Part shown: piece after piece, positions 1 through 47,814 of the stretch
Numbering within the stretch: the first letter of the stretch is position 1
Layout of the letters: each line of letters starts with the position of its first letter
Notes under the pieces: generated by a model
Databases searched by the model: none
Told to the model about the DNA's origin: nothing
The model's input: the letters and a program-made list of their open reading frames with translations, nothing else
DNA from: a virus
Taxonomy: Duplodnaviria; Heunggongvirae; Uroviricota; Caudoviricetes
Strand: one strand, 5' to 3'
Virus record (IMG/VR): IMGVR_UViG_3300029305_003072
Length of the DNA stretch: 47,814 nucleotides
Position numbers and translations under genes: made by a program

Positions 1-2
1 GC

Positions 3-3000
3 CCTATCGAATACACTGTAAATACAGAAGAGGATGAACAAGAAAATAAGGAAAACGCTAATAAAACAGCAAGTAGAAATGCAACTTTAACTTCTTATTA
101 TCCAATTCCATACAGTGCTGGTAATTACTATATTGAAGGTGCAACAACTATTGTTTATGATAGTATGGGAAGTAATCCTTCTTATTATAAAGACCCATAT
201 AAGATTTTTACTTGTAATACAAATGAAAACCTTGCAGACAAGAAGATTATTCGTGCAGGTGTGGAATCTGATAAGCCAAAATATGATATCCTGTGGCGAA
301 TTGTTTATTATAAAAAAGATAAAGATGGTAAGGTTGTAAAACTAGATAAAAATATCCATGCTGATTATAATATTTGTCGTAGTTATATGCCCACTTTAAA
401 TGAGAAAAATGGTTTAAATGCATCAAATATGTACATGGGCAATATGGATTGTTGGTGCGCAGTTGAGTGTTGGTTAAAAGACCTTGAAACTGCTACTTAT
501 GATACTAAATATTCTTTAATTTGGGTTCAACCTATTTTTATCTTACAAAATCGCTATCCGTCTCCAATGCTGAACTCTTGGGATGGAAGCTTGACAATTG
601 ACAAAAAAAATGGTACAATATTATCATCATTAGTAGGTGCTGGTCGAAAAACTCGTGATAATACTTTTGAAGGTGTACTCATGGGAGATATCGAAGGCAG
701 TGCCGGAATCGTAAATGCTGGTAATAAATCTGGTTTAGGTATTTATGGTTTTAATGATGGCGCTCAAAGTTTTGGTTTTAATGTCGATGGTACAGGTTTT
801 ATTGGTAAATCTGGTAGAGGTAGAATTTTATTTAATGGTAATGAAGGTATTATTCAAAGCGCTTCTTATACAGCAAATGAAGATAAACCTTATGGTATGA
901 AACTTGACTTTGATGATGGTTGGCTTGAAATGCGAGGCGGCCTAGAGTATGATAATGATGATTGGGCAAATGAGGTTGTCAATCATTATAAGGAAATCCT
1001 TGCCGCAAAAGTATATAAAGTTGATGAAAATACTCAAGCATTAGTAGCAACTACAAAATATATTATTGATAGAGATATAATGGATTTGGATGTTCAAGAA
1101 GCATTGCTTGAAAAGATTAAGTATGATGCTGCTCATCAAGCAAATATGTATATTGAGGGTCGAGCCATTGCCAAAAAAGCTAAAGATAACGGAGAGATAA
1201 CTCAAGAAGAATATCAAAAGTTATTTGATGAGCTTTATGCTAAAGAGCAAGAGAAAAAATACTATGCAATGACTACATTAAAAACTGCTAGTATTGGAAG
1301 AGGTTTCTCTATTAATGACAAAGATTATGAATTAACCATAGAACAATATAATGCTATTTTAAATGAATTAGATGAATATATTTTAGCAGAAACTTATGAT
1401 GGTGAATTAAAAACTGATGCTGAAGGTAGAAAATTTAATTATAAGAGTAGATATGGTACTCTTTCTAAAGCTTTACAAGAGTTTGAGGCTCAAGGTCATA
1501 AAGTTCTTGGAGATTCAGAAGAAGCTAGTGATGTTACTTTAACTGAAGTTGAGGTTACAAATCAAAGTCATATTCGTTTAGATGTTAAATCTCCTTATTT
1601 CTATATTATTAGCGAATAGGGTAAACGTATTTTAAATATTGGTGATGGCACTGGATTTGACTTTGAAGATTATCCATATTTACAATATTCAATTGAAAAG
1701 TTCCAGCGAGATAAAGATGGAACAATTCTTTTAGTTAATTTAACTGATGAAACTGGTTCAACTATTAAAATTGAAGATATAGATGAGGCTAAAGAATTAT
1801 TAAATTCTGAATGTTCAATTTTAAGAAGTGATGCTTATAATCGTTTTTAGATAAAAAAGAGCATTACTCAAAAAGATTATGATAATATTTGTTTAGATAT
1901 TGAGGATTATCGTACTAAGAAATTAGCATATTTAAATACTTGGACAGAAGAAAATGCTGAAACTTTTATTGATAAGACTTATGAAGTTGAATATATTCAA
2001 AAAACTGGTTTTATTGGTACTGGTACACAAAAAACGAATTGGCTTGAACCTTATGGAAGAAACCTTTCTAAAGGTTATTATTTAAAATCTAATGATTTTA
2101 CTTATACTGCTTTTAGTAAAGAGGATGGTATTGCAAGCGGTCAAGGTTCAGGCTTTTTACTTGATTTAACAAATGGACACATTAATGCAGCAAATTTAAG
2201 CATTGCTTCAAAAAATGTATTTATTGATTCTGGTAAAAATGCTGACCCATTTTTTATTATTAAAGATAATGATGGATGTAATTTAATTTATGCTGGACAA
2301 TAGGATTTTTATATTCAATCTCATACATATTCAAGATATGCTCTTGGAGATAGGCTAACTGATGATAATGGTAAACAATATTATTATCCAGGTATGAAAA
2401 TTGATACTGATGGAAATAATTTTTTATTTGATATTAGAGGTAATTATCAATCAATAGTAAATATTAATAAGGATGAATTTTTCCTGCAAACTGATAATTA
2501 TAAAATTCGAGAATATATTACTATAACAAAGTGTTATAATCAAGATTATAGTATGAGTTTTGATATACAGGTCGGTAAAGCTGAAAAAGGACATATTATT
2601 TATACTGCACCAAATTTTAATAAAAAAAGTGAAAATGTTACGACTGAAGAACATACTTCTATTACTTTATATGAAAGTAAAAAAATTGATGGAATAATGT
2701 GGTATAAAATTAACACTGAGCAATGGATACCAGCATTATCTTTTGAATCGATTGAGGTAAATGATGAAGGTATTGGTACTGGTATAACTTATTTAAACCA
2801 AATTATTTATAGCGATTCTGATTATAATTCTATTAAAGTTGGTTTTACCAAAGATTCTCATGTTGCAGGTGTTAATATTTAGGCAACTAGAGCAGTTGAT
2901 GGAGTAGAGTGGTATGCTATTGAAGTACTTGAAGTTGAACATTGGCTACCTGATTATTCTATTAAAACTGGTTCTTATGGTTCTGGTATTAGATTGGATT

Positions 3001-4061
3001 TGTAGGGTGGCTATATTGATGCTTATGATTTTATTATTCGAGGTGAATCTAGCACAGACCCCACTGCAGGTTCTTATTTATTATTAGATAGTTAGACTCC
3101 GCAATTTGTAGTTCATTTAACTACTCCAGACAGTGATGGTATAATTGATTTAGATTTAATTAAAATTTCTCCAGATGAATTTTATTTACATTCTGCAAAT
3201 TGGTTAGAAACTACTACTCAAGTCACCACTTAGCGGACAGCTAAGATGGACGGCGGCTGGAATATTAGAAGCGGTCCTGGTATGGATTATTCTATTATCG
3301 GTTATTCTTCAAGTGGAAAAAGAGTGGTTGTATATGAAAAGCAGGGAGATTGGTACTGTATCGGAGAAGACTAGTGGATTTGGTATGAAGGTTTAACTGA
3401 TTTTCAAGAAGGTGGAACCGCAAATAAAACTTATGGCACTGGCATGGAAATTGATTTAAATGATGGTCGTATTACTGCATACAATGCCAATAATGCGGGT
3501 AAAGAATTATTAATTAATTCATTACATGATACATATCCAATTTAGCTAGGAGAAATTGGAGATTATAATTTCCAAATTGGTTGGGATGGTAGTTTAAAGG
3601 GCGGTAGTATTTATGGTTGGAGTATTGATGCAAGTGGTACTGCTACGTTTAATCGTTTGAATGCTAATGGTGGTGTTTTAAGTTGGATGTCTATCGGCAG
3701 TGCTAATATTTATGATGTTGATATTACTTCTGGCACAATTGCAGGTATGGACTTCACTACTGGAGGCATTACTGCAGGAGATTGGAATTTTAGTTCTAAT
3801 GGATTAAGTCATAATGGAAAAGCAATGGAAAAGAAAACTTATGATTCAGTGCGCTATATGTCTTTATGGACAAAAAAAATACCAGTAAGTGTTAGCGGTA
3901 GTTGCTCAATCGAAATTGATGGAGCTACTTATTATGGCTCATGCTCTGCTAGTGGAAATACTACTGAAGATGTAGGTTATAGAATTGGTTATGTAAAAAT
4001 GATTTATAATGGATATGGAGAAGAAGGTCAAGAGTCTGCAGTTGTATTTACACCAGCATAA
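3..4061 (+). CDS. Large tail-tip/baseplate-associated structural protein with three SH3-like cell-wall-binding modules (5' partial, at least 1352 aa, TAG=Gln)
   Basis: The frame is open from base 3 to TAA at 4059-4061 except for 9 in-frame TAG (1617, 1848, 2301, 2880, 3003, 3093, 3231, 3372, 3543). It joins track ORFs 165-1619, 2394-2882 and 3657-4061. An SH3b-type segment WNIRSGPGMDYSIIG...GDWYCIGED*WIW lies at about 3258-3390. G-rich beta repeats and tail-region context support the structural call. Confidence 0.8.
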
Positions 4062-4070
4062 GGAGGATTT

Positions 4071-4439
4071 ATGACAAATTTAGAAATTTTAAATTTTAAT
4101 GAATTATATAAACAAAATTTTCAAGAATTTGATGAATTATTACCAGCAAAAATTTTGTTTTATATTTATAAAAATTTATCATTAATTGAAATATCATTAC
4201 ATCATATTGAAAATACTAGAAATAGTATTATTCGTAAATATGGTTTAATTGATGAATCAAAAGATACTATTCAAATTCCTCCAGAATTAGTAAATGAAGC
4301 TAATAAGGAATTAGAAGAAGTTTTAAAAATGGAATAGGAAATTAATTTTTTTTTAATTCCTCTTTCATGGTTTGATAATATCAATCTTAATCCAAAGCAT
4401 ATGAAATTATTATGGATTATGATTGATGAAAATAAATAA
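4071..4439 (+). CDS. Hypothetical 122-aa protein, AT-rich paralog of the next gene (possible tail assembly chaperone)
   Basis: RBS AGGAGG. One TAG at 4335, and reading continues to TAA at 4437-4439. It aligns end to end with 4454-4822 (KME*EINF vs NIEQEVDI). Confidence 0.8.
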
Positions 4440-4453
4440 AGGAGAAAAAGGTT

Positions 4454-4822
4454 ATGACTATGACAAACTTTGAAATTTACAATATCGCTAAAGCTATGAG
4501 TGACGCCTTCCAGGATGGCACTCAGTATCTACCCGTTAAAGTAAATTTTTTCATTCAGAAGAATAAAGCTACTTTAATGTCTTTAGCACAAGATATTGAT
4601 AATTCTCGTATTGAGATTGTTAAGAATTATGGTACTATGGATGAAGAATCCAATCAGTTTATTGTACCAGAAGATAAGATTGAAGCTGCTAACGCAGAGT
4701 TGATGGACCTGTTTAATATTGAGCAGGAAGTTGATATTCGTAAGGTAAGCATTGATTCTTTCCCCGAAGATATTAATCTAACCACTGCTCAAATGGAAGC
4801 TTTAATGTTTATGATTGACTAA
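4454..4822 (+). CDS. Hypothetical 122-aa protein (possible tail assembly chaperone), TAG-free paralog
   Basis: Intact ORF with RBS AAGGAG, homologous to 4071-4439. The function is a guess from context. Confidence 0.8.
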   Translation: MTMTNFEIYNIAKAMSDAFQDGTQYLPVKVNFFIQKNKATLMSLAQDIDNSRIEIVKNYGTMDEESNQFIVPEDKIEAANAELMDLFNIEQEVDIRKVSIDSFPEDINLTTAQMEALMFMID

Positions 4823-4828
4823 TAAATA

Positions 4829-4858
4829 TTAGGCCAGGTAAATTCTTACCTGGCCTAA
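4829..4858 (+). other. Perfect 13-bp intergenic stem-loop lacking a U-tract
   Basis: TTAGGCCAGGTAA-attc-TTACCTGGCCTAA between the stop at 4822 and the next RBS. Confidence 0.7.
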
Positions 4859-4883
4859 CTTATTGCAGAGAGAAAGGAGATTA

Positions 4884-7847
4884 ATGATGTCAACTACTAA
4901 GTTATACCCTCCTTATGTGGATGCCGCAGTTCCTGCGCAGTTGGTTCCCGATGAAAGTACATCAGAAACAACTGTAACACTTACTATTCCATTTCAATTA
5001 AATAAGGCAGTAAGTTGGGTAGATTTAAAATCAAAAAATAATATCGCTTTGATTTTGAAAACGGTATCAACAGGAAAAGTTTTATTAGATTGTTATAAAG
5101 GAAACGTTTTAACTCATTATGAACCTACTGGAACACCTGCCGCAGAATTTGAAATTCCTAAAACTACTTTTAATCCTGTTGCAGGATAGTTTTATAAAGC
5201 TCAAATCGCTTTCATAGATTCTGATGATACTATTGGATATTTTTCAGATGTGACTATTGTAAAATTTACTGCAATTCCTGTTATAGGTATTGCCGATTTA
5301 GCAAGTGGAACAAATGCTGCTCAATATGTTTATACAGGTACATTTTCAACTACTGATGTTACTGAAAAAGTATACTCATATGAATTTAATATTTATGATT
5401 GTGAAACTGGTATTTTGCATGACACAAGCGGAGTTATGATTCATAATAGTAGCACAGATGTTGAACGAGGAAAATCTTTTGACACTTGGACATCTTATAA
5501 AACTTTAATTAATGAGCGTCAATATTCTATATGTTATAAAATCACTACTATTAATGGTTTAGTGATGGAAACTCCAGCTTATGGAATAATGGCAGTTGAA
5601 ACTTTAGATTTAGTTTCTAGAAACACAGAATTTATTGCAACATTATATAGTGATGATGCTTATATTCATGTTCATATTATGCCAAAAGATATTGATGCAA
5701 ATATTAAAGCAATTACTGGTAATTTTATTTTAGTTAGAGCATCCAGTGAAGATGGATTTGGTAGCTGGAATGAAATTTATCGTTTCACTTTGATTAATAA
5801 CTATCCTTTAATGACACTGTGGAAAGATTTTACGGTGCAACAAGGATATTCATATAAATATGCTGTACAAGCCTATAATTCTAAAGGTGTTTATTCTAAT
5901 CGATTAGAATGTAAATATTATGCTAGTGAATTTGATGAGCGCAATGATGACATTAACCGTTAGAATTGGAACGCAGAAGCAAAAGACCCTATTGAAAATA
6001 CTAACTTAAATTGGAATTATTTACAAGAAATTGATGGGTCTCCAACTCAAAGCGGATTGCCAGTAGATTTTGAAGATGCTTTTCTTTATGATGGAAAACG
6101 CCAATTGAGAATTAGATATAATCCAAAAATTAGTTCTTTTAAATCAACTGTGCTTGAAACTAAAATGGATACTATTGGAGGTAAATATCCTTTTATTTTC
6201 CGTAACGGAAATGTTGAATATAAAGAATTCCCAATTTCTGGTTTAATTACAATGATTAGCGATGAAAATGCTTTATTTATGGAGTATTCCAAAGAGAATC
6301 CAAAAGCTCGTCAGTACAGTACACATCCGCCATATGGTAATGATAATGCGGATTGGTGGGTCAGCCGAACTGGTATGACGGAGTATGAAGTTCGTAAGAC
6401 CCAAGAAAAAGAGTTAAGTGGTTCTCCCACAGCATTAACCGCTAGCAACTTCCGCAAAGAGCGTGAATTTAAAATGGAAGTGTTGGATTGGTTAACAAAT
6501 GGACAACCAAAGCTATTCCGTTCTCCAAGTGAAGGTAATTTTATTGTTCGTTTAATGAATACATCATTAACTCCAAATGATTAGCTTGGACGATTATTAC
6601 ATACTTTCCAATGTACTGCATATGAAATTGCGGAATGTAATTATGAAAATTTGGAAAAATATAAATTTATTCATGCTCTCGATACTAGTTATTAGGAATT
6701 GAAATTTAAAATGCTTGATTGCAATAATACTTTTGCTGACATTCATAATAGACAAATTATTATTGAGGGTGGTGCTTATTACTTTGCAGTAATAGACCAA
6801 TGGAGTTATTTGGCATTGAGAATTACTTATGTAAATGGTACATCACAAGTTATTGATGTTGGTAACTCTACTGGACAATATTTGTTTGACAGAGAAGCAT
6901 TAAAAAATAACCCAATTGTTTCAGTAACTTATCAAGAAGGTGCGCCAGATGTTGGTAGTAAAATTCTTTATGGATATTATGATACATCAGATATTGCTTT
7001 CTCTTTGATTGCAAGTGTTACAAGAGAAACAGTAGTAGACCAAATTATCGGTCATCCGCAAACTTCTTACCGTATAGATAGTTTTAAAATTAATTATGTT
7101 CCAACTATTTTAAATGGCATTGGATATAGAGACTTGGCTACAGATTTACAAAAGGTTTATGGCGAAGATGAAATTCCTCGTTGTACTCTTGGTAAATTTT
7201 ATTACTTAAAAGCTGAACCCAGAGAGATTACTTTCGTTTATAAAAAAGAAAATAAATATTATGAAACTTCAAAATGTGATTATGAGGTTCGTCAATGGGA
7301 TGATACTTATATTTATAAAGTTTTCGAAGAAAGTGATGGCACTTGGGAACCTACGAATCAATATAGTGGACGTCCTTCAAATAATATCTTATTACCAGAG
7401 CCAAGTTATCTCATTAAATTAAATGCAAAACCCAATAATGGTATTGACCCTGCTCAAGAAGAGTTTGTGGATTTAAGTTTAAAGGGCGGTAGCGGAGGTA
7501 ATGCTCCTATTACTACTGGACGATATGAACTTTATTTTGATTTGGATAAAGTAGAAAGTTTATATATTGGCTCAGGAGTTGTATGTGAAATTTGTTATAA
7601 TTTAAATACAATTCATTATGAAGCTGAAGATAATATTCAATATAGTGAATTGGTTGATAGATATAATACTTGGCAAAATCAGCAACGTCAATATAAGAGT
7701 ATGTTAAAAGCTGGATATAGTAGATTTAGTGCTGATGTCGAACGCGCTCGTATGAATATGGAACAAAGTTATCATTAGTATTTAAATCAGTTAGAATATA
7801 TTCTAAATAAGTTGCAAATGGATGGTGAGACTTATTATGCTTTATGA
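4884..7847 (+). CDS. Tail/baseplate structural protein (987 aa, TAG=Gln)
   Basis: RBS AAAGGAG before ATG 4884. There are 5 in-frame TAG (5187, 5961, 6582, 6693, 7776) and it ends at TGA 7845-7847. It joins four track ORFs, is Ig/FN3-like and beta-rich, and overlaps the next gene's start. Confidence 0.75.
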
Positions 7848-10479
7848 TAAAGAATTTTTGAAAGAATTAGACAAAACAAAAAATAAAATTGTCTATGCAA
7901 AAGTTACTGCATTAACAGTAGAGGAGTCCCCCATTGAAAGCATTGAAGGTCGTGTAACCCAGGGCTCCATCAACTTAGATGGAGCTTCTGCGGTTCGTCG
8001 TTCTTGTTCTTTATCAATTGTAGCAGAGAATTTTGATTATTCAGATTATTTATGGGGAATGAATACAAAATTTAAGTTAGAAGTTGGTTTACAAAATGAT
8101 ATAAATGATAATTTTCCCAAGATTATTTGGTTTAACCAGGGAATTTATATCATAACATCTTTTAATACATCTAGAACTACCAATAACTTTACTATTACTA
8201 TTCAAGGAAAAGATAAGATGTGTCTTTTGAATGGAGAAGTAAGTGGTACTATTGGAGTACAAACAGATTTTGGTACAATTGAAGAAGAAGATAATGAAGG
8301 AACTTGGACTATTAGACAAATTCCTATTCCTGAAATTATCCGTAATATGGTTCATGCATATGGCGGAGAGCCTTATCATAATATTATTATTAAAGATTTG
8401 GATACTTTAGGCTTAGAGCTTTTAGAATATCGATATGAAAATATGCCTTTAGTTATGTATCGTAAAGCTGAAAGTAATACATATACAAATATTGCTTTTT
8501 TAGATAGTGATATGTATTTATATGCTAATAAAAATGATGTCGGAAATGTAGATAGACGAGTATATTTAAAAGATATTCCCGATACACATTTTGAACAATT
8601 AATTGATGGTATTCATACAAGTGACCCTATTGTATATTATGATGATGATAAAGTTGGTTATAAATTAACTAAGCTTCAATACGGAGATACCGCAGGTTAT
8701 CGAACAACTGAATTAACATATGCTGGAGACTTGATTGCAAACGTAGGTGAATCAATTACTTCAGTTCTTGATAAAATTAAAAATATGCTTGTTGAATTTG
8801 AATATTTTTATGATGTTGATGGACGTTTTATATTCCAGAAGAAACAATCTTATACTCAGACTCTATGGTCTCCAAGTGGTGATGGAGAAGAGGGAATCAC
8901 AGAAGGTTTGTTATGGAGTGATGCAGCCGCATATACTTTTAGTGGCAGCGAATTAATCACTGGTTTTAATAATAATCCTAATCTTTTGAATTTAAGAAAT
9001 GATTTTTCAATTTGGGGTGAGCGCACAGGCATTAGCGGCGCGCAGATTCCCATTCATTTAAGATATGCCATTGATGAAAAACCAACTGCTTATACAACTA
9101 TTTCTTTAACTGATTTTGATAAGAATGAAGTGGATGAATATAATTTAAAATATGGAACTAATTTAAATAATAATCCTACTTCAATTACTTATTCTATTCA
9201 CCCAAATATAAGTAGAGCTAAGAATTATGTTTATGTAACCGATTGGCGAGAAGTATTGTTCCAAATGGCAAAAGATTATTTTAGATATAATACTTTAAGT
9301 GATTTTGAAATTCGTGTGCGCGAAGCTAATCCAACGCTCTATCCCTCTGGCCGCACAGGCTATGAACAATATTATACTGATATTCAAGTTTGCTGGCGTT
9401 AGCTATATAATCCTGAATTACGAAATAAAATTGCGGATTATACAGAAGAAGTTGCGGCATTAACGAATGAAGTGACTCAATTAGATAAAGAAATTAAAGA
9501 TATTGAGAATAGAATTATTGAGTTGAATAATCAATTAAATACTGCTACAACTCAGAGTTCAATTGATAGTATTGTTTTATCAATTTTATCAGAGCAACAA
9601 TCTCGCACTGATAAAAAAGCATTAAAATCTCAAAAAGAATATCTTATCGAACAAAAATAGGAAAGCTTAGATTCTTATAATGAAGATATTTTAAATTATT
9701 ATCAAGCTCAAGAATTAATAGAATTAGATGTAAATTTATTTACTACTCAATTCCCCTTATCTGACAGTTAGATTACTATTGATATTTTAGATAGATTTAG
9801 AGTTCCAAAAAATTTAATTGATGAACTTTTAGATGAGAAAACCGGTGAACCAATTGCTATTAAAGTTAGTGATATCCTTTACTTTAAAGAAGATGATAGT
9901 TATTTTTCTGTTATTAATAGTTTTGATGATTATGTAATAATTGCATATTATGATAAATCTCGTCTACATTGGCATAAAAATGTTTTTGAGAATCCTGGCA
10001 ATTTAAATTATTGGTTTGACTTTTTAGATACCGCAGGAGAGCTAAGCCAATATAGCGTACGAGCTATTGGAGCACGGACGAAAGCTATTAATGAAAATAC
10101 CGTAAAATCCATTTATTTTAGGGAAACTCCACCAGTTATTTTCGCACCAGATATTACTGATGACGAAAAAATGAGTGGTTATAAATATATTCAAATTCCA
10201 GAATTTGAAATGGATAAAATGTTTAGTATTAGTGCGCAAGGTAAATCCGCAAAAGAGCGCTTAGATGAACTTCTTTACAATCATGGTTATTGTACAGAAA
10301 GTGCAACTATTACAACAATTCCAGTATATTATTTACAACCAAACACTCGTATTAAAGTATCTGATGAAAAAACTAAAATTGATGGAGAATACATTGTAAG
10401 TAAACTTACAATTCCTTTAGCACATAACGGAACTATGTAGTTAACTACAACGAAAGCTGCATAGACACTATTCTTTTAA
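7837..10479 (+). CDS. Putative baseplate hub / tail-associated protein (880 aa, TAG=Gln)
   Basis: ATG 7837 with GGTGAG upstream, 5 TAG (9400, 9658, 9769, 10438, 10462), and TAA at 10477. The architecture resembles hub-type proteins (GSINLDGASAVRRSCSL, YFYDVDGRFIFQ, C-terminal PVYYLQPNTRI...GEYIVSKLTIPL) with a coiled-coil insert at about 9420-9700. Confidence 0.65.
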
Positions 10480-10494
10480 GAGAGGAGAGGTTTG

Positions 10495-10830
10495 ATGAAA
10501 AAGATATATCAATATCGTTATTATGGTAATTCTGATAAGAATTATCCGAAAACTCTAAATGCAGTACAATTAACCAATGGTGAAATTTTTAATCAAACCA
10601 GTAAGGGTTCCATTACTCATTTGGGTTTACAAGCTTCTCCAGGGACTACATTTTTTTTGAATCGTTGTGATAATCCAATTCAAATTGGAAAAACTGGCAT
10701 CTACGAGATAGATGTTACTGGTTATGGTTATATTACAAGCATTATGTTTAGTGATGATACACTAGCATTAGTAAATGAAGATAATGGAATTATTATTGAT
10801 ATTATATATGAAGGAGGTACTATCGAATGA
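10495..10830 (+). CDS. Hypothetical virion-region protein (111 aa)
   Basis: RBS GAGGAGAGG, TAG-free ORF ending in TGA, ATGA overlap with the next gene. Confidence 0.75.
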   Translation: MKKIYQYRYYGNSDKNYPKTLNAVQLTNGEIFNQTSKGSITHLGLQASPGTTFFLNRCDNPIQIGKTGIYEIDVTGYGYITSIMFSDDTLALVNEDNGIIIDIIYEGGTIE

Positions 10831-12014
10831 GCAGCTTTTATGGTTAGATGCGATGGCAAGATTTTCAATAGTTCTTCTTAAATTTCACTCTTGAGAATAA
10901 ACATTTCTCAATTGATAATATTTTTAACACTTCCCCTCCATATGAAAATCAAATGACAATTGATTCGACTATGAAGGCATATATTCAACCCAATGAAGAT
11001 TTTGCCACATTTAGATTTAATGCAGCAAATCATTGGATTAAATTTGCGCCAATTGATTCTTAGGGGGATGAAAAAACAACTTATGTTGGTTTTTCAATTT
11101 TTCATAATAAACCAAGCTTGGAAAACACCTATACTCTCCCAATTTTTGAAATAACAGTTCCACCTCAAGGCGCAACAATTGAAACCCTTGAGAGTGGAGA
11201 ATGCTTTAAGATTGCTTGTCCTGCCTTTGATTAGGCAGGACATTTCGTAGGTGAGGACCATATAGAGCCAACCTATTTTAAAATGCCAGAGCAATTGATT
11301 CAAATTAATCAATCTGGTAATGACTTAGTTCTAACAGCTGAAAAGAAATTCCATTTTGCGAACACAGATGGTTTAATTGAACTATTATTAAATGACGCAA
11401 AAAATAAATTAACTTTTTAGCATAAAACAAACTTCAATGACAACGAAGAGCCTGACTTTACTCCATTTTTATACGAAGGTAGTAAAGATGGTACTCAATA
11501 TGAAGTTGAAATTGTATTGCAACCTGGTGATTTTATTTCAACTTATCATACGGTTTACGATAAAGCGGGTCATTTAACTACATTAGAAAAAATTTATTAT
11601 CAATTACCAATTAGTGAAGTTGATTCTCGTATTGAAGTATTAGAAAATACTGTTGCTGAAATTCAAGGCGACCTTGAAAATATGGCAGGAGATATTGAGA
11701 CTTTAACTGAAGATTTAGAAGATGCTATAAAAGATGTACAAAGAGCAAATGAAATGGTTGGTACTGATGCTGAGTTTGGTAGAGGAGACCAAGCCGCAAA
11801 AGAAGATTCTTTTAATGCTTGGGTTAAGGCTTTTACAGGAACAACTCAAAATTATCAATCTTTATCAGGAGCTCTTTCTGCAGTACTTGAAAAATTATCT
11901 TCTAATAATACTGATTTAGATAATGAAATGCGTAACTTCTATTCTCGTATTATTGCTATTGAAGATTATTTAGATGGTAAGTTTACCGATTATGAGCCTC
12001 CAAAGAGAAGCTAA
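10827..12014 (+). CDS. Fibre-like structural protein with C-terminal coiled coil (395 aa, TAG=Gln)
   Basis: The start overlaps the previous stop (ATGA), with RBS GGAGG. There are 5 TAG (10845, 10869, 11061, 11232, 11418). An internal repeat (LESGECF..AFD*AGHF / LQPGDFI..VYDKAGHL) and a heptad region are visible. The track shows only the 11517-12014 part. Confidence 0.75.
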
Positions 12015-12079
12015 TATGCGTAATTTCTTTCTTTTAAGAAATTAAGATATAATATACTTTTAAGAAAGGAGAGAATATT

Positions 12080-13561
12080 TTGGCAAATTATGTAAAATTT
12101 ATGCGTGGTACTCCAAAAGCCTATGAAATGCTTTTAGCCAGTCCAGAGAAACCAAATGTTGATACTCTGTATTTTATTTCCGAAGCAGATTCAACTAATG
12201 CGGTTTTATATTTGGGTGAAAAGCTAATTGCGGGCGGAGGGGGAGCCGCAGGTAAAATTAGTTTAAGTGAATTAACTGATATTGCTTTAAGTACAGATTT
12301 AGCTGATAAGTCTATTTTAGTATATGATACTGCTTCTGGTAAATGGGTTGATTCTACATTAGAACAAGCTATTTCTGTTTTTATCGGTGCTAGTAAAGAT
12401 GCCGCAGGTACAGCTGGACTTGTTCCTGCTCCTGGATATGGAGAAACCAATAAGTTTTTACGTAGTGACGGCACTTGGGTATCTATTGACAGTTCAGAAG
12501 CAACTATTATCACTATTGAAAATGAAGATAGTGAAGTCATGCATCAAGAGTTAATTGACCAAACCACACAAGGATGGTTGCCATGTGCTGGTGATATTAT
12601 CATTATTAAAGATATTATTATCAATGATAAATGGCAATATACTTCTTATGTATATAATGGTTCTACATGGGCAGCCATGGATGGAAACTATAATGCTGAA
12701 AATGTGTATTTTGATTCTGATTTCACATTTACAACTCCAGTTGGTACAGTCACTATTCCTTCTACTGGTAGTAAAGTAGTGGATGCCGCAGGAATGAATA
12801 TTAAGGATTTCTTAGCAAGTATTTTTGCAGAAGAACAAAATCCTACTACGACAAAACCCTCTATTGCTTTCACTAAACCTTCTAGTGATGCTTCTTATGA
12901 AGTTGGAACTAAAGTAACTCCAGAATATGCATTAAGTTTCAATAGCGGCTCTTATACTTATAATACAAGCACTGGTGTTACTGCTACTGGATGGAATGTT
13001 AGTGATGGAACAACCACTCGTACTACTCAAAGTGGTACAATGGAAGAAATTCAAGTTATTGATAATATGAATTATAAAATGACTGCAACAGCTACTTATT
13101 CAGATGGTATTATTCCTTCTACCAATTTAGGCAAGGAATATGCTGATGGACAAATTAAAGCTGGAACCACCAGTTCTAAAACTTCTAAATCCATTACTGG
13201 ATATAGACAATGTTTCGCTGGTGGAGATTCTACTGGAAGTGAATTAACTTCTGCTTTTATCCGAGACAATTTAGCTGGAAAAGGCAACGGCGCTTCTAAT
13301 AGAACTATTACTTGGGCCGCAAGTGATTTAGCTGGTATGAAGCGTTATATTATTGCGCTTCCTGTGAGCGGTGGTAAGAGCGTTACATCTGCAATTATTA
13401 CTTCAAGTATGAATGCAGATGCTACTGCAGATTATGTAAAACAAACCGCAACTGTTGAGGTTGAAGGTGCAAATGGATATACTGCAGTCGATTATAATAT
13501 TTGGATTTATGCACCTGCTTCTATTGCAAGTACAGAAGTGCATAGTGTTACAATTGGATAA
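12080..13561 (+). CDS. Tail/head fibre-like protein with Ig-like C-terminal region (493 aa)
   Basis: TTG start with RBS AAAGGAG, TAG-free. The N-terminus is VKFMRGT...TLYFISE, followed by fibre motifs LSELTDI..SILVYD..SGKW and AGLVPAP...KFLRSDGTW. Confidence 0.7.
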   Translation: MANYVKFMRGTPKAYEMLLASPEKPNVDTLYFISEADSTNAVLYLGEKLIAGGGGAAGKISLSELTDIALSTDLADKSILVYDTASGKWVDSTLEQAISVFIGASKDAAGTAGLVPAPGYGETNKFLRSDGTWVSIDSSEATIITIENEDSEVMHQELIDQTTQGWLPCAGDIIIIKDIIINDKWQYTSYVYNGSTWAAMDGNYNAENVYFDSDFTFTTPVGTVTIPSTGSKVVDAAGMNIKDFLASIFAEEQNPTTTKPSIAFTKPSSDASYEVGTKVTPEYALSFNSGSYTYNTSTGVTATGWNVSDGTTTRTTQSGTMEEIQVIDNMNYKMTATATYSDGIIPSTNLGKEYADGQIKAGTTSSKTSKSITGYRQCFAGGDSTGSELTSAFIRDNLAGKGNGASNRTITWAASDLAGMKRYIIALPVSGGKSVTSAIITSSMNADATADYVKQTATVEVEGANGYTAVDYNIWIYAPASIASTEVHSVTIG

Positions 13562-13575
13562 GGAGGACCTGAGAT

Positions 13576-15093
13576 ATGGCTGTAATTAAAAAAGACGGCA
13601 ACTTCATGGGCCTTCCTATGAATGTTGCGAGAGGTAATCCAATTCCTCTTGATAAAAGTGAAATTTGGTACTCTTATGATGCAATGGAATTATATGCGCA
13701 AACCGACCCTGTCGCATATGTAGGTCAGATTCTAGGTTTAGTAGACGAGGCCGCAGGCACCGCTACTGCGTATATCATTCTAAATACCGCAGGTGAACTC
13801 CAAGAGATTGGAGCATCTGTTGATATTCCATCTTTAAAAGGAGATAATTCTTCTATTGTTATTAGCAATGAAATTATTGCCTTAAAGAACTGGGGTGTGC
13901 AATATTATAAATATGTTGCCGCAACTGAAACTACTGAAGCTGAATATGTCCTTCAAGTCGTTGACGATGAGAATCCTTGGATTAGTGGTTTAGAGCCAAA
14001 AGTCGCCAGCGAAAATGGACAAATGGTATTAGCTTGGTATCAACCAAACCCAACTACCATTGAAGGTTTAGGCAGTTAGTTATCTTCTTTACAAACTTCT
14101 GTAAGCGATTTACAAAAGAATACTTATACTAAAACTGAAGTTGATGAGAAGATTGCGGATGCTGGTCATTTAAAGCGAATTATCGTTAATTCTGTGGATG
14201 ATATTAATGTTAATGCCGCAGATGCTGACCAATATATTTATATGGTATTAACTTCTCCTGAGGATGAAGCTGACAAGTATGATGAATACATGGTTATTAT
14301 CTATGAGGATGAAACTGGTACAGAAGTTCGTTATGCTGAAAAAGTTGGTTCTTGGGAAGTTGATTTAAGTAATTATGTTACTAAAAATGCGCTACAAACC
14401 GAACTTAATAAGAAAGTTGATGCTGAAGAAGGCTATTCTTTAATTTCTGATGAAGAGAAAGCTAAATTAGAAGGCATTTAGGAAGGCGCGCAAAAGAATT
14501 ATATTACATCTGTTGATTCTACAAATTTTGCAGTTGAAGCTGGTAAGCTTTTATTGCAAGGAATTACTGTTGCACAAGTTCAAAATTTACAATCACTTTT
14601 GGACGCGAAGGTAAATAAAGAAGAGGGTAAAGGATTATCTTCTAATGATTTCACAGATGAACATATTCAAATTATTCAAGGTAATACTGCTAATATTCAA
14701 ACTCAAGGTAATAAAATTATTACCATTGAAAATGTATTGAATGATACAGAGATTGATGGTATTGTTACTCCTGGTTTGATTACTAAAGTAAATAATTTAA
14801 GTGTTGCTGTTCAAACTAACACTGATAATATTTCAACTAATGCAGGAAAAATTTTAACCTTAGAAGGTACGGTAGCAACGTAGGGTAATGCTATTACTTT
14901 ATTGCAAAAAGATGTTAGTGATTTAAAAACTAAGGTAAATGCAATTGATTTAACTAAATATGTTACTACTGAAATTTTCCAAGCTACAGTTGGTAACCTT
15001 GAAGAATTACAACAAAATCAAAAGACACTTCACACTCAGGTAAAAGAAATTCAAGAAGCTATTACTTGGGGTGAAATTAAAATTAATGCTTAA
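13576..15093 (+). CDS. Fibre-like structural protein with coiled-coil repeats (505 aa, TAG=Gln)
   Basis: RBS AGGAGG, 3 TAG (14077, 14479, 14881), TAA at 15091. Fibre repeats YTKTEVDEKI and KVNKEEGKGLSSNDFT are present. Confidence 0.75.
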
Positions 15094-15110
15094 GAAAGGG
15101 GAAAACTATA

Positions 15111-16832
15111 ATGGCAGATACTAATGTTATCACTATTGCTGATAATTCTCAGATTAAGTTTTTACATGGTTTACAAACCGCATTAGATGCTAAGAGAACC
15201 GCCCGTTCTGGCGAAAGCGGCACTTTCTACTTAACCAATGATACTCATAGATTATATGTTGGTTTAAGTGATGGTAGCATCGAAGCTGTTAATGAAGGTA
15301 TTACTACTTACGCTACCGTGGAGGTCTTACCAACTGCAACTGCTTTAAATGCTGGTCAATTCGTTTATATTACAGCTGATTCTATTTTAGCTGTTTCCAA
15401 TGGTCAAAATTGGGTTCAAATTAATGCCAATACAGATACCAATTATACTTATGGCGGTCTAGTCACAGGAGAGCAGACAGGAACTGTTACTGTAACAACT
15501 ACTTTAACAGAAATTGGTGAAGGTAATAGAAAACCTTCTTTCGCTTTCTCTTTAACTGGTAAAAATGGTATTACTATTGTTGAAGGTACAACAGATGGTA
15601 CTATTGAAGTATATGGTACTAAATTAGCCAGCGAAAATATGGCTCAAGATAATGCTGCAAAGATTAAGTTAGTTAATGAAGCTGGCGTACAGCAAAGTGC
15701 AGTTGTTATTCAGGGTGGTACCAATGTTACTGTTAGCGAAGATAATGGCGTAATTGGAATCACTGCTGCTGACACTAAATTAGATGGTAACACTCATACA
15801 GCAACCGCTCATGCTTGGGACCCCAAAGATGAGACCAATAAGCCTGGTGGATTTACTGTAACAGTTAAAGATACTGCTAATAGAAGTTCTAGTAGCACAT
15901 TTAATCCTGCAATTAAATATGGTGGTAGTGGCACTTCTACTGCTAAGTTCAGCAATGGTACTGCGACTTTAGATGTATATACTAAAGCAGAAGTTGATGC
16001 TTTAAGAGCAGACTTTGACGCAATGGAATATCAGGGTGTTGTTAATAGCATTCCTACTGGTTCCATTAAGAAAGGTTATACTTATAAAGTTGGTCAAGCT
16101 TTTGATGTAACAGTTAAAACCGATACTGGTACTGAAGAGATTACAGTACAGCCTGGTGACTTATTGATTGCAGAAGGCACTGAAGGTACCAATGGATTCT
16201 TAACTACTGTACAATGGGGTTATGTTCCTTCTGGTAATGAAGATACCACTTACTCTGTTGGTTTATTGACTCCAGCAAATGGTGGTGGTATTCAATTATT
16301 AGAAAAGAAAACTGGCACTACTACTGGTACTAATGCTGGCTCTATTTCTGTATTAAGTGGAAATTGTATTACTGTAAGTCCAAGTTCAGACACTGCTTCT
16401 AAGGCAATGTCACTGACTATTAATCATAATGCGGTAAGTACTACTGACCCAGCTAGAGATACCACTGGTACTTTAAATAATCCTACTCTTGGCACCGATT
16501 ATGTTGCTAAGTCAGAAGATATTGTTATTATTGATGCCTCTAAGGGCGAAAATGGTATTGATAGAGACAATTATGGTCATGTACAGAAAGTATATACCAA
16601 GACCGTTAAAGTCTATGATACTAATGCTCGTTTAACTGGAATGACTTCCAGTGTATCTAGTGACACTGCTAAGACTAAGGCTACTGTTTCTATTAAGGGT
16701 CAAGTAACTGGCTCTAAGAATCAAAAGAGTGAGCAAACTGCTACTTTCTATGTTGAGTCTACTCATAGTAACTTGCAGGTAAGTAGCTCTGGCTCTAGCG
16801 TTCAGATGTCTCTGGTTTGGGGCACTTTCTAA
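15111..16832 (+). CDS. Fibre-like structural protein (573 aa)
   Basis: Intact TAG-free ORF, Thr/Gly-rich, with N-terminus IKFLHG...GTFYLTNDTHRLYVG and a YTKAEVDA motif. Confidence 0.75.
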   Translation: MADTNVITIADNSQIKFLHGLQTALDAKRTARSGESGTFYLTNDTHRLYVGLSDGSIEAVNEGITTYATVEVLPTATALNAGQFVYITADSILAVSNGQNWVQINANTDTNYTYGGLVTGEQTGTVTVTTTLTEIGEGNRKPSFAFSLTGKNGITIVEGTTDGTIEVYGTKLASENMAQDNAAKIKLVNEAGVQQSAVVIQGGTNVTVSEDNGVIGITAADTKLDGNTHTATAHAWDPKDETNKPGGFTVTVKDTANRSSSSTFNPAIKYGGSGTSTAKFSNGTATLDVYTKAEVDALRADFDAMEYQGVVNSIPTGSIKKGYTYKVGQAFDVTVKTDTGTEEITVQPGDLLIAEGTEGTNGFLTTVQWGYVPSGNEDTTYSVGLLTPANGGGIQLLEKKTGTTTGTNAGSISVLSGNCITVSPSSDTASKAMSLTINHNAVSTTDPARDTTGTLNNPTLGTDYVAKSEDIVIIDASKGENGIDRDNYGHVQKVYTKTVKVYDTNARLTGMTSSVSSDTAKTKATVSIKGQVTGSKNQKSEQTATFYVESTHSNLQVSSSGSSVQMSLVWGTF

Positions 16833-16835
16833 TTT

Positions 16836-16886
16836 GAGGACAAAAGGTATTAAGAAGATTATTTCGATTTTTAATTAAAAATAGAG
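16836..16886 (+). promoter_or_regulatory. Recurrent upstream motif copy 1 (GAGGAC-N39-ATAGAG), putative phage late promoter
   Basis: Matches five other intergenic copies in spacing and contains AGATTA. Promoter function is inferred. Confidence 0.4.
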
Positions 16887-16894
16887 GATAATCT

Positions 16895-16938
16895 AATAGG
16901 TGGGAAGAAGATTATTCTTCTCACCTATTTTTTTGTTT
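16895..16938 (+). terminator. Intrinsic terminator-like hairpin in the leader of the giant gene
   Basis: AATAGGTGGGAAGAA-gatta-TTCTTCTCACCTATT followed by a T-run. Confidence 0.7.
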
Positions 16939-16965
16939 ATAAAGGAAAGAAAGGAGTTTAAATAA

Positions 16966-19900
16966 ATGAGTGAAAATTATGGCGTAAAATTTATTCCCGT
17001 CCGTGGTTATGACAGTAAGATTCAGCGTGCTGAAGTAAAAGATGGATGGATTTATTTTGCTACTGACTCAGGTAAGATTTATGTCGATAGCCAGGGCCAA
17101 AGAACTATTATGGGTTCTGCGGGCGCCGCAATTTACTATGGTGAAGTTGAGAAACCAGAAGTAAATGAAGATACGGGCTATGCAACACTTCCTAAGAGCG
17201 CTGTTAAAGGCGACCCTAAGAAAGGCGACCTAATCTTAAATTCCGATGGCGGTTTCTATAAAGTTGAATTAATTGGTGAAGAAAACTATACTTGTGAATT
17301 GCTTTCTATTAGCGGCACAGGCGGTGGTCCCGGTGTTTCTACTACTACTCGTCCATCAATCACTTTAACTCTTGACAATACTAACTTCATTAATGGTCAA
17401 GAGGCTTATTTCCATATCCATGCAGAGTCTGCTTTAGAGGCAGATGGTGTGACTCCTGTAGATACTACATTGAATGTTGTATATTCTTTGGGTACTCGTA
17501 TTTCCGACGAGGTTATTGATAACTATACTACTCAAACTCGTACTTATAAGACTGGTGAATCTGACTATGAGGGCGTTCCCGGTATTATTGATGACTATAT
17601 TGAAATTGGTTCTCTATTAAGAGAGTCCTCTTCTAGTGTGTTGTCTGTTTATGTTCAAGGTGCAAATCATGACGAAAAGAGCCGTACTAGAACTGTTGAC
17701 TTATCAACTTCTGCATTAAAGTTATCTCAAGTTTCCGGTTATAACCCAGCTACTAGATATCCTACTTCTGGATTCCAAATTAAGTGCGGAGTTGTTGGTT
17801 CTTTATCTAAGGTCTTAGATTTCTACTATGATGATATGAATACTCCTGCTGAAACTCGTGTTATCGAGGCTAACGTAGCTAATAGTACTCAGACATTTAC
17901 AGTAGGTACAGACAAAGCAACTCACGGATATCACACTGTTCGTATTGAGCTGTGGCAGAACACTGGTACTTCCAGTAATCCTAAGAGAGGCTTAGGAGTT
18001 GCTCCACTACAGTACGAAATCGCAGTTATTGAAACAAGTAACGCAAATGCTAAACCAGTAATTTGGTTGGGTGATTATAAGGCTGAATATTATAATTACG
18101 ATACTATTCAAATCCCATTCTTAGTATGGGACCCCGCAAATACCAACTCTACTAAAGTGCATTTGTATAAAAATAATATTGAATTAGAAAGCTCTCCTCG
18201 TGAAGTTAAGGATTTCTCTAAATTTGATTATTGGGAAATCGCTGATGCAGAAATGAATGCTTTAAATAGCTATCAAATTTCTTGCGGCGAGACTGATGAA
18301 AAATTTGTAAAGAGAGAAATTGAGTTTAAGGTTGTTAAAGACCCTAATCGTGATATGACTGTTGAGCAAGCAGGATTGTTATTAGACTTCTCTGCTACTG
18401 GACGTTCTAATTCTGAGTCCGCAGCTAAGAGACAGTTGTGGAGCTACACTTTGAATGGTGAAAAGAAAAACGCCATTTTCGAAAACTTTAACTGGTATAA
18501 TAACGGTTGGATGATGGATTCAAGCATTAACCAGTCTTGTTTAAGAATTAGTAATGGTGCTAGATTAACTATTCCATTCCAGCAGATGGTATTTGCTGCC
18601 GGTGTTAGTGGACAAGAGTCTCACACTGTTGAAATGCAATTCCGCATTCGCAATGTTCAAAAATATGATAATTTAATTACCAATATTACTCGTTATCAAG
18701 GTGACGGTGTTTGGTATGAAGCTTTTAAAGCTCAAAAAGATACTGGCTATTCTAACTATGATGCTTACTTACAAGCAACTTTAGACCCAGACACTTATGA
18801 TAATTTAAAATTCCAAACTGTTGAAAAGAATATTAACATTACTAATGTTGCCGCAGGTCTATATGATTATGATGCAACCAATGTTAAAGCTACTGGTTTC
18901 TGCGTAGGCACTCAGGACGCTTTCTTCTCAAACGGTGAAAATACTGTTAACGTAAACTTCGTTGAAGATGAGTTAATTAATTTAAGTTTTGTATATCAAG
19001 ATAGCTTAAAATATTTATATATCTATATCAATGGTGTTATTACTGGTGTTATTAAGTCTACTGACCCTGACGCCTTTACAATTAATAGTGGAAACTTTGT
19101 TTTTGATTCTAGTAATTGTGACATTGATTTATATAAATTGAGAATTTATAATTCTGATTTAAATGTTAATCAGATTGTACAAAATTTCTCTGTTGACCGC
19201 AAGAACGTAAAAATCTTTGACCAAAGTAATGCTTATGCATTGGCTGAGGAGAATAATAACTTGAAAGAGTTCCAGTTCTCTTATGAAGCTATGCTAAGAT
19301 ATAATGAAGCTCATCCTAATGAACCTTTGATGCCTTATATCATTTACGATACTGGTAATGCTACTTTACCATATAGTAAAGACGATACTAAATACATTAG
19401 TGTTGAATTTGTTAATACCAATTTGGAAAGAGCATATGCTAATGGTGAATTAGAGACTTTGGCTCGTGCCGATGGCTTAATCGCAGAAGGCGAAACTGAT
19501 AGTGATAAAATTAAAGAAGGCGTTCGCTTGTACTACAAGCATCATTGCCCATCTTGGATTTCCACTATGACTTCTGGAGATAAGGTTGAATTTGCTGTTC
19601 AGGGTACTTCTTCTGAGTTCTATCCTCGTCGTAATTACAAGATTAAGACTAAGGTAGAAGGAGAATTTAACTGGAAACCAATCGCAGACTTTACCGATAA
19701 GGAGAAGGCTGAATTAAAACCAGAAGAGCTTGAAAAATTAAATGCTGAGAGCGGTTTATATATGGAAGAAGATTCTTTAAATATCTTCTTAAACCGTGGA
19801 CCTTATGCTGAAGTTTTCGTTTCTGATAAAGCTAAGTTAGCACAAGATAGTAAATATCTTGGACATGAAGAGTGTCGTTGTGCTGATGGTTGGTATATGA

Positions 19901-22900
19901 ATAACTATACTAACGGAACTGATAGATGGACTATGAAAGTTGACTATATGGAATCTTCTGGTTCTTATAATGCAGGTTTCGCATCTATGGTTGGTAATGG
20001 TTATACTAAGCATCCTTTACAAGACTATTTAGCTTTATTAAATAATACCAATAAATTGGAACCTGTTGTTGATAGCTCTGTAATTAAGGGTATTCAATGG
20101 GGCGATTATCGTACTTCTCTATTGGGCTTCCCAGTTATGGCTTTCCAAAAGACTGGTTCTGGTGATAATGCTAAGTACACTTTCATCGGTTTTTATCGTA
20201 TGCTATTGGATAAGAGCTCTACTCAGGTCTTAGGATTTAAACCTAGTAAGAAAGTTACTAATAAGTTATTCCCTAAGGGTTTAAATGATGAAGGTAAAAT
20301 GGAATATAAGGCAGTACGAGACGTAGCAGAATGTTGGGAGTTCTCTAACAATGCTCGTGGTTATTGCTCTTATCGTGACCCATGGAGCCGTGTTGAATTA
20401 AGTTTCACACCTCCTACTAATTCCACTGTATCTAATGGTGGTTACAATGCTAATGAAGCTCCTGTTGTGGCTAATAGCTTTGAATATCGCTATCACAGCA
20501 AGGATGATTATATTGATATTCTTTACAACTTTAAGCAAGCTACTCAAGGTGAACTTGATGAAGTTGCTGAAGAGTTAGGAACTGGTACAATTCCTAAGGG
20601 CGATTTAGAGGCCGGTGCTAAGGCATTGCTATCTACTCATACTAACTGGGAAAAAGTATGTAAATGGTTGTGGAGTACTAATCTTGATGCAGTTGTTTCT
20701 CAAGGTACTTACTCTAAAGTTCCTGTCGGTGATACCGCATATGAGCCTGGTGTTTACTATGTAGTTGATGGTGATTCTTACGCTATTAGTAATGCCGACT
20801 TTGATGAAAACACTACCTACTATGTAAAGAGTGAAGTCAACTATGATGTTATCTCTTTAACTGCAGAGACTTATATTTCTGGTAAATATTACATCTTAAA
20901 TGCTGATGGTGAATATGTAATTGATGCAAGCACTTTTGATGCAAATAAGATTTATTATGAGCAGGTTATTGAAGACCGCTACATTCCAGTTAATGTATGT
21001 CCTGCTGAGTATGTATATGTAAAAGGTAAGTTCTATGTATTAACTGCTGGTGGAAACACTGTAAGCACTACTGATGATGTTTATGCATTATCTAATGAAG
21101 AATTTGCTGGTGGTACTACTTACTACGAATTTAAAGATGATACTCTAGACACTCTAAATTCTCGTTTTGACTTACTGATTGCTCCAGTAGATATTGAGAA
21201 TGCTACTTATGATGCTAATACTCAGTATTATACTTGGCATGGTATGGACTATGATATGAACGACGCTGCTAATGGTGTTGTTATTAACCCAGGTCATCCA
21301 ACCGGTGCAGTCCGCGCGGTCGAAACTCCTTCTCAAGAGGATTGGGCTAAGGGATTATATTATGTAGCAGCTCCAAAAGAATATGCTGGTAAGGTTTATA
21401 CTCACGATACTAAAGAATATCGTGCTGCTAAATTTACTAATGAATTTGAAGACCACTTCGACCCTGAGTACGTTGCTACTTACTTCGTAATGACTGAAGT
21501 TATGGAGTTATACGACTCTCGTGGTAAGAACTGTATGATGGCCTCTTGGGGTCCTCATGAAGCTGGTGGAGAGTACATCTGGTATCCAATCTTCTATGAT
21601 ATTGATACTCAGTTAGGTATTAACAATACTGGTATTCCTTCATTCGAATTCAATGTTGATGCTACTGAAGCAGGTAACTTCTCTACTTCTGATAGTATCT
21701 TGTGGAACAACTTCTATAAGTTCTTTAAAGACACTTGGATTGTTCCTAAATATAGAAACTTAAGAGGTAATGATACTCCTAAGTTTGCTAAATTATTAAA
21801 TGCAGACGGAACTAGTAAAGCTCCTTTACAGTCTGTTGATTATATTGAAAAGTGGTATACTTTTAATCCTGATGCAACTAATAATATTGCTTGTGAAGGC
21901 GAGCGTCCATTATTAGCTACTAATTTGGATATGTACTTTAAGTATATTACTATTTGTAACCCCAAAGCAAAAGAAGAGGGCGTTGCTCACTTGGGCGGCG
22001 AAGGTTCTGGTGGTGCGTTCGCTGAACCAGACACCGGCACTTACTTCTATGCTTTACAAGGTGACCGTTCTCAATCTCGTCAGCAGTTCGTTGGAAATCG
22101 TCTTGAGTACATTGACTCTTGGTTGACCCAAGGTAACTATGCTCGTGGTGGTGCGAACCGTCTATGGGGTCGTATTTCTGCTAACAACAGAAGTGACCTT
22201 GACTCTGATATTACTGATGTTCACTCTGATAAATGGACCAATAGCGTTGATGACCCATATTGGGTAAACAATGTACCTTTTGGAACCAAGACTCACGAGT
22301 TTGACTCTGAATATTGGATTGAACCTACTCCAATTCGAAGCGCATATGTTACTGCTGGTGATGACAGTATGAACTATCCTTCTAAGAAATATGATGGTAT
22401 CCATAAGATGCAATTCGTATTAAATGAATTGGAAAATGGTATTAAAAATAGTGACAACTATCCTGAACAGTTGTTATATATTTATGGTACTAACCAAATG
22501 TCTGATTTCGGTGACTTAAGTAAGATGTATTGGACTGAGTTTAAACTTGAGGGTAAGGCTGATAAGCTAACTCGCTTGAAGCTTGGTCATGATGGTACTA
22601 CCATTGACTATAAAGATAGTAATGCAAGTACTAAGACTGAAATTGGTTGGTATAATAAGAAGTTAAATGGTATTACAGTACCTACTTCACTACCTCTATT
22701 AAAAGAAGTTAACTTCTGTAATATTGGTCTAGTAAATGAAACTGCTCTTGATTTTAGCTCTTCTGAAAAGATGGAAAACTTCAGAGCTACTGGTGCAAGT
22801 AACTTAACTTCTGTTACATTTGCAGATGGTGTTGCGTTAAATACTTTGTATTTGCCTGCATCCGTTGGTTCTTTGGCCTTAACTCAAGCTAACTTGTTAA

Positions 22901-25017
22901 CTGAATTAATTGGCCATGATGAAGACCATGCATATGAAATTCCCACTTTAAATGTTACTACCGATGAATTAGAAGCAAATCCTGGATTATACTTAGAAGG
23001 TTTCTTCGAGGGTAGTTCCAAGATGAATACAGTTAAATTTATTGGCGGTAAATTAGGTTATAATAGTTACATCATTCTAAAGCAATTGTATACTTTAAAT
23101 AATAATGCTGGTAATGCCAATGTAACCATGACTGATGTTGAATGGTGTCCTTATACTCATTTAACTGAAGGTGACGTATTTGATGCTTCTAAGAAGTATT
23201 ACATTGATAATGGTCACTATGGATTTACTCTGTATAATCCTGATGGTTATGTCTATAATGAAAAGCAGTTCAATATTGATGTATTGAGTGGTGGCTTGTA
23301 TCGTGACGATGGACATGGCGGCCGCACTGAGGCTGGCGAATTTGCAGCAGACATTACTAATGTTGCCGATGATGCAATTACTATGTTAACCAATTTGTAT
23401 AGTAATCCTCGCTTCAAGGATGCTAGTGGTCTAAATAGACCTAATATTACTGGTGTAATTTATATCAATAATACTACTCCTATTGAAGAAAGTTCTATTC
23501 AGGATACTTTACAGATGTATTATCCTAACTTAACATTCTTCTTTGCTAACGTTACTCCTGCATACTCTGCTAAATTCGTTTTAGTAGATAAAGATACTGG
23601 TGCAGAAGGATTCGTTGATTACTTAAGTTCTGATGGATATGGACCTAGTGTTCAGAAGATTAGTCAAGAAGCTATGGCTGGGGATTCCACTTTGTGGTTT
23701 ACTAACCCATATAGCTTGTATAAAGTAGAAAGAGCCCACTGGGATTTCTATGGTTGGTCTACTTCTTCCAATGCCGCAGACAAGAGTAAAATTATTTATG
23801 GTGATATCAACGATGATATGACTGACGCAGAAAAGATTGCTGCTCATAATGTAGCTTGGATGGCTGCAAAATCTAAGCTGTTCGCAGCTGATAAGTTTGA
23901 CTATCCTTTCTATGCTATTTTAACTGAGCATGAATACGAAGCAGTCTTCTTAGATTACTTCGACCCAACATATAGACAAGTAGCTAAGGTTGCTTACAGT
24001 GATAAGGGTTCTTATATGAATGATAATGTTCCCGCACCTGTAAACCTAACTGCCGATGATTTGTATATGCGTAATGCATTTAAGGGCTGGACTAATGACA
24101 TTGAAAAGGCTAAAGTTATTTACGGTGAAAATGTTCCTGATGAAGAACTTCCTTTAATCAATGTTTCTATGTATCCTGCAACCAGAGATTATACATTCTA
24201 TGCGGTATATAAGAAGGAAAGTGTTTTTGCAAATGTAACTGACCCAGTGAAATACTTTAATTACACTGTAGGTTCTAGTTATACTGACGCATATGGTGAA
24301 GGCGGAACTTATGATTATTCTAATGGATACATTTTATCTTTGAAGCCTGAATATAAGAATGGCTTCTTGAAAGGTAAGATTACTTTACCAACTCGAACTC
24401 CTTCTGGCATTGATGGTGTAACCGCTGGACAACCAATCTATGAATATCGTGGATTCACTGAAGATGAGTATATTACTCATATCTTCTTTGATAGTGCAGC
24501 TACTTGTGAAGTTCGTATTATTTACAACAATTTCTTTGCTCGTATGAAAGCTTTGAAATATGTTGACTTCCCCGCAATGAAGAAGTTGAGAGTTATTAAT
24601 AATGGCGCTTTTGAAAGCTGTCCTTACTTTAGTAACTTTACATTCTGCGACCCATTAGTATTGATTCAAACTTACGCTTTCTCTGCTACTGGTAACTTAG
24701 CTGAACCTGTTGATTGCGTATTGAATCCAATGCTAAGAGATATTTTAGGTGGAGCAATTTCTTGGGGTATTGCATTGAAAACCTTAACTATTGGTGCAGA
24801 AAATTCTCCTTCTCAGTTAACTCAAGAAAAATGGTTAAAGAACAAGAGAGATGTCGCTTGTATCGAAAATGGTCAAGGCTCTAGACCTTCTGTCGTAACT
24901 ATTTATTGTCCATCTGGTATGGAAACCACTTGGAATGATTGGATTGTTGGTGGAGCTAATGGTCAACCATTCGTAACCGTTGACAGTATTGATAATATCT
25001 CTATTGTCGGAAAATAA
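16966..25017 (+). CDS. Giant multidomain protein (2683 aa): fibre-type N-terminus, LamG-like domain, CotH-like atypical kinase, leucine-rich repeats, InlB-B/Flg_new-like repeats, BspA-type LRR C-terminus
   Basis: Intact, TAG-free. CotH-like motifs are QGTSSEFYPRRNYKIK (about 19600), MKVDYMESS (about 19933), DSRGKN (21514) and WYPIFYDID (about 21580). LamG-like LYIYINGV...DLYKLRIYN lies at about 19010-19160, LRRs LTRLKLG and LPLLKEVNFCN follow, then repeats WDFYGWST and FKGWT..YTFYAVY, and C-terminal INNGAFESC..IQTYAF. Confidence 0.8.
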   Translation: MSENYGVKFIPVRGYDSKIQRAEVKDGWIYFATDSGKIYVDSQGQRTIMGSAGAAIYYGEVEKPEVNEDTGYATLPKSAVKGDPKKGDLILNSDGGFYKVELIGEENYTCELLSISGTGGGPGVSTTTRPSITLTLDNTNFINGQEAYFHIHAESALEADGVTPVDTTLNVVYSLGTRISDEVIDNYTTQTRTYKTGESDYEGVPGIIDDYIEIGSLLRESSSSVLSVYVQGANHDEKSRTRTVDLSTSALKLSQVSGYNPATRYPTSGFQIKCGVVGSLSKVLDFYYDDMNTPAETRVIEANVANSTQTFTVGTDKATHGYHTVRIELWQNTGTSSNPKRGLGVAPLQYEIAVIETSNANAKPVIWLGDYKAEYYNYDTIQIPFLVWDPANTNSTKVHLYKNNIELESSPREVKDFSKFDYWEIADAEMNALNSYQISCGETDEKFVKREIEFKVVKDPNRDMTVEQAGLLLDFSATGRSNSESAAKRQLWSYTLNGEKKNAIFENFNWYNNGWMMDSSINQSCLRISNGARLTIPFQQMVFAAGVSGQESHTVEMQFRIRNVQKYDNLITNITRYQGDGVWYEAFKAQKDTGYSNYDAYLQATLDPDTYDNLKFQTVEKNINITNVAAGLYDYDATNVKATGFCVGTQDAFFSNGENTVNVNFVEDELINLSFVYQDSLKYLYIYINGVITGVIKSTDPDAFTINSGNFVFDSSNCDIDLYKLRIYNSDLNVNQIVQNFSVDRKNVKIFDQSNAYALAEENNNLKEFQFSYEAMLRYNEAHPNEPLMPYIIYDTGNATLPYSKDDTKYISVEFVNTNLERAYANGELETLARADGLIAEGETDSDKIKEGVRLYYKHHCPSWISTMTSGDKVEFAVQGTSSEFYPRRNYKIKTKVEGEFNWKPIADFTDKEKAELKPEELEKLNAESGLYMEEDSLNIFLNRGPYAEVFVSDKAKLAQDSKYLGHEECRCADGWYMNNYTNGTDRWTMKVDYMESSGSYNAGFASMVGNGYTKHPLQDYLALLNNTNKLEPVVDSSVIKGIQWGDYRTSLLGFPVMAFQKTGSGDNAKYTFIGFYRMLLDKSSTQVLGFKPSKKVTNKLFPKGLNDEGKMEYKAVRDVAECWEFSNNARGYCSYRDPWSRVELSFTPPTNSTVSNGGYNANEAPVVANSFEYRYHSKDDYIDILYNFKQATQGELDEVAEELGTGTIPKGDLEAGAKALLSTHTNWEKVCKWLWSTNLDAVVSQGTYSKVPVGDTAYEPGVYYVVDGDSYAISNADFDENTTYYVKSEVNYDVISLTAETYISGKYYILNADGEYVIDASTFDANKIYYEQVIEDRYIPVNVCPAEYVYVKGKFYVLTAGGNTVSTTDDVYALSNEEFAGGTTYYEFKDDTLDTLNSRFDLLIAPVDIENATYDANTQYYTWHGMDYDMNDAANGVVINPGHPTGAVRAVETPSQEDWAKGLYYVAAPKEYAGKVYTHDTKEYRAAKFTNEFEDHFDPEYVATYFVMTEVMELYDSRGKNCMMASWGPHEAGGEYIWYPIFYDIDTQLGINNTGIPSFEFNVDATEAGNFSTSDSILWNNFYKFFKDTWIVPKYRNLRGNDTPKFAKLLNADGTSKAPLQSVDYIEKWYTFNPDATNNIACEGERPLLATNLDMYFKYITICNPKAKEEGVAHLGGEGSGGAFAEPDTGTYFYALQGDRSQSRQQFVGNRLEYIDSWLTQGNYARGGANRLWGRISANNRSDLDSDITDVHSDKWTNSVDDPYWVNNVPFGTKTHEFDSEYWIEPTPIRSAYVTAGDDSMNYPSKKYDGIHKMQFVLNELENGIKNSDNYPEQLLYIYGTNQMSDFGDLSKMYWTEFKLEGKADKLTRLKLGHDGTTIDYKDSNASTKTEIGWYNKKLNGITVPTSLPLLKEVNFCNIGLVNETALDFSSSEKMENFRATGASNLTSVTFADGVALNTLYLPASVGSLALTQANLLTELIGHDEDHAYEIPTLNVTTDELEANPGLYLEGFFEGSSKMNTVKFIGGKLGYNSYIILKQLYTLNNNAGNANVTMTDVEWCPYTHLTEGDVFDASKKYYIDNGHYGFTLYNPDGYVYNEKQFNIDVLSGGLYRDDGHGGRTEAGEFAADITNVADDAITMLTNLYSNPRFKDASGLNRPNITGVIYINNTTPIEESSIQDTLQMYYPNLTFFFANVTPAYSAKFVLVDKDTGAEGFVDYLSSDGYGPSVQKISQEAMAGDSTLWFTNPYSLYKVERAHWDFYGWSTSSNAADKSKIIYGDINDDMTDAEKIAAHNVAWMAAKSKLFAADKFDYPFYAILTEHEYEAVFLDYFDPTYRQVAKVAYSDKGSYMNDNVPAPVNLTADDLYMRNAFKGWTNDIEKAKVIYGENVPDEELPLINVSMYPATRDYTFYAVYKKESVFANVTDPVKYFNYTVGSSYTDAYGEGGTYDYSNGYILSLKPEYKNGFLKGKITLPTRTPSGIDGVTAGQPIYEYRGFTEDEYITHIFFDSAATCEVRIIYNNFFARMKALKYVDFPAMKKLRVINNGAFESCPYFSNFTFCDPLVLIQTYAFSATGNLAEPVDCVLNPMLRDILGGAISWGIALKTLTIGAENSPSQLTQEKWLKNKRDVACIENGQGSRPSVVTIYCPSGMETTWNDWIVGGANGQPFVTVDSIDNISIVGK

Positions 25018-25033
25018 TAAAGGAGGATAAAAA

Positions 25034-25243
25034 ATGACTAAACAAGTTTTATATACTTACTTAGGTACTAATGGTACTATTTGTTCTCCTGTGCATTTAG
25101 AAGATGTTTATTATATTAGAAAATATCGTCTAACTGCAGACCAGGGTAAGCGTTTGACTTGCGATGGCAAGACTTACCATGATACCGTAGTAATTCCAGA
25201 AGCTGACCTTCCTCTTTGGAAAGAAGTTGCTGGACAGAAATAA
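25034..25243 (+). CDS. Small hypothetical protein (69 aa), probable partner/chaperone of the giant protein
   Basis: RBS AGGAGG directly after the giant gene, with an LTADQGKRLT motif. The function is inferred from position. Confidence 0.75.
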   Translation: MTKQVLYTYLGTNGTICSPVHLEDVYYIRKYRLTADQGKRLTCDGKTYHDTVVIPEADLPLWKEVAGQK

Positions 25244-25278
25244 TTTAATTATTTAATTAAATTATCAAAATAATAGAG
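25230..25278 (+). promoter_or_regulatory. Recurrent upstream motif copy 2 (CTGGAC-N37-ATAGAG)
   Basis: Overlaps the last codons of the upstream gene and is followed immediately by the hairpin GAGGGAGAG-agtaat-CTCTCCCTC (25276-25299). Confidence 0.4.
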
Positions 25279-25329
25279 GGAGAGAGTAATCTCTCCCTCG
25301 CAAATTTAAAGAAAGGATGATATTTAGAA

Positions 25330-27261
25330 ATGATTACTTCTATTAAAAATGCAGATTATTCATTCCTTTTTGCAGATGCTGGAAAGCTACTGTTAGAGCT
25401 GGATAGCCAGGGAAAATTGAAGACTCCTCTGCAGCAAGCTGAAAAAGACGAATTAAATCAATTCGATCGTTTCTCTTCTTTGGAGAAGTATTTTACCCGT
25501 TTGGGAGACTTGGTCGATAATGCTGATAACCCAATTAAATATTTAATGTTGCCTTTAGATGAACCTTGTTTAGAGGTAAATGCTAATACTAGAATTATTA
25601 CTATTCCTGATGGTTTCAAGAAATACGGCGCTGGCGTTCAAGGTGACGTAATTGCCGAGACTTTGTTCTTACGCATTGACCGCTTCTTCGATTCTATGGA
25701 CTTCATGATGACTGAGCCTTATATTCAGTGGAAGCTGAAAAATGGTGAGCAGGGCGCAACTCCTATTCCTTATATGGATTATGAGAGCGAGCATCATTTA
25801 GGTAAGTTGATTTTGGTATGGCCTTTAACTGGTGCAGTTACCGCACAAGAAGGTCCTGTTGAATTCTCTTTACGTTTCTTAAAGAGAGATGGCGACAAGG
25901 TTGTTTATAGCTGGAACTCTGTTCCTGCAACTATCACTATTAAGCAGGCATTAAAGCCCGTAGTTGATTATGTTGAATATGATGATGCTGCTTCTTTATT
26001 TAAGCTAGCAATTGAAAATAGTGAGCATACTTCTGATAGTGATACTGTAGACCCACCTTCCTTCGATGCTCCTGGCTATTCTATTGGTTTTGAAAACAAT
26101 GTTATTCATTTGGATAAGAATAACGCTGTAACTTTGGCTGGTCAAGCTTGGGTTGAAGGTCAGGGACATTTGTCTTATGATTGGGAGTACAGTAACTTAA
26201 CTGGCAATATTGTCGTTGCTGGTATCAATGTTCAAGGTGCTGAAACTACAGCTTTCAAGGAAACTGAAGATGATGCTCCAGTTGAGTATAAGGTTTACTA
26301 TGTACAAAACGCAAGTGCTACTCCTTATGGATATGAGGAATTGCCTCATAATCAGTTCGAAACCACTAAGGAAGAGAATATCGCTATTTATGAGCGTTAT
26401 GCCATTTATAGAATTACTGAAAGCATTAGTCCTGCTGCTGATGCTCCTGGTGTTGTAACTGGTACTTACAAGCTAATTGCTAAACATAAGCTAGGATTCC
26501 CTTCTGCTTCTAAGTCTTTGAGTGTTACTATTCCTGGTCCCGAGGTTTTGGAATTCGTTTCTGGTGATAAAGACGCTGATGAAAAAGCTTTAGGATTGCC
26601 TGCAAATGGTATTTTACTAGATGAAAATGATGGCTTAACATTGAATGTTGAAGTTAAGAATGATGGTGCGCCTGCTGCAGCTTATCAGTCTATGACTTAT
26701 TTGTGGAAGAAGAATGTTAACGATGACAAAGAAGATGGCATGGTTGATGTTATTTCTCACACTTATGATAATAATACCGAGGGTAAGATTGGTAAAGTCA
26801 CTGATGATTTGACTTTAGAGACTGCTGAACCCGGCTGGTATAAGGTTTATGTTACTTCTATGTTGAACCGCGATGATATTGCTATTGAGAGTAATGTTGC
26901 TCGTGTGACTAGAGCTCCAGAAGCTCCAGTCTTGAAATATCCTGCTTCTTCTGAATATTCTAAGCAGCTTGAGGCTCAAGCATTCCCCAACCGCTTAGTT
27001 GAAATTGTGATTGAGCATGAGGCTTTTGATGAGCCTGTAGCTTTACACTCTGATAGACTAATCTATGAGTGGTACGATGAAGATAAGCTATTGACTCAGG
27101 ACACTCCTGGTGTTAGCTTTGATGGCAATAAGCTATTGATTGATGGTAGTAACATTCATGGTGACGTTATGTTCATCCATTGCTATGTAACTAATGAATT
27201 AAATGGTGCCTACTCCGCAAGAGAAGATGCTCACTCTGGTAACTTTGTTGTAAGTTTCTAA
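25330..27261 (+). CDS. BppU-like (baseplate upper protein N-terminal type) protein with Ig-like domains (643 aa)
   Basis: Intact, TAG-free. It has LFLRIDRFFDSMDF...WPLTGAVTAQEGPVEFSLRF, similar to the next gene, then repeated Ig/PKD-like segments (YDWEY, TYLWKK, IYEWY). Confidence 0.65.
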   Translation: MITSIKNADYSFLFADAGKLLLELDSQGKLKTPLQQAEKDELNQFDRFSSLEKYFTRLGDLVDNADNPIKYLMLPLDEPCLEVNANTRIITIPDGFKKYGAGVQGDVIAETLFLRIDRFFDSMDFMMTEPYIQWKLKNGEQGATPIPYMDYESEHHLGKLILVWPLTGAVTAQEGPVEFSLRFLKRDGDKVVYSWNSVPATITIKQALKPVVDYVEYDDAASLFKLAIENSEHTSDSDTVDPPSFDAPGYSIGFENNVIHLDKNNAVTLAGQAWVEGQGHLSYDWEYSNLTGNIVVAGINVQGAETTAFKETEDDAPVEYKVYYVQNASATPYGYEELPHNQFETTKEENIAIYERYAIYRITESISPAADAPGVVTGTYKLIAKHKLGFPSASKSLSVTIPGPEVLEFVSGDKDADEKALGLPANGILLDENDGLTLNVEVKNDGAPAAAYQSMTYLWKKNVNDDKEDGMVDVISHTYDNNTEGKIGKVTDDLTLETAEPGWYKVYVTSMLNRDDIAIESNVARVTRAPEAPVLKYPASSEYSKQLEAQAFPNRLVEIVIEHEAFDEPVALHSDRLIYEWYDEDKLLTQDTPGVSFDGNKLLIDGSNIHGDVMFIHCYVTNELNGAYSAREDAHSGNFVVSF

Positions 27262-27282
27262 TAACTTGAAAGGAGAGGTAAA

Positions 27283-27870
27283 ATGATTATTTCAACCGAA
27301 GAATATTATAAGTATCTTGCTTATATTCAATCAAACAATCGGCCAACAATTGCTATTTTACCTTCGTCTGAAAAAGTCTACAATATTGACTTAAAAACTC
27401 GTCAAATTGAAACGCCAGAGTATCTGAGTGTTGAACATGACCATAAATCTGAAACGGTCTATTTTAAAGTAGACCGTTTCTTTGATTATATGGACTTGTC
27501 ACAAACAGTATGCATCGTTCAATATGTAACCGCAGATAATAAGGCTCGCATTTATGCAGTACCTTTTTATGATGTTACTTCTTATGCTGACGAGGAAAAA
27601 ATGTTGATTCCTTGGTGTATTGATGGCGGTGCAACTGCGGTCGCAGGTACAGTCCAATATTCAATTCGATTCTACAAGGTTGATGAAGTAGGACAGCAAT
27701 TTATTTATAACTTAAACACTCGTCCAACAAAGAGTAAAGTATTATATGGTATGGATGTTCAAAAAATTAATCATGATTATGATTTAGCTCCTACTGTATA
27801 TGATGAAATTATCCAAAAGTTGGATGAATTTAGTGAAGCTTTAGGTAGCTTCTGGGAAGAGTTATATTGA
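27283..27870 (+). CDS. BppU N-terminal-like baseplate protein (195 aa)
   Basis: Intact ORF ending in TGA, with VYFKVDRFFDYMDLS...WCIDGGATAVAGTVQYSIRFY. It is paralogous to the N-terminus of 25330-27261. Confidence 0.65.
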   Translation: MIISTEEYYKYLAYIQSNNRPTIAILPSSEKVYNIDLKTRQIETPEYLSVEHDHKSETVYFKVDRFFDYMDLSQTVCIVQYVTADNKARIYAVPFYDVTSYADEEKMLIPWCIDGGATAVAGTVQYSIRFYKVDEVGQQFIYNLNTRPTKSKVLYGMDVQKINHDYDLAPTVYDEIIQKLDEFSEALGSFWEELY

Positions 27871-27877
27871 TAGTTTT

Positions 27878-27909
27878 AGGGAGAGATTTTATATCTCTCC
27901 CTTTTTTTT
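27878..27909 (+). terminator. Intrinsic terminator
   Basis: AGGGAGAGAT-loop-ATCTCTCCCT followed by a T-run. Confidence 0.8.
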
Positions 27910-27911
27910 AT

Positions 27912-27960
27912 TTGGCCCAAAAGGGAAAAATAGATTATTTTAAATCTCAGTATTAATAGA
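27912..27960 (+). promoter_or_regulatory. Recurrent upstream motif copy 3 (TTGGCC-N38-ATAGA)
   Basis: Lies directly after a terminator and before an RBS, the position expected for a promoter. Contains AGATTA. Confidence 0.45.
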
Positions 27961-27988
27961 ACAAATTAGAGGGAAAGGAGGCAGTTTC

Positions 27989-28873
27989 GTGGCTGATTTA
28001 GCTTTACAGTTTAAGTAGGGTCAATATGCTTCAGGTAAGTTTGATAATTCAAATGCAAATCATTTGAAACACGAAGCTGGTACCCTTTATCTTGCAACTA
28101 ATGAAGATTATTCTGCTTATTTATTATTTGATGATGGCGTTAACTTTTTGAATATTATTCCATAGATGTTAGGTTATCACCACGGTGGTACTGGTGTTGA
28201 TTTATCAAAGAATACTCCCGCAAATGCAGTTTTAATTCAGAATACTACTTTAAATGGTATTGCTAGTGTTGCAAGTGCAAAAGGTGCTTTTTATTCTACT
28301 GGAACAAATTTAACACCTCAATTTGGAACATTGCCTGTCAATGTTGGTGGTACCGGTATTACTACTGCAACAGCTGGTGGTATTTTATATGGTAATGGAA
28401 CTAATGCTTTCAAAGTAACGGCAAAAGGCGCAAAATCTGCTATCTTAGTCGGTGGTAATGGAACTCCCGCATTTGCGGCTCCCGCAGTTTCTTGGATTGC
28501 AGGTACAACTGCAGGTCCCACATTTAGATTTGCATTAAATGGAACAAATTTTGATGCAGTTATTCCTTCTGCTTCAACTACTGCTTCTGGTATTATTACT
28601 AATGATATTCAAACCATTGGAGGCCATAAAACTTTCAATGATGGTCTTACTATTAATGGTACTGCAAAATTTAATGGTGGATTTTAGATTGTTGGTGGTA
28701 TTGATGCATATTATAATTCTTCTAGTGACCAATCTGTCGGTTCATTAGAAGTTATTGGTGGTATTACCGCCACAATGAATATGCGTGTTGACGGAGGAGC
28801 TATTCAATTTAAAAAAGCTGGTAAAATTCAATATGATGATACAAAAGAATGTTTTAATTTTGTATTCGCATAA
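27989..28873 (+). CDS. Tail fibre protein, cassette 1 (294 aa, TAG=Gln)
   Basis: GTG start with RBS AAAGGAGG, 3 TAG (28016, 28163, 28685), TAA at 28871. It has LPVNVGGTG and QTIGGHKTF fibre motifs, and its C-terminus IQYDDTKECFNFVFA matches that of 31694-33946. Confidence 0.8.
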
Positions 28874-28885
28874 GGTGGTGGCAAT

Positions 28886-31303
28886 ATGAGTTTACAAGTA
28901 TGGTTACCATTAAATAATCATATTAATAACCAAGGATTAAATACTATTCGTTTTAAAAGCTCAAATGTTTCTTACACTCAAGGTAAGTTGGGCTATTGCG
29001 CTAGTGGCACCATTCAAGGAACTGCCGCAGAATTAAATTCAACAGATGGTTTTTGTTGTAGTTTCTGGTGGAATATTGCCAATGGAGATAGCTATAATAT
29101 TAAATTTCCTATTACTAACACAGGTATTGATGATATTTTTAATATGGCAAAAATGGATTATACTTCCAATTATGCTATTAAATTACATTGCAATAATAAC
29201 AAACCTCAAATGATTTGGATTTATGATACTCGTTCTACTTCTGGAGTATGGGAGCTTGGAACCTGGAATCATTATGTTATTAATGTTAATAATGGAGATT
29301 TCGGTGTATAGGTAAAAGTATTTGTAAATGGAGCTTTAAAACATCAATACAATAGCGCTGATTATAATTTTACATTACGCCCTGGTACCATTAGTATTAG
29401 TGGAACAGCAAAAATGAATGATTTTAGATTATATGACCATCCACTTTGTCTAAAAGAAATTGATGAATTAAGTAGAGGTCTAATGCTTCATTATCCTTTA
29501 CGAGATAGTACTTTACAAAGCACAACTAATTATTTATTGTATCCAACCCCTGGTAGTAGAGTAAGTGCTGGATGGGACTCTTCTTTACATCCAAATGCTA
29601 TTAATGTATCTGGATTTACTGCAGGGTATAACAGTGGTGTTGATTCACCAACAATTGGTTATCATGCCTATTGGAATGTTATAGATGACGTGCCTACAAT
29701 GGTGTTTCCAAATTTAAATTCAGCATATAATTATAAAGGCCGTTGGTTAGGAATTTCTTCATGGGGTACTGTTAATTTAGCGTAGGCGATTGGTAAAGGT
29801 AATAAATATACTATTTCTTTTGAAGCTAAAAGTGATATAAAAGGTAAAACAGTACAGTTTGGTTTATATTATAGAAAAAATGGAGCAACTTCAAATAACT
29901 TCCATGATGGACAACATTAGTAGAGCTTAACTACAACTTGGAAAAAATATTCATACACTTGGACTCTTGGACAAGACGGTGATAGTTCTAATGTGGGAGC
30001 AGTATATATGTATGGTCATTATGGTATTGAAGGAACTGCTTATGTAAGAAATATTTAGTTAGAAATTAATGACCATGCAACAGATTATGTTTCTGGTAGT
30101 AGAGAAGCTTCTAAGGTCTATGACTGTTCGGGTTTTGGACATCACGGTCGTGTAGTAGGAGCAGTATCGATGATGCCAGATTCTAGTCGCAATAAATATT
30201 CTGCATACATCACAGATGGTCGTAGTAATTATATTGCAAGTGATACTATGATATTTCCAAAAGATAGTATAACTATGAGTTGCTGGGTTAAAGGTAGTAA
30301 CGCAGGATATAGTAATTATCATATTCCATTAAGCTTTGGTAGTGCTAATTATGAATTTTCATTGGAGGGAACGACTGGTAAATTCCGCGCTGGATATGTT
30401 ATTAGTGGAACTCGCTAGTGCGTAACAACAAATGGTACTACTATTGATGGGAAATGGCATATGATTACATCTACATTTGATGGAACAACTATTCGTAGAT
30501 ATGTTGATGGAATACCTTTAACATCTACTGCGGCCGCAGGTACTTTATCCGGTGGTACTGGTAATTTATTGGTTGGTAATTATAATGGTACTACATATGG
30601 TAATAGTAAATTATATACTAGTGATGTTAGAATTTATGCTACAGCACTAGATGAACTATAGATTAAAGAATTATATTTAAATGGTGCCACTGTAGATAAT
30701 GGTGGTAATGTTTATGCTTATGAGTTCACTGAAGAGGGCGACAACTCAGTCTTTAAAGAAGGAGTAGTTGACTTTGAGAATTTTATTGAGTATAATATTA
30801 ATAAGATAATGAGATATGATGGTGATTTGTGGGTACAAATTTTACATCATAATAATAGAGCTGGTACTAAGTATTTTACACCATCTAATGCCGCCAATCA
30901 TACAGAAGAAGACTTATATAGTAGGCTTTATTTAACTGAATAGTTAAGAGGAGCTGATGGTGCATTTGAATTTTTAGTTTTGCAACCTGATGATGATGCA
31001 GGTACTGTATATAGATGGATTCAAACAAATAATCCAAACAATACAACTTCTGTAACAGGATTTAAAAACATTTCTAATATGAGTGGAGGATTAGTAAAAT
31101 GCTCGGGTAATACTCATTGGGCAATTTCAACCTCTACTGGAAATTGGTGGAATGCAGTGGGATGCTGGACCGCTTATAATGGAGGCATTCCTGGATTTGG
31201 TAAAAAAACTATTAAAGGGTCTTTAGATGTGTATGTAAAGTTAGATAAAAGAACAAGCTTTTTAATCGACTCTATTGAAACTCAAAACTATTATGAATTT
31301 TAA
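28886..31303 (+). CDS. LamG/concanavalin-like multidomain receptor-binding protein, cassette 1 (805 aa, TAG=Gln)
   Basis: 8 TAG (29309, 29783, 29918, 29921, 30056, 30416, 30659, 30941) join five track ORFs. The layout is LamG motifs (WNHY..., MNDFRLYD; WHM..TFDG..YVDG..SDVRIY), a central CBM-like segment (RNI*LE...ATDY) and a C-terminal domain with YRWIQTNNP. Confidence 0.8.
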
Positions 31304-31304
31304 C

Positions 31305-31353
31305 TTGGACTAATAAGATTAAAGTTCATGAAATAAACATCATTATTATTGAG
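31305..31353 (+). promoter_or_regulatory. Recurrent upstream motif copy 4 (TTGGAC-N37-ATTGAG)
   Basis: Intergenic, same spacing as the other copies, contains AGATTA. Confidence 0.4.
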
Positions 31354-31392
31354 AATAAATCTCAAAATTGAATTGAAAAGGAGATTACAATT

Positions 31393-31614
31393 ATGTTAAG
31401 AATGGACAATATGAATGTCAACTTTAATGGCGCTAGCGTAGTTGACGATGTTGTAGTCGCAAATATGAGCGCAAGTTATTCTGGTGCTGAGGTATATTTC
31501 AACATGACTATTATTGACTTGGATGGTTATAATGGTAACAAAGAAGTTGTTGAATTAGACTTTGATAATTTCAAGGATAAAGCCTTAGAGGGCATCAACG
31601 GAATTGCACTCTAA
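31393..31614 (+). CDS. Small hypothetical protein (73 aa)
   Basis: RBS AAAGGAG, intact ORF, followed by a terminator. Confidence 0.75.
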   Translation: MLRMDNMNVNFNGASVVDDVVVANMSASYSGAEVYFNMTIIDLDGYNGNKEVVELDFDNFKDKALEGINGIAL

Positions 31615-31620
31615 TAATTC

Positions 31621-31658
31621 ATAGGGGTGAGGATTTATCCTCACCCCTATTTTTTTTT
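31621..31658 (+). terminator. Intrinsic terminator
   Basis: ATAGGGGTGAGGA-ttta-TCCTCACCCCTAT followed by a T-run. Confidence 0.8.
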
Positions 31659-31693
31659 GATATATAGATTTTGAAGAAAAGGAGTGAAAAATT

Positions 31694-33946
31694 GTGGCAC
31701 AATTAAGAGATTTAATTGTTAATGGGCCTTCTCGTTTTCTTGGAGTATCTACATATAATGAAGATGTACTTCTAAATAAAGGTGCAATTGCTTATGATGT
31801 TATTATACCAGGAGAAACCTTAACCTATAATTTAGGTACAGCAGATAACGCTTGGTTAAATATATATGGTGCAAACCTAAGAGCATCAACAGCAGTTATT
31901 GTTACTGGCAGTGCAGAAGCGACAGCCGCAAGTTCTGGAGCAATTCAAGTAACTGGCGGTATTTATGTAGCTAAAAAATCTTTGTTTGGTAGTGATATTT
32001 ATTTAGGCTCAACATCTTATTATTTAAATGGCACAACAAGTAAACTAAATGGCTTAACAACTGCCAGTACTATTACTTCTGGCGGTAATGTTGTTCCAAG
32101 TGAGACTAACAAAAAGAGCCTTGGTACTTCTAGTTTGCGTTGGGCTAACTTATATATTGTAAATGGTAACGCTTCTGGCTCACTATCTGTGTCTGGAACT
32201 GTAACTTCTACTGGCGGTTTTATTGGAAATTTAACTGGCAATGTTGTTGGTAATGTAACTGGTGATGTTACAGGTAATCTAATTGGTGTTGCTGATAAAG
32301 CTAATCGTTTAACCAAATCAGGTGGTAGTACTGATAGACCAGTTTATTTTACTACTGATGGAATTCCATAGCCTACTACTTATCGTATGGCTGGCACTAA
32401 TGTAACAGCTACAACAGGAATTGCGATTGGCAGTGCCACTAATACTGGTATTTGGTATGTTAATGATACTTCTGGTATTCTTGGTATTAGTGATGGTGTA
32501 GCTATTGTAAATAAATATAACGACTCTTGGATTACTCAAATTTATCAAGACTATCGCACTGGTCAACTTGCGGTTCGTGGTAAAAATAATGGTACTTGGC
32601 AAGATTGGAGAGTTATTCTTGATGAAGATAATTTTACTAATTATCTTGATGGTCATTATAATGGTAAATATGTTTTAAAAACAGGCGATACCATGTCTGG
32701 CCCTCTAGTTATTCAAACCAGTGAAAATAAATTAACAATGAATACTAGTGGAAGTATTACTACTGAAGTTACAAAAAGCGGTGGATGGGCACGATATATT
32801 GATTGGAAATAGAAAAATACATCTAGTGATACTGCAAGCGTAAAAGCAGAAATGGGTGCCTATGGCGCAGGAGGAACTTTAAATTATTGGTATGTTGGTA
32901 CTGGTTGGGAAGAAGAAAATACTTGGTTATAGGTTAATGCAACTGGCACCACTGTAAAAGGAATTCTAAATGCAAAAGGTCATGTTTATTTAACAGGCTC
33001 TCACGCTAGTTCTAGTACTGGTAATACAACTCAATTAGTGTTTGGTACACCAAGTGAAAATCATGTCGTATTATCTTCTAATGATAATGCATTAGTTATT
33101 AATCCAACTACTTCTTCCACCACAAATTAGATTGTTTTATATTTAAATAGTAAATCTAAATTCCCTAGTGGCTTAGACGTAGGCACAGCTTCTTCTTTTG
33201 CTTCTGATGTGAATATCGGTGGTAATTTACAAGTTACTGGCTCTATTAAAGGATTAAGTACTTTAGCCATTACTGGCGCCACAACTTTAAGTAATACTTT
33301 ATCTGTAACTGGAGCTGCTTCATTATCAAATACTTTAACTGTATCAAAAGTTACTACCCTAAACGGAGGTCTTATCGTTAGTGGTAGACCTTATGGCTCT
33401 GGTGATGATGAAGGTATTGTTGTTGCACCTGCAGCTAACGGATATGCAGGTATTACTTTAGGTAGTGCTTCTGGTATTAGAAGTACTCTATATTTAACAC
33501 CAGCTGATAGAACACATAGAGCAGTTTGGCGTTACTATAATGGTACAACCAATTATGATGTTACGCATCCTGAAACTAGTGGTGAATTGGTGGTACATAC
33601 CGCTGATACAGCCGCAGGTAATGCTAGTGTTCCCGTTTATATTGCTGCTTCTGGTGTCGCGACCGCAATTACCTGTCTTGAACCTTCAAAAGGTGGTACT
33701 GGTAATACCAACTTAGTGAGTGGACGTTTGGTTTATACTGAGGCTTACAACGGTTCAGTCAGAATGACTTCTGGCGGCAATCATTATGCAAATGCTACTA
33801 AGGTTGCTATTAATTCAACTGCTGCCCCCACAGGAGCTTTCCATGTGCAAGGTGATACATCTATCAACGGAGCGATTACAGTTGACTCTAAGGTAAAATT
33901 TGTGTATAATAGTACCGATGAAAGTTTAGATTTTATATTTATTTAA
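31694..33946 (+). CDS. Long tail fibre protein, cassette 2 (750 aa, TAG=Gln)
   Basis: GTG start with RBS AAAGGAG and 4 TAG (32369, 32810, 32930, 33128). Fibre motifs include LGTSSLRW, GNVTGDVTG and WQDWRVILDEDN, and the C-terminus is FVYNSTDESLDFIFI. Confidence 0.8.
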
Positions 33947-33961
33947 GGAGGAGATTAATAT

Positions 33962-36388
33962 ATGAGTTTATTAATATGGTTACCATTACATGGTAATTTA
34001 GAAAACTATGGTTCTTCTCCAATAAAATTTAGTTTAAATACTACTGGTGGCGGTGTTGCAGCTGCCACCAGTGGTGGAAAAACAGATATGCGCTGTTATC
34101 AACGAACAGCTATTAATACAGTTTCTCATATTACTAGTGATTCCACAATTGATTTAAATAAAGATTTTACTATGGCATGTTGGTGTTATCCAACCACTCC
34201 TGGTAATGCTACTTCTGCAAATGGAATTCTAACGAATCATAATCATTCTCATAATAGTGATAAAGGTAGTGGTTCAGGAATTACTTTAAAATATAGTGGT
34301 AATACAACTTGTTATATGAGTTGTAATACTTCTTCTTCTACTGGAAGAACATATTATTCATATTATGGAACTACAAACATCTATGGAGCTTGGCATCACT
34401 TATGTTTAACCTATAAGAAATCTACTAAAACTTATCGTTTATTTGTAGATGGTATTTGCGAAAAGGAATTTACTTGCGAGAATGTATCTGCTGCAAATAA
34501 ATTTAATATATTTGATTGGTCTGTCGGGCATTCAAATAATGGGTCATATAGACCCGCCTGTAAAATTAATGATGTGCGAGTATATGATGAATGTTTATCC
34601 AAAAGAGAAGTGAAATTATTAAGTCAAGGTTTAGTTTTACATTATAAATTAGATGGCGGAAATGCGAATAATTTATTAACTAATTCTTATACGATTGGAA
34701 ATAGACAAACCTCTTTTGATAAGGTCTATGGATTTCCTGTCTGTAGTGCAGATAATAGTGCAGGCACTGGATATAAAGATTTTGCTTCTTGGGGAGGACA
34801 CTCTGTTTCTATAAATGAAGTATATACAGCAAGTTTCTTTGCTAAATCATCTACTTCAAGTACTTTAACTATGTACTTTTATAATAATACATCTGGCGTG
34901 GTTCAAGTTTCTAATATTAAATCATCTGAAGGACATAATAAAAGCGGCAGTGATGGCAATTGTCCTCTATCATTAACTCCTCAATGGAAAAAATATACAG
35001 TAACTTGGACTTTTGCAGCAAGCGGAACAACTACAAATAAAACCTTGCTATTTAGACTTGCGGCAGGTGGTAAATGTGATATAGCTTTACCAAAATTAGA
35101 AAAAGGTTCGATTGCTACCCCTTATTGCCCAGCATTAAGTGAAACATTTTTTAATGCTGCTGATGATTGTAGTGGATATGGTCGTAATGGCACAACAGTT
35201 GGTAATATTACTTTTAGCTCTGATACTCCACGCTATGCGGCAAGCTCTGTGTTTGATGGTTCAACCACAGGCATTAATTTACCAATTAAAGATTTAATGA
35301 AAGCAGTATTGAGTGATAAGTGTACTATTAATTTTTGGGTAAAAGAATCAAATACATCAAGTAGAAGTATTTACTTTGGCGGTTATAGTGGTAGTAATTT
35401 TAATATTGAACAAAATGTAACATCTTTCCGAGTATATTGGAATGGTAGTCCAGATTTATCAGTAGGTACAATTACTAATAACGAATGGGCTATGTGGACT
35501 GTTACAACAGATATTGCTACTGGTATTAAAATATATAAAAATGCAACTTTAGTAAAAACTCATACGGGTGCTCTTACTAATATTGCTTCAAGTTTTACAA
35601 GAGATTTTAATATTGGTAAAGATAGTAGAACTGATGATACAATGATGGAAGGTAAAATGTCAGATTTTAGAATTTATGCTTCTGTATTGTCTGCTACTGA
35701 TATTAAAGACTTATATCAAACTGCAGCGTCAATAACTAAAGAGGGTTCTGTATAGGCTTATGAATTTATTGAAGAGCCTGATAGTTTTGATATTAAAATG
35801 ACTAAATAGGGTATGTTAAAAGCTGCTGACATTTCTGAAATTGGATATATTGGCGGTATGAAAGTTAAAGTGCTATCCGACAATAGTGCTTGGGCACGTA
35901 TTCATTGGCTTGACGTGACTACGGATAAAACTTGGTTTACTGCTAGCGAAGTTGCCTTTTGCAATTAGGCTAATCGTTTTAGTCGAATGGGTTTAGTAGA
36001 CCATTTTAAAGTAGATGGTAAATATGAGTTTATGTTAACTTATCCGTCTTTGTCAAATTCTTTATATAATAGATGGACACAAACAAGCTCTCCAAATGCA
36101 AGTACTGTAACTGGTTTTACTGCTATTACAACAGCATGGAATAATCATAATGCAGGCATTCGTAAACATGGTTCAGCTTGCGTCTATAACTGTGACACTG
36201 GCTCAACTTGGTTTGCTCCTATTGGACAGAAATCTGCTTGGGATAGTACTAAATTTATTCCTGCCGCAGATGGCACTTCACAAACTGAAACAGAATTGTG
36301 GGTAAGAATTGATACATTACCCAACTTAACAAAAACTAGTATGCTTGATAAAGAATATTTACAAGCATTTAAGATATATGAAATTTAA
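33962..36388 (+). CDS. LamG/concanavalin-like multidomain receptor-binding protein, cassette 2 (808 aa, TAG=Gln)
   Basis: 3 TAG (35753, 35807, 35966). It is a full-length paralog of 28886-31303 (MSLLIWLPL, INDVRVYD, KLEKGSIATPY, DCSGYG, SDFRIYA, NRWTQTSSPN). Confidence 0.8.
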
Positions 36389-36407
36389 GAGAGAAAGGAG
36401 TATTTAA

Positions 36408-39400
36408 ATGGCACAAGTAAATGATTTACTCGTCCTTGGAAAAGCTAATTTTTTAAATGAGATAACTTCTTCTCAATTATTAAGAGCCTTTGGCGGTATT
36501 GCAGTAGATAGTTCAACTGAAGAATCTACATCTTTACCTTATTTTTTAGGTATTAAAGCTTTTGCTGATGGTGGCAATGTTGTTTGGTCTAGTCCCACGA
36601 ATACAGCTAATGTAATTAGACTTAATGCTTCTGGAACTTGGCCTATTAGTATTAGTGGTCTTGCCGCAAAAGCAACCGCTGATGCAAATGGAAGTACTAT
36701 CACTTCTACTTATGCGAAGTTAAAATCTTATAATGATATGATTCATTCTACAAATGAATATACATTTGCATCTCCGGCTTATTCTGGAGCCATTTGGATT
36801 AACTATCGAACTGCAAGTGGAGCAACTGATGGTAATATTACTACTTATAATTTTGGTAATGGTAAAGGCGGAACTGCAGGAGTTACTCTTGTGGCAACAA
36901 CTTTTAATGGCAATGCTACCAGCGCTAATTATGCAACTTCTGCTGGTAATGCAAACACTTTAGATAATATTGATTCTACTGGATTCTTAAGATATTACAA
37001 TAGTAATACTGCAATATCATCTACTGAAGTTGTTAATACTCCATCTTATGTACATACGGTTAGTACAACAGGTGGAAATATTACAACATCTGTGAAACCC
37101 TCTGGCATGAACAATGCATGGGGACTTATTCACTTACATACTCATACTGGTAATTACGCTACCTAGTTAGGTTTCGGTGGCACAACTGGAAATTTATATA
37201 TGCGCAATGCTTATAATTCTGCAACTTTTGGTAGTTGGAAAACTATTCTTGATTCTGGAAACTGGACAAGCATTGTCGATGGAAGATATTTAAAATTATC
37301 AGGCGGAACAATGACTGGCTTAGTGTCATATAAAACCACAAATTATACTTCTACTCCAATGGCAATATATGATGACGGAACAAATTATGGACATAGCTTA
37401 GTTATTGGTGCTGGCGGCACTACTTATATTGGAGCTGGTGAGGCTGCTAGTACTTTATATTCAACAAAACTAAAAGTTACTTCTACTGAGGATTTAATTC
37501 TCGGTGCAGACAGTAATATTAGATTTCATACGAATGCAGATAATGCAACCACCACGAATGGAGTAACTCTTAATACCTCCAATTATTTTTATCCATAGAC
37601 AACTAACACTGGTAGTGTTGGTACTTCTGGTAATAAATGGGGTTCCATGTATGCCACAACCTTTTATGGAGCTTTAAGTGGTAATGCTACAACAGCTAGT
37701 GCTTTAACTCCGATTACTACAAATGATTTAGCTTCTAGTAGTACGACTAAAAGACGCATTTGGTTTTGTTATGATAATAATACAACAGGTCGACCTGCTT
37801 ATGATGATAGATTTACAATTCAAACTTCTACTGGAACATTATTTGCTCCAATTTTTAGTGGTAATTTAAGTGGTAATGCAACAACAGCAACTACTGCCAA
37901 TGCCTTAGCAAGTACTGGTTATGGTAATGGTAATTTTACTTGGTTTCAAACTTCTGGAGAGTTCGCTGGCAATAGCGGATGGGCATCTTATTTAGTTTCT
38001 AATCATGGAGATGGCTCTAGTTATTATCATTAGATTATTGCTATACCATTTTGGGATCCTCCAAAATATCGCCGCATGGAGGGTAATACTAGTACCGTTA
38101 AAGGCTGGTATGATTTTATTACTGATGAAAATTATACTACCAAGTTAGATGCTCGATATTACACCGAAGCAGAAGCCGATAGCCGTTTTGTAAATGTAAC
38201 TGGCGATTCCATGAGTGGAACGTTAAGTTGGAGCGGAAATATTTCAAGTTTAAATTTCCGCACTGGACATAGTGATTATGATGGTGTAATTAGTTATCAA
38301 ACAAGTGGTAATGAAGCTATGTTATTTACTACTAAAAACGTAGTTACGAGTTTTATGTTTGTTAATGGTGAAGACACTATTACTAATATGGCTGCTGATA
38401 GATGGACTAAAATAACTCCCGGTTTACAAATTAAAAATAATTGTGTTGCGATTGGTAAATTAATTGCTAATGGTAGTACTCCCAGTTATAAACTAGAAGT
38501 AGCTGGAATGACATATTCTTCAGGTCGTTACTTATCTGAAACAGTACCTTCTTCTTGGATTGATGGTTAGCGTTATAATAACGGTGCTTATAATGTAAAT
38601 ACTTATTCTAATGATGGCAGCTATAATCCTTGGATACGTGCAACTAATAGTCATGCTAATGTTGCTAAGTGGTTTAGTTTTGGTACATTAGGCAAACAAT
38701 TTTATTGGATTGGTTCTACTACGAGTCGTACTGAAAATAGTTATGATAAAGGTATGTCATTTAATGTTGAATCTGGTTTATTATATGCTCCAATTGTTGG
38801 TGGCGATAGAATTTATACTGGCTATGATGCTGGAGTAACTGGCTCTGTATCTTGTTCTAATTGGTTCCGTTCAAGTGGCGCAACAGGTTGGTATAATGCT
38901 TCTTATGGTAATCATTTATACCCAAATACTGTAACAGGTTATGGCGGTTTTATGATGTATGGTAATGTTAGAGGTGGATATGAAGGCATTATTCTTGGTA
39001 ATAGTACTAGTTATATGACATTGATGTCAAGTGACCCTCATCAAGGATTGTATAATGAAGCAAAAGGACGTTGGATTATTTATTATAATAAAACTAATAA
39101 TCAAACTTCTGTAAATGGCGCTTAGACTTCAGCAACAGCTTTTCCATTTACTATTTTTGGTGCAACTTATATTGATGGTCGTTTGGTTGTAAAAGGCAAT
39201 GGTTCTTCTTATAATGAAGGTATTCGTGTTTTACCTGCATCAAATGGATGGTCTAACTTATTCTTCTCTGGAACGAATACTGTAGAAGGCACTCATGATG
39301 GCGGTTGGTTAATCGGTCGTAGGGGAACAGCTGGAAGTACTTATGGTGCAGTTGGAGATTTCTGTATTGAAAATAATAATAGTGTTGGAAGTAATTTAAC

Positions 39401-39935
39401 GTTAACTAAAGCTGGTATTTTAGTTAATATTGGACCAATCTTTGGCTATAGATATAAACAAACTAGTAATGGCGCTGCTTTTATGTGGGATAAACCTGGT
39501 AGTAATTACACTGGTATGGGCGCTAATGATTCTAGTGACACTATTCAATTTAGAGCTTGCGATATCGCTGGTAATTGGGTAGATTATAAACAACATTGGA
39601 ATTTCTATGGTGATTTATTTGCTTATGGCGCAAGATTTGCAAATAGAGGTACTTCAACATCTACTTCTGCTTATAGTGATTCAGCAGTTGAAATTCGTGA
39701 ATACGGTTTTGGCGGCGCTCAATCTGATACTTGGGGAGTTGCTCCTCGTTTAAGTTTCCATTGGAGTGGACGTGTTGCAGCGCAAATAGGTCTTGCTTCT
39801 AACGGTAAATTATATATCAATAATAATACTCAAGGAAGTACTACATTCTTACAAATTGTCGGTATGACTGGCTATGGTACTGCAGCCCCATCTGGTGCAG
39901 CTCCTGCTGGTTCAGTTTATTTTAAATATAGTTAA
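36408..39935 (+). CDS. Long tail fibre protein, cassette 3 (1175 aa, TAG=Gln)
   Basis: 5 TAG (37164, 37596, 38031, 38568, 39123) join six track ORFs. The N-terminus MAQVNDLLVLG resembles MAQLRDLIVNG of 31694, with repeated GNATTA, WKTILDSGN and YLKLSGGTMTG motifs. Confidence 0.8.
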
Positions 39936-39947
39936 CTAATTAATTGT

Positions 39948-39993
39948 ATACCTGAAAGATGCTTAAAAAAGTATCTTTCAGGTATTTTTTTTT
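39948..39993 (+). terminator. Intrinsic terminator ending the fibre region
   Basis: ATACCTGAAAGATGCT-loop-AGTATCTTTCAGGTAT followed by a T-run. Confidence 0.8.
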
Positions 39994-40022
39994 GACTTTT
40001 TTCTTCCTATTTCCCGCCAATA

Positions 40023-40150
40023 GAGGTCCTCAAAAAGAATTGTCCCAACACAAAAATAATCTTTATTCCCTCCTAAAATGGCATTCTCGAGGTCCTAGTG
40101 GGAACTCGTCTCGGTCCCCGGTTGGTCAATTTAGATTAATTTTTCGGTCC
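40023..40150 (+). repeat. Cluster of co-oriented GGTCC repeats in non-coding DNA
   Basis: GGTCC at 40025, 40091, 40113 and 40146 (as GAGGTCCT twice and TCGGTCC twice), plus GGTCA at 40124. Confidence 0.55.
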
Positions 40151-40171
40151 TAATTTTCACTATACTATGAG
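40122..40171 (+). promoter_or_regulatory. Recurrent upstream motif copy 5 (TTGGTC-N38-TATGAG)
   Basis: Upstream of the six-gene operon, contains AGATTA. Confidence 0.4.
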
Positions 40172-40216
40172 GGGATGGATAATGAAAATTTTTTGTATGG
40201 AAAGGAGACCTTACAT

Positions 40217-40657
40217 ATGTATTCCAACTATAATTATTATCCACAGCAACCTACACAGACTCCACAAGTCACCCAATAGCAATCAATGTACTAGATGCCC
40301 TATTTACGACAGGCGCCGCCGCAAACAGGACTGAAAGGCCGTTTGGTTAGTTCATTGGAAGAGGCCCGTGCAACCTCTATTGACTTCGATGGTTCTGTAT
40401 TCTATTTTCCAGATTTGGCGAACAAACGAATCTACACAAAACAAATAAATATGGATGGTACCGCTACATTATGTATGTATGAATTAAGGGAATTACCCAT
40501 TGAAAAAGAAGAGAGCGCTGTATTGCCATCCGTTGAGAAATTTGTAACGAGAGAAGAGTTTGAGCGGGTCTTGGAGTATATTAAATCACTTCAAAAGCCA
40601 ACCGAGCCGGCCGCACCCGCCCCGCAGAAACAGAAAGTAGAAATTTTATCATTCTAA
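40217..40657 (+). CDS. Six-gene module gene 1: hypothetical, Gln/Pro/Tyr-rich N-terminus (146 aa, TAG=Gln)
   Basis: RBS AAAGGAG before ATG 40217. Two TAG (40277, 40292) sit inside a Q-rich tract (VTQ*QSMY*MPY). The core reads GRLVSSLEEARA..IDFDGS.FYFPD..KRIY.KQ. Confidence 0.8.
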
Positions 40658-40667
40658 GGAGGTATGA

Positions 40668-40922
40668 ATGATGTATCCAGTAGACCCAAATGTTTTAATT
40701 CAAATGATTAAATCCGGGCGGAATCCTCAACAGTTGATGTTATCAATTTTACAAGGACAAGCCTATAACAATCCCCTCGGAAAAAATCTCCTAAATTTAG
40801 CTCAACAAGGTCGAACCGACGAACTAGAGAAAGTAGTTCGTAATATTTACGCTCAATAGGGCGGTTCTAATTTCGACCAGGAGTTCGAAGCCTTTAAACG
40901 TGCATTAGGCTATCAAAATTAA
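40668..40922 (+). CDS. Six-gene module gene 2: hypothetical helical protein (84 aa, TAG=Gln)
   Basis: RBS AAGGAGG, TAG at 40857, and reading continues to TAA at 40920-40922. Confidence 0.75.
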
Positions 40923-40942
40923 AATTTAAGGAGGACACAATT

Positions 40943-41665
40943 ATGTTTAATGGAAAAGGTTACAATTTATCTGATATCGCTGCTGTAACTGGTAATCGCA
41001 ATGGCGATGGTATGTGGGGCGATAATGGCTGGTGGATTATCCTGTTATTCTTGTTCGCAGGATGGGGCCGCGGCGGATTTGGCGGCTTTGGTGGCGGCTA
41101 TGAAGCACCTTGTGCTACCCAAGCTGATGTCCGTGCCGCAGTTGACCAGCAAACTTTAATTTCTAAATTAGACAACCAGACTTATGGTTTGGCAGATTCT
41201 ACTTACGCATTAAATAACTCTATTATGAGTGGTTTCCATGGAGTAGATACTGCTGTTTGCACTCTTGGCTACAATATTCAGAGTGGCTTTAACACTTTAG
41301 GTCACCAGATTAGTGATTGTTGCTGCGAGACTGGCCGTGCAATTGAGCGTGGCTTTGCAGAGACTAACTATAATATGGCAACTCAGGCTTGCGACACTCG
41401 TCGCGCAATCGCAGACAGCACCCGTGACATTATTGATGCTAATAATGCTGGTGTTCGTTCTATCTTAGACTTCTTGACTAATGATAAGATTGCTACTTTG
41501 ACTGCTGATAACCAATCTTTGAAGTTCCAGGCTTCCCAGGCCGCACAGAACGCTTACTTGGTAAATCAGTTACGTCCATGCCCAGTTCCCGCTTATACCG
41601 TTCCTAATCCCTACTGCTGCAATACCTACTTTGGTGGATGCGGCAATGGTTTCGGTACTTTCTAA
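40943..41665 (+). CDS. Six-gene module gene 3: Gly/Trp-rich hydrophobic N-terminal segment plus long Cys-containing coiled coil (240 aa)
   Basis: Intact ORF with GWWIILLFLFAGWGRGGFGG, CCCET, a heptad C-terminal half and terminal RPCPVPAYTVPNPYCC. Confidence 0.85.
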   Translation: MFNGKGYNLSDIAAVTGNRNGDGMWGDNGWWIILLFLFAGWGRGGFGGFGGGYEAPCATQADVRAAVDQQTLISKLDNQTYGLADSTYALNNSIMSGFHGVDTAVCTLGYNIQSGFNTLGHQISDCCCETGRAIERGFAETNYNMATQACDTRRAIADSTRDIIDANNAGVRSILDFLTNDKIATLTADNQSLKFQASQAAQNAYLVNQLRPCPVPAYTVPNPYCCNTYFGGCGNGFGTF

Positions 41666-41684
41666 TCTAAAGGGGGTTTAATTT

Positions 41685-42104
41685 ATGGAAATTATTGCTA
41701 ATGCTCTTCAGACAGTTCCAGCAAATCAAAATGTTTATTTCACTGATACTGTGATTTGTGGTAATGCTACGATTGGTCATCGTGATGATAGTGGTTTAGT
41801 TACTCTAAGAGGTTTAACCGACCAATGCCGGGCTAGATTCCGTGTTTCTTTTGGAGCTAACATTGGACTACCAGCGGACGGAACAGTTGGCCCAATTTCT
41901 TTAGTTATTGCTATCAATGGTGAGCCTGTACGTGCTACTACTATGACAGTAACCCCAGCGGCAGTTGAGCAATTTTTCAATGTATATGCTTCTTTATATG
42001 TCGATGTTCCTCGTGGATGCTGTGTAACTATTAGTGTTCAGAATATTACAACTGATGATGTTGATGTTCAAAATGCTAATTTAATTGTTGACCGCACCGC
42101 TTGA
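41685..42104 (+). CDS. Six-gene module gene 4: all-beta protein, possibly BclA-C/C1q-TNF-like (139 aa)
   Basis: Intact ORF with an alternating beta-strand pattern (GLVTLRG..FRVSFGANI..ISLVIAINGE..TISVQN..NANLIV). The fold is inferred. Confidence 0.7.
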   Translation: MEIIANALQTVPANQNVYFTDTVICGNATIGHRDDSGLVTLRGLTDQCRARFRVSFGANIGLPADGTVGPISLVIAINGEPVRATTMTVTPAAVEQFFNVYASLYVDVPRGCCVTISVQNITTDDVDVQNANLIVDRTA

Positions 42105-42118
42105 AAGGAGGAATAAAT

Positions 42119-42754
42119 ATGCATGAAGAAAGATTAAAGCATATGAAAGAAACTCTAATGTGTGCTGTTGAAATGCAGCTATGTGATTTAGGTGAGGTAG
42201 ATACCAAAGAGCTTGGAGAAGCTATTGATATGATTAAAGATTTAGAGGAGGCAATCTACTATTGCACCGTCACTGAAGCTATGAAAGGCAATGGCTCAGA
42301 AATGGAGTTTGAAATGAAAAAAGGCGGCCATCACCAAGAGGAAAATGGTGACAGCCGCATGTATTATAGTGGCTCTCGCTATCCAATGATGTACGCCGAC
42401 GAGGGACGTCGTCGTAGAGCTGATGGAACCTTCTATAATGACCCAATGTATATGGACGGCGGGTCTGGAAATGGTACCAGTTATATGGATAACGGAACTA
42501 GTCATATGGACCGTGGAAACGGAACCATGTATCGCGATGAGCGTGAGGGCCGCAGCTACAATAGCCGCAGAATGTATATGGAAGCCAAAGATATGAAGAG
42601 AGATAAAGCTACTCAACTTCGTGAGTTAGAGAAGTATATGCAAGAGCTATCTCAAGACATCACTGAAATGATTGCGGACGCATCTCCAGAGGAGAAAGCA
42701 TATCTTGAAAAGAAGATTACCGCATTGGCTTCTAAAATCGGTCAAATGAAATGA
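42119..42754 (+). CDS. Six-gene module gene 5: hypothetical with helical ends and a Met/Tyr/Asp/Gly-rich low-complexity centre (211 aa)
   Basis: ATG 42119 after RBS AAGGAGG (the track starts at upstream TTG 42101). It has repeats MYMDGG / SYMDNG / HMDRG / MYRDE. Confidence 0.8.
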   Translation: MHEERLKHMKETLMCAVEMQLCDLGEVDTKELGEAIDMIKDLEEAIYYCTVTEAMKGNGSEMEFEMKKGGHHQEENGDSRMYYSGSRYPMMYADEGRRRRADGTFYNDPMYMDGGSGNGTSYMDNGTSHMDRGNGTMYRDEREGRSYNSRRMYMEAKDMKRDKATQLRELEKYMQELSQDITEMIADASPEEKAYLEKKITALASKIGQMK

Positions 42755-43062
42755 TTATCAATGGAGTGAGATGGCGAGTCCGAATGGTCTCGCCATCTCA
42801 TCCAATGCTACTAACCCCTTGGATGACTCATGCTCTTGGAGTTTGTGATAAAGTTACGCAAACTATTTACATAGACAAGACGCTCAAACCAGCTAAGGTT
42901 AAAGAAGTGCTATGCCACGAAATTGTTCATGCTTGTATGTTTAGCTACGCAGTAGATTTATCATACGATGAAGAGGAAATGGTAGCAGAATTAATGTCTA
43001 AATATGGAGACGAGATAATCAAATGGTCGAATAGAATTTATAATGGAATTAAAATGAAATAA
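42751..43062 (+). CDS. Six-gene module gene 6: small HExxH zinc-metallopeptidase-like protein (103 aa)
   Basis: LCHEIVHA motif with downstream EEE, and ATGA overlap with gene 5. Confidence 0.7.
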   Translation: MIINGVRWRVRMVSPSHPMLLTPWMTHALGVCDKVTQTIYIDKTLKPAKVKEVLCHEIVHACMFSYAVDLSYDEEEMVAELMSKYGDEIIKWSNRIYNGIKMK

Positions 43063-43109
43063 AAAAAGGGTCGTATATGATTTATTCATATACGACCCTT
43101 TATTTTTTT
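43061..43109. terminator. Bidirectional intrinsic terminator where the two transcription directions converge
   Basis: A-run, then GGGTCGTATATGA-tttat-TCATATACGACCC, then a T-run, between convergent stops at 43062 and 43108. Confidence 0.85.
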
Positions 43110-43707
43110 ATGTGCAAATAGCCCACCCAGTAGATGTACCATCTTTGTTAATATATGGAATAGCAACTTTCCATCCATTAGCAGTTCCATCAACATTGAC
43201 ATATGGTATTGCACTCTTCCATCCATTGGCAGTTCCATCAATATTAATGCGAACTAATCCTCCACCATTAATCACTGTACCTCCATAAGTAGAGCTATCT
43301 CCTCGGTTTCTGATAATAACAATAGTAGGATTTGATTTACGAACAAAATGAAATCTAAAAGTTACTGTTGACCCAGCGGCTACATATACTCCTCCAAATG
43401 TAAAAGTTTTTTGTTCCGTATTATAATAGTTTCCTCCGCTAGTTTTATTGCTTACAGTAATTGTATTGGACGTATGCGATGTTCCGTTAGAATCAGTAAC
43501 AGTTACATAAACATCATATGCATATCCATATCCAGTAACAGTATCTCCCTAATTGTATGTTCCATTACCTGAAGCAAGACCTATTCTGCATGCAGTTATT
43601 AGTTGAGGTGTAGAACCAGTATTTTTATATTTGAGTAAATTTCTACTATAAGTAGCATCTATGCCCTAATAAGAAAAACTCCAATCACTATGAGTACTCC
43701 ATCCCAT
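43108..43707 (-). CDS. Small fibre-associated/virion protein with C-terminal 16-aa repeats (199 aa, TAG=Gln); missing from the ORF track
   Basis: RBS AAGGAG, ATG at 43707, 2 TAG (codons 14 and 53), TAA at 43108. The C-terminus reads INIDGTANGWKSAIPY-VNVDGTANGWKVAIPY-INKDGTSTGW. Confidence 0.75.
43117..43248 (-). repeat. 48-bp tandem repeat (two full copies plus one partial) encoding the 16-aa repeat
   Basis: 43153-43200 and 43201-43248 are near-identical, and 43117-43152 is a diverged partial copy. Confidence 0.8.
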
Positions 43708-43733
43708 TATCTTTTCTCCTTTATCTCTTTTTT

Positions 43734-43780
43734 AATAAAAAATTTGGTGAAGTAAAAATATAAAATTACTTCACCAAATT
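43734..43780 (-). terminator. Intrinsic terminator-like hairpin after the holin-like gene
   Basis: AATTTGGTGAAGTAA-loop-TTACTTCACCAAATT (15-bp stem) followed by TTTTATT on the minus strand. Confidence 0.7.
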
Positions 43781-43785
43781 ATGGT

Positions 43786-44256
43786 TTAGACAGGAACCTC
43801 ATCGTCAGTCTTTAAAGGTAAAGCAATTGCCTTATTATAATAAGTTTCAGCTTGACCATTTCCACCTAAGCCTTTATATAATTTATAGAATTCCATTAAT
43901 TGTTCCATCTGGGATTCAGTAATGTATTCTTGGCGTAAAAATCCTTTGCACAATTGGATTAAACGGAAACGGTAAGAAGCAACAATTAAGTTCATATGAG
44001 ATTTCTCTAAGTTCTCATTGTCGCGGCAATACTTTCTTAAATCTTCTAATTCTTGATAAATTGGTTCTAATTCAACTTCAATGTGAGTACCAATTCTTTC
44101 ATCAAGCTTTTGTTCTGCAATAATACGAGCATTTTCTTCGGCTTGGAGTTTTTCTTTCTTTAATTTATCACCATGCCATTTTGCCCAACCCATTACAATA
44201 GCACTAATTAGACCGAACAAAATTTCTGTTCCCCACTCTGCTAAAAGAGCTTCCAT
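43786..44256 (-). CDS. Putative holin-like / lysis-associated membrane protein (156 aa)
   Basis: Single N-terminal hydrophobic helix (ILFGLISAIVMGW), a coiled coil and a C-terminal YKLYKGLGGNG motif typical of a phage family often found beside lysis genes. No endolysin is present in the window. Confidence 0.5.
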   Translation of the reverse strand: MEALLAEWGTEILFGLISAIVMGWAKWHGDKLKKEKLQAEENARIIAEQKLDERIGTHIEVELEPIYQELEDLRKYCRDNENLEKSHMNLIVASYRFRLIQLCKGFLRQEYITESQMEQLMEFYKLYKGLGGNGQAETYYNKAIALPLKTDDEVPV

Positions 44257-44282
44257 AATAAAAGTTTTCCCCCTTTCAACTT

Positions 44283-44333
44283 CTCTATTGGATAATAAAA
44301 GAAGTGAAAGAGGGATTATCTAGTTAAGACCAA
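44283..44333 (-). promoter_or_regulatory. Recurrent upstream motif copy 6 (TTGGTC-N39-ATAGAG), minus strand
   Basis: Overlaps the last codons of the RuvC-like gene, precedes the holin-like gene, and contains AGATAA. Confidence 0.45.
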
Positions 44334-44809
44334 TCGAATACTTCGACTTTATTATTTACATAGTGAGCACCAATACAAATAGCATCACACTCATCTTGAG
44401 TAGGTTTTACACCATAAGTTTTTTCAACCCAAGCCTATGCGGCTTTCTTCTGGGCTGGACGGTCTTTACCCTTAATACCAAGAGTAGATTTCCAAACGGT
44501 TGAAAGAACTGCGGTTCGAGGCATCTTTAATGTTACAAATAATTCATATAAAACACCAAAGACTTCTGCTAATGCTTTAAAAGTTTGAACATTGTTTGCA
44601 ACATTGCCTTGAAGCTAAATATCTTCAAAAACAACTTCATCAATATCATATTCATTAATGAGTTGATTTACTTTACTCCGAATAAAGTGAAGTCTATCTC
44701 CAACATCAGAATGGTCAGCAGTAAACTTACCATATTTTAGAAGCTTACCATCTTCAAATATGGCCCAGCCGCTTGTTCGGCTTGCCTAGTCTAATGCTAA
44801 AAGACGCAT
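44324..44809 (-). CDS. ruvC: RuvC-like Holliday junction resolvase (161 aa, TAG=Gln); missing from the ORF track
   Basis: ATG overlaps the dut stop (TAATG). The sequence MRLLALD*ASRTSGWAIF...VVFEDI*LQ...WK..LG...K...QDECDAICIG gives the RNase H-fold acidic set D7, E62 and D/D. There are 3 TAG (codons 8, 65, 125). Confidence 0.85.
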
Positions 44810-45348
44810 TACTTAGATGTGGAGCCAAAACCGCCAGTGCGCTCTCCACCTGCGACGTCATCTTCAGTAACGCCATAGGGAAGAATAATAGCCTGACCAA
44901 TGGCCTCTCCCTTTTTAATCTGAATATTAAATGGAGATAGATTATAAATCTGGAAGAAAATTTCTCCTTCATTATCGGGATTGTTATAATAGTCAGCATC
45001 AATAACGCCGATACCATTACCCATCATTAACCAATATTTTAGAGGAGAAGAGCTACGAACACTCAACTGTAACCAAGTAGTCGGGTCAAGTTTGCATTTC
45101 ATTCCAGTAGAAACAAGAGTTGGCTTGAAACCAGTCTCTTTTGTAAATTTAGACATAAGGTCCATAGTTACGAACTCATCATCGCCTACAGGCCATAATT
45201 CTTTAGCTTCTGCAACCATTTGCCATACAGAAGGAATTATATAATCCTCTGCGGCAACCATATCATATCCTGCGGACTGTGCAGTCTTTCTGACCGGCAT
45301 AGCGATGTCCACATCTATATATTTAGAAACTTTTTCAAAAATAGCCAT
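44809..45348 (-). CDS. dut: Trimeric dUTPase
   Basis: All five motifs are present: SAGYDM, LVSTG, RSS, GVIDADYY/GQAI and RTGGFGST. Confidence 0.95.
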   Translation of the reverse strand: MAIFEKVSKYIDVDIAMPVRKTAQSAGYDMVAAEDYIIPSVWQMVAEAKELWPVGDDEFVTMDLMSKFTKETGFKPTLVSTGMKCKLDPTTWLQLSVRSSSPLKYWLMMGNGIGVIDADYYNNPDNEGEIFFQIYNLSPFNIQIKKGEAIGQAIILPYGVTEDDVAGGERTGGFGSTSK

Positions 45349-45353
45349 TTTTA

Positions 45354-45596
45354 TTAACCCCTTTCATAAGACACAACAAACATATCTTCGGGGTCTTTTT
45401 CTGCAGTAAACTGCTTAGTAGCTTGAACTACCATATATTCTTCAACCACTTGACCCTTAGCCTTAATCTGCTTTACTTTATAGCTAAAGCCAACTAAATC
45501 AAAACAAGGGTCATTTAAAAGCTCTTCATGTAAAGCTTCAACTGCGGCCTCATCGGGCACTCTATAAGTATCAACAGCTTTTAACAAATATCTCAT
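45354..45596 (-). CDS. Hypothetical protein (80 aa)
   Basis: Intact ORF in the operon, with its start overlapping the upstream stop (ATGA). Confidence 0.75.
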   Translation of the reverse strand: MRYLLKAVDTYRVPDEAAVEALHEELLNDPCFDLVGFSYKVKQIKAKGQVVEEYMVVQATKQFTAEKDPEDMFVVSYERG

Positions 45597-45847
45597 TTTA
45601 TTACCTCTACTTTATAATTATATTCACTGACCATTAACATATCAAGTAACATATAGCACATATTAATATTGCCAGATATTTTAATATTATTTATTAAGTA
45701 TTTTTCACATAGCAATATAATATCTTCTGTTATTTGCTAAATATTATTGGTATTATTAGTTTTATCCATAATTAAAATTTCATTTTCATATATACAAGTT
45801 TGGTAATTATTATTATCTATGAAAAAAATATATAAATATTTATCCAT
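45593..45847 (-). CDS. Hypothetical AT-rich paralog of 45847-46125 (84 aa, TAG=Gln); missing from the ORF track
   Basis: TAATG overlap at the start and ATGA overlap at the end, with TAG at codon 37. It shares IxxLC...IxGN and the terminal VEVIK with its neighbour. Confidence 0.7.
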
Positions 45848-46125
45848 TATTTAATTACCTCTACTTCAATATTATTCCAATTATAATGTTTCTTTGAATA
45901 AGCAAGAATGTCCTCAGACACAGCTGCTCCATAAACACTATTGCCAGCAAGAGTTACTTTATATACTTTTCTTGCATCACAAATAGCACTAATTACTTCT
46001 GGTAGCTCTTCCAAAGTGGTAATTGCTACACACTCTTTGTCACCAGTACTTGGATTTACAACATAAACATTCTGATGTAAATCAAACATATGAATTTCGC
46101 AATATACTCTTTTCATTTCATTCAC
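45847..46125 (-). CDS. Hypothetical protein (92 aa), TAG-free paralog
   Basis: Intact ORF ending in IEVEVIK. Confidence 0.75.
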   Translation of the reverse strand: MNEMKRVYCEIHMFDLHQNVYVVNPSTGDKECVAITTLEELPEVISAICDARKVYKVTLAGNSVYGAAVSEDILAYSKKHYNWNNIEVEVIK

Positions 46126-46612
46126 CTACCTGAACAATTCCACTATCATAGGGGAATAAGTATAAACAAGTTGGTTCACCGTCTTGAGGCTGAACCCAAA
46201 TCTCAACGGCATCGCCAGCCGCAGTCAAATCCATAGCTTTAACTAAACCAACATTTAAACAGCAATCAAGAACATCTTCACCAAGATATTGAGGTTCAAT
46301 AATCTTAAATACTGTGAAATAAGAAATTTCTTTACCATACAACATAAAATATTTATTATGGTAAGTTTCATATAAGGTCCAAATATCATCCATCGCCTTA
46401 CTAAAATCTTCAAGAATAGGCAATTGAGAAATGATTTGTTTATTCATATCATATAGACCCATATTAATACCGCCGCTCTCCATCTTGATTTCATTCCAGG
46501 CACCTTCGTGCCAAATCATATATTTACCTTCAGGAGTCTGAACTAACTCACCTTCGGTAGGAGTGTAGCGGATTTGAGAAGGGTCAATCTTCTTGATTTT
46601 TAGGTCACCCAT
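46118..46612 (-). CDS. Hypothetical protein (164 aa)
   Basis: Intact ORF with RBS AAAGGAG, directly downstream of a consensus promoter. Confidence 0.8.
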   Translation of the reverse strand: MGDLKIKKIDPSQIRYTPTEGELVQTPEGKYMIWHEGAWNEIKMESGGINMGLYDMNKQIISQLPILEDFSKAMDDIWTLYETYHNKYFMLYGKEISYFTVFKIIEPQYLGEDVLDCCLNVGLVKAMDLTAAGDAVEIWVQPQDGEPTCLYLFPYDSGIVQVGE

Positions 46613-46645
46613 ATCAAATCTCTCCTTTATCTCATTTATACTAAT

Positions 46646-46674
46646 ATTATATCAATTTTTTTTAGATAAGTCAA
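46646..46674 (-). promoter_or_regulatory. Near-consensus sigma70/SigA promoter (TTGACT-N17-TATAAT, extended -10 TG)
   Basis: The minus strand reads TTGACT tatctaaaaaaaattga TATAAT, embedded in the last codons of nrdG. Confidence 0.8.
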
Positions 46675-47134
46675 TTATTCTCTGATTACGTGAACCTCTC
46701 ATTTCAAGAGTAATATCACGCTCTTCTTCAATATAAGGACCATCAATTAGGTAATCCGCAAGCTCTAGCGCATGCCGCACTTGAGGATGACTTGCGTGTT
46801 GTAGTTGTTCATATGTATAACCACTCCAGATATATATCTTTGCTCCTGGAACTTTCTCTTTAACCTCTTTGACTACCAAATAGGTAAGGAAAGCATTTTC
46901 GTCACAAAGAGGTTCACCGCCCATGATACACAAATTTCTCTGTATACCCTGGGCGGTCAGTCCGGAAATAATCTCATTTAAAGTCCCAGTAGTAAATTCT
47001 TTTCCTCGGTTGAAATCCCAAGTTTCTGGATTATGGCAGCCTTTACATCTATGCGGACAGCCTTGTGTAAAAAAGCTCACACAAAGACCGGGGGCCGCAG
47101 AAATATCATTTAAAATTAAACCACTATAATTCAA
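46652..47134 (-). CDS. nrdG: Anaerobic ribonucleotide reductase activating protein (radical SAM)
   Basis: FTQGCPHRCKGCHNPETW (CxxxCxxC), GGEP, DGPY and RGSRNQR, adjacent to nrdD. TTG start with RBS AAGGAG. Confidence 0.95.
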   Translation of the reverse strand: MNYSGLILNDISAAPGLCVSFFTQGCPHRCKGCHNPETWDFNRGKEFTTGTLNEIISGLTAQGIQRNLCIMGGEPLCDENAFLTYLVVKEVKEKVPGAKIYIWSGYTYEQLQHASHPQVRHALELADYLIDGPYIEEERDITLEMRGSRNQRIIDLSKKN

Positions 47135-47158
47135 GGGAATTTACTCCTTTCGTATGAG

Positions 47159-47183
47159 CGTAGCTAACTTGTAGTTAGCTACG
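47159..47183 (-). other. Perfect 10-bp stem-loop between nrdD and nrdG (no U-tract)
   Basis: CGTAGCTAAC-ttgta-GTTAGCTACG. Confidence 0.6.
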
Positions 47184-47184
47184 A

Positions 47185-47814
47185 TTAACTAAATTTACTA
47201 TGTTTGATGCGGTGTTCAACCTCTGACTGTTTTCCTTTGTTAAAATGATGATAGTCAGTAGTTAAATAACCAGTAACACGACGCAGCTGTTGAATGTTCT
47301 CACTGCCGCACTCGGGACAAGCATCATTGAACTCGCCCTGGTAGCCGCAATCTAAACAAGAGTCGATTGGGAAATTAAAAGCTAAATAAGGAATATTTAG
47401 TTCTTTAAATGCGTAGTCAATAATCTGCTCAATAGCCTTGGTATTCTTTACAAATGTAGAATCTAATTCAACATAAGTAATGCATCCGCCAGTAGGATAC
47501 TTACAGAAAGGAGACTCAACAGCTAATTTCTCAAAGATACCAATTTCATACCATACAGGAACATGGTGACTATTGGTTAAGAACTCATGGTCAGTAACAT
47601 TAGGAATAATACCATACTGCTGACGCAAAGCCTTTAATGCGGTATGACATAAACCTTCGGCGGGAGTTGCATAGCAAGAGAAGTTTAAGTCATGGCGCTC
47701 AGAAGCTTCTTTAGCGTATTCGTTAATTCTCTTAACAACTTTCAAAGCGAACTCGCGCACATTCTCATCTTCAGCATGATTCTTGCCGAATAGAGCCTGA
47801 CACATTTCTGCGAT
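47185..47814 (-). CDS. nrdD: Class III anaerobic ribonucleoside-triphosphate reductase, C-terminal part (5' end beyond the window)
   Basis: YATPAEGLC finger loop, TNSHHVPV, GGCITYVE, a Zn site CLDC..CPEC and the glycyl-radical motif RRVTGYL. The frame is open to the window end. Confidence 0.95.
   Translation of the reverse strand: MAEMCQALFGKNHAEDENVREFALKVVKRINEYAKEASERHDLNFSCYATPAEGLCHTALKALRQQYGIIPNVTDHEFLTNSHHVPVWYEIGIFEKLAVESPFCKYPTGGCITYVELDSTFVKNTKAIEQIIDYAFKELNIPYLAFNFPIDSCLDCGYQGEFNDACPECGSENIQQLRRVTGYLTTDYHHFNKGKQSEVEHRIKHSKFS

What the first reader, a model, noticed from the sequence alone, without database searches (positions are those of the whole stretch)
3..45847. Genome uses TAG as glutamine (stop-codon recoding) across 16 genes
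Seen: about 60 in-frame TAG codons interrupt otherwise continuous frames, and reading through each ends at TAA or TGA next to the following RBS or an overlapped start. No gene ends at TAG. Internal alignments put Gln at TAG: KME*EINF vs NIEQEVDI (4071/4454 paralogs), YAT*LGF vs WITQIYQ (fibre repeat in 36408 vs 31694), GED*WIW vs NTEQWIP (SH3 repeats in gene 1), and RNI*LE and LALD*AS at positions where homologous families usually have Q. Several TAG follow CAA directly or sit in Q-rich tracts. Established: TAG-to-Gln (table 15) recoding is known in some gut phages. Inference: the phage must supply a CUA-anticodon tRNA and counter host RF1, and neither is in this window.
Basis: partly seen in the sequence, partly recalled or inferred. 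Interest (0 to 1): 0.8.

Follow-up and report, generated by a model that had tools for sequence, protein, structure and literature searches.

The report
Gut phage reads TAG as glutamine
This window is the tail, lysis and nucleotide-metabolism part of an uncultivated gut phage that uses the stop codon TAG as a glutamine codon, a real but already described phage trick, and the tRNA that must do the reading is not on the piece of genome we hold.

Summary
With TAG read through, the window has 60 in-frame TAGs in 17 genes. All 35 modelled genes end at TAA (27) or TGA (8). The chance that the frames stay open after the TAGs is about 1e-228.

The Gln reading is supported by codons, not only by database translations:
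- At relatives' in-frame TAGs the window has CAA 251, CAG 99 and TAG 89 of 1611.
- Gln fits the substitution profile best, by more than 600 log-likelihood units.
- Standard-code relatives have Q in 9/9 and 22/22 at the two conserved TAG columns.
- Cultured Enterococcus phage EF1 has Q at all three TAG columns of the RuvC-like gene.

An independent assembly is 100% identical over 14.2 kb, so the TAGs are not assembly errors.

The phage belongs to a large clade related to phAss-1 ("Caudoviricetes code 15 clade"). That clade holds both recoded and standard-code members. This scan also reported TAG-to-Gln before on related DNA.

No tRNA, release-factor domain or GlnRS-type domain is in the 105.8-kb contig, which is about 56% complete. 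None is in the collinear 132-kb nearest relative either. Synteny with recoded relatives that carry tRNA(CUA) places the tRNA island in the unsampled part.

Verdict: a new member of a known kind, of modest interest.

The parts
3..4061 (+). 3' part (1352 codons) of a 2547-codon tail-associated gene with an SH3_3 domain. It has 9 in-frame TAGs in the window and 17 in the whole gene.
4071..4439 (+). 122-aa gene, paralogue of 4454-4822, only 19% G+C. It has 1 TAG at codon 89.
   Evidence: Q in 15/15 relatives at that column, and 9/9 in standard-code relatives.
4863..7847 (+). 994-aa tail protein with 5 TAGs.
   Evidence: Codon 109 aligns with Q 33 and TAG 22 of 70 relatives, and Q 22/22 in standard-code relatives.
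7822..10479 (+). 885-aa tail protein (phrog_32343 / phrog_1887 tail protein) with 5 TAGs. Two lie at codons 873 and 881 of 885.
   Evidence: The homologue consensus runs on past both C-terminal TAGs.
10827..12014 (+). 395-aa gene with 5 TAGs.
13576..15093 (+). 505-aa gene with 3 TAGs.
15111..27870 (+). TAG-free block of five genes (573, 2683, 69, 643 and 195 aa). The 2683-aa gene carries a C-terminal LRR_5 match. The block is richer in G+C and uses CAG freely.
27989..28873 (+). 294-aa gene with 3 TAGs.
28886..31303 (+). 805-aa fibre-type protein (Laminin_G_3, CBM_4_9) with 8 TAGs, including a TAG-TAG doublet at codons 345-346.
31694..33946 (+). 750-aa fibre-type protein with 4 TAGs.
33962..36388 (+). 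808-aa Laminin_G_3 protein with 3 TAGs.
36408..39935 (+). 1175-aa fibre-type protein with 5 TAGs.
40175..40922 (+). Two small genes (160 aa with 2 TAGs, 84 aa with 1 TAG) ahead of a TAG-free group at 40943-43062.
43108..43707 (-). 199-aa gene with 2 TAGs.
44324..44809 (-). RuvC-like Holliday-junction resolvase, 161 aa, with 3 TAGs at codons 8, 65 and 125.
   Evidence: Relatives have only TAG or Q at the three columns. Enterococcus phage EF1 has Q at all three.
45593..45847 (-). 84-aa gene, 18% G+C, with 1 TAG.
44809..47814 (-). Nucleotide-metabolism genes: dUTPase (44809-45348), NrdG-type radical-SAM activase (46652-47134) and the start of NrdD (47185 onward). These named genes carry no TAG; the only TAG in this span is in the 84-aa gene at 45593-45847.

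Best explanation
The window comes from a large siphovirus-type gut phage, expected size about 190 kb. It is related to phAss-1 and to Enterococcus phage EF1-like phages. In it TAG is a sense codon for glutamine and is never used as a stop.

The TAG codons sit mainly in AT-rich tail, fibre and lysis-region genes and in some DNA-metabolism genes. In those genes they largely take the place of CAG. G+C-richer genes, and the early genes driven by host-type promoters, have none.

Shown: the frames, the Gln identity, the absence of TAG stops and the uneven distribution.

Inferred: decoding is done by a phage-encoded tRNA with anticodon CUA that the host charges with Gln. I put this at about 65%. It would be expressed from a tRNA island that lies in the unsampled part of the genome, left of the contig's start. 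Suppression must be nearly complete, because one upstream gene has 51 TAGs and one window gene has two TAGs in tandem. How host RF1 is outcompeted is unknown; no release-factor gene is present.
For: Frames:
- 60 in-frame TAGs, with frames open for 5903 codons after them (log10 P -228).
- Coverage by ORFs of 300 aa or more rises from 0.41 to 0.78.

Residue identity:
- At relatives' TAGs the window has Q in 350 of 1522 non-TAG cases, against a background Q share of 3%.
- Q is the best of 20 residues in both directions: -4149 against -4750 for K, and -1414 against -1535 for S.
- Standard-code relatives give Q 9/9 and 22/22 at the conserved columns.
- EF1 has Q at 3 of 3 RuvC columns and phAss-1 has Q at one.
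- The paralogue pair puts TAG opposite Q.

Not an artefact:
- L012, from another assembly, is 100% identical over 14,183 bp.
- L006 and L007, from other samples at 96-98% identity, keep 19 of 28 TAGs and have CAG or CAA at four others.

No TAG stops.

TAG replaces CAG: CAG/CAA is 28/209 in TAG-using genes and 86/121 in TAG-free genes, Fisher 6e-13.

Need for efficient decoding: the 3115-codon tape-measure-position gene has 51 TAGs (position by synteny with PF10145-bearing genes). There is also a TAG-TAG doublet.

Suppressor in the clade:
- G003 and G005 carry tRNA(CUA).
- phAss-1 has three (PMC10607447).
- In G003 the tRNA island lies 15-34 kb beyond the homologue of this contig's leftmost gene. 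That maps to DNA we do not hold.
Against: No tRNA of any kind was found by ARAGORN, with or without introns, or by Rfam, even at E <= 1. This holds for the whole 105.8-kb contig, for positions 60-132 kb of the collinear relative G001 and for the 5.4 kb left of the contig in relative L116. Together these cover about 169 kb of an expected 190 kb or so.

Babkin et al. also report recoded relatives without a detectable Sup-CTA gene (PMC10607447).

Most of the window's own TAGs lie in variable columns, so only a minority of individual sites show Q directly.

No peptide or RNA data were available.
Confidence: 0.88

Rival explanations
1. TAG is read as Gln, but the decoding tRNA is not encoded by the phage. 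It would come from the host, a co-resident element or an RNA that standard tRNA models do not recognise.
For: There are zero tRNA matches, even at Rfam E <= 1, across the contig, G001 60-132 kb and L116. G001 as a whole (132 kb) has 0 tRNAs. PMC10607447 and the Borges et al. preprint (10.1101/2021.08.26.457843) both note recoded phages without a detected suppressor.
Against: The contig is about 56% complete and G001 about 68%. Roughly 20 kb is unsampled. Synteny with G003, G004 and G005 puts the tRNA island there. No standard-code host is known to carry an efficient Gln amber suppressor (general knowledge).
Confidence: 0.15
2. TAG is a sense codon for a residue other than Gln, such as Glu, Lys/pyrrolysine or Ser.
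For: K, E and S are the next-best fits in the likelihood test. Many TAG columns hold S, E, T or K in relatives. G005's CUA tRNA has a long extra arm like class II tRNAs.
Against: Q wins by more than 600 log-likelihood units in one direction and 120 in the other. All conserved TAG columns are Q-only in standard-code relatives. The loop of G005's extra arm, CUUUGAC, equals the tRNA-Gln(UUG) anticodon loop.
Confidence: 0.04
3. TAG is only leaky. Both truncated and read-through products are made, and truncation is the main outcome.
For: No RF1 countermeasure and no suppressor were found in the contig.
Against: There are 51 TAGs in one essential-looking 3115-codon gene and a TAG-TAG doublet. TAG is never used as the final stop. 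Homologues continue through every tested TAG column.
Confidence: 0.05
4. The TAGs are real stops: assembly errors, pseudogenes or short separate genes.
For: None beyond the table-11 reading.
Against: An independent assembly is identical. The frames are conserved in more than 80 relatives. Log10 P of open frames by chance is -228.
Confidence: 0.01

Closest known systems
phAss-1 and related phages (proposed Phassvirus and its wider monophyletic group; NCBI 'Caudoviricetes code 15 clade'; Babkin et al. 2023, PMC10607447)
   Same: Both are human-gut siphovirus-type genomes with TAG read as Gln in virion genes and some DNA-metabolism genes. Both have a tape-measure gene of about 3100 codons (3149 aa in phAss-1, 3115 here). 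The portal is 37% identical and the RuvC-like gene is homologous, with Q or TAG at the same column. No dedicated aminoacyl-tRNA synthetase is present in either.
   Different: The relationship is distant (portal 37%; no nucleotide match). phAss-1 has 36 tRNAs including three Sup-CTA. This contig has none, but it is incomplete. The expected genome is larger, about 190 kb against 136 kb.
Code-15 crAss-like phages with proteomic proof of TAG read as Gln (Peters et al. 2022, PMC9523058; Yutin et al. 2021, PMC7886860)
   Same: The reassignment is the same (TAG to Gln), is concentrated in late genes, and occurs in the gut habitat.
   Different: The lineage is different. None of the 88 phage records matching the portal is named as a crAss-like phage, and the named ones are phages of Bacillota such as Enterococcus, Bacillus, Lactococcus and Clostridioides. 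No proteomic data exist for this phage.
Alternatively coded 'gemstone' clades such as Agate (Borges et al., bioRxiv 10.1101/2021.08.26.457843)
   Same: These are large phages of about 150-200 kb. Recoded and standard-code members are mixed within one clade: here 57 recoded and 28 standard-code among 85 relatives. Recoding is concentrated in structural and lysis genes, and some members lack a detected suppressor tRNA or release factor.
   Different: Membership in a named gemstone clade could not be tested, because no reference sequences were at hand.
Enterococcus phage EF1 (MF001358), a cultured standard-code relative
   Same: The portal (29% identity) and the RuvC-like resolvase are homologous, and the neighbouring dUTPase is shared.
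   Different: EF1 uses the standard code and has Q where this phage has TAG.

Membership tests
Phages with genetic code 15 (TAG read as Gln) | Many in-frame TAGs inside conserved genes, with frames that continue to TAA or TGA | tested here: met
   60 TAGs in 17 genes; log10 P -228
Phages with genetic code 15 (TAG read as Gln) | Gln at the TAG columns of standard-code homologues | tested here: met
   Q 9/9 and 22/22; EF1 Q at 3/3; Gln is the best of 20 residues
Phages with genetic code 15 (TAG read as Gln) | TAG not used as a terminator | tested here: met
   27 TAA and 8 TGA stops, no TAG stop. Early genes with good ribosome-binding sites also end at TAA or TGA.
Phages with genetic code 15 (TAG read as Gln) | Phage-encoded suppressor tRNA with anticodon CUA (common, not universal) | tested here: inconclusive
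   None in the 105.8-kb contig or in G001, but the contig is about 56% complete. Relatives G003 and G005 have one.
Phages with genetic code 15 (TAG read as Gln) | Peptides with Gln at TAG | not testable with these tools
   No proteomic data.
phAss-1-related monophyletic group (Babkin 2023) | Homologous signature proteins (portal and others) and a very long tape-measure gene | tested here: met
   Portal 37% identical over 88% of its length, E 4e-93. 3115-codon gene at the tape-measure position. No phylogeny was built.
phAss-1-related monophyletic group (Babkin 2023) | Genus-level similarity to Phassvirus (about 80% nucleotide identity or more) | tested here: not met
   No megablast match to any phage record.
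Crassvirales | crAss-type portal and structural module | tested here: not met
   None of the 88 records matching the portal is named as a crAss-like phage; the named ones infect Bacillota.

The most novel reading that the evidence does not exclude
This lineage (the contig plus its nearest relative G001) may carry no tRNA genes at all. It would then read about 200 TAG codons as Gln using something other than a phage-encoded canonical tRNA. Candidates are a host or co-resident suppressor, or a non-canonical RNA. That would be a recoded phage whose code depends on an external factor.
Probability: 0.12. Interest if true: 0.7.

Novelty: new member of a known kind. Interest (0 to 1): 0.3.

Why it matters
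In practice, this contig and hundreds of relatives are mis-annotated under table 11. Tail, fibre and tape-measure genes fall apart into fragments, so host-range and structural predictions need code 15.

Biologically, the window adds a well-documented case outside the crAss-like phages. It also shows a sharp split between two gene classes: TAG-using, CAG-poor genes and TAG-free, CAG-rich genes. The clade holds standard-code and recoded members side by side, which is useful for studying how a stop codon is captured.

The reassignment itself, its Gln identity and its bias to late genes are already published. This scan has reported the same thing before on related DNA.

Tried and rejected
- Close-relative searches of viral contigs with two single proteins found nothing. 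An alignment query was needed.
- Database proteins could not serve as independent evidence. Their gene caller had already translated TAG as Q ('with_TAG=Q'). I therefore went to codons and to standard-code relatives.
- TGA or TAA as the recoded stop was rejected. The apparent TGA-sense gain at genome 5-15 kb is an effect of the G+C-richer early region, where all frames are open.
- Extending the contig to find the tRNA island failed:
  - The look-up with the NrdG-type protein returned only short contigs.
  - The exact end pattern was absent from viral contigs.
  - The metagenome scan gave a relative reaching 5.4 kb further left, with no tRNA.
  - The leftmost protein has no identical database entry.
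  - A protein from L116 is not on record.
- The RF-1 domain (PF00472) and the GlnRS/GluRS catalytic domain (PF00749) are absent from G000, G001, G003, G004 and G005.
- No solved structure matches the RuvC-like protein by sequence.
- Pfam gave nothing for the PHROG-labelled 'sigma factor' or the head genes.
- Earlier scan notes labelled 'same genome' give coordinates that cannot lie on this 105.8-kb contig. I treated them as notes on related phages, not as evidence for this one.
Full report
**What the window is.** The window is bases 53406-101219 of a single 105,768-bp virus record. The record has 37% G+C and no terminal repeat. CheckV rates it about 56% complete. Its right end cuts a DnaE-type polymerase gene.

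The window holds several gene groups:
- the last part of a 2547-codon tail gene;
- a run of tail and fibre genes with SH3_3, Laminin_G_3 and CBM_4_9 domains, plus a 2683-aa protein with an LRR_5 match;
- a small group of possible lysis-region genes;
- on the minus strand, a RuvC-like resolvase, dUTPase, an NrdG-type activase and NrdD.

**The observation.** Under table 11 the plus strand breaks into many same-frame pieces. With TAG as sense they fuse. My model has 60 in-frame TAGs in 17 genes, and every one of the 35 genes ends at TAA or TGA. TAA/TGA occur every 11.7 codons in the off-frames, yet 5903 codons following the TAGs stay open (log10 P -228). Reading TGA or TAA through gives no comparable gain.

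The 4071/4454 paralogue alignment is significant and puts Q opposite TAG. The fibre-repeat pair is only collinear with a nearby HSP. The SH3-repeat pair was not reproduced.

**Not an artefact.** A contig from a different ENA assembly is 100% identical over window 23962-38144, which covers 23 TAG positions. Contigs from other samples at 96-98% nucleotide identity keep 19 of 28 comparable TAGs and show CAG or CAA at four others.

**Which residue.** The public protein databases already hold full-length homologues, but these were translated with TAG as Q. They are therefore circular evidence. I compared codons instead, using 85 related loci from ENA and IMG/VR.
- At relatives' in-frame TAGs the window has CAA 251, CAG 99 and TAG 89 of 1611. 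The next codons are ACT, GAA and GAT.
- The background share of Q is 3%.
- Substitution tables taken from the same alignments give Gln as the best of 20 residues in both directions. The margins are more than 600 and 120 log-likelihood units. These counts are not phylogenetically independent, but the ranking is clear.
- 28 relatives have no in-frame TAG at all and so use the standard code. At the two conserved TAG columns they have Q in 9/9 and 22/22.
- In the RuvC-like gene, relatives have only TAG or Q at the three TAG columns. Cultured Enterococcus phage EF1 has Q at all three.

Most other TAGs lie in variable columns, where S, E, T, K and D also occur. That is what is expected for surface Gln positions.

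**Distribution.** TAG use is uneven. A 12.7-kb block (15111-27870, 4163 codons, including the 2683-aa gene) has none. Neither do the named nucleotide-metabolism genes (dUTPase, NrdG-type activase, NrdD) or the head genes upstream of the window.

TAG-using genes are AT-richer and almost lack CAG: 28 CAG against 209 CAA. TAG-free genes have 86 against 121 (Fisher 6e-13). TAG therefore looks like the replacement of CAG in one gene class. The TAG-free state of the giant gene is not conserved, since a 70%-identical relative has 9 TAGs in the first 1206 codons.

Outside the window, genome 1-23 kb is an early region. It holds small minus-strand genes behind TTGACA-17-TATAAT promoters, has 41-47% G+C, and TAG is almost absent on the coding strand (observed/expected 0.16). 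Its well-supported genes end at TAA or TGA. This fits the published picture of a code change that takes effect during infection (bioRxiv 10.1101/2021.08.26.457843).

**Mechanism.**
- No tRNA is found in the contig by ARAGORN, with or without introns, or by Rfam at gathering score or at E <= 1.
- No RF-1 domain and no GlnRS/GluRS-type catalytic domain is present.
- The nearest IMG/VR relative, G001 (132 kb), is collinear with the contig and runs 63 kb past its right end. It also has no tRNA.
- A relative reaching 5.4 kb past the left end has none either.
- Together these cover about 169 kb of an expected 190 kb or so.

More distant recoded relatives do carry tRNA(CUA). G003 has a 75-nt one among 39 tRNAs. 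G005 has a 98-nt one. phAss-1 has three (PMC10607447).

In G003 the homologue of this contig's leftmost gene lies 15-34 kb from the tRNA island and 55 kb from the tail gene. The spacing in this contig is 60 kb. The island therefore maps to DNA left of the contig's start, which we do not hold.

I conclude, as an inference at about 65%, that the suppressor is phage-encoded and simply not sampled. The alternative of an external or non-canonical decoder stays open at about 12-15%.

Suppression must be close to complete. The tape-measure-position gene has 51 TAGs and gene 28886-31303 has a TAG-TAG doublet.

**Comparison and novelty.** The closest named phage is phAss-1, with a portal 37% identical. 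NCBI files it under a 'Caudoviricetes code 15 clade'. Babkin et al. describe its wider group as a mix of recoded and standard-code genomes, some without a detectable Sup-CTA gene. TAG read as Gln has proteomic proof in crAss-like phages (PMC9523058). The late-gene bias is described by Borges et al.

This scan has also reported TAG read as Gln on related DNA. The coordinates of those notes do not fit this contig, so I used them only as leads.

The finding is therefore correct, but it is a new member of a known kind.

Noticed in passing
window 15111-27870: A 12.7-kb run of five genes, including a 2683-aa protein with a C-terminal LRR_5 match, has no TAG at all. The genes on both sides carry them. 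The block is richer in G+C and uses CAG freely. A 70%-identical relative has TAGs in its copy, so the TAG-free state is specific to this lineage.
   Followed up: partly
window 29918-29923 (codons 345-346 of gene 28886-31303): Two in-frame TAG codons stand in tandem (context DGQH**SLT). This argues for efficient decoding rather than leaky read-through.
   Followed up: no
window 4071-4439 and 45593-45847: Two small genes have only 18-19% G+C, far below their neighbours. The first is a diverged paralogue of the 34% G+C gene next to it.
   Followed up: no
L001 (genome 1-20000) and genome 20001-23400, outside the window: This is an early region of about 50 small minus-strand genes. They have repeated TTGACA-17-TATAAT promoters and AGAAAGGAA-type ribosome-binding sites, and 41-47% G+C. 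TAG is nearly absent on the coding strand in all frames (observed/expected 0.16).
   Followed up: partly
L003 (genome 40351-49698), outside the window: A 3115-codon gene at the tape-measure position has 51 in-frame TAGs, the densest use in the contig.
   Followed up: partly
L002:3573-4622 (genome 23573-24625), outside the window: The first plus-strand gene after the early region matches PHROG 5767, labelled sigma factor (E 2e-51), and has 4 in-frame TAGs. If it is a late sigma factor, its own synthesis would depend on the code change. Pfam gave no match.
   Followed up: partly
L106:5450-5548 (relative G005): This is a 98-nt tRNA with anticodon CUA. It has an extra hairpin arm whose 7-nt loop, CUUUGAC, equals the anticodon loop of tRNA-Gln(UUG) in the same clade. 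Earlier notes of this scan describe the same kind of tRNA.
   Followed up: partly
L015-L094 (IMG/VR relatives): Of 85 relatives of the tail module, 28 have no in-frame TAG and 57 have 3 to more than 100. Standard-code and recoded members are mixed within one clade of 130-197-kb genomes.
   Followed up: partly
L006:19100-22643: In the 98%-identical relative, the gene that corresponds to the 2683-aa gene is called as two ORFs (1108 aa and 1572 aa), separated by a TAA or TGA stop.
   Followed up: no
L105:5296-6306, L108:3209-3559 and L108:7863-8010 (relatives G004, G002): ARAGORN's intron mode calls several tRNA genes with long insertions (73 to 926 nt) in the tRNA islands of relatives.
   Followed up: no

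Follow-up and report, generated by a model that had tools for sequence, protein, structure and literature searches.

The pentamer CCGCA and its complement TGCGG, with the hexamer GCCGCA/TGCGGC as their optimum, form a dispersed DNA-level signal in a large phage genome, and it is well supported that selection keeps the density of this signal high. Our tentative but most likely explanation is that the word works as a Chi-like signal read by an AddAB-type nuclease of the host. We analyzed a window of 47,814 nucleotides; the phage record is 106 kb, and CheckV's completeness estimate of 56% gives a genome of ~190 kb. The phage is an uncultured, TAG-recoded, virulent-type siphovirus from gut or rumen and probably infects Clostridia.

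Results

Exact counting on the window's plus strand gave 65 CCGCA and 30 TGCGG, close to the at least 63 and about 30 of a first-pass annotation and against a mononucleotide expectation of 11.3 and 17.7. The control chosen there also stands: CCGCT, counted earlier as about 15, occurs 16 times even though GCT is a commoner Ala codon than GCA (GCT 437, GCA 314, GCC 82, GCG 50). CCGCC and CCGCG occur 12 and 4 times. The copies, and the stretches and pairs that stand out in the window, lie as follows:

1003 to 47642, unstranded: all 95 copies of CCGCA/TGCGG, about one per 500 bp, every copy intragenic (first copy at 1003, last at 47638-47642)
1 to 4061, plus strand: 3' part of a TAG-recoded 7.6-kb gene that follows the tape-measure gene; 1.44 copies per kb
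17118 to 17130, unstranded: inverted pair TGCGG-GCG-CCGCA at the start of the gene for a 2683-aa virion protein
28467 to 28486, unstranded: tight trio CCGCA, TGCGG, CCGCA inside 20 bp
30529 to 30538, unstranded: back-to-back inverted pair TGCGGCCGCA (TGCGG then CCGCA)
40175 to 42754, plus strand: densest stretch of the late-gene block, with small genes at 4-8 copies per kb in the per-gene table
43108 to 47814, minus strand: minus-strand gene block; sense CCGCA 3.6-fold and sense TGCGG 3.5-fold enriched

Genes were called with TAG decoded as Gln, and synonymous codons were then permuted gene by gene, so that the proteins and the codon usage of each gene stayed the same. The real genes hold 67 sense-strand CCGCA, where the shuffles predict 14.6 and never went above 31 in 400 rounds (z 13.7, rank 1 of 1024), and 28 sense TGCGG, where they predict 13.6 (z 3.9, rank 14). 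Under a stricter null, in which the base after each codon was also fixed, CCGCA retained rank 1 (67 versus 23.9, z 8.8). Over-representation was thus borne out against mononucleotide and codon-shuffle expectations alike, and the excess over what protein and codon usage require is four- to six-fold. The first-pass annotation had named two outcomes as fatal to its claim, loss of the excess under codon-preserving nulls and equal enrichment of CCGCT, CCGCC and CCGCG; the excess stayed, and none of these three words was enriched under either null.

The excess was present in all three codon frames (4, 44 and 10 observed versus 1.2, 9.8 and 1.6 expected), which agrees with the earlier observation of copies in other frames, and antisense-strand copies were likewise enriched. 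None of the 15 single-substitution variants of CCGCA was enriched, and all five positions of the pentamer core are specific. An order-3 Markov model gave a z of just 4.3 for CCGCA because the sub-words CCGC and CGCA share the same excess. The strongest form was GCCGCA/TGCGGC (4.8-fold), and the heptamers GGCCGCA (11 versus 0.8) and GCGGCCG (6 versus 0.6) were over-represented as well. The spread over frames and strands, the persistence under codon nulls, the lack of enriched neighbor words and the recurrence in relatives described below uphold the earlier proposal that selection acts at the DNA level.

Copies were spaced in a near-Poisson manner (CV 1.1), with 13 gaps of 40 bp or less where ~8 were expected. 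The part of the 7.6-kb gene at the window's start lies under the window's mean density, and the tape-measure gene, upstream of the window, was barely enriched (13 versus 10.3). Sites do occur in both gene orientations, as previously stated, but the strand bias is specific to gene modules and has no tie to gene direction. In two phages, the sense-strand form shows about twice as strong an excess in the late/structural block and is symmetric in the other modules; in the late block the C-rich form sits on the G-rich sense strand, and in the minus-strand block both orientations are about equally enriched. We dropped a sharp polarity switch near 50 kb of the record, where the raw cumulative curve is V-shaped (post-hoc p 7e-6): after correction for codon opportunity, the head module was symmetric and the tail module alone was biased. 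Small genes are numerous in the 0-20 kb early region and follow repeated promoters of the sigma-70 type (the phage's promoters read TTGACA-N17-TATAAT); only 3 of the region's 115 word copies fall within promoter cassettes. Enrichment of antisense and early-gene copies argues against a purely transcript-level signal. None of the alternative genetic codes tried on this odd early region opened it.

The portal connects the phage with the large siphoviruses that infect Firmicutes, and no GenBank phage matched 20 kb of the window by megablast. Searches of the 106-kb record for tRNAs and of the window for Rfam families came back empty, which removes RNA genes as an explanation of the word. The folD gene proved uninformative on the host or donor lineage, since its best identity was 44% and its matches were spread over many phyla. 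Spacer-like matches in 301 Lachnospiraceae genomes were at chance level only, the two best lying outside repeat arrays.

CCGCA/TGCGG or close variants recur in most of 45 distinct relatives, which come from many samples and have portal identities of 52-76%. Sister-clade variants keep the GCGG core (YGCGGW), and TGCGC is a further variant in sister clades. The relative G307 carries TGCGGC at 4.4-fold, whereas the complete relative G309 uses WCCGCR (equivalent to YGCGGW), with CCGCG at 252 versus 105, ACCGC at 303 versus 145, GCGGA at 354 versus 187 and GCCGCA unenriched (39 versus 32.6). A relative that is 75% identical in nucleotide sequence shares 14 of 45 sites (31%), and control GC-rich pentamers are conserved at 29%; individual sites showed no extra conservation over these controls, and the relative holds 41 sites within the same aligned DNA. 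Selection is on the density of sites and not on their position.

Position turnover at constant density would also fit a stationary mutational process. The word could have no reader at all and arise passively, through codon-pair preferences or through mutation or repair that is biased by context, as in very-short-patch repair, and codon context does account for a good part of the excess in the bacterial genome G001 considered below. We regard this explanation as very unlikely. The phage excess extends to the frames in which the word calls for the rare codons CCG and CGC (the 4 versus 1.2 and 10 versus 1.6 above) and to the antisense strand, it survives the codon and next-base null, and the word differs between sister phages that are alike in composition. 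Moreover, the T-variants that such a bias would draw on are mostly undepleted (TCGCA 30 versus 30.4, CTGCA 68 versus 80.8, CCACA 16 versus 18.4); only CCGTA is low (8 versus 22.3), and the 14 copies concerned are too few to feed an excess of ~60.

The word travels with the phage lineage across several habitats, so its reader could equally be phage-encoded, with word and reader specificity co-evolving. The word could be a start signal for a replisome or primase, or be read by a factor for late transcription or elongation, by a protein that compacts the genome, or by a nuclease that leaves word-marked DNA intact while it destroys host DNA; taken jointly, we consider these possible but doubtful. 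The recurrence in relatives speaks for such a reader, as do flanks that differ by sister clade (GCCGCA here and in G307, WCCGCR in G309), and the stronger sense form in the late block of two phages hints at late expression or packaging. TGCGG is also in mild excess (48 versus 25, rank 7) in Bacillus phage FADO, whose host differs. Against a phage reader, we found no candidate for it, Phass-1, Enterococcus phage EF1 and Lactococcus phage phiL47 are without the excess, and the bacterium G001 has the same word enriched and strand-skewed. A primase site is one known likeness: T7-type primases read the pentamer 5'-(G/T)(G/T)GTC-3', which shares with the phage word its five bases, a possible strand preference and a 3' cryptic base readable into CCGC-A. 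However, known DnaG primases read trinucleotides, we know of no primase that needs several-fold enrichment of its site, and both orientations of the phage word are enriched in most modules. Enrichment confined to the lagging-strand template would mark a primase site; the phage word has its sense-strand bias in the late block and is symmetric in the other modules.

The word might also be a private, fast-evolving self-mark by which the phage's own nuclease, replisome loader or packaging factor tells phage from host DNA, which we think unlikely. Under a self-mark, sister phages would have diverged in both word and reader, with GCCGCA here and WCCGCR in G309. A phage-encoded reader would give viruses a novel means of labeling their genomes, and a true self-mark would mean sequence-based self-recognition of a kind undescribed for phages.

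A single GATC stands in 63 kb of coding DNA where 142 would be expected, and ACGT and CTAG are under-represented too, which indicates a genome shaped by host nucleases. Relatives differ in this avoidance (GATC in coding DNA: 0 in G307, 160 in G308 and 335 in G309) as well as in their word variants. Both observations would suit a word that counters a host defense or DNA-transaction system other than AddAB, be it as the self site of a nuclease, of restriction-like or of CRISPR adaptation machinery or as a protective host modification target. Jointly, we judge these forms improbable: restriction targets are normally avoided, not accumulated, and searches for C5 and N4/N6 methyltransferases (PF00145, PF01555) gave no match in the phage record (G000) or in four relatives (G306-G309), three of them complete. 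We rejected a restriction-modification or phage methylation target on the same two grounds. Our literature searches retrieved no paper naming the phage word and turned up only Chi as a known case in which a 5-6-mer is favored at high density. DNA uptake sequences (DUS/USS) are 9-12 nt long, show a hundreds-fold excess in competent Neisseriaceae and Pasteurellaceae and often form terminator pairs; we rejected them because the phage word has just 5-6 nt, a 4-6-fold excess and all 95 of its copies inside genes. Among the functions listed in the first-pass annotation, a Chi-like signal therefore fits best, a modification target lacks its phage methyltransferase, and one packaging site would not account for copies dispersed over 95 places.

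A candidate bacterial counterpart is the rumen Lachnospiraceae MAG G001, the sole species of its genus. There, sense TGCGG ranks 1 of 1024 (478 versus 239 expected), is twofold enriched in non-coding DNA, where it is the top GC-containing word outside ribosome-binding sites, and favors the G-rich strand at 12 of 14 loci, the direction of replication being taken from GC skew only. Most of the G001 excess lies in one frame (NNT GCG GNN, 369 versus 158), and TACGG, TGTGG, GGCGG and TTCGG are enriched too, so part of it is codon context. In three other Lachnospiraceae (G002-G004), TGCGG reached a z of only 3-4 and TGCGGC was not special. Whole-genome counts of TGCGGC against the reversed word (7-fold in G002) were rejected because the control word has two CpGs, and codon-shuffle tests show no special status. 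G001 encodes PD-(D/E)XK proteins of AddA/AddB size. PF12705 was found in open frames of ~900-1290 aa, the AddA/AddB size range, in all five Lachnospiraceae genomes examined, and in G003 and G004 two such frames adjoin on one contig. Profile searches of the phage genomes for RecA and PD-(D/E)XK gave no match, and an AAA_24 (Sak4-like) protein was found in four relatives, three of them complete (E 1e-40 to 1e-45).

Discussion

The Chi-like reading, which we prefer with due reserve, rests on the excess, the specificity, the independence of frame and strand, the turnover at a kept density, the variants of relatives and the G001 statistics. Chi sites in general are over-represented in the host chromosome and skewed toward its leading strand; the translocating enzyme reads them from the 3' side as single-stranded DNA, its nuclease is attenuated, and RecA loading or protection of linear DNA is promoted. 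A host AddAB-type helicase-nuclease would enter phage DNA at a free double-strand end, offered by the genome on injection, by a concatemer once cut or by the tail of a rolling circle. On meeting 5'-TGCGG(C)-3' on the 3'-ended strand, AddAB would switch from degradation to end protection and recombination; since copies recur every few hundred bases on one strand or the other, phage DNA would pass for the host's own. We infer that AddAB is the reader and that the host comes from a lineage such as the AddAB-encoding Lachnospiraceae. The excess of sense CCGCA in the late block may guard against a nuclease arriving from the terminase-proximal side.

The word resembles the Chi sites of Firmicute AddAB/RexAB enzymes, which are likewise short, asymmetric, GC-rich and dispersed, with a GCGG core; it is asymmetric and lies within the 5-8 nt range of Chi-like sites. 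The Chi-like word of L. lactis is 5'-GCGCGT(G)-3'. Others are AGCGG in B. subtilis and GAAGCGG in S. aureus (PMC8022716). The phage word is a one-letter variant of these two words with the GCGG core in common, having T for A in first position and a preferred 3' C. Several results stand against Chi: the four- to six-fold phage excess exceeds every Chi excess that we measured in a bacterium, and by far that of AGCGG in Bacillus loci; the orientation pattern differs from a simple fork-repair prediction; and the tape-measure gene is hardly enriched.

If the word is Chi-like in gut or rumen Clostridia, phage genomes would reveal the recognition words of uncharacterized AddAB enzymes, where very few Chi sequences have been described so far (PMC8022716), and the clade variants (TGCGGC, YGCGGW, TGCGC) might help to assign hosts to uncultured phages. 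New here are the bacterial candidate, the positional-turnover test, the clade variants in complete relatives and the SPP1 and FADO controls. Whether the reader is of host or phage origin, the word is strong, specific and cheaply testable with oligonucleotides.

Phages either accumulate or strongly avoid the Chi of their host (PMC3784561; PMC12315714), a pattern so far tied to lambdoid coliphages that a Chi-like word would carry over to large, recoded phages whose hosts are anaerobes. Lambdoid phages (PMC3784561) and LLS, P1 and others (PMC12315714) are likewise loaded with a host-type word beyond their composition, although these cases concern the RecBCD 8-mer of enterobacteria and temperate lambdoid phages with genomes of ~45 kb, whereas ours is a 5-6-mer in a TAG-recoded, virulent-type phage of ~190 kb. 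Zheng et al. (PMC12315714) define a "no Rec module" class of Chi-rich phages, with neither a phage recombinase nor a RecBCD/AddAB inhibitor; the relatives encode the Sak4-like protein and thus fall outside that class; the Rec+ Inh- class of Bobay et al. is possible for this phage. Two related phages used as controls split into rich and avoiding for AGCGG, as in the Chi literature. The big siphovirus FADO avoids it (4 versus 31), whereas in B. subtilis phage SPP1 AGCGG is in excess (75 versus 46.7, rank 9), with 89 copies on the plus strand versus 39 of its complement.

CCGCA/TGCGG is in excess beyond codon usage

The first-pass annotation had proposed that CCGCA/TGCGG (hereafter, the word) is over-represented, and direct counting bears this out: the window holds 65 copies of CCGCA and 30 of TGCGG, where base composition predicts 11.3 and 17.7, and 16 copies of the control pentamer CCGCT. 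Across the whole record, 153 + 128 copies of the word compare with 44 + 49 for CCGCT/AGCGG. The decisive null preserves each protein sequence and the codon usage of each gene (400 shuffles; genes called with TAG read as Gln). Against this null, CCGCA on the sense (coding) strand was found 67 times versus 14.6 expected (z 13.7, rank 1 of 1024 pentamers), the highest count in any of the 400 shuffles being 31, and sense TGCGG 28 times versus 13.6 (z 3.9). A stricter null, which also holds the base after each codon and removes NNC-G-type context effects, left sense CCGCA at 67 versus 23.9 (z 8.8, still rank 1). The enrichment therefore survives the codon-preserving check that the annotation had suggested, and the control contrast it drew also stands, with CCGCT, CCGCC, and CCGCG at expectation in the window under both codon nulls. 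Its remark that sites occur in other frames holds for all three (4 versus 1.2, 44 versus 9.8, and 10 versus 1.6), including those requiring the rare codons CCG and CGC. The word was enriched in both orientations (82 versus 21.2 and 54 versus 23.2) across 63 kb of the record's coding sequence, and none of the 15 one-letter variants, checked in both orientations, was. Sense CCGCA is spelled at about 15% of synonymous-codon opportunities, CCGCT and CCGCC at 2–3%.

Passive explanations fared poorly. Codon-pair preference is inconsistent with the frame results, the strand results, and the stricter null. A very-short-patch-type repair bias would be expected to deplete the T-for-C neighbors of the word, yet TCGCA, CTGCA, and CCACA are at expectation; CCGTA alone is low, by 14 copies. 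The annotation had also listed a modification target, an option that is unsupported in its phage methyltransferase version: no match to C5 or N4/N6 methyltransferase families was found in the record or in four relatives (three complete).

The number of sites, rather than their places, appears to be maintained

Enrichment is greatest for the hexamer GCCGCA/TGCGGC (6.0-fold sense, 3.8-fold antisense, 4.8-fold overall), the remaining three 5′ neighbors of CCGCA giving only 1.7- to 2.4-fold. All 95 sites in the window are intragenic. Their spacing is near Poisson (gap CV 1.1), with 13 gaps of ≤40 bp versus about 8 expected (p 0.05), and a few form inverted pairs, for example TGCGGCCGCA at 30529. 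When 16 kb of the head region was aligned to a relative 75% identical in nucleotide sequence, 14 of 45 sites (31%) were conserved, compared with 29% for control pentamers with four G/C, and the relative keeps 41 word sites within the aligned DNA. Conservation in more distant relatives was 0–26% versus 11–19% for controls. If this is selection, it acts to maintain how many sites there are, not where they lie.

Distribution over genes and modules

The window corresponds to bases 53406–101219 of a 105,768-base virus record with a CheckV completeness of 56%. TAG is an amino acid codon in the late genes; reading it as Gln merges broken frames into long genes, and table-11 ORFs become fused genes of 750 to >1300 aa. 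TAG is absent from four operon genes between 40943 and 43062. The portal, large terminase, and phage sigma factor genes all lie upstream of the window, as do the last three features listed here (G000 denotes the phage record).

Window 3–4061, TAG-recoded late gene
Window 4863–7847, TAG-recoded late gene
Window 7822–10479, TAG-recoded late gene
Window 28886–31303, TAG-recoded late gene
Window 31694–33946, TAG-recoded late gene
Window 33962–36388, TAG-recoded late gene
Window 36408–39935, TAG-recoded late gene
Window 40943–41665, 41685–42104, 42101–42754, and 42751–43062, operon genes without TAG
G000 40351–49698 (L003:351–9698), tape-measure gene, 3115 aa, 51 in-frame TAG, just upstream of the window
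G000 1–20000 (L001), mostly minus strand, early region, 20 kb, 45% GC
L002:1944–2756, minus strand, full-length FolD (methylene-tetrahydrofolate dehydrogenase/cyclohydrolase) gene

Small genes make up the early region, and each is preceded by a nearly identical TTGACA-N17-TATAAT promoter (about 29 in all) and leader cassette. Word density peaks there at 5 per kb, and the promoter cassettes hold only 3 of its 115 copies.

Fold excess of the word by module

Module: sense CCGCA; sense TGCGG
Head module: 2.7; 2.8
Tape-measure gene: 1.4; 1.2
Tail, first part: 6.3; 2.4
Tail, second part: 3.1; 1.6
Minus-strand block at the window's end: 3.6; 3.5

The tape-measure gene is nearly without excess (13 versus 10.3), unlike neighboring genes. 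Because enrichment differs by module, the 65:30 strand bias is a property of the tail/baseplate module and not of gene direction itself. In the related phage G307 (complete, 190 kb), the structural block likewise has sense CCGCA at 3.9-fold versus TGCGG at 1.9-fold, its other blocks being symmetric. Both phages prefer the C-rich form on the sense strand of their late block, and this strand is also the G-rich one.

The core of the word is shared by relatives

By portal similarity, the phage groups with large siphoviruses of Firmicutes: Phass-1 (37% portal identity), whose predicted hosts are Clostridia (PMC10607447), Enterococcus EF1 and VRE9 (29%), Brevibacillus Sundance, Bacillus FADO, PBC2, and Nate, and the Lactococcus 949 group. 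We collected 80 related IMG/VR loci (portal identity 52–76%) and tested 45 distinct relatives by codon shuffling, using about 20 kb each and 512 strand-symmetric pentamers. CCGCA/TGCGG ranked 1–5 of 512 in 28 of the 45, and the other top words were close kin (GCCGC, CGCAA, GCGCA, CCGCG, GCGGA, and ACCGC). Over its whole genome, G307 has TGCGGC at 79 versus 18.2 and GCCGCA at 54 versus 12.0, other NCCGCA forms reaching only 1.2- to 1.4-fold. In the uncultured relative G309, the word is WCCGCR (i.e., YGCGGW), and GCCGCA is not enriched genome-wide (39 versus 32.6); in a third, G308, AGCGCA is on top and the CCGCA excess is faint (200 versus 133). The excess is absent in the more distant Phass-1, EF1, and phiL47. 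The GCGG/CCGC core is therefore stable, with flanks that vary between sister clades.

A Chi-like signal or a phage-encoded reader

The Chi-like words known from Firmicutes are AGCGG, GAAGCGG, and GCGCGT (PMC8022716), a series to which TGCGG(C), YGCGGW, and TGCGC appear to belong. Phages accumulate or avoid host Chi according to how they handle the host nuclease (PMC3784561; PMC12315714). As a calibration, we ran Bacillus subtilis phages through the same word-count method. SPP1 (NC_004166, L222) has AGCGG at 75 versus 46.7 (rank 9 of 1024); the plus strand, which carries most annotated genes, has 89 copies and 39 of the complement. Its top pentamer is GCGGC (112 versus 50), and SPP1 lacks GCAGC/GCTGC and CCWGG. 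FADO (OM236516.1 60001–160000, L126, L127), which is related to the studied phage, has AGCGG/CCGCT at 4 versus 31 (rank 504 of 512), a mild TGCGG/CCGCA excess (48 versus 25), and also avoids many restriction-type words, such as GATCC, CCTGA, CGACG, CCAGC, and GGCCA. The SPP1 excess and FADO avoidance indicate that Firmicute phages experience strong selection for or against NGCGG pentamers.

For bacteria, we compared word counts at 80 folD loci, drawn from many phyla, with a dinucleotide expectation; two Bacillus loci gave the positive control, about 2-fold AGCGG. The phage FolD shares at most 44% identity with the bacterial copies found, so it is not a recent capture. The top two TGCGG/CCGCA ratios were both from Lachnospiraceae and strand-asymmetric, and the asymmetry recurred in a third Lachnospiraceae locus, where the excess was weaker (1.4-fold). 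The strongest of the three, a roe-deer rumen MAG (G001), has sense TGCGG at 478 versus 239 (rank 1) and CCGCA at 287 versus 190 in 209 kb of coding DNA; in 12 of 14 loci, TGCGG is more frequent on the G-rich strand. The word also ranks first (50 versus 24.4) among GC-containing words outside ribosome-binding sites in 21.6 kb of non-coding sequence, and the MAG encodes AddA/AddB-sized nucleases. Its excess lies mostly in one frame and is shared by several T-N-N-G-G words, so part of it is codon context. Three other Lachnospiraceae showed an excess of only z 3–4, and no link between G001 and the phage was found. A large TGCGGC excess over a reversed-word control in bacterial genomes was discarded as an artefact of the two-CpG control. 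Another Lachnospiraceae MAG, G002 (L060, L098–L104), has TGCCGG as its top hexamer (79 versus 22.6, z 11.9, codon-shuffle null), which may be its own selected word.

If TGCGG were read like AGCGG, the late-block sites would face an enzyme entering upstream of the structural genes and moving with transcription, as would be expected of a nuclease from the terminase-proximal end or one chasing a rolling-circle tail. This orientation would be opposite to that of fork repair in chromosomes.

Reading of the word by a phage-encoded protein is a serious alternative: the word tracks one phage lineage over different samples, sister phages differ in its flanks, and the sense-strand bias of the late block recurs. 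No candidate protein emerged. A Sak4-like AAA_24 protein is common to relatives with and without the word, and neither RecA nor a PD-(D/E)XK nuclease was found among the phage genomes searched. The best-fitting reading of the phage word is Chi-type word accumulation, though at somewhat less than even odds.

Our literature search returned no paper linking TGCGG to Chi or to phages. New here are the statistics controlled for codon context, the optimal hexamer, the density-versus-position test, the clade-specific variants in complete relatives, the SPP1/FADO calibration, and a first bacterial genome in which the statistics of TGCGG are Chi-like.

Other enriched or depleted words

GATC is nearly absent from the phage record (142 copies expected in 63 kb of coding DNA, 1 observed), which is also depleted for ACGT (49 versus 116) and CTAG (91 versus 152). 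Coding DNA of G307, G308, and G309 holds 0, 160, and 335 copies of GATC, so close relatives seem to face different restriction systems. A second enriched family, GACCC/TGACC/AGACC, occurs in the window and record (GACCC 49 versus 17.1), in G307 (TGACC 129 versus 54), in Lactococcus phage phiL47 (L128, L129; AGACC 123 versus 66), and in Enterococcus phage EF1 (L131); because it is present across hosts, it may reflect a lineage-wide codon-context effect or another signal.

Follow-up and report, generated by a model that had tools for sequence, protein, structure and literature searches.

A self-contained phage cassette of a membrane-type helical protein, a C1q/TNF-type jelly roll and a single peptidase

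Gene layout and leader of the cassette

Within the 47.8-kb window (the whole stretch of phage DNA that was analysed, 47,814 nt), reading TAG as glutamine bore out six co-oriented genes, g1 to g6, between positions 40217 and 43062. The locus belongs to a self-contained cassette that is widespread among phages and consists of the core g1-g5 and one peptidase, here of the HExxH type; the genes and signals of this copy are listed in Table 1. The intergenic gaps from g1 to g5 are 10, 20, 19 and 14 nt, and g5 and g6 overlap by 4 nt. A preliminary description of this DNA had assigned strong ribosome-binding sites to the whole set, which held for g1-g5 (GGAG-type) and failed for g6, where none was found and translation is coupled to g5 via ATGA. 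The start of g5 is the ATG at 42119, and the apparent 'KGG' upstream of it is the ribosome-binding site AAAGGAGG. Both flanking terminators were confirmed as hairpins at the positions given in Table 1, and overall 6 terminator-like sites were observed vs 2.7 expected.

Table 1. Features of the cassette and its borders, in window coordinates
Feature	Position	Strand	Description
Upstream intrinsic terminator	39948..39985	+	Closes the tail-fibre operon; 17-bp stem, then T run
Four GGTCC boxes	40025..40150	+	Candidate regulator sites upstream of the promoter-like element; box starts 40025, 40091, 40113, 40146
Cassette-specific conserved leader	40126..40216	+	Promoter-like -35/-10, 5' UTR, RBS
g1	40217..40657	+	146 aa; 2 TAG=Gln; PHROG 21718
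g2	40668..40922	+	84 aa; 1 TAG=Gln; Gln-rich
g3	40943..41665	+	240 aa; PHROG 16490
g4	41685..42104	+	139 aa; stand-alone C1q/TNF-type jelly roll; PHROG 20016
g5	42119..42754	+	211 aa; M/Y/D/G/R-rich low-complexity centre
g6	42751..43062	+	103 aa; minimal HExxH putative zinc peptidase; PHROG 1233
Bidirectional intrinsic terminator	43065..43101		Shared with convergent leftward genes; 16-bp stem

The cassette had been described as visibly more GC-rich than the fibre genes, and computation agreed, with a GC content of 0.40-0.44 vs 0.33-0.36 in the flanks. The GC3 of g1, g2, g3, g5 and g6 is 0.33-0.41 vs 0.15-0.20 for the fibre and structural genes, and g4 is the exception at 0.19, a value like that of the structural genes. 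The GC3 of most cassette genes is closer to that of the TAG-free early-type genes than to that of the structural genes. The claim that TAG is confined to the first two genes is true of the window (two in g1, one in g2, none in g3-g6) but does not extend to the family, since g3 carries six, two and one TAG codons in the relatives L018, L086 and L087, respectively, so that TAG-freeness of g3-g6 is not a family trait. The TAG=Gln position of g2 is kept as TAG in five relatives.

Upstream of the genes, the four GGTCC boxes are spaced by 66, 22 and 33 nt, each a multiple of 11; the relative L007 has boxes at the same spacing (33/22/33), and GGTCC occurs only 12 times in total on the + strand of the 47.8-kb window. 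The leader that follows contains a -35-like TTTTCA at 40154-40159 and a -10-like GATAAT at 40178-40183, which sit within the invariant blocks TCCTAATTTT and GAGGGGA, and 3' of these lies a conserved 5' UTR that carries the ribosome-binding site GGAAAGGAG. An Rfam scan of the leader returned no RNA family. Contrary to the earlier view of a recurrent upstream motif, this conserved element belongs to the cassette only and is single in both the window and the 105.8-kb genome record. The cassette possesses a conserved promoter-like leader of its own.

The membrane-type protein g3 and the jelly roll g4

g3 is the cassette gene shared most widely. Its product contains 10 Cys and a hydrophobic segment, GWWIILLFLFAGW, with Gly-rich flanks; the hydrophobic helix spans residues 29-41 between Gly/Trp-rich flanks and is preceded by a conserved N-terminal tail. 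No other cassette protein has a hydrophobic helix, and a signal peptide or hydrophobic segment is absent from five of the six proteins, which speaks against a surface spike that is secreted, unless lysis sets the proteins free. The positive-inside rule applied to the charges flanking the g3 helix gave no readable membrane topology. Long helices are predicted at residues 61-110 and 123-210, with an invariant CCC at 126-128, and the protein closes with a Pro-rich tail, LRPCPVPAYTVPNPY (consensus P-x-P-[AS]-[YF]-x-V-x-x-P-Y), and a Cys/Gly end. Across 44 diverse sequences that span three genetic codes, the conserved residues are CCC, RDI, ASQ..QN, P214, P216, P223 and GCG. The long coiled coil initially proposed for g3 did not stand: the helices are of low confidence, and the hydrophobic periodicity is 3.65 and 4.55, with no clean heptad. 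The AlphaFold model (pLDDT 48.6) was too poor for a fold search, a PDB sequence search with g3 gave nothing meaningful, and ESM Atlas searches with g3 and g1 reached only unnamed viral clusters without structures.

Comparison of relatives showed that the last 60 residues of g3 alternate between two tail classes while g4 remains 91-98% identical, and that the tail motif is kept in C. perfringens and Bacteroides phages in which no g4 is detectable. Together, these observations suggest that the g3 tail may bind something other than g4. In L007 and L011, the identity of g3 is 44-48% vs 66-87% for neighbouring genes, a pattern of mosaic allele replacement.

The product of g4 was modelled by AF2 with a pLDDT of 97.9 as a compact 10-strand C1q/TNF jelly roll. 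The guess of a C1q/BclA-like domain for this gene was correct, and the best structural matches are the C-terminal domains of F-BclA (9h38, VIA Z 17.0) and BclA (1wck, Z 16.1), both at an rmsd of 1.9-2.0 Å over 122 residues, and ExsFA (7r1m, Z 14.7). Foldseek gave a TM score of 0.76, with matches that include the ExsF structures 9h3d and 8d02, and the structure-based identity is 9-15%. The fold and size agree with an ExsF-type adaptor (12% identity to 7r1m), the trimeric state being assumed. At the sequence level, g4 reached no Pfam family at E<=1, including the BclA C-terminal domain PF18573, a PDB sequence search with a 68-sequence g4 profile found no match, and the exosporium-leader model TIGR03720 of NCBIfam matched none of the cassette proteins.

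A search among longer proteins for fused g3-g4 or collagen-g4 forms showed that g4 is always a separate gene lacking a collagen-like stalk; the one fusion recovered, a 521-aa portal fusion on a 2.9-kb contig, is probably an artefact. In the best 120 of about 8,000 clusters, g4 identity is 80-99%, a conservation that the neighbouring fibre genes do not share. In C. perfringens phage CPD1, a 125-aa Cys-N-terminal protein stands in for g4; hhalign against the g4 profile found the two unrelated, and an 'Ena-like' reading of this replacement was rejected, as Pfam gave no Ena/DUF3992. A paper on the A-ENA 'sporesilk' proved unrelated to the cassette, and P0259 (883 aa, 14 matched stretches) was set aside as a low-complexity repeat protein.

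Peptidases, low-complexity partners and distribution

The motif of g6 is HEIVH, followed by a Glu-rich stretch, and the consensus in 31 distinct homologues is LcHE..HA. It matches PHROG 1233, a family without known function, at 2.6e-15, and scores below the curated Pfam thresholds of DUF6782 (22.2 bits vs 27), M78 (18.1 vs 22) and SprT (16.8 vs 25.6). An HMM census of 115 loci defined two architectures, the one found here (g1-g2-g3-g4-g5-HExxH) and a second in which a Cys peptidase leads (CysPeptidase-g1-g2-g3-g4-g5-(g7)). The HExxH peptidase was present in 25 loci and the Cys peptidase in 80, and both together in 0 of the 115; when the loci were collapsed into g4 clusters at 90% identity, the counts were 20, 12 and 0, so that each of the 32 informative g4 clusters (32/32) has exactly one of two unrelated peptidases. 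The Cys...His...Asp pattern of the Cys peptidase family and the HE..HA of the g6 family are both kept, and PDB sequence searches with either peptidase returned nothing meaningful. The fact that the two never occur together makes proteolysis look integral to the module, and the earlier idea of a protease-matured product gains support from this rule of one peptidase per informative cassette. The core is equally regular, with g3 and g4 adjacent in 82 of 83 loci and the order g1-g5 colinear in at least 100; in L011, g6 and part of g5 are lost.

The remaining proteins are of low complexity. The N-terminus of g1 is Q/P/Y-rich, and the protein also contains a conserved ~60-aa domain and a helix, VTREEFERV; the M/Y/D/G/R centre of g5 stands between helical N- and C-terminal parts. 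Scans of the six proteins and of the type-B cassette proteins against Pfam, NCBIfam and PADLOC gave no supra-threshold family, and PHROGs offered only families of unknown function for the cassette proteins.

Homologous loci supported the recurrence of these genes as a set in gut Clostridia phages and showed a dedicated, separately terminated unit. In public metagenomes, g3 and g4 each fall into about 8,000 or more clusters at 90% identity, and most binned hosts are Clostridia. The full or core cassette is found in ~40-kb siphophages, a crAss-like phage, a 74-kb Bacteroides phage and ~200-kb phages, classes that carry unrelated virion modules. It is complete in the Butyrivibrio phage Ceridwen, which has been seen in the lytic cycle only and whose host genus is non-sporulating, and the g3 core with the HExxH peptidase occurs in a plaque-isolated Bacteroides uniformis phage and in a crAss-like phage. 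In small phages the cassette, with its own termination, sits away from the structural block, either after the lysis genes or beside the integrase; in several of them it follows the holin and endolysin genes, and in temperate phages it adjoins the integrase. Homing endonucleases are located within or beside it in four phages.

We assessed whether the cassette is optional by examining related loci and by tblastn of the flanking genes. In the large-phage lineage its position is syntenic in relatives down to 26-60% RuvC/dut identity, and this constancy points to vertical inheritance. Of the traits of a moron, the cassette has the insulation from neighbouring operons, with its promoter-like leader and terminators on both sides, but it is neither patchy among close relatives nor confined to temperate phages.

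Possible function and comparison with known systems

The explanation that we favour, tentatively and as somewhat short of probable, is that the cassette encodes an assembly of stalk and knob, anchored in the membrane and matured by a protease, that is produced late in infection. A regulator binding the phased GGTCC boxes would switch the unit on, probably late, a timing suggested by position and TAG content only, against which the early-type GC3 of most cassette genes can be set. g3 would insert in the cytoplasmic membrane and oligomerise into a cysteine-studded helical stalk, and g4 would trimerise and serve as adaptor or knob, binding either g3, through its Pro-rich tail, or a low-complexity protein of the cassette, by analogy with ExsF. 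One component may be trimmed during assembly by g6, and by the papain-like Cys peptidase in the other cassette type, with g1, g2 and g5 as possible low-complexity assembly or matrix factors. The resulting assembly would be built within the infected cell in association with the membrane, and it might act in the lytic cycle at the envelope, whether in egress, in the control of lysis or in the blocking of re-adsorption; it would be neither spore-coat cargo nor a host-range fibre.

A role as a virion accessory, in which g3 and g4 form the stalk and knob of a particle decoration or side fibre, g1, g2 and g5 are assembly chaperones and g6 provides the protease for maturation, we consider unlikely. 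In favour are the place of the cassette in this lineage, immediately behind the tail-fibre genes with which it is co-inherited, and the TAG codons of g1, g2 and the relatives' g3, which fit late genes; yet it occurs across phages whose virion modules are unrelated, and in small phages it is kept outside the structural block under separate termination. Many fibres and spikes of phages end in TNF/C1q knobs, and g4, with the codon usage of a structural gene, aligns to the knobs of cyanophage A4 (VIA Z 12.9), the A-1(L) fibre (12.5), the Sf6 needle (9.6) and PRD1 P5 (9.5), but it is much more conserved than receptor-binding knobs usually are and showed no fused stalk-knob form among longer proteins. 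The lack of export signals in the cassette proteins is usual for virion proteins, whereas the membrane-type hydrophobic helix of g3 speaks against such a role.

It is improbable, in our judgement, that the module is instead a membrane-anchored device directed against superinfecting phages, re-adsorption to debris or host defence, with the peptidase as effector or activator. The self-contained unit with its own promoter-like leader and terminators, and the integrase neighbour in temperate phages, would suit such a device, but the stable syntenic inheritance in the large-phage lineage is not patchy, and some phages that carry the cassette have been observed in the lytic cycle alone. Mosaic replacement of g3 alleles in L007 and L011, the swapping of the g3 tail between classes and the homing endonucleases in or beside the cassette would fit a conflict role, while the strong conservation of g4 would be unexpected at an arms-race interface. 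Phage conflict systems often include small HExxH peptidases of the M78/SprT/PolyVal kind; ten proteins of both cassette types, however, gave no match at E<=0.1 to any of the 5,027 models of PADLOC-DB 2.0.

Conversion cargo of the spore, produced in the mother cell during sporulation and incorporated into the coat or exosporium, possibly along with a CotH-like kinase, is very improbable and as a general function is largely refuted, since the exosporium proteins F-BclA, BclA and ExsFA as best g4 matches, the coat-like Cys-rich and Tyr/Gly-rich partners without signal peptides and the predominance of Clostridia among binned hosts are set against the lytic-only Ceridwen with its non-sporulating host, the Bacteroides uniformis and crAss-like phages, the absence of CotH (PF08757) from five complete cassette-bearing phage genomes, the lack of any match to BclA_C, exosporium-leader or coat family profiles, and an upstream element that, by informal comparison, is not recognisable as a sporulation promoter. 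The spore, coat and CotH link drawn in the preliminary description is accordingly not borne out.

The favoured membrane-anchored assembly can be given a fuller form, which is possible but doubtful: a previously undescribed, phage-built and protease-matured structure, with a Cys-cross-linked stalk in the membrane, an ExsF/BclA-like trimer cap and a low-complexity matrix, that is common to Clostridia and Bacteroides phages across three genetic codes and controls a general late step such as egress, lysis timing or the protection of progeny from re-adsorption. If true, this would be a phage counterpart of exosporium-type self-assembly. Among the gene modules of gut and rumen phages that lack an explanation, few are as common as this cassette, which extends over different host phyla, virion types and genetic codes; no curated family, defence catalogue or paper was found that explains it, literature searches having yielded neither a described function nor virion proteomics of a cassette-bearing phage. 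The use of one of two peptidases, the promoter-like leader and the vertical inheritance in one large-phage lineage make the question testable, and cultured phage-host pairs exist in Ceridwen/B. fibrisolvens, C3_41T2LP/B. uniformis and CPD1-like phages/C. perfringens.

Among known systems, g3 resembles i-spanins and the T4 holin T in outline, with an N-terminal TM helix, a long helical domain and conserved Cys, and its Pro-rich segment recalls that of Rz1, but no sequence or profile similarity was found. The cassette further differs from Rz/Rz1 in lacking a lipoprotein partner (the other five proteins carry neither a signal nor a hydrophobic segment of lipobox type), in its mostly monoderm hosts and in its five extra soluble proteins. 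A membrane anchor at the N-terminus, a stalk, a TNF-homology trimer at the C-terminus and a zinc protease are combined in the type II, metalloprotease-shed ligands of the TNF superfamily; this is an architectural analogy only, as the presumed architecture is split over two genes in the cassette, which has no sequence relation to these ligands and encodes a g4 without an export signal.

With the TNF/C1q knobs of phages (cyanophage A4, A-1(L), Sf6 needle knob, PRD1 P5 and TM4 gp23) g4 shares the fold class, viruses routinely place a trimeric knob on an elongated stalk, and fibre genes adjoin the cassette here. Those knobs are, however, stalk-fused and variable, whereas g4 is a separate and strongly conserved gene; its Z scores to them are lower (9.5-12.9), and the presumed stalk g3, unlike theirs, has a membrane helix.

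The closest likeness in structure is to the exosporium of the Bacillus cereus group, for which the comparison structures were 7r1m, 8d02, 9h3d, 1wck and 9h38 (ExsF/ExsFA/BxpB, BclA and F-Anchor). There, ExsF clamps Pro-rich leaders in the clefts of its trimer once BclA has lost residues 1-19 by cleavage (PMC12357932). g4 is likewise a stand-alone jelly roll of ~140 aa (Z 14.7-17.0, rmsd ~2 Å over 122-129 residues), although it has a sequence identity of only 12-15%, no match to PF18573 or TIGR03720 and no collagen stalk. g3 differs from BclA as a membrane-anchored helical partner whose Pro motif is C-terminal rather than N-terminal, and the cassette differs from the ExsF system in being phage-encoded and in occurring in phages of non-sporulating and Gram-negative hosts. 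Nevertheless, as in the exosporium, the jelly roll has a neighbour that bears a conserved Pro-rich peptide, and proteolysis belongs to the module; an ExsF-like docking, if confirmed, would connect phage biology with the chemistry by which spore surfaces assemble themselves.

Peptidase genes in a colinear cassette

The distribution of the six-gene cassette (g1-g6) was surveyed in 115 loci with HMMs built iteratively for eight families, with all three genetic codes allowed. The results showed that two architectures cover almost all of these loci: g1-g2-g3-g4-g5-HExxH in 25, including the window, and CysP-g1-g2-g3-g4-g5-(g7) in 80, among them Butyrivibrio phage Ceridwen and Dulem virus 33. The recurrence of the gene set in gut phages, stated previously, was borne out. 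The g6 protein indeed carries the HExxH peptidase motif assigned to it earlier, in the form HEIVH, with HE..HA kept in 31 homologues; its Pfam matches were sub-threshold only. CysP is a protein of ~150 aa with the conserved pattern GDC...HVV...D.W.S, which is compatible with a papain-like triad. Both peptidases occurred together in 0 of the 115 loci, and dereplication by g4 at 90% identity left 20 HExxH clusters versus 12 CysP clusters, again with none containing both. The 10 loci without either peptidase were mostly truncated contigs or divergent C. perfringens or Bacteroides forms. The relative L011 lost g6 together with part of g5. Given that an unrelated peptidase substitutes at the other end of a gene set whose order is otherwise kept, proteolysis appears to be integral to the cassette, and this is our main new argument.

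The g3 gene adjoins g4 in 82 of 83 loci (tblastn), and each of the two families comprises at least ~8,000 clusters at 90% identity, all unnamed. Defence-system models gave no match to the cassette, and a literature search found no account of it.

Gene layout, leader and genetic code

Genes were called under TAG=Gln, and the terminator-flanked operon of the preliminary description was confirmed by strong hairpins on both sides. GGAG-type ribosome-binding sites precede g1 to g5; g6 overlaps g5 by ATGA, and thus the strong sites ascribed to all six genes hold for the first five. An ATG at 40175 was rejected as the g1 start, since L004, a relative, has no such codon and is not in frame at that site. 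The higher GC content noted relative to the fibre genes was also upheld (0.40-0.44 versus 0.33-0.36 in the flanks), and GC3 was 0.33-0.41 in g1, g2, g3, g5 and g6 versus 0.15-0.20 in fibre and structural genes, with g4 (0.19) the sole cassette gene at the structural-gene level.

Coordinates of the cassette genes, flanking terminators and associated endonuclease genes
Feature	Coordinates	Strand	Remark
g1	40217-40657	+	ORF under TAG=Gln
g2	40668-40922	+	ORF under TAG=Gln
g3	40943-41665	+	ORF under TAG=Gln
g4	41685-42104	+	ORF under TAG=Gln
g5	42119-42754	+	ORF under TAG=Gln
g6	42751-43062	+	ORF under TAG=Gln
Strong hairpin terminator	39948-39985		upstream of cassette
Strong hairpin terminator, bidirectional	43065-43101		downstream of cassette
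Endonuclease gene, Ceridwen	L002:6443-7306		between g4 and g5
Endonuclease gene, CPD1	L003:4158-4808		between g2 and g3
Endonuclease gene, C3_41T2LP	L113:2892-3512		upstream of g3
Endonuclease gene, Dulem virus 33	L001:4413-4964		upstream of g3

The sequence upstream of g1 had been taken for a recurrent motif, a view that did not hold, as searches of the window and the genome record gave no further copy. The leader is the cassette's own, conserved and also found with the cassettes of other phages (alignment A3). Its invariant blocks TCCTAATTTT and GAGGGGA coincide with promoter-like -35 TTTTCA and -10 GATAAT hexamers (40154-40183), with a predicted transcript start near 40190 and an almost invariant 5′ UTR downstream of them. 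Four GGTCC boxes lie upstream, at 40025, 40091, 40113 and 40146, each interval being a multiple of 11 nt, and the relative L007 has the identical 33/22/33 GGTCC pattern. An Rfam search of the leader returned no RNA family. From these patterns we infer that a promoter under activator or repressor control moves together with the cassette. In addition, two direct TAATTTT(T)C copies ~14 nt apart (40140-40160) overlap the last GGTCC box and the -35-like hexamer and are invariant in five cassette copies; this pair could be a second operator.

The phage behind the window, a large gut phage not yet cultured, uses TAG as a sense codon: large genes such as that at 36408-39935 have an open frame only if TAG is translated. 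A single cassette copy is present in the record, a viral contig of 105.8 kb with an estimated completeness of 56%. As had been described, TAG is confined to the first two cassette genes (two in g1, one in g2, none in g3-g6), at positions where the aligned relatives have Gln or TAG. The absence from g3-g6 is not a family trait, given that g3 of other recoded phages holds 1-6 TAGs each. With TAG as a stop, as in the standard code, translation of g1 would resume at Met27, right behind the second TAG (40295-40657), to give a product of 120 aa without the Q/P/Y-rich head, and g2 (40668-40859) would end at residue 63. The g2 TAG, codon 64, is retained as TAG in five relatives, and the g1 and g2 TAGs could give rise to code-dependent isoforms. 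Additionally, in-frame TGA codons occur in g3 of three loci (L016:598-1473, L107:4139-4960 and L108:4120-4959), exactly at the family's conserved Trp residues (WW of the hydrophobic helix, and GWG), which indicates that these phages probably read TGA as Trp. The cassette is thus found under the standard code, TAG=Gln and, probably, TGA=Trp.

Predicted properties of the g3 and g4 proteins

The Gly/Trp hydrophobic segment proposed for g3 was recovered as a single hydrophobic helix, GWWIILLFLFAGW, with Gly/Trp-rich flanks. The long coiled coil proposed along with it was not; helices were predicted at 61-110 and 123-210 with low confidence (pLDDT 48.6), and no clean heptad periodicity was present. 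Among 44 diverse g3 sequences, CCC126-128 and Q202 were invariant, and RDI161-163, ASQ..QN, the LRPxPxPxY..NPY prolines and the terminal GCG were also conserved. The charges on either side of the helix did not decide its membrane topology. Since no hydrophobic segment was found in g1, g2, g4, g5 or g6, the assembly would be produced in the cytoplasm and could act outside the cell only upon lysis.

The AlphaFold model of g4, built from 68 diverse representatives drawn from 635 clusters at 50% identity (E<1e-3), was all-beta (pLDDT 97.9), and its predicted fold is a C1q/TNF jelly roll. This substantiates the C1q/BclA-C-like domain that had been suggested as possible, the best structural matches being the F-BclA CTD (Z 17.0), BclA CTD (16.1), EDA (15.0), Caprin-2 C1q (14.9) and ExsFA (14.7), versus lower scores of 9.5-12.9 for phage fibre knobs. 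Sequence-profile searches did not detect the BclA/C1q relation. BFVD is populated by g4-like stand-alone phage proteins of ~140 aa, and g4 is always a separate gene, a search of longer proteins giving one odd portal fusion only (P0395, 521 aa, on a 2.9-kb contig), in which a portal-protein domain (PF05133) is joined to g4. In P0130 (196 aa), the N-terminal ~66 residues of the Cys peptidase are joined to g4 from about residue 10. Both are probably deletions or gene-call artefacts.

Inheritance, divergent forms and proposed mechanism

In the large-phage lineage, the cassette always follows the fibre genes and is convergent with the m156-RuvC-dUTPase block, even where RuvC/dut identity is only 26-60%, with comparable divergence in the cassette proteins. 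This shared position and matching divergence argue for an old, vertically inherited cassette and not a recent moron. Exchange also occurs within it: g3 of L007 and L011 are only 44-48% identical versus 66-87% for neighbouring genes, and near-identical CysP-type cassettes carry one or the other of two g3 tail classes, which comprise the final 60 residues, with g4 91-98% identical. In four unrelated phages, homing-type HNH or I-HmuI-type genes are inserted within the cassette or immediately next to it. In the window, the shared terminator and the m156 gene are separated by a TAG-containing gene of 199 aa (43108-43707, minus strand) whose C-terminus carries a tandem DGTANGWK-type repeat; tblastn found no match in related loci, where m156 directly follows the cassette, so this gene looks like a lineage-specific insertion.

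Divergent versions retain g3 in C. perfringens phage CPD1 (g1, g2, an HNH gene and g3, with a 125-aa protein in g4's place), in Bacteroides uniformis phage C3_41T2LP (g3 followed by beta-rich and R/D-rich proteins plus an HExxH peptidase of the 'PolyVal' kind) and in crAss-like phage cr116_1 (g3 after holin and endolysin genes), which makes g3 the universal core. The 125-aa CPD1 protein (L003:5517-5894) has a Cys-rich N-terminus, MTCNRRCNCCNRR, and a beta-rich body, and resembles endospore-appendage subunits in outline; it matched no Pfam family and showed no profile relation to g4.

A general spore-coat function, the lead drawn earlier from co-occurrence with a CotH-like kinase, was rejected, as the cassette occurs in Ceridwen and its core in Bacteroides and crAss-like phages, and CotH was absent from all five complete cassette-bearing phages searched. 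Ceridwen's host genus is non-sporulating. The phage itself has been observed in the lytic cycle only and is regarded by its authors as virulent (PMC7372960).

We tentatively favour a mechanism, possible but short of probable, that combines a g3 membrane stalk, an ExsF-like g4 adaptor and peptidase cleavage. The g3 protein would anchor in the membrane and build a Cys-studded helical stalk, and g4 would trimerise as the adaptor and dock onto the Pro-rich tail of g3 or onto a low-complexity partner once the cassette peptidase has cut. The pairing of tail and g4 is weakened in that the g3 tail class varies independently of g4 and that phages without g4 still keep the tail motif. The cassette may serve an envelope or egress function, or act as a virion accessory or conflict device. 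Peptidase exclusivity, a phased promoter region of the cassette's own, vertical inheritance in the lineage and the three genetic codes are added here. In the exosporium, the clefts of the ExsF trimer clamp Pro-rich leader peptides after N-terminal trimming of BclA (PMC12357932), and the binding proposed for g4 is drawn by analogy with it.
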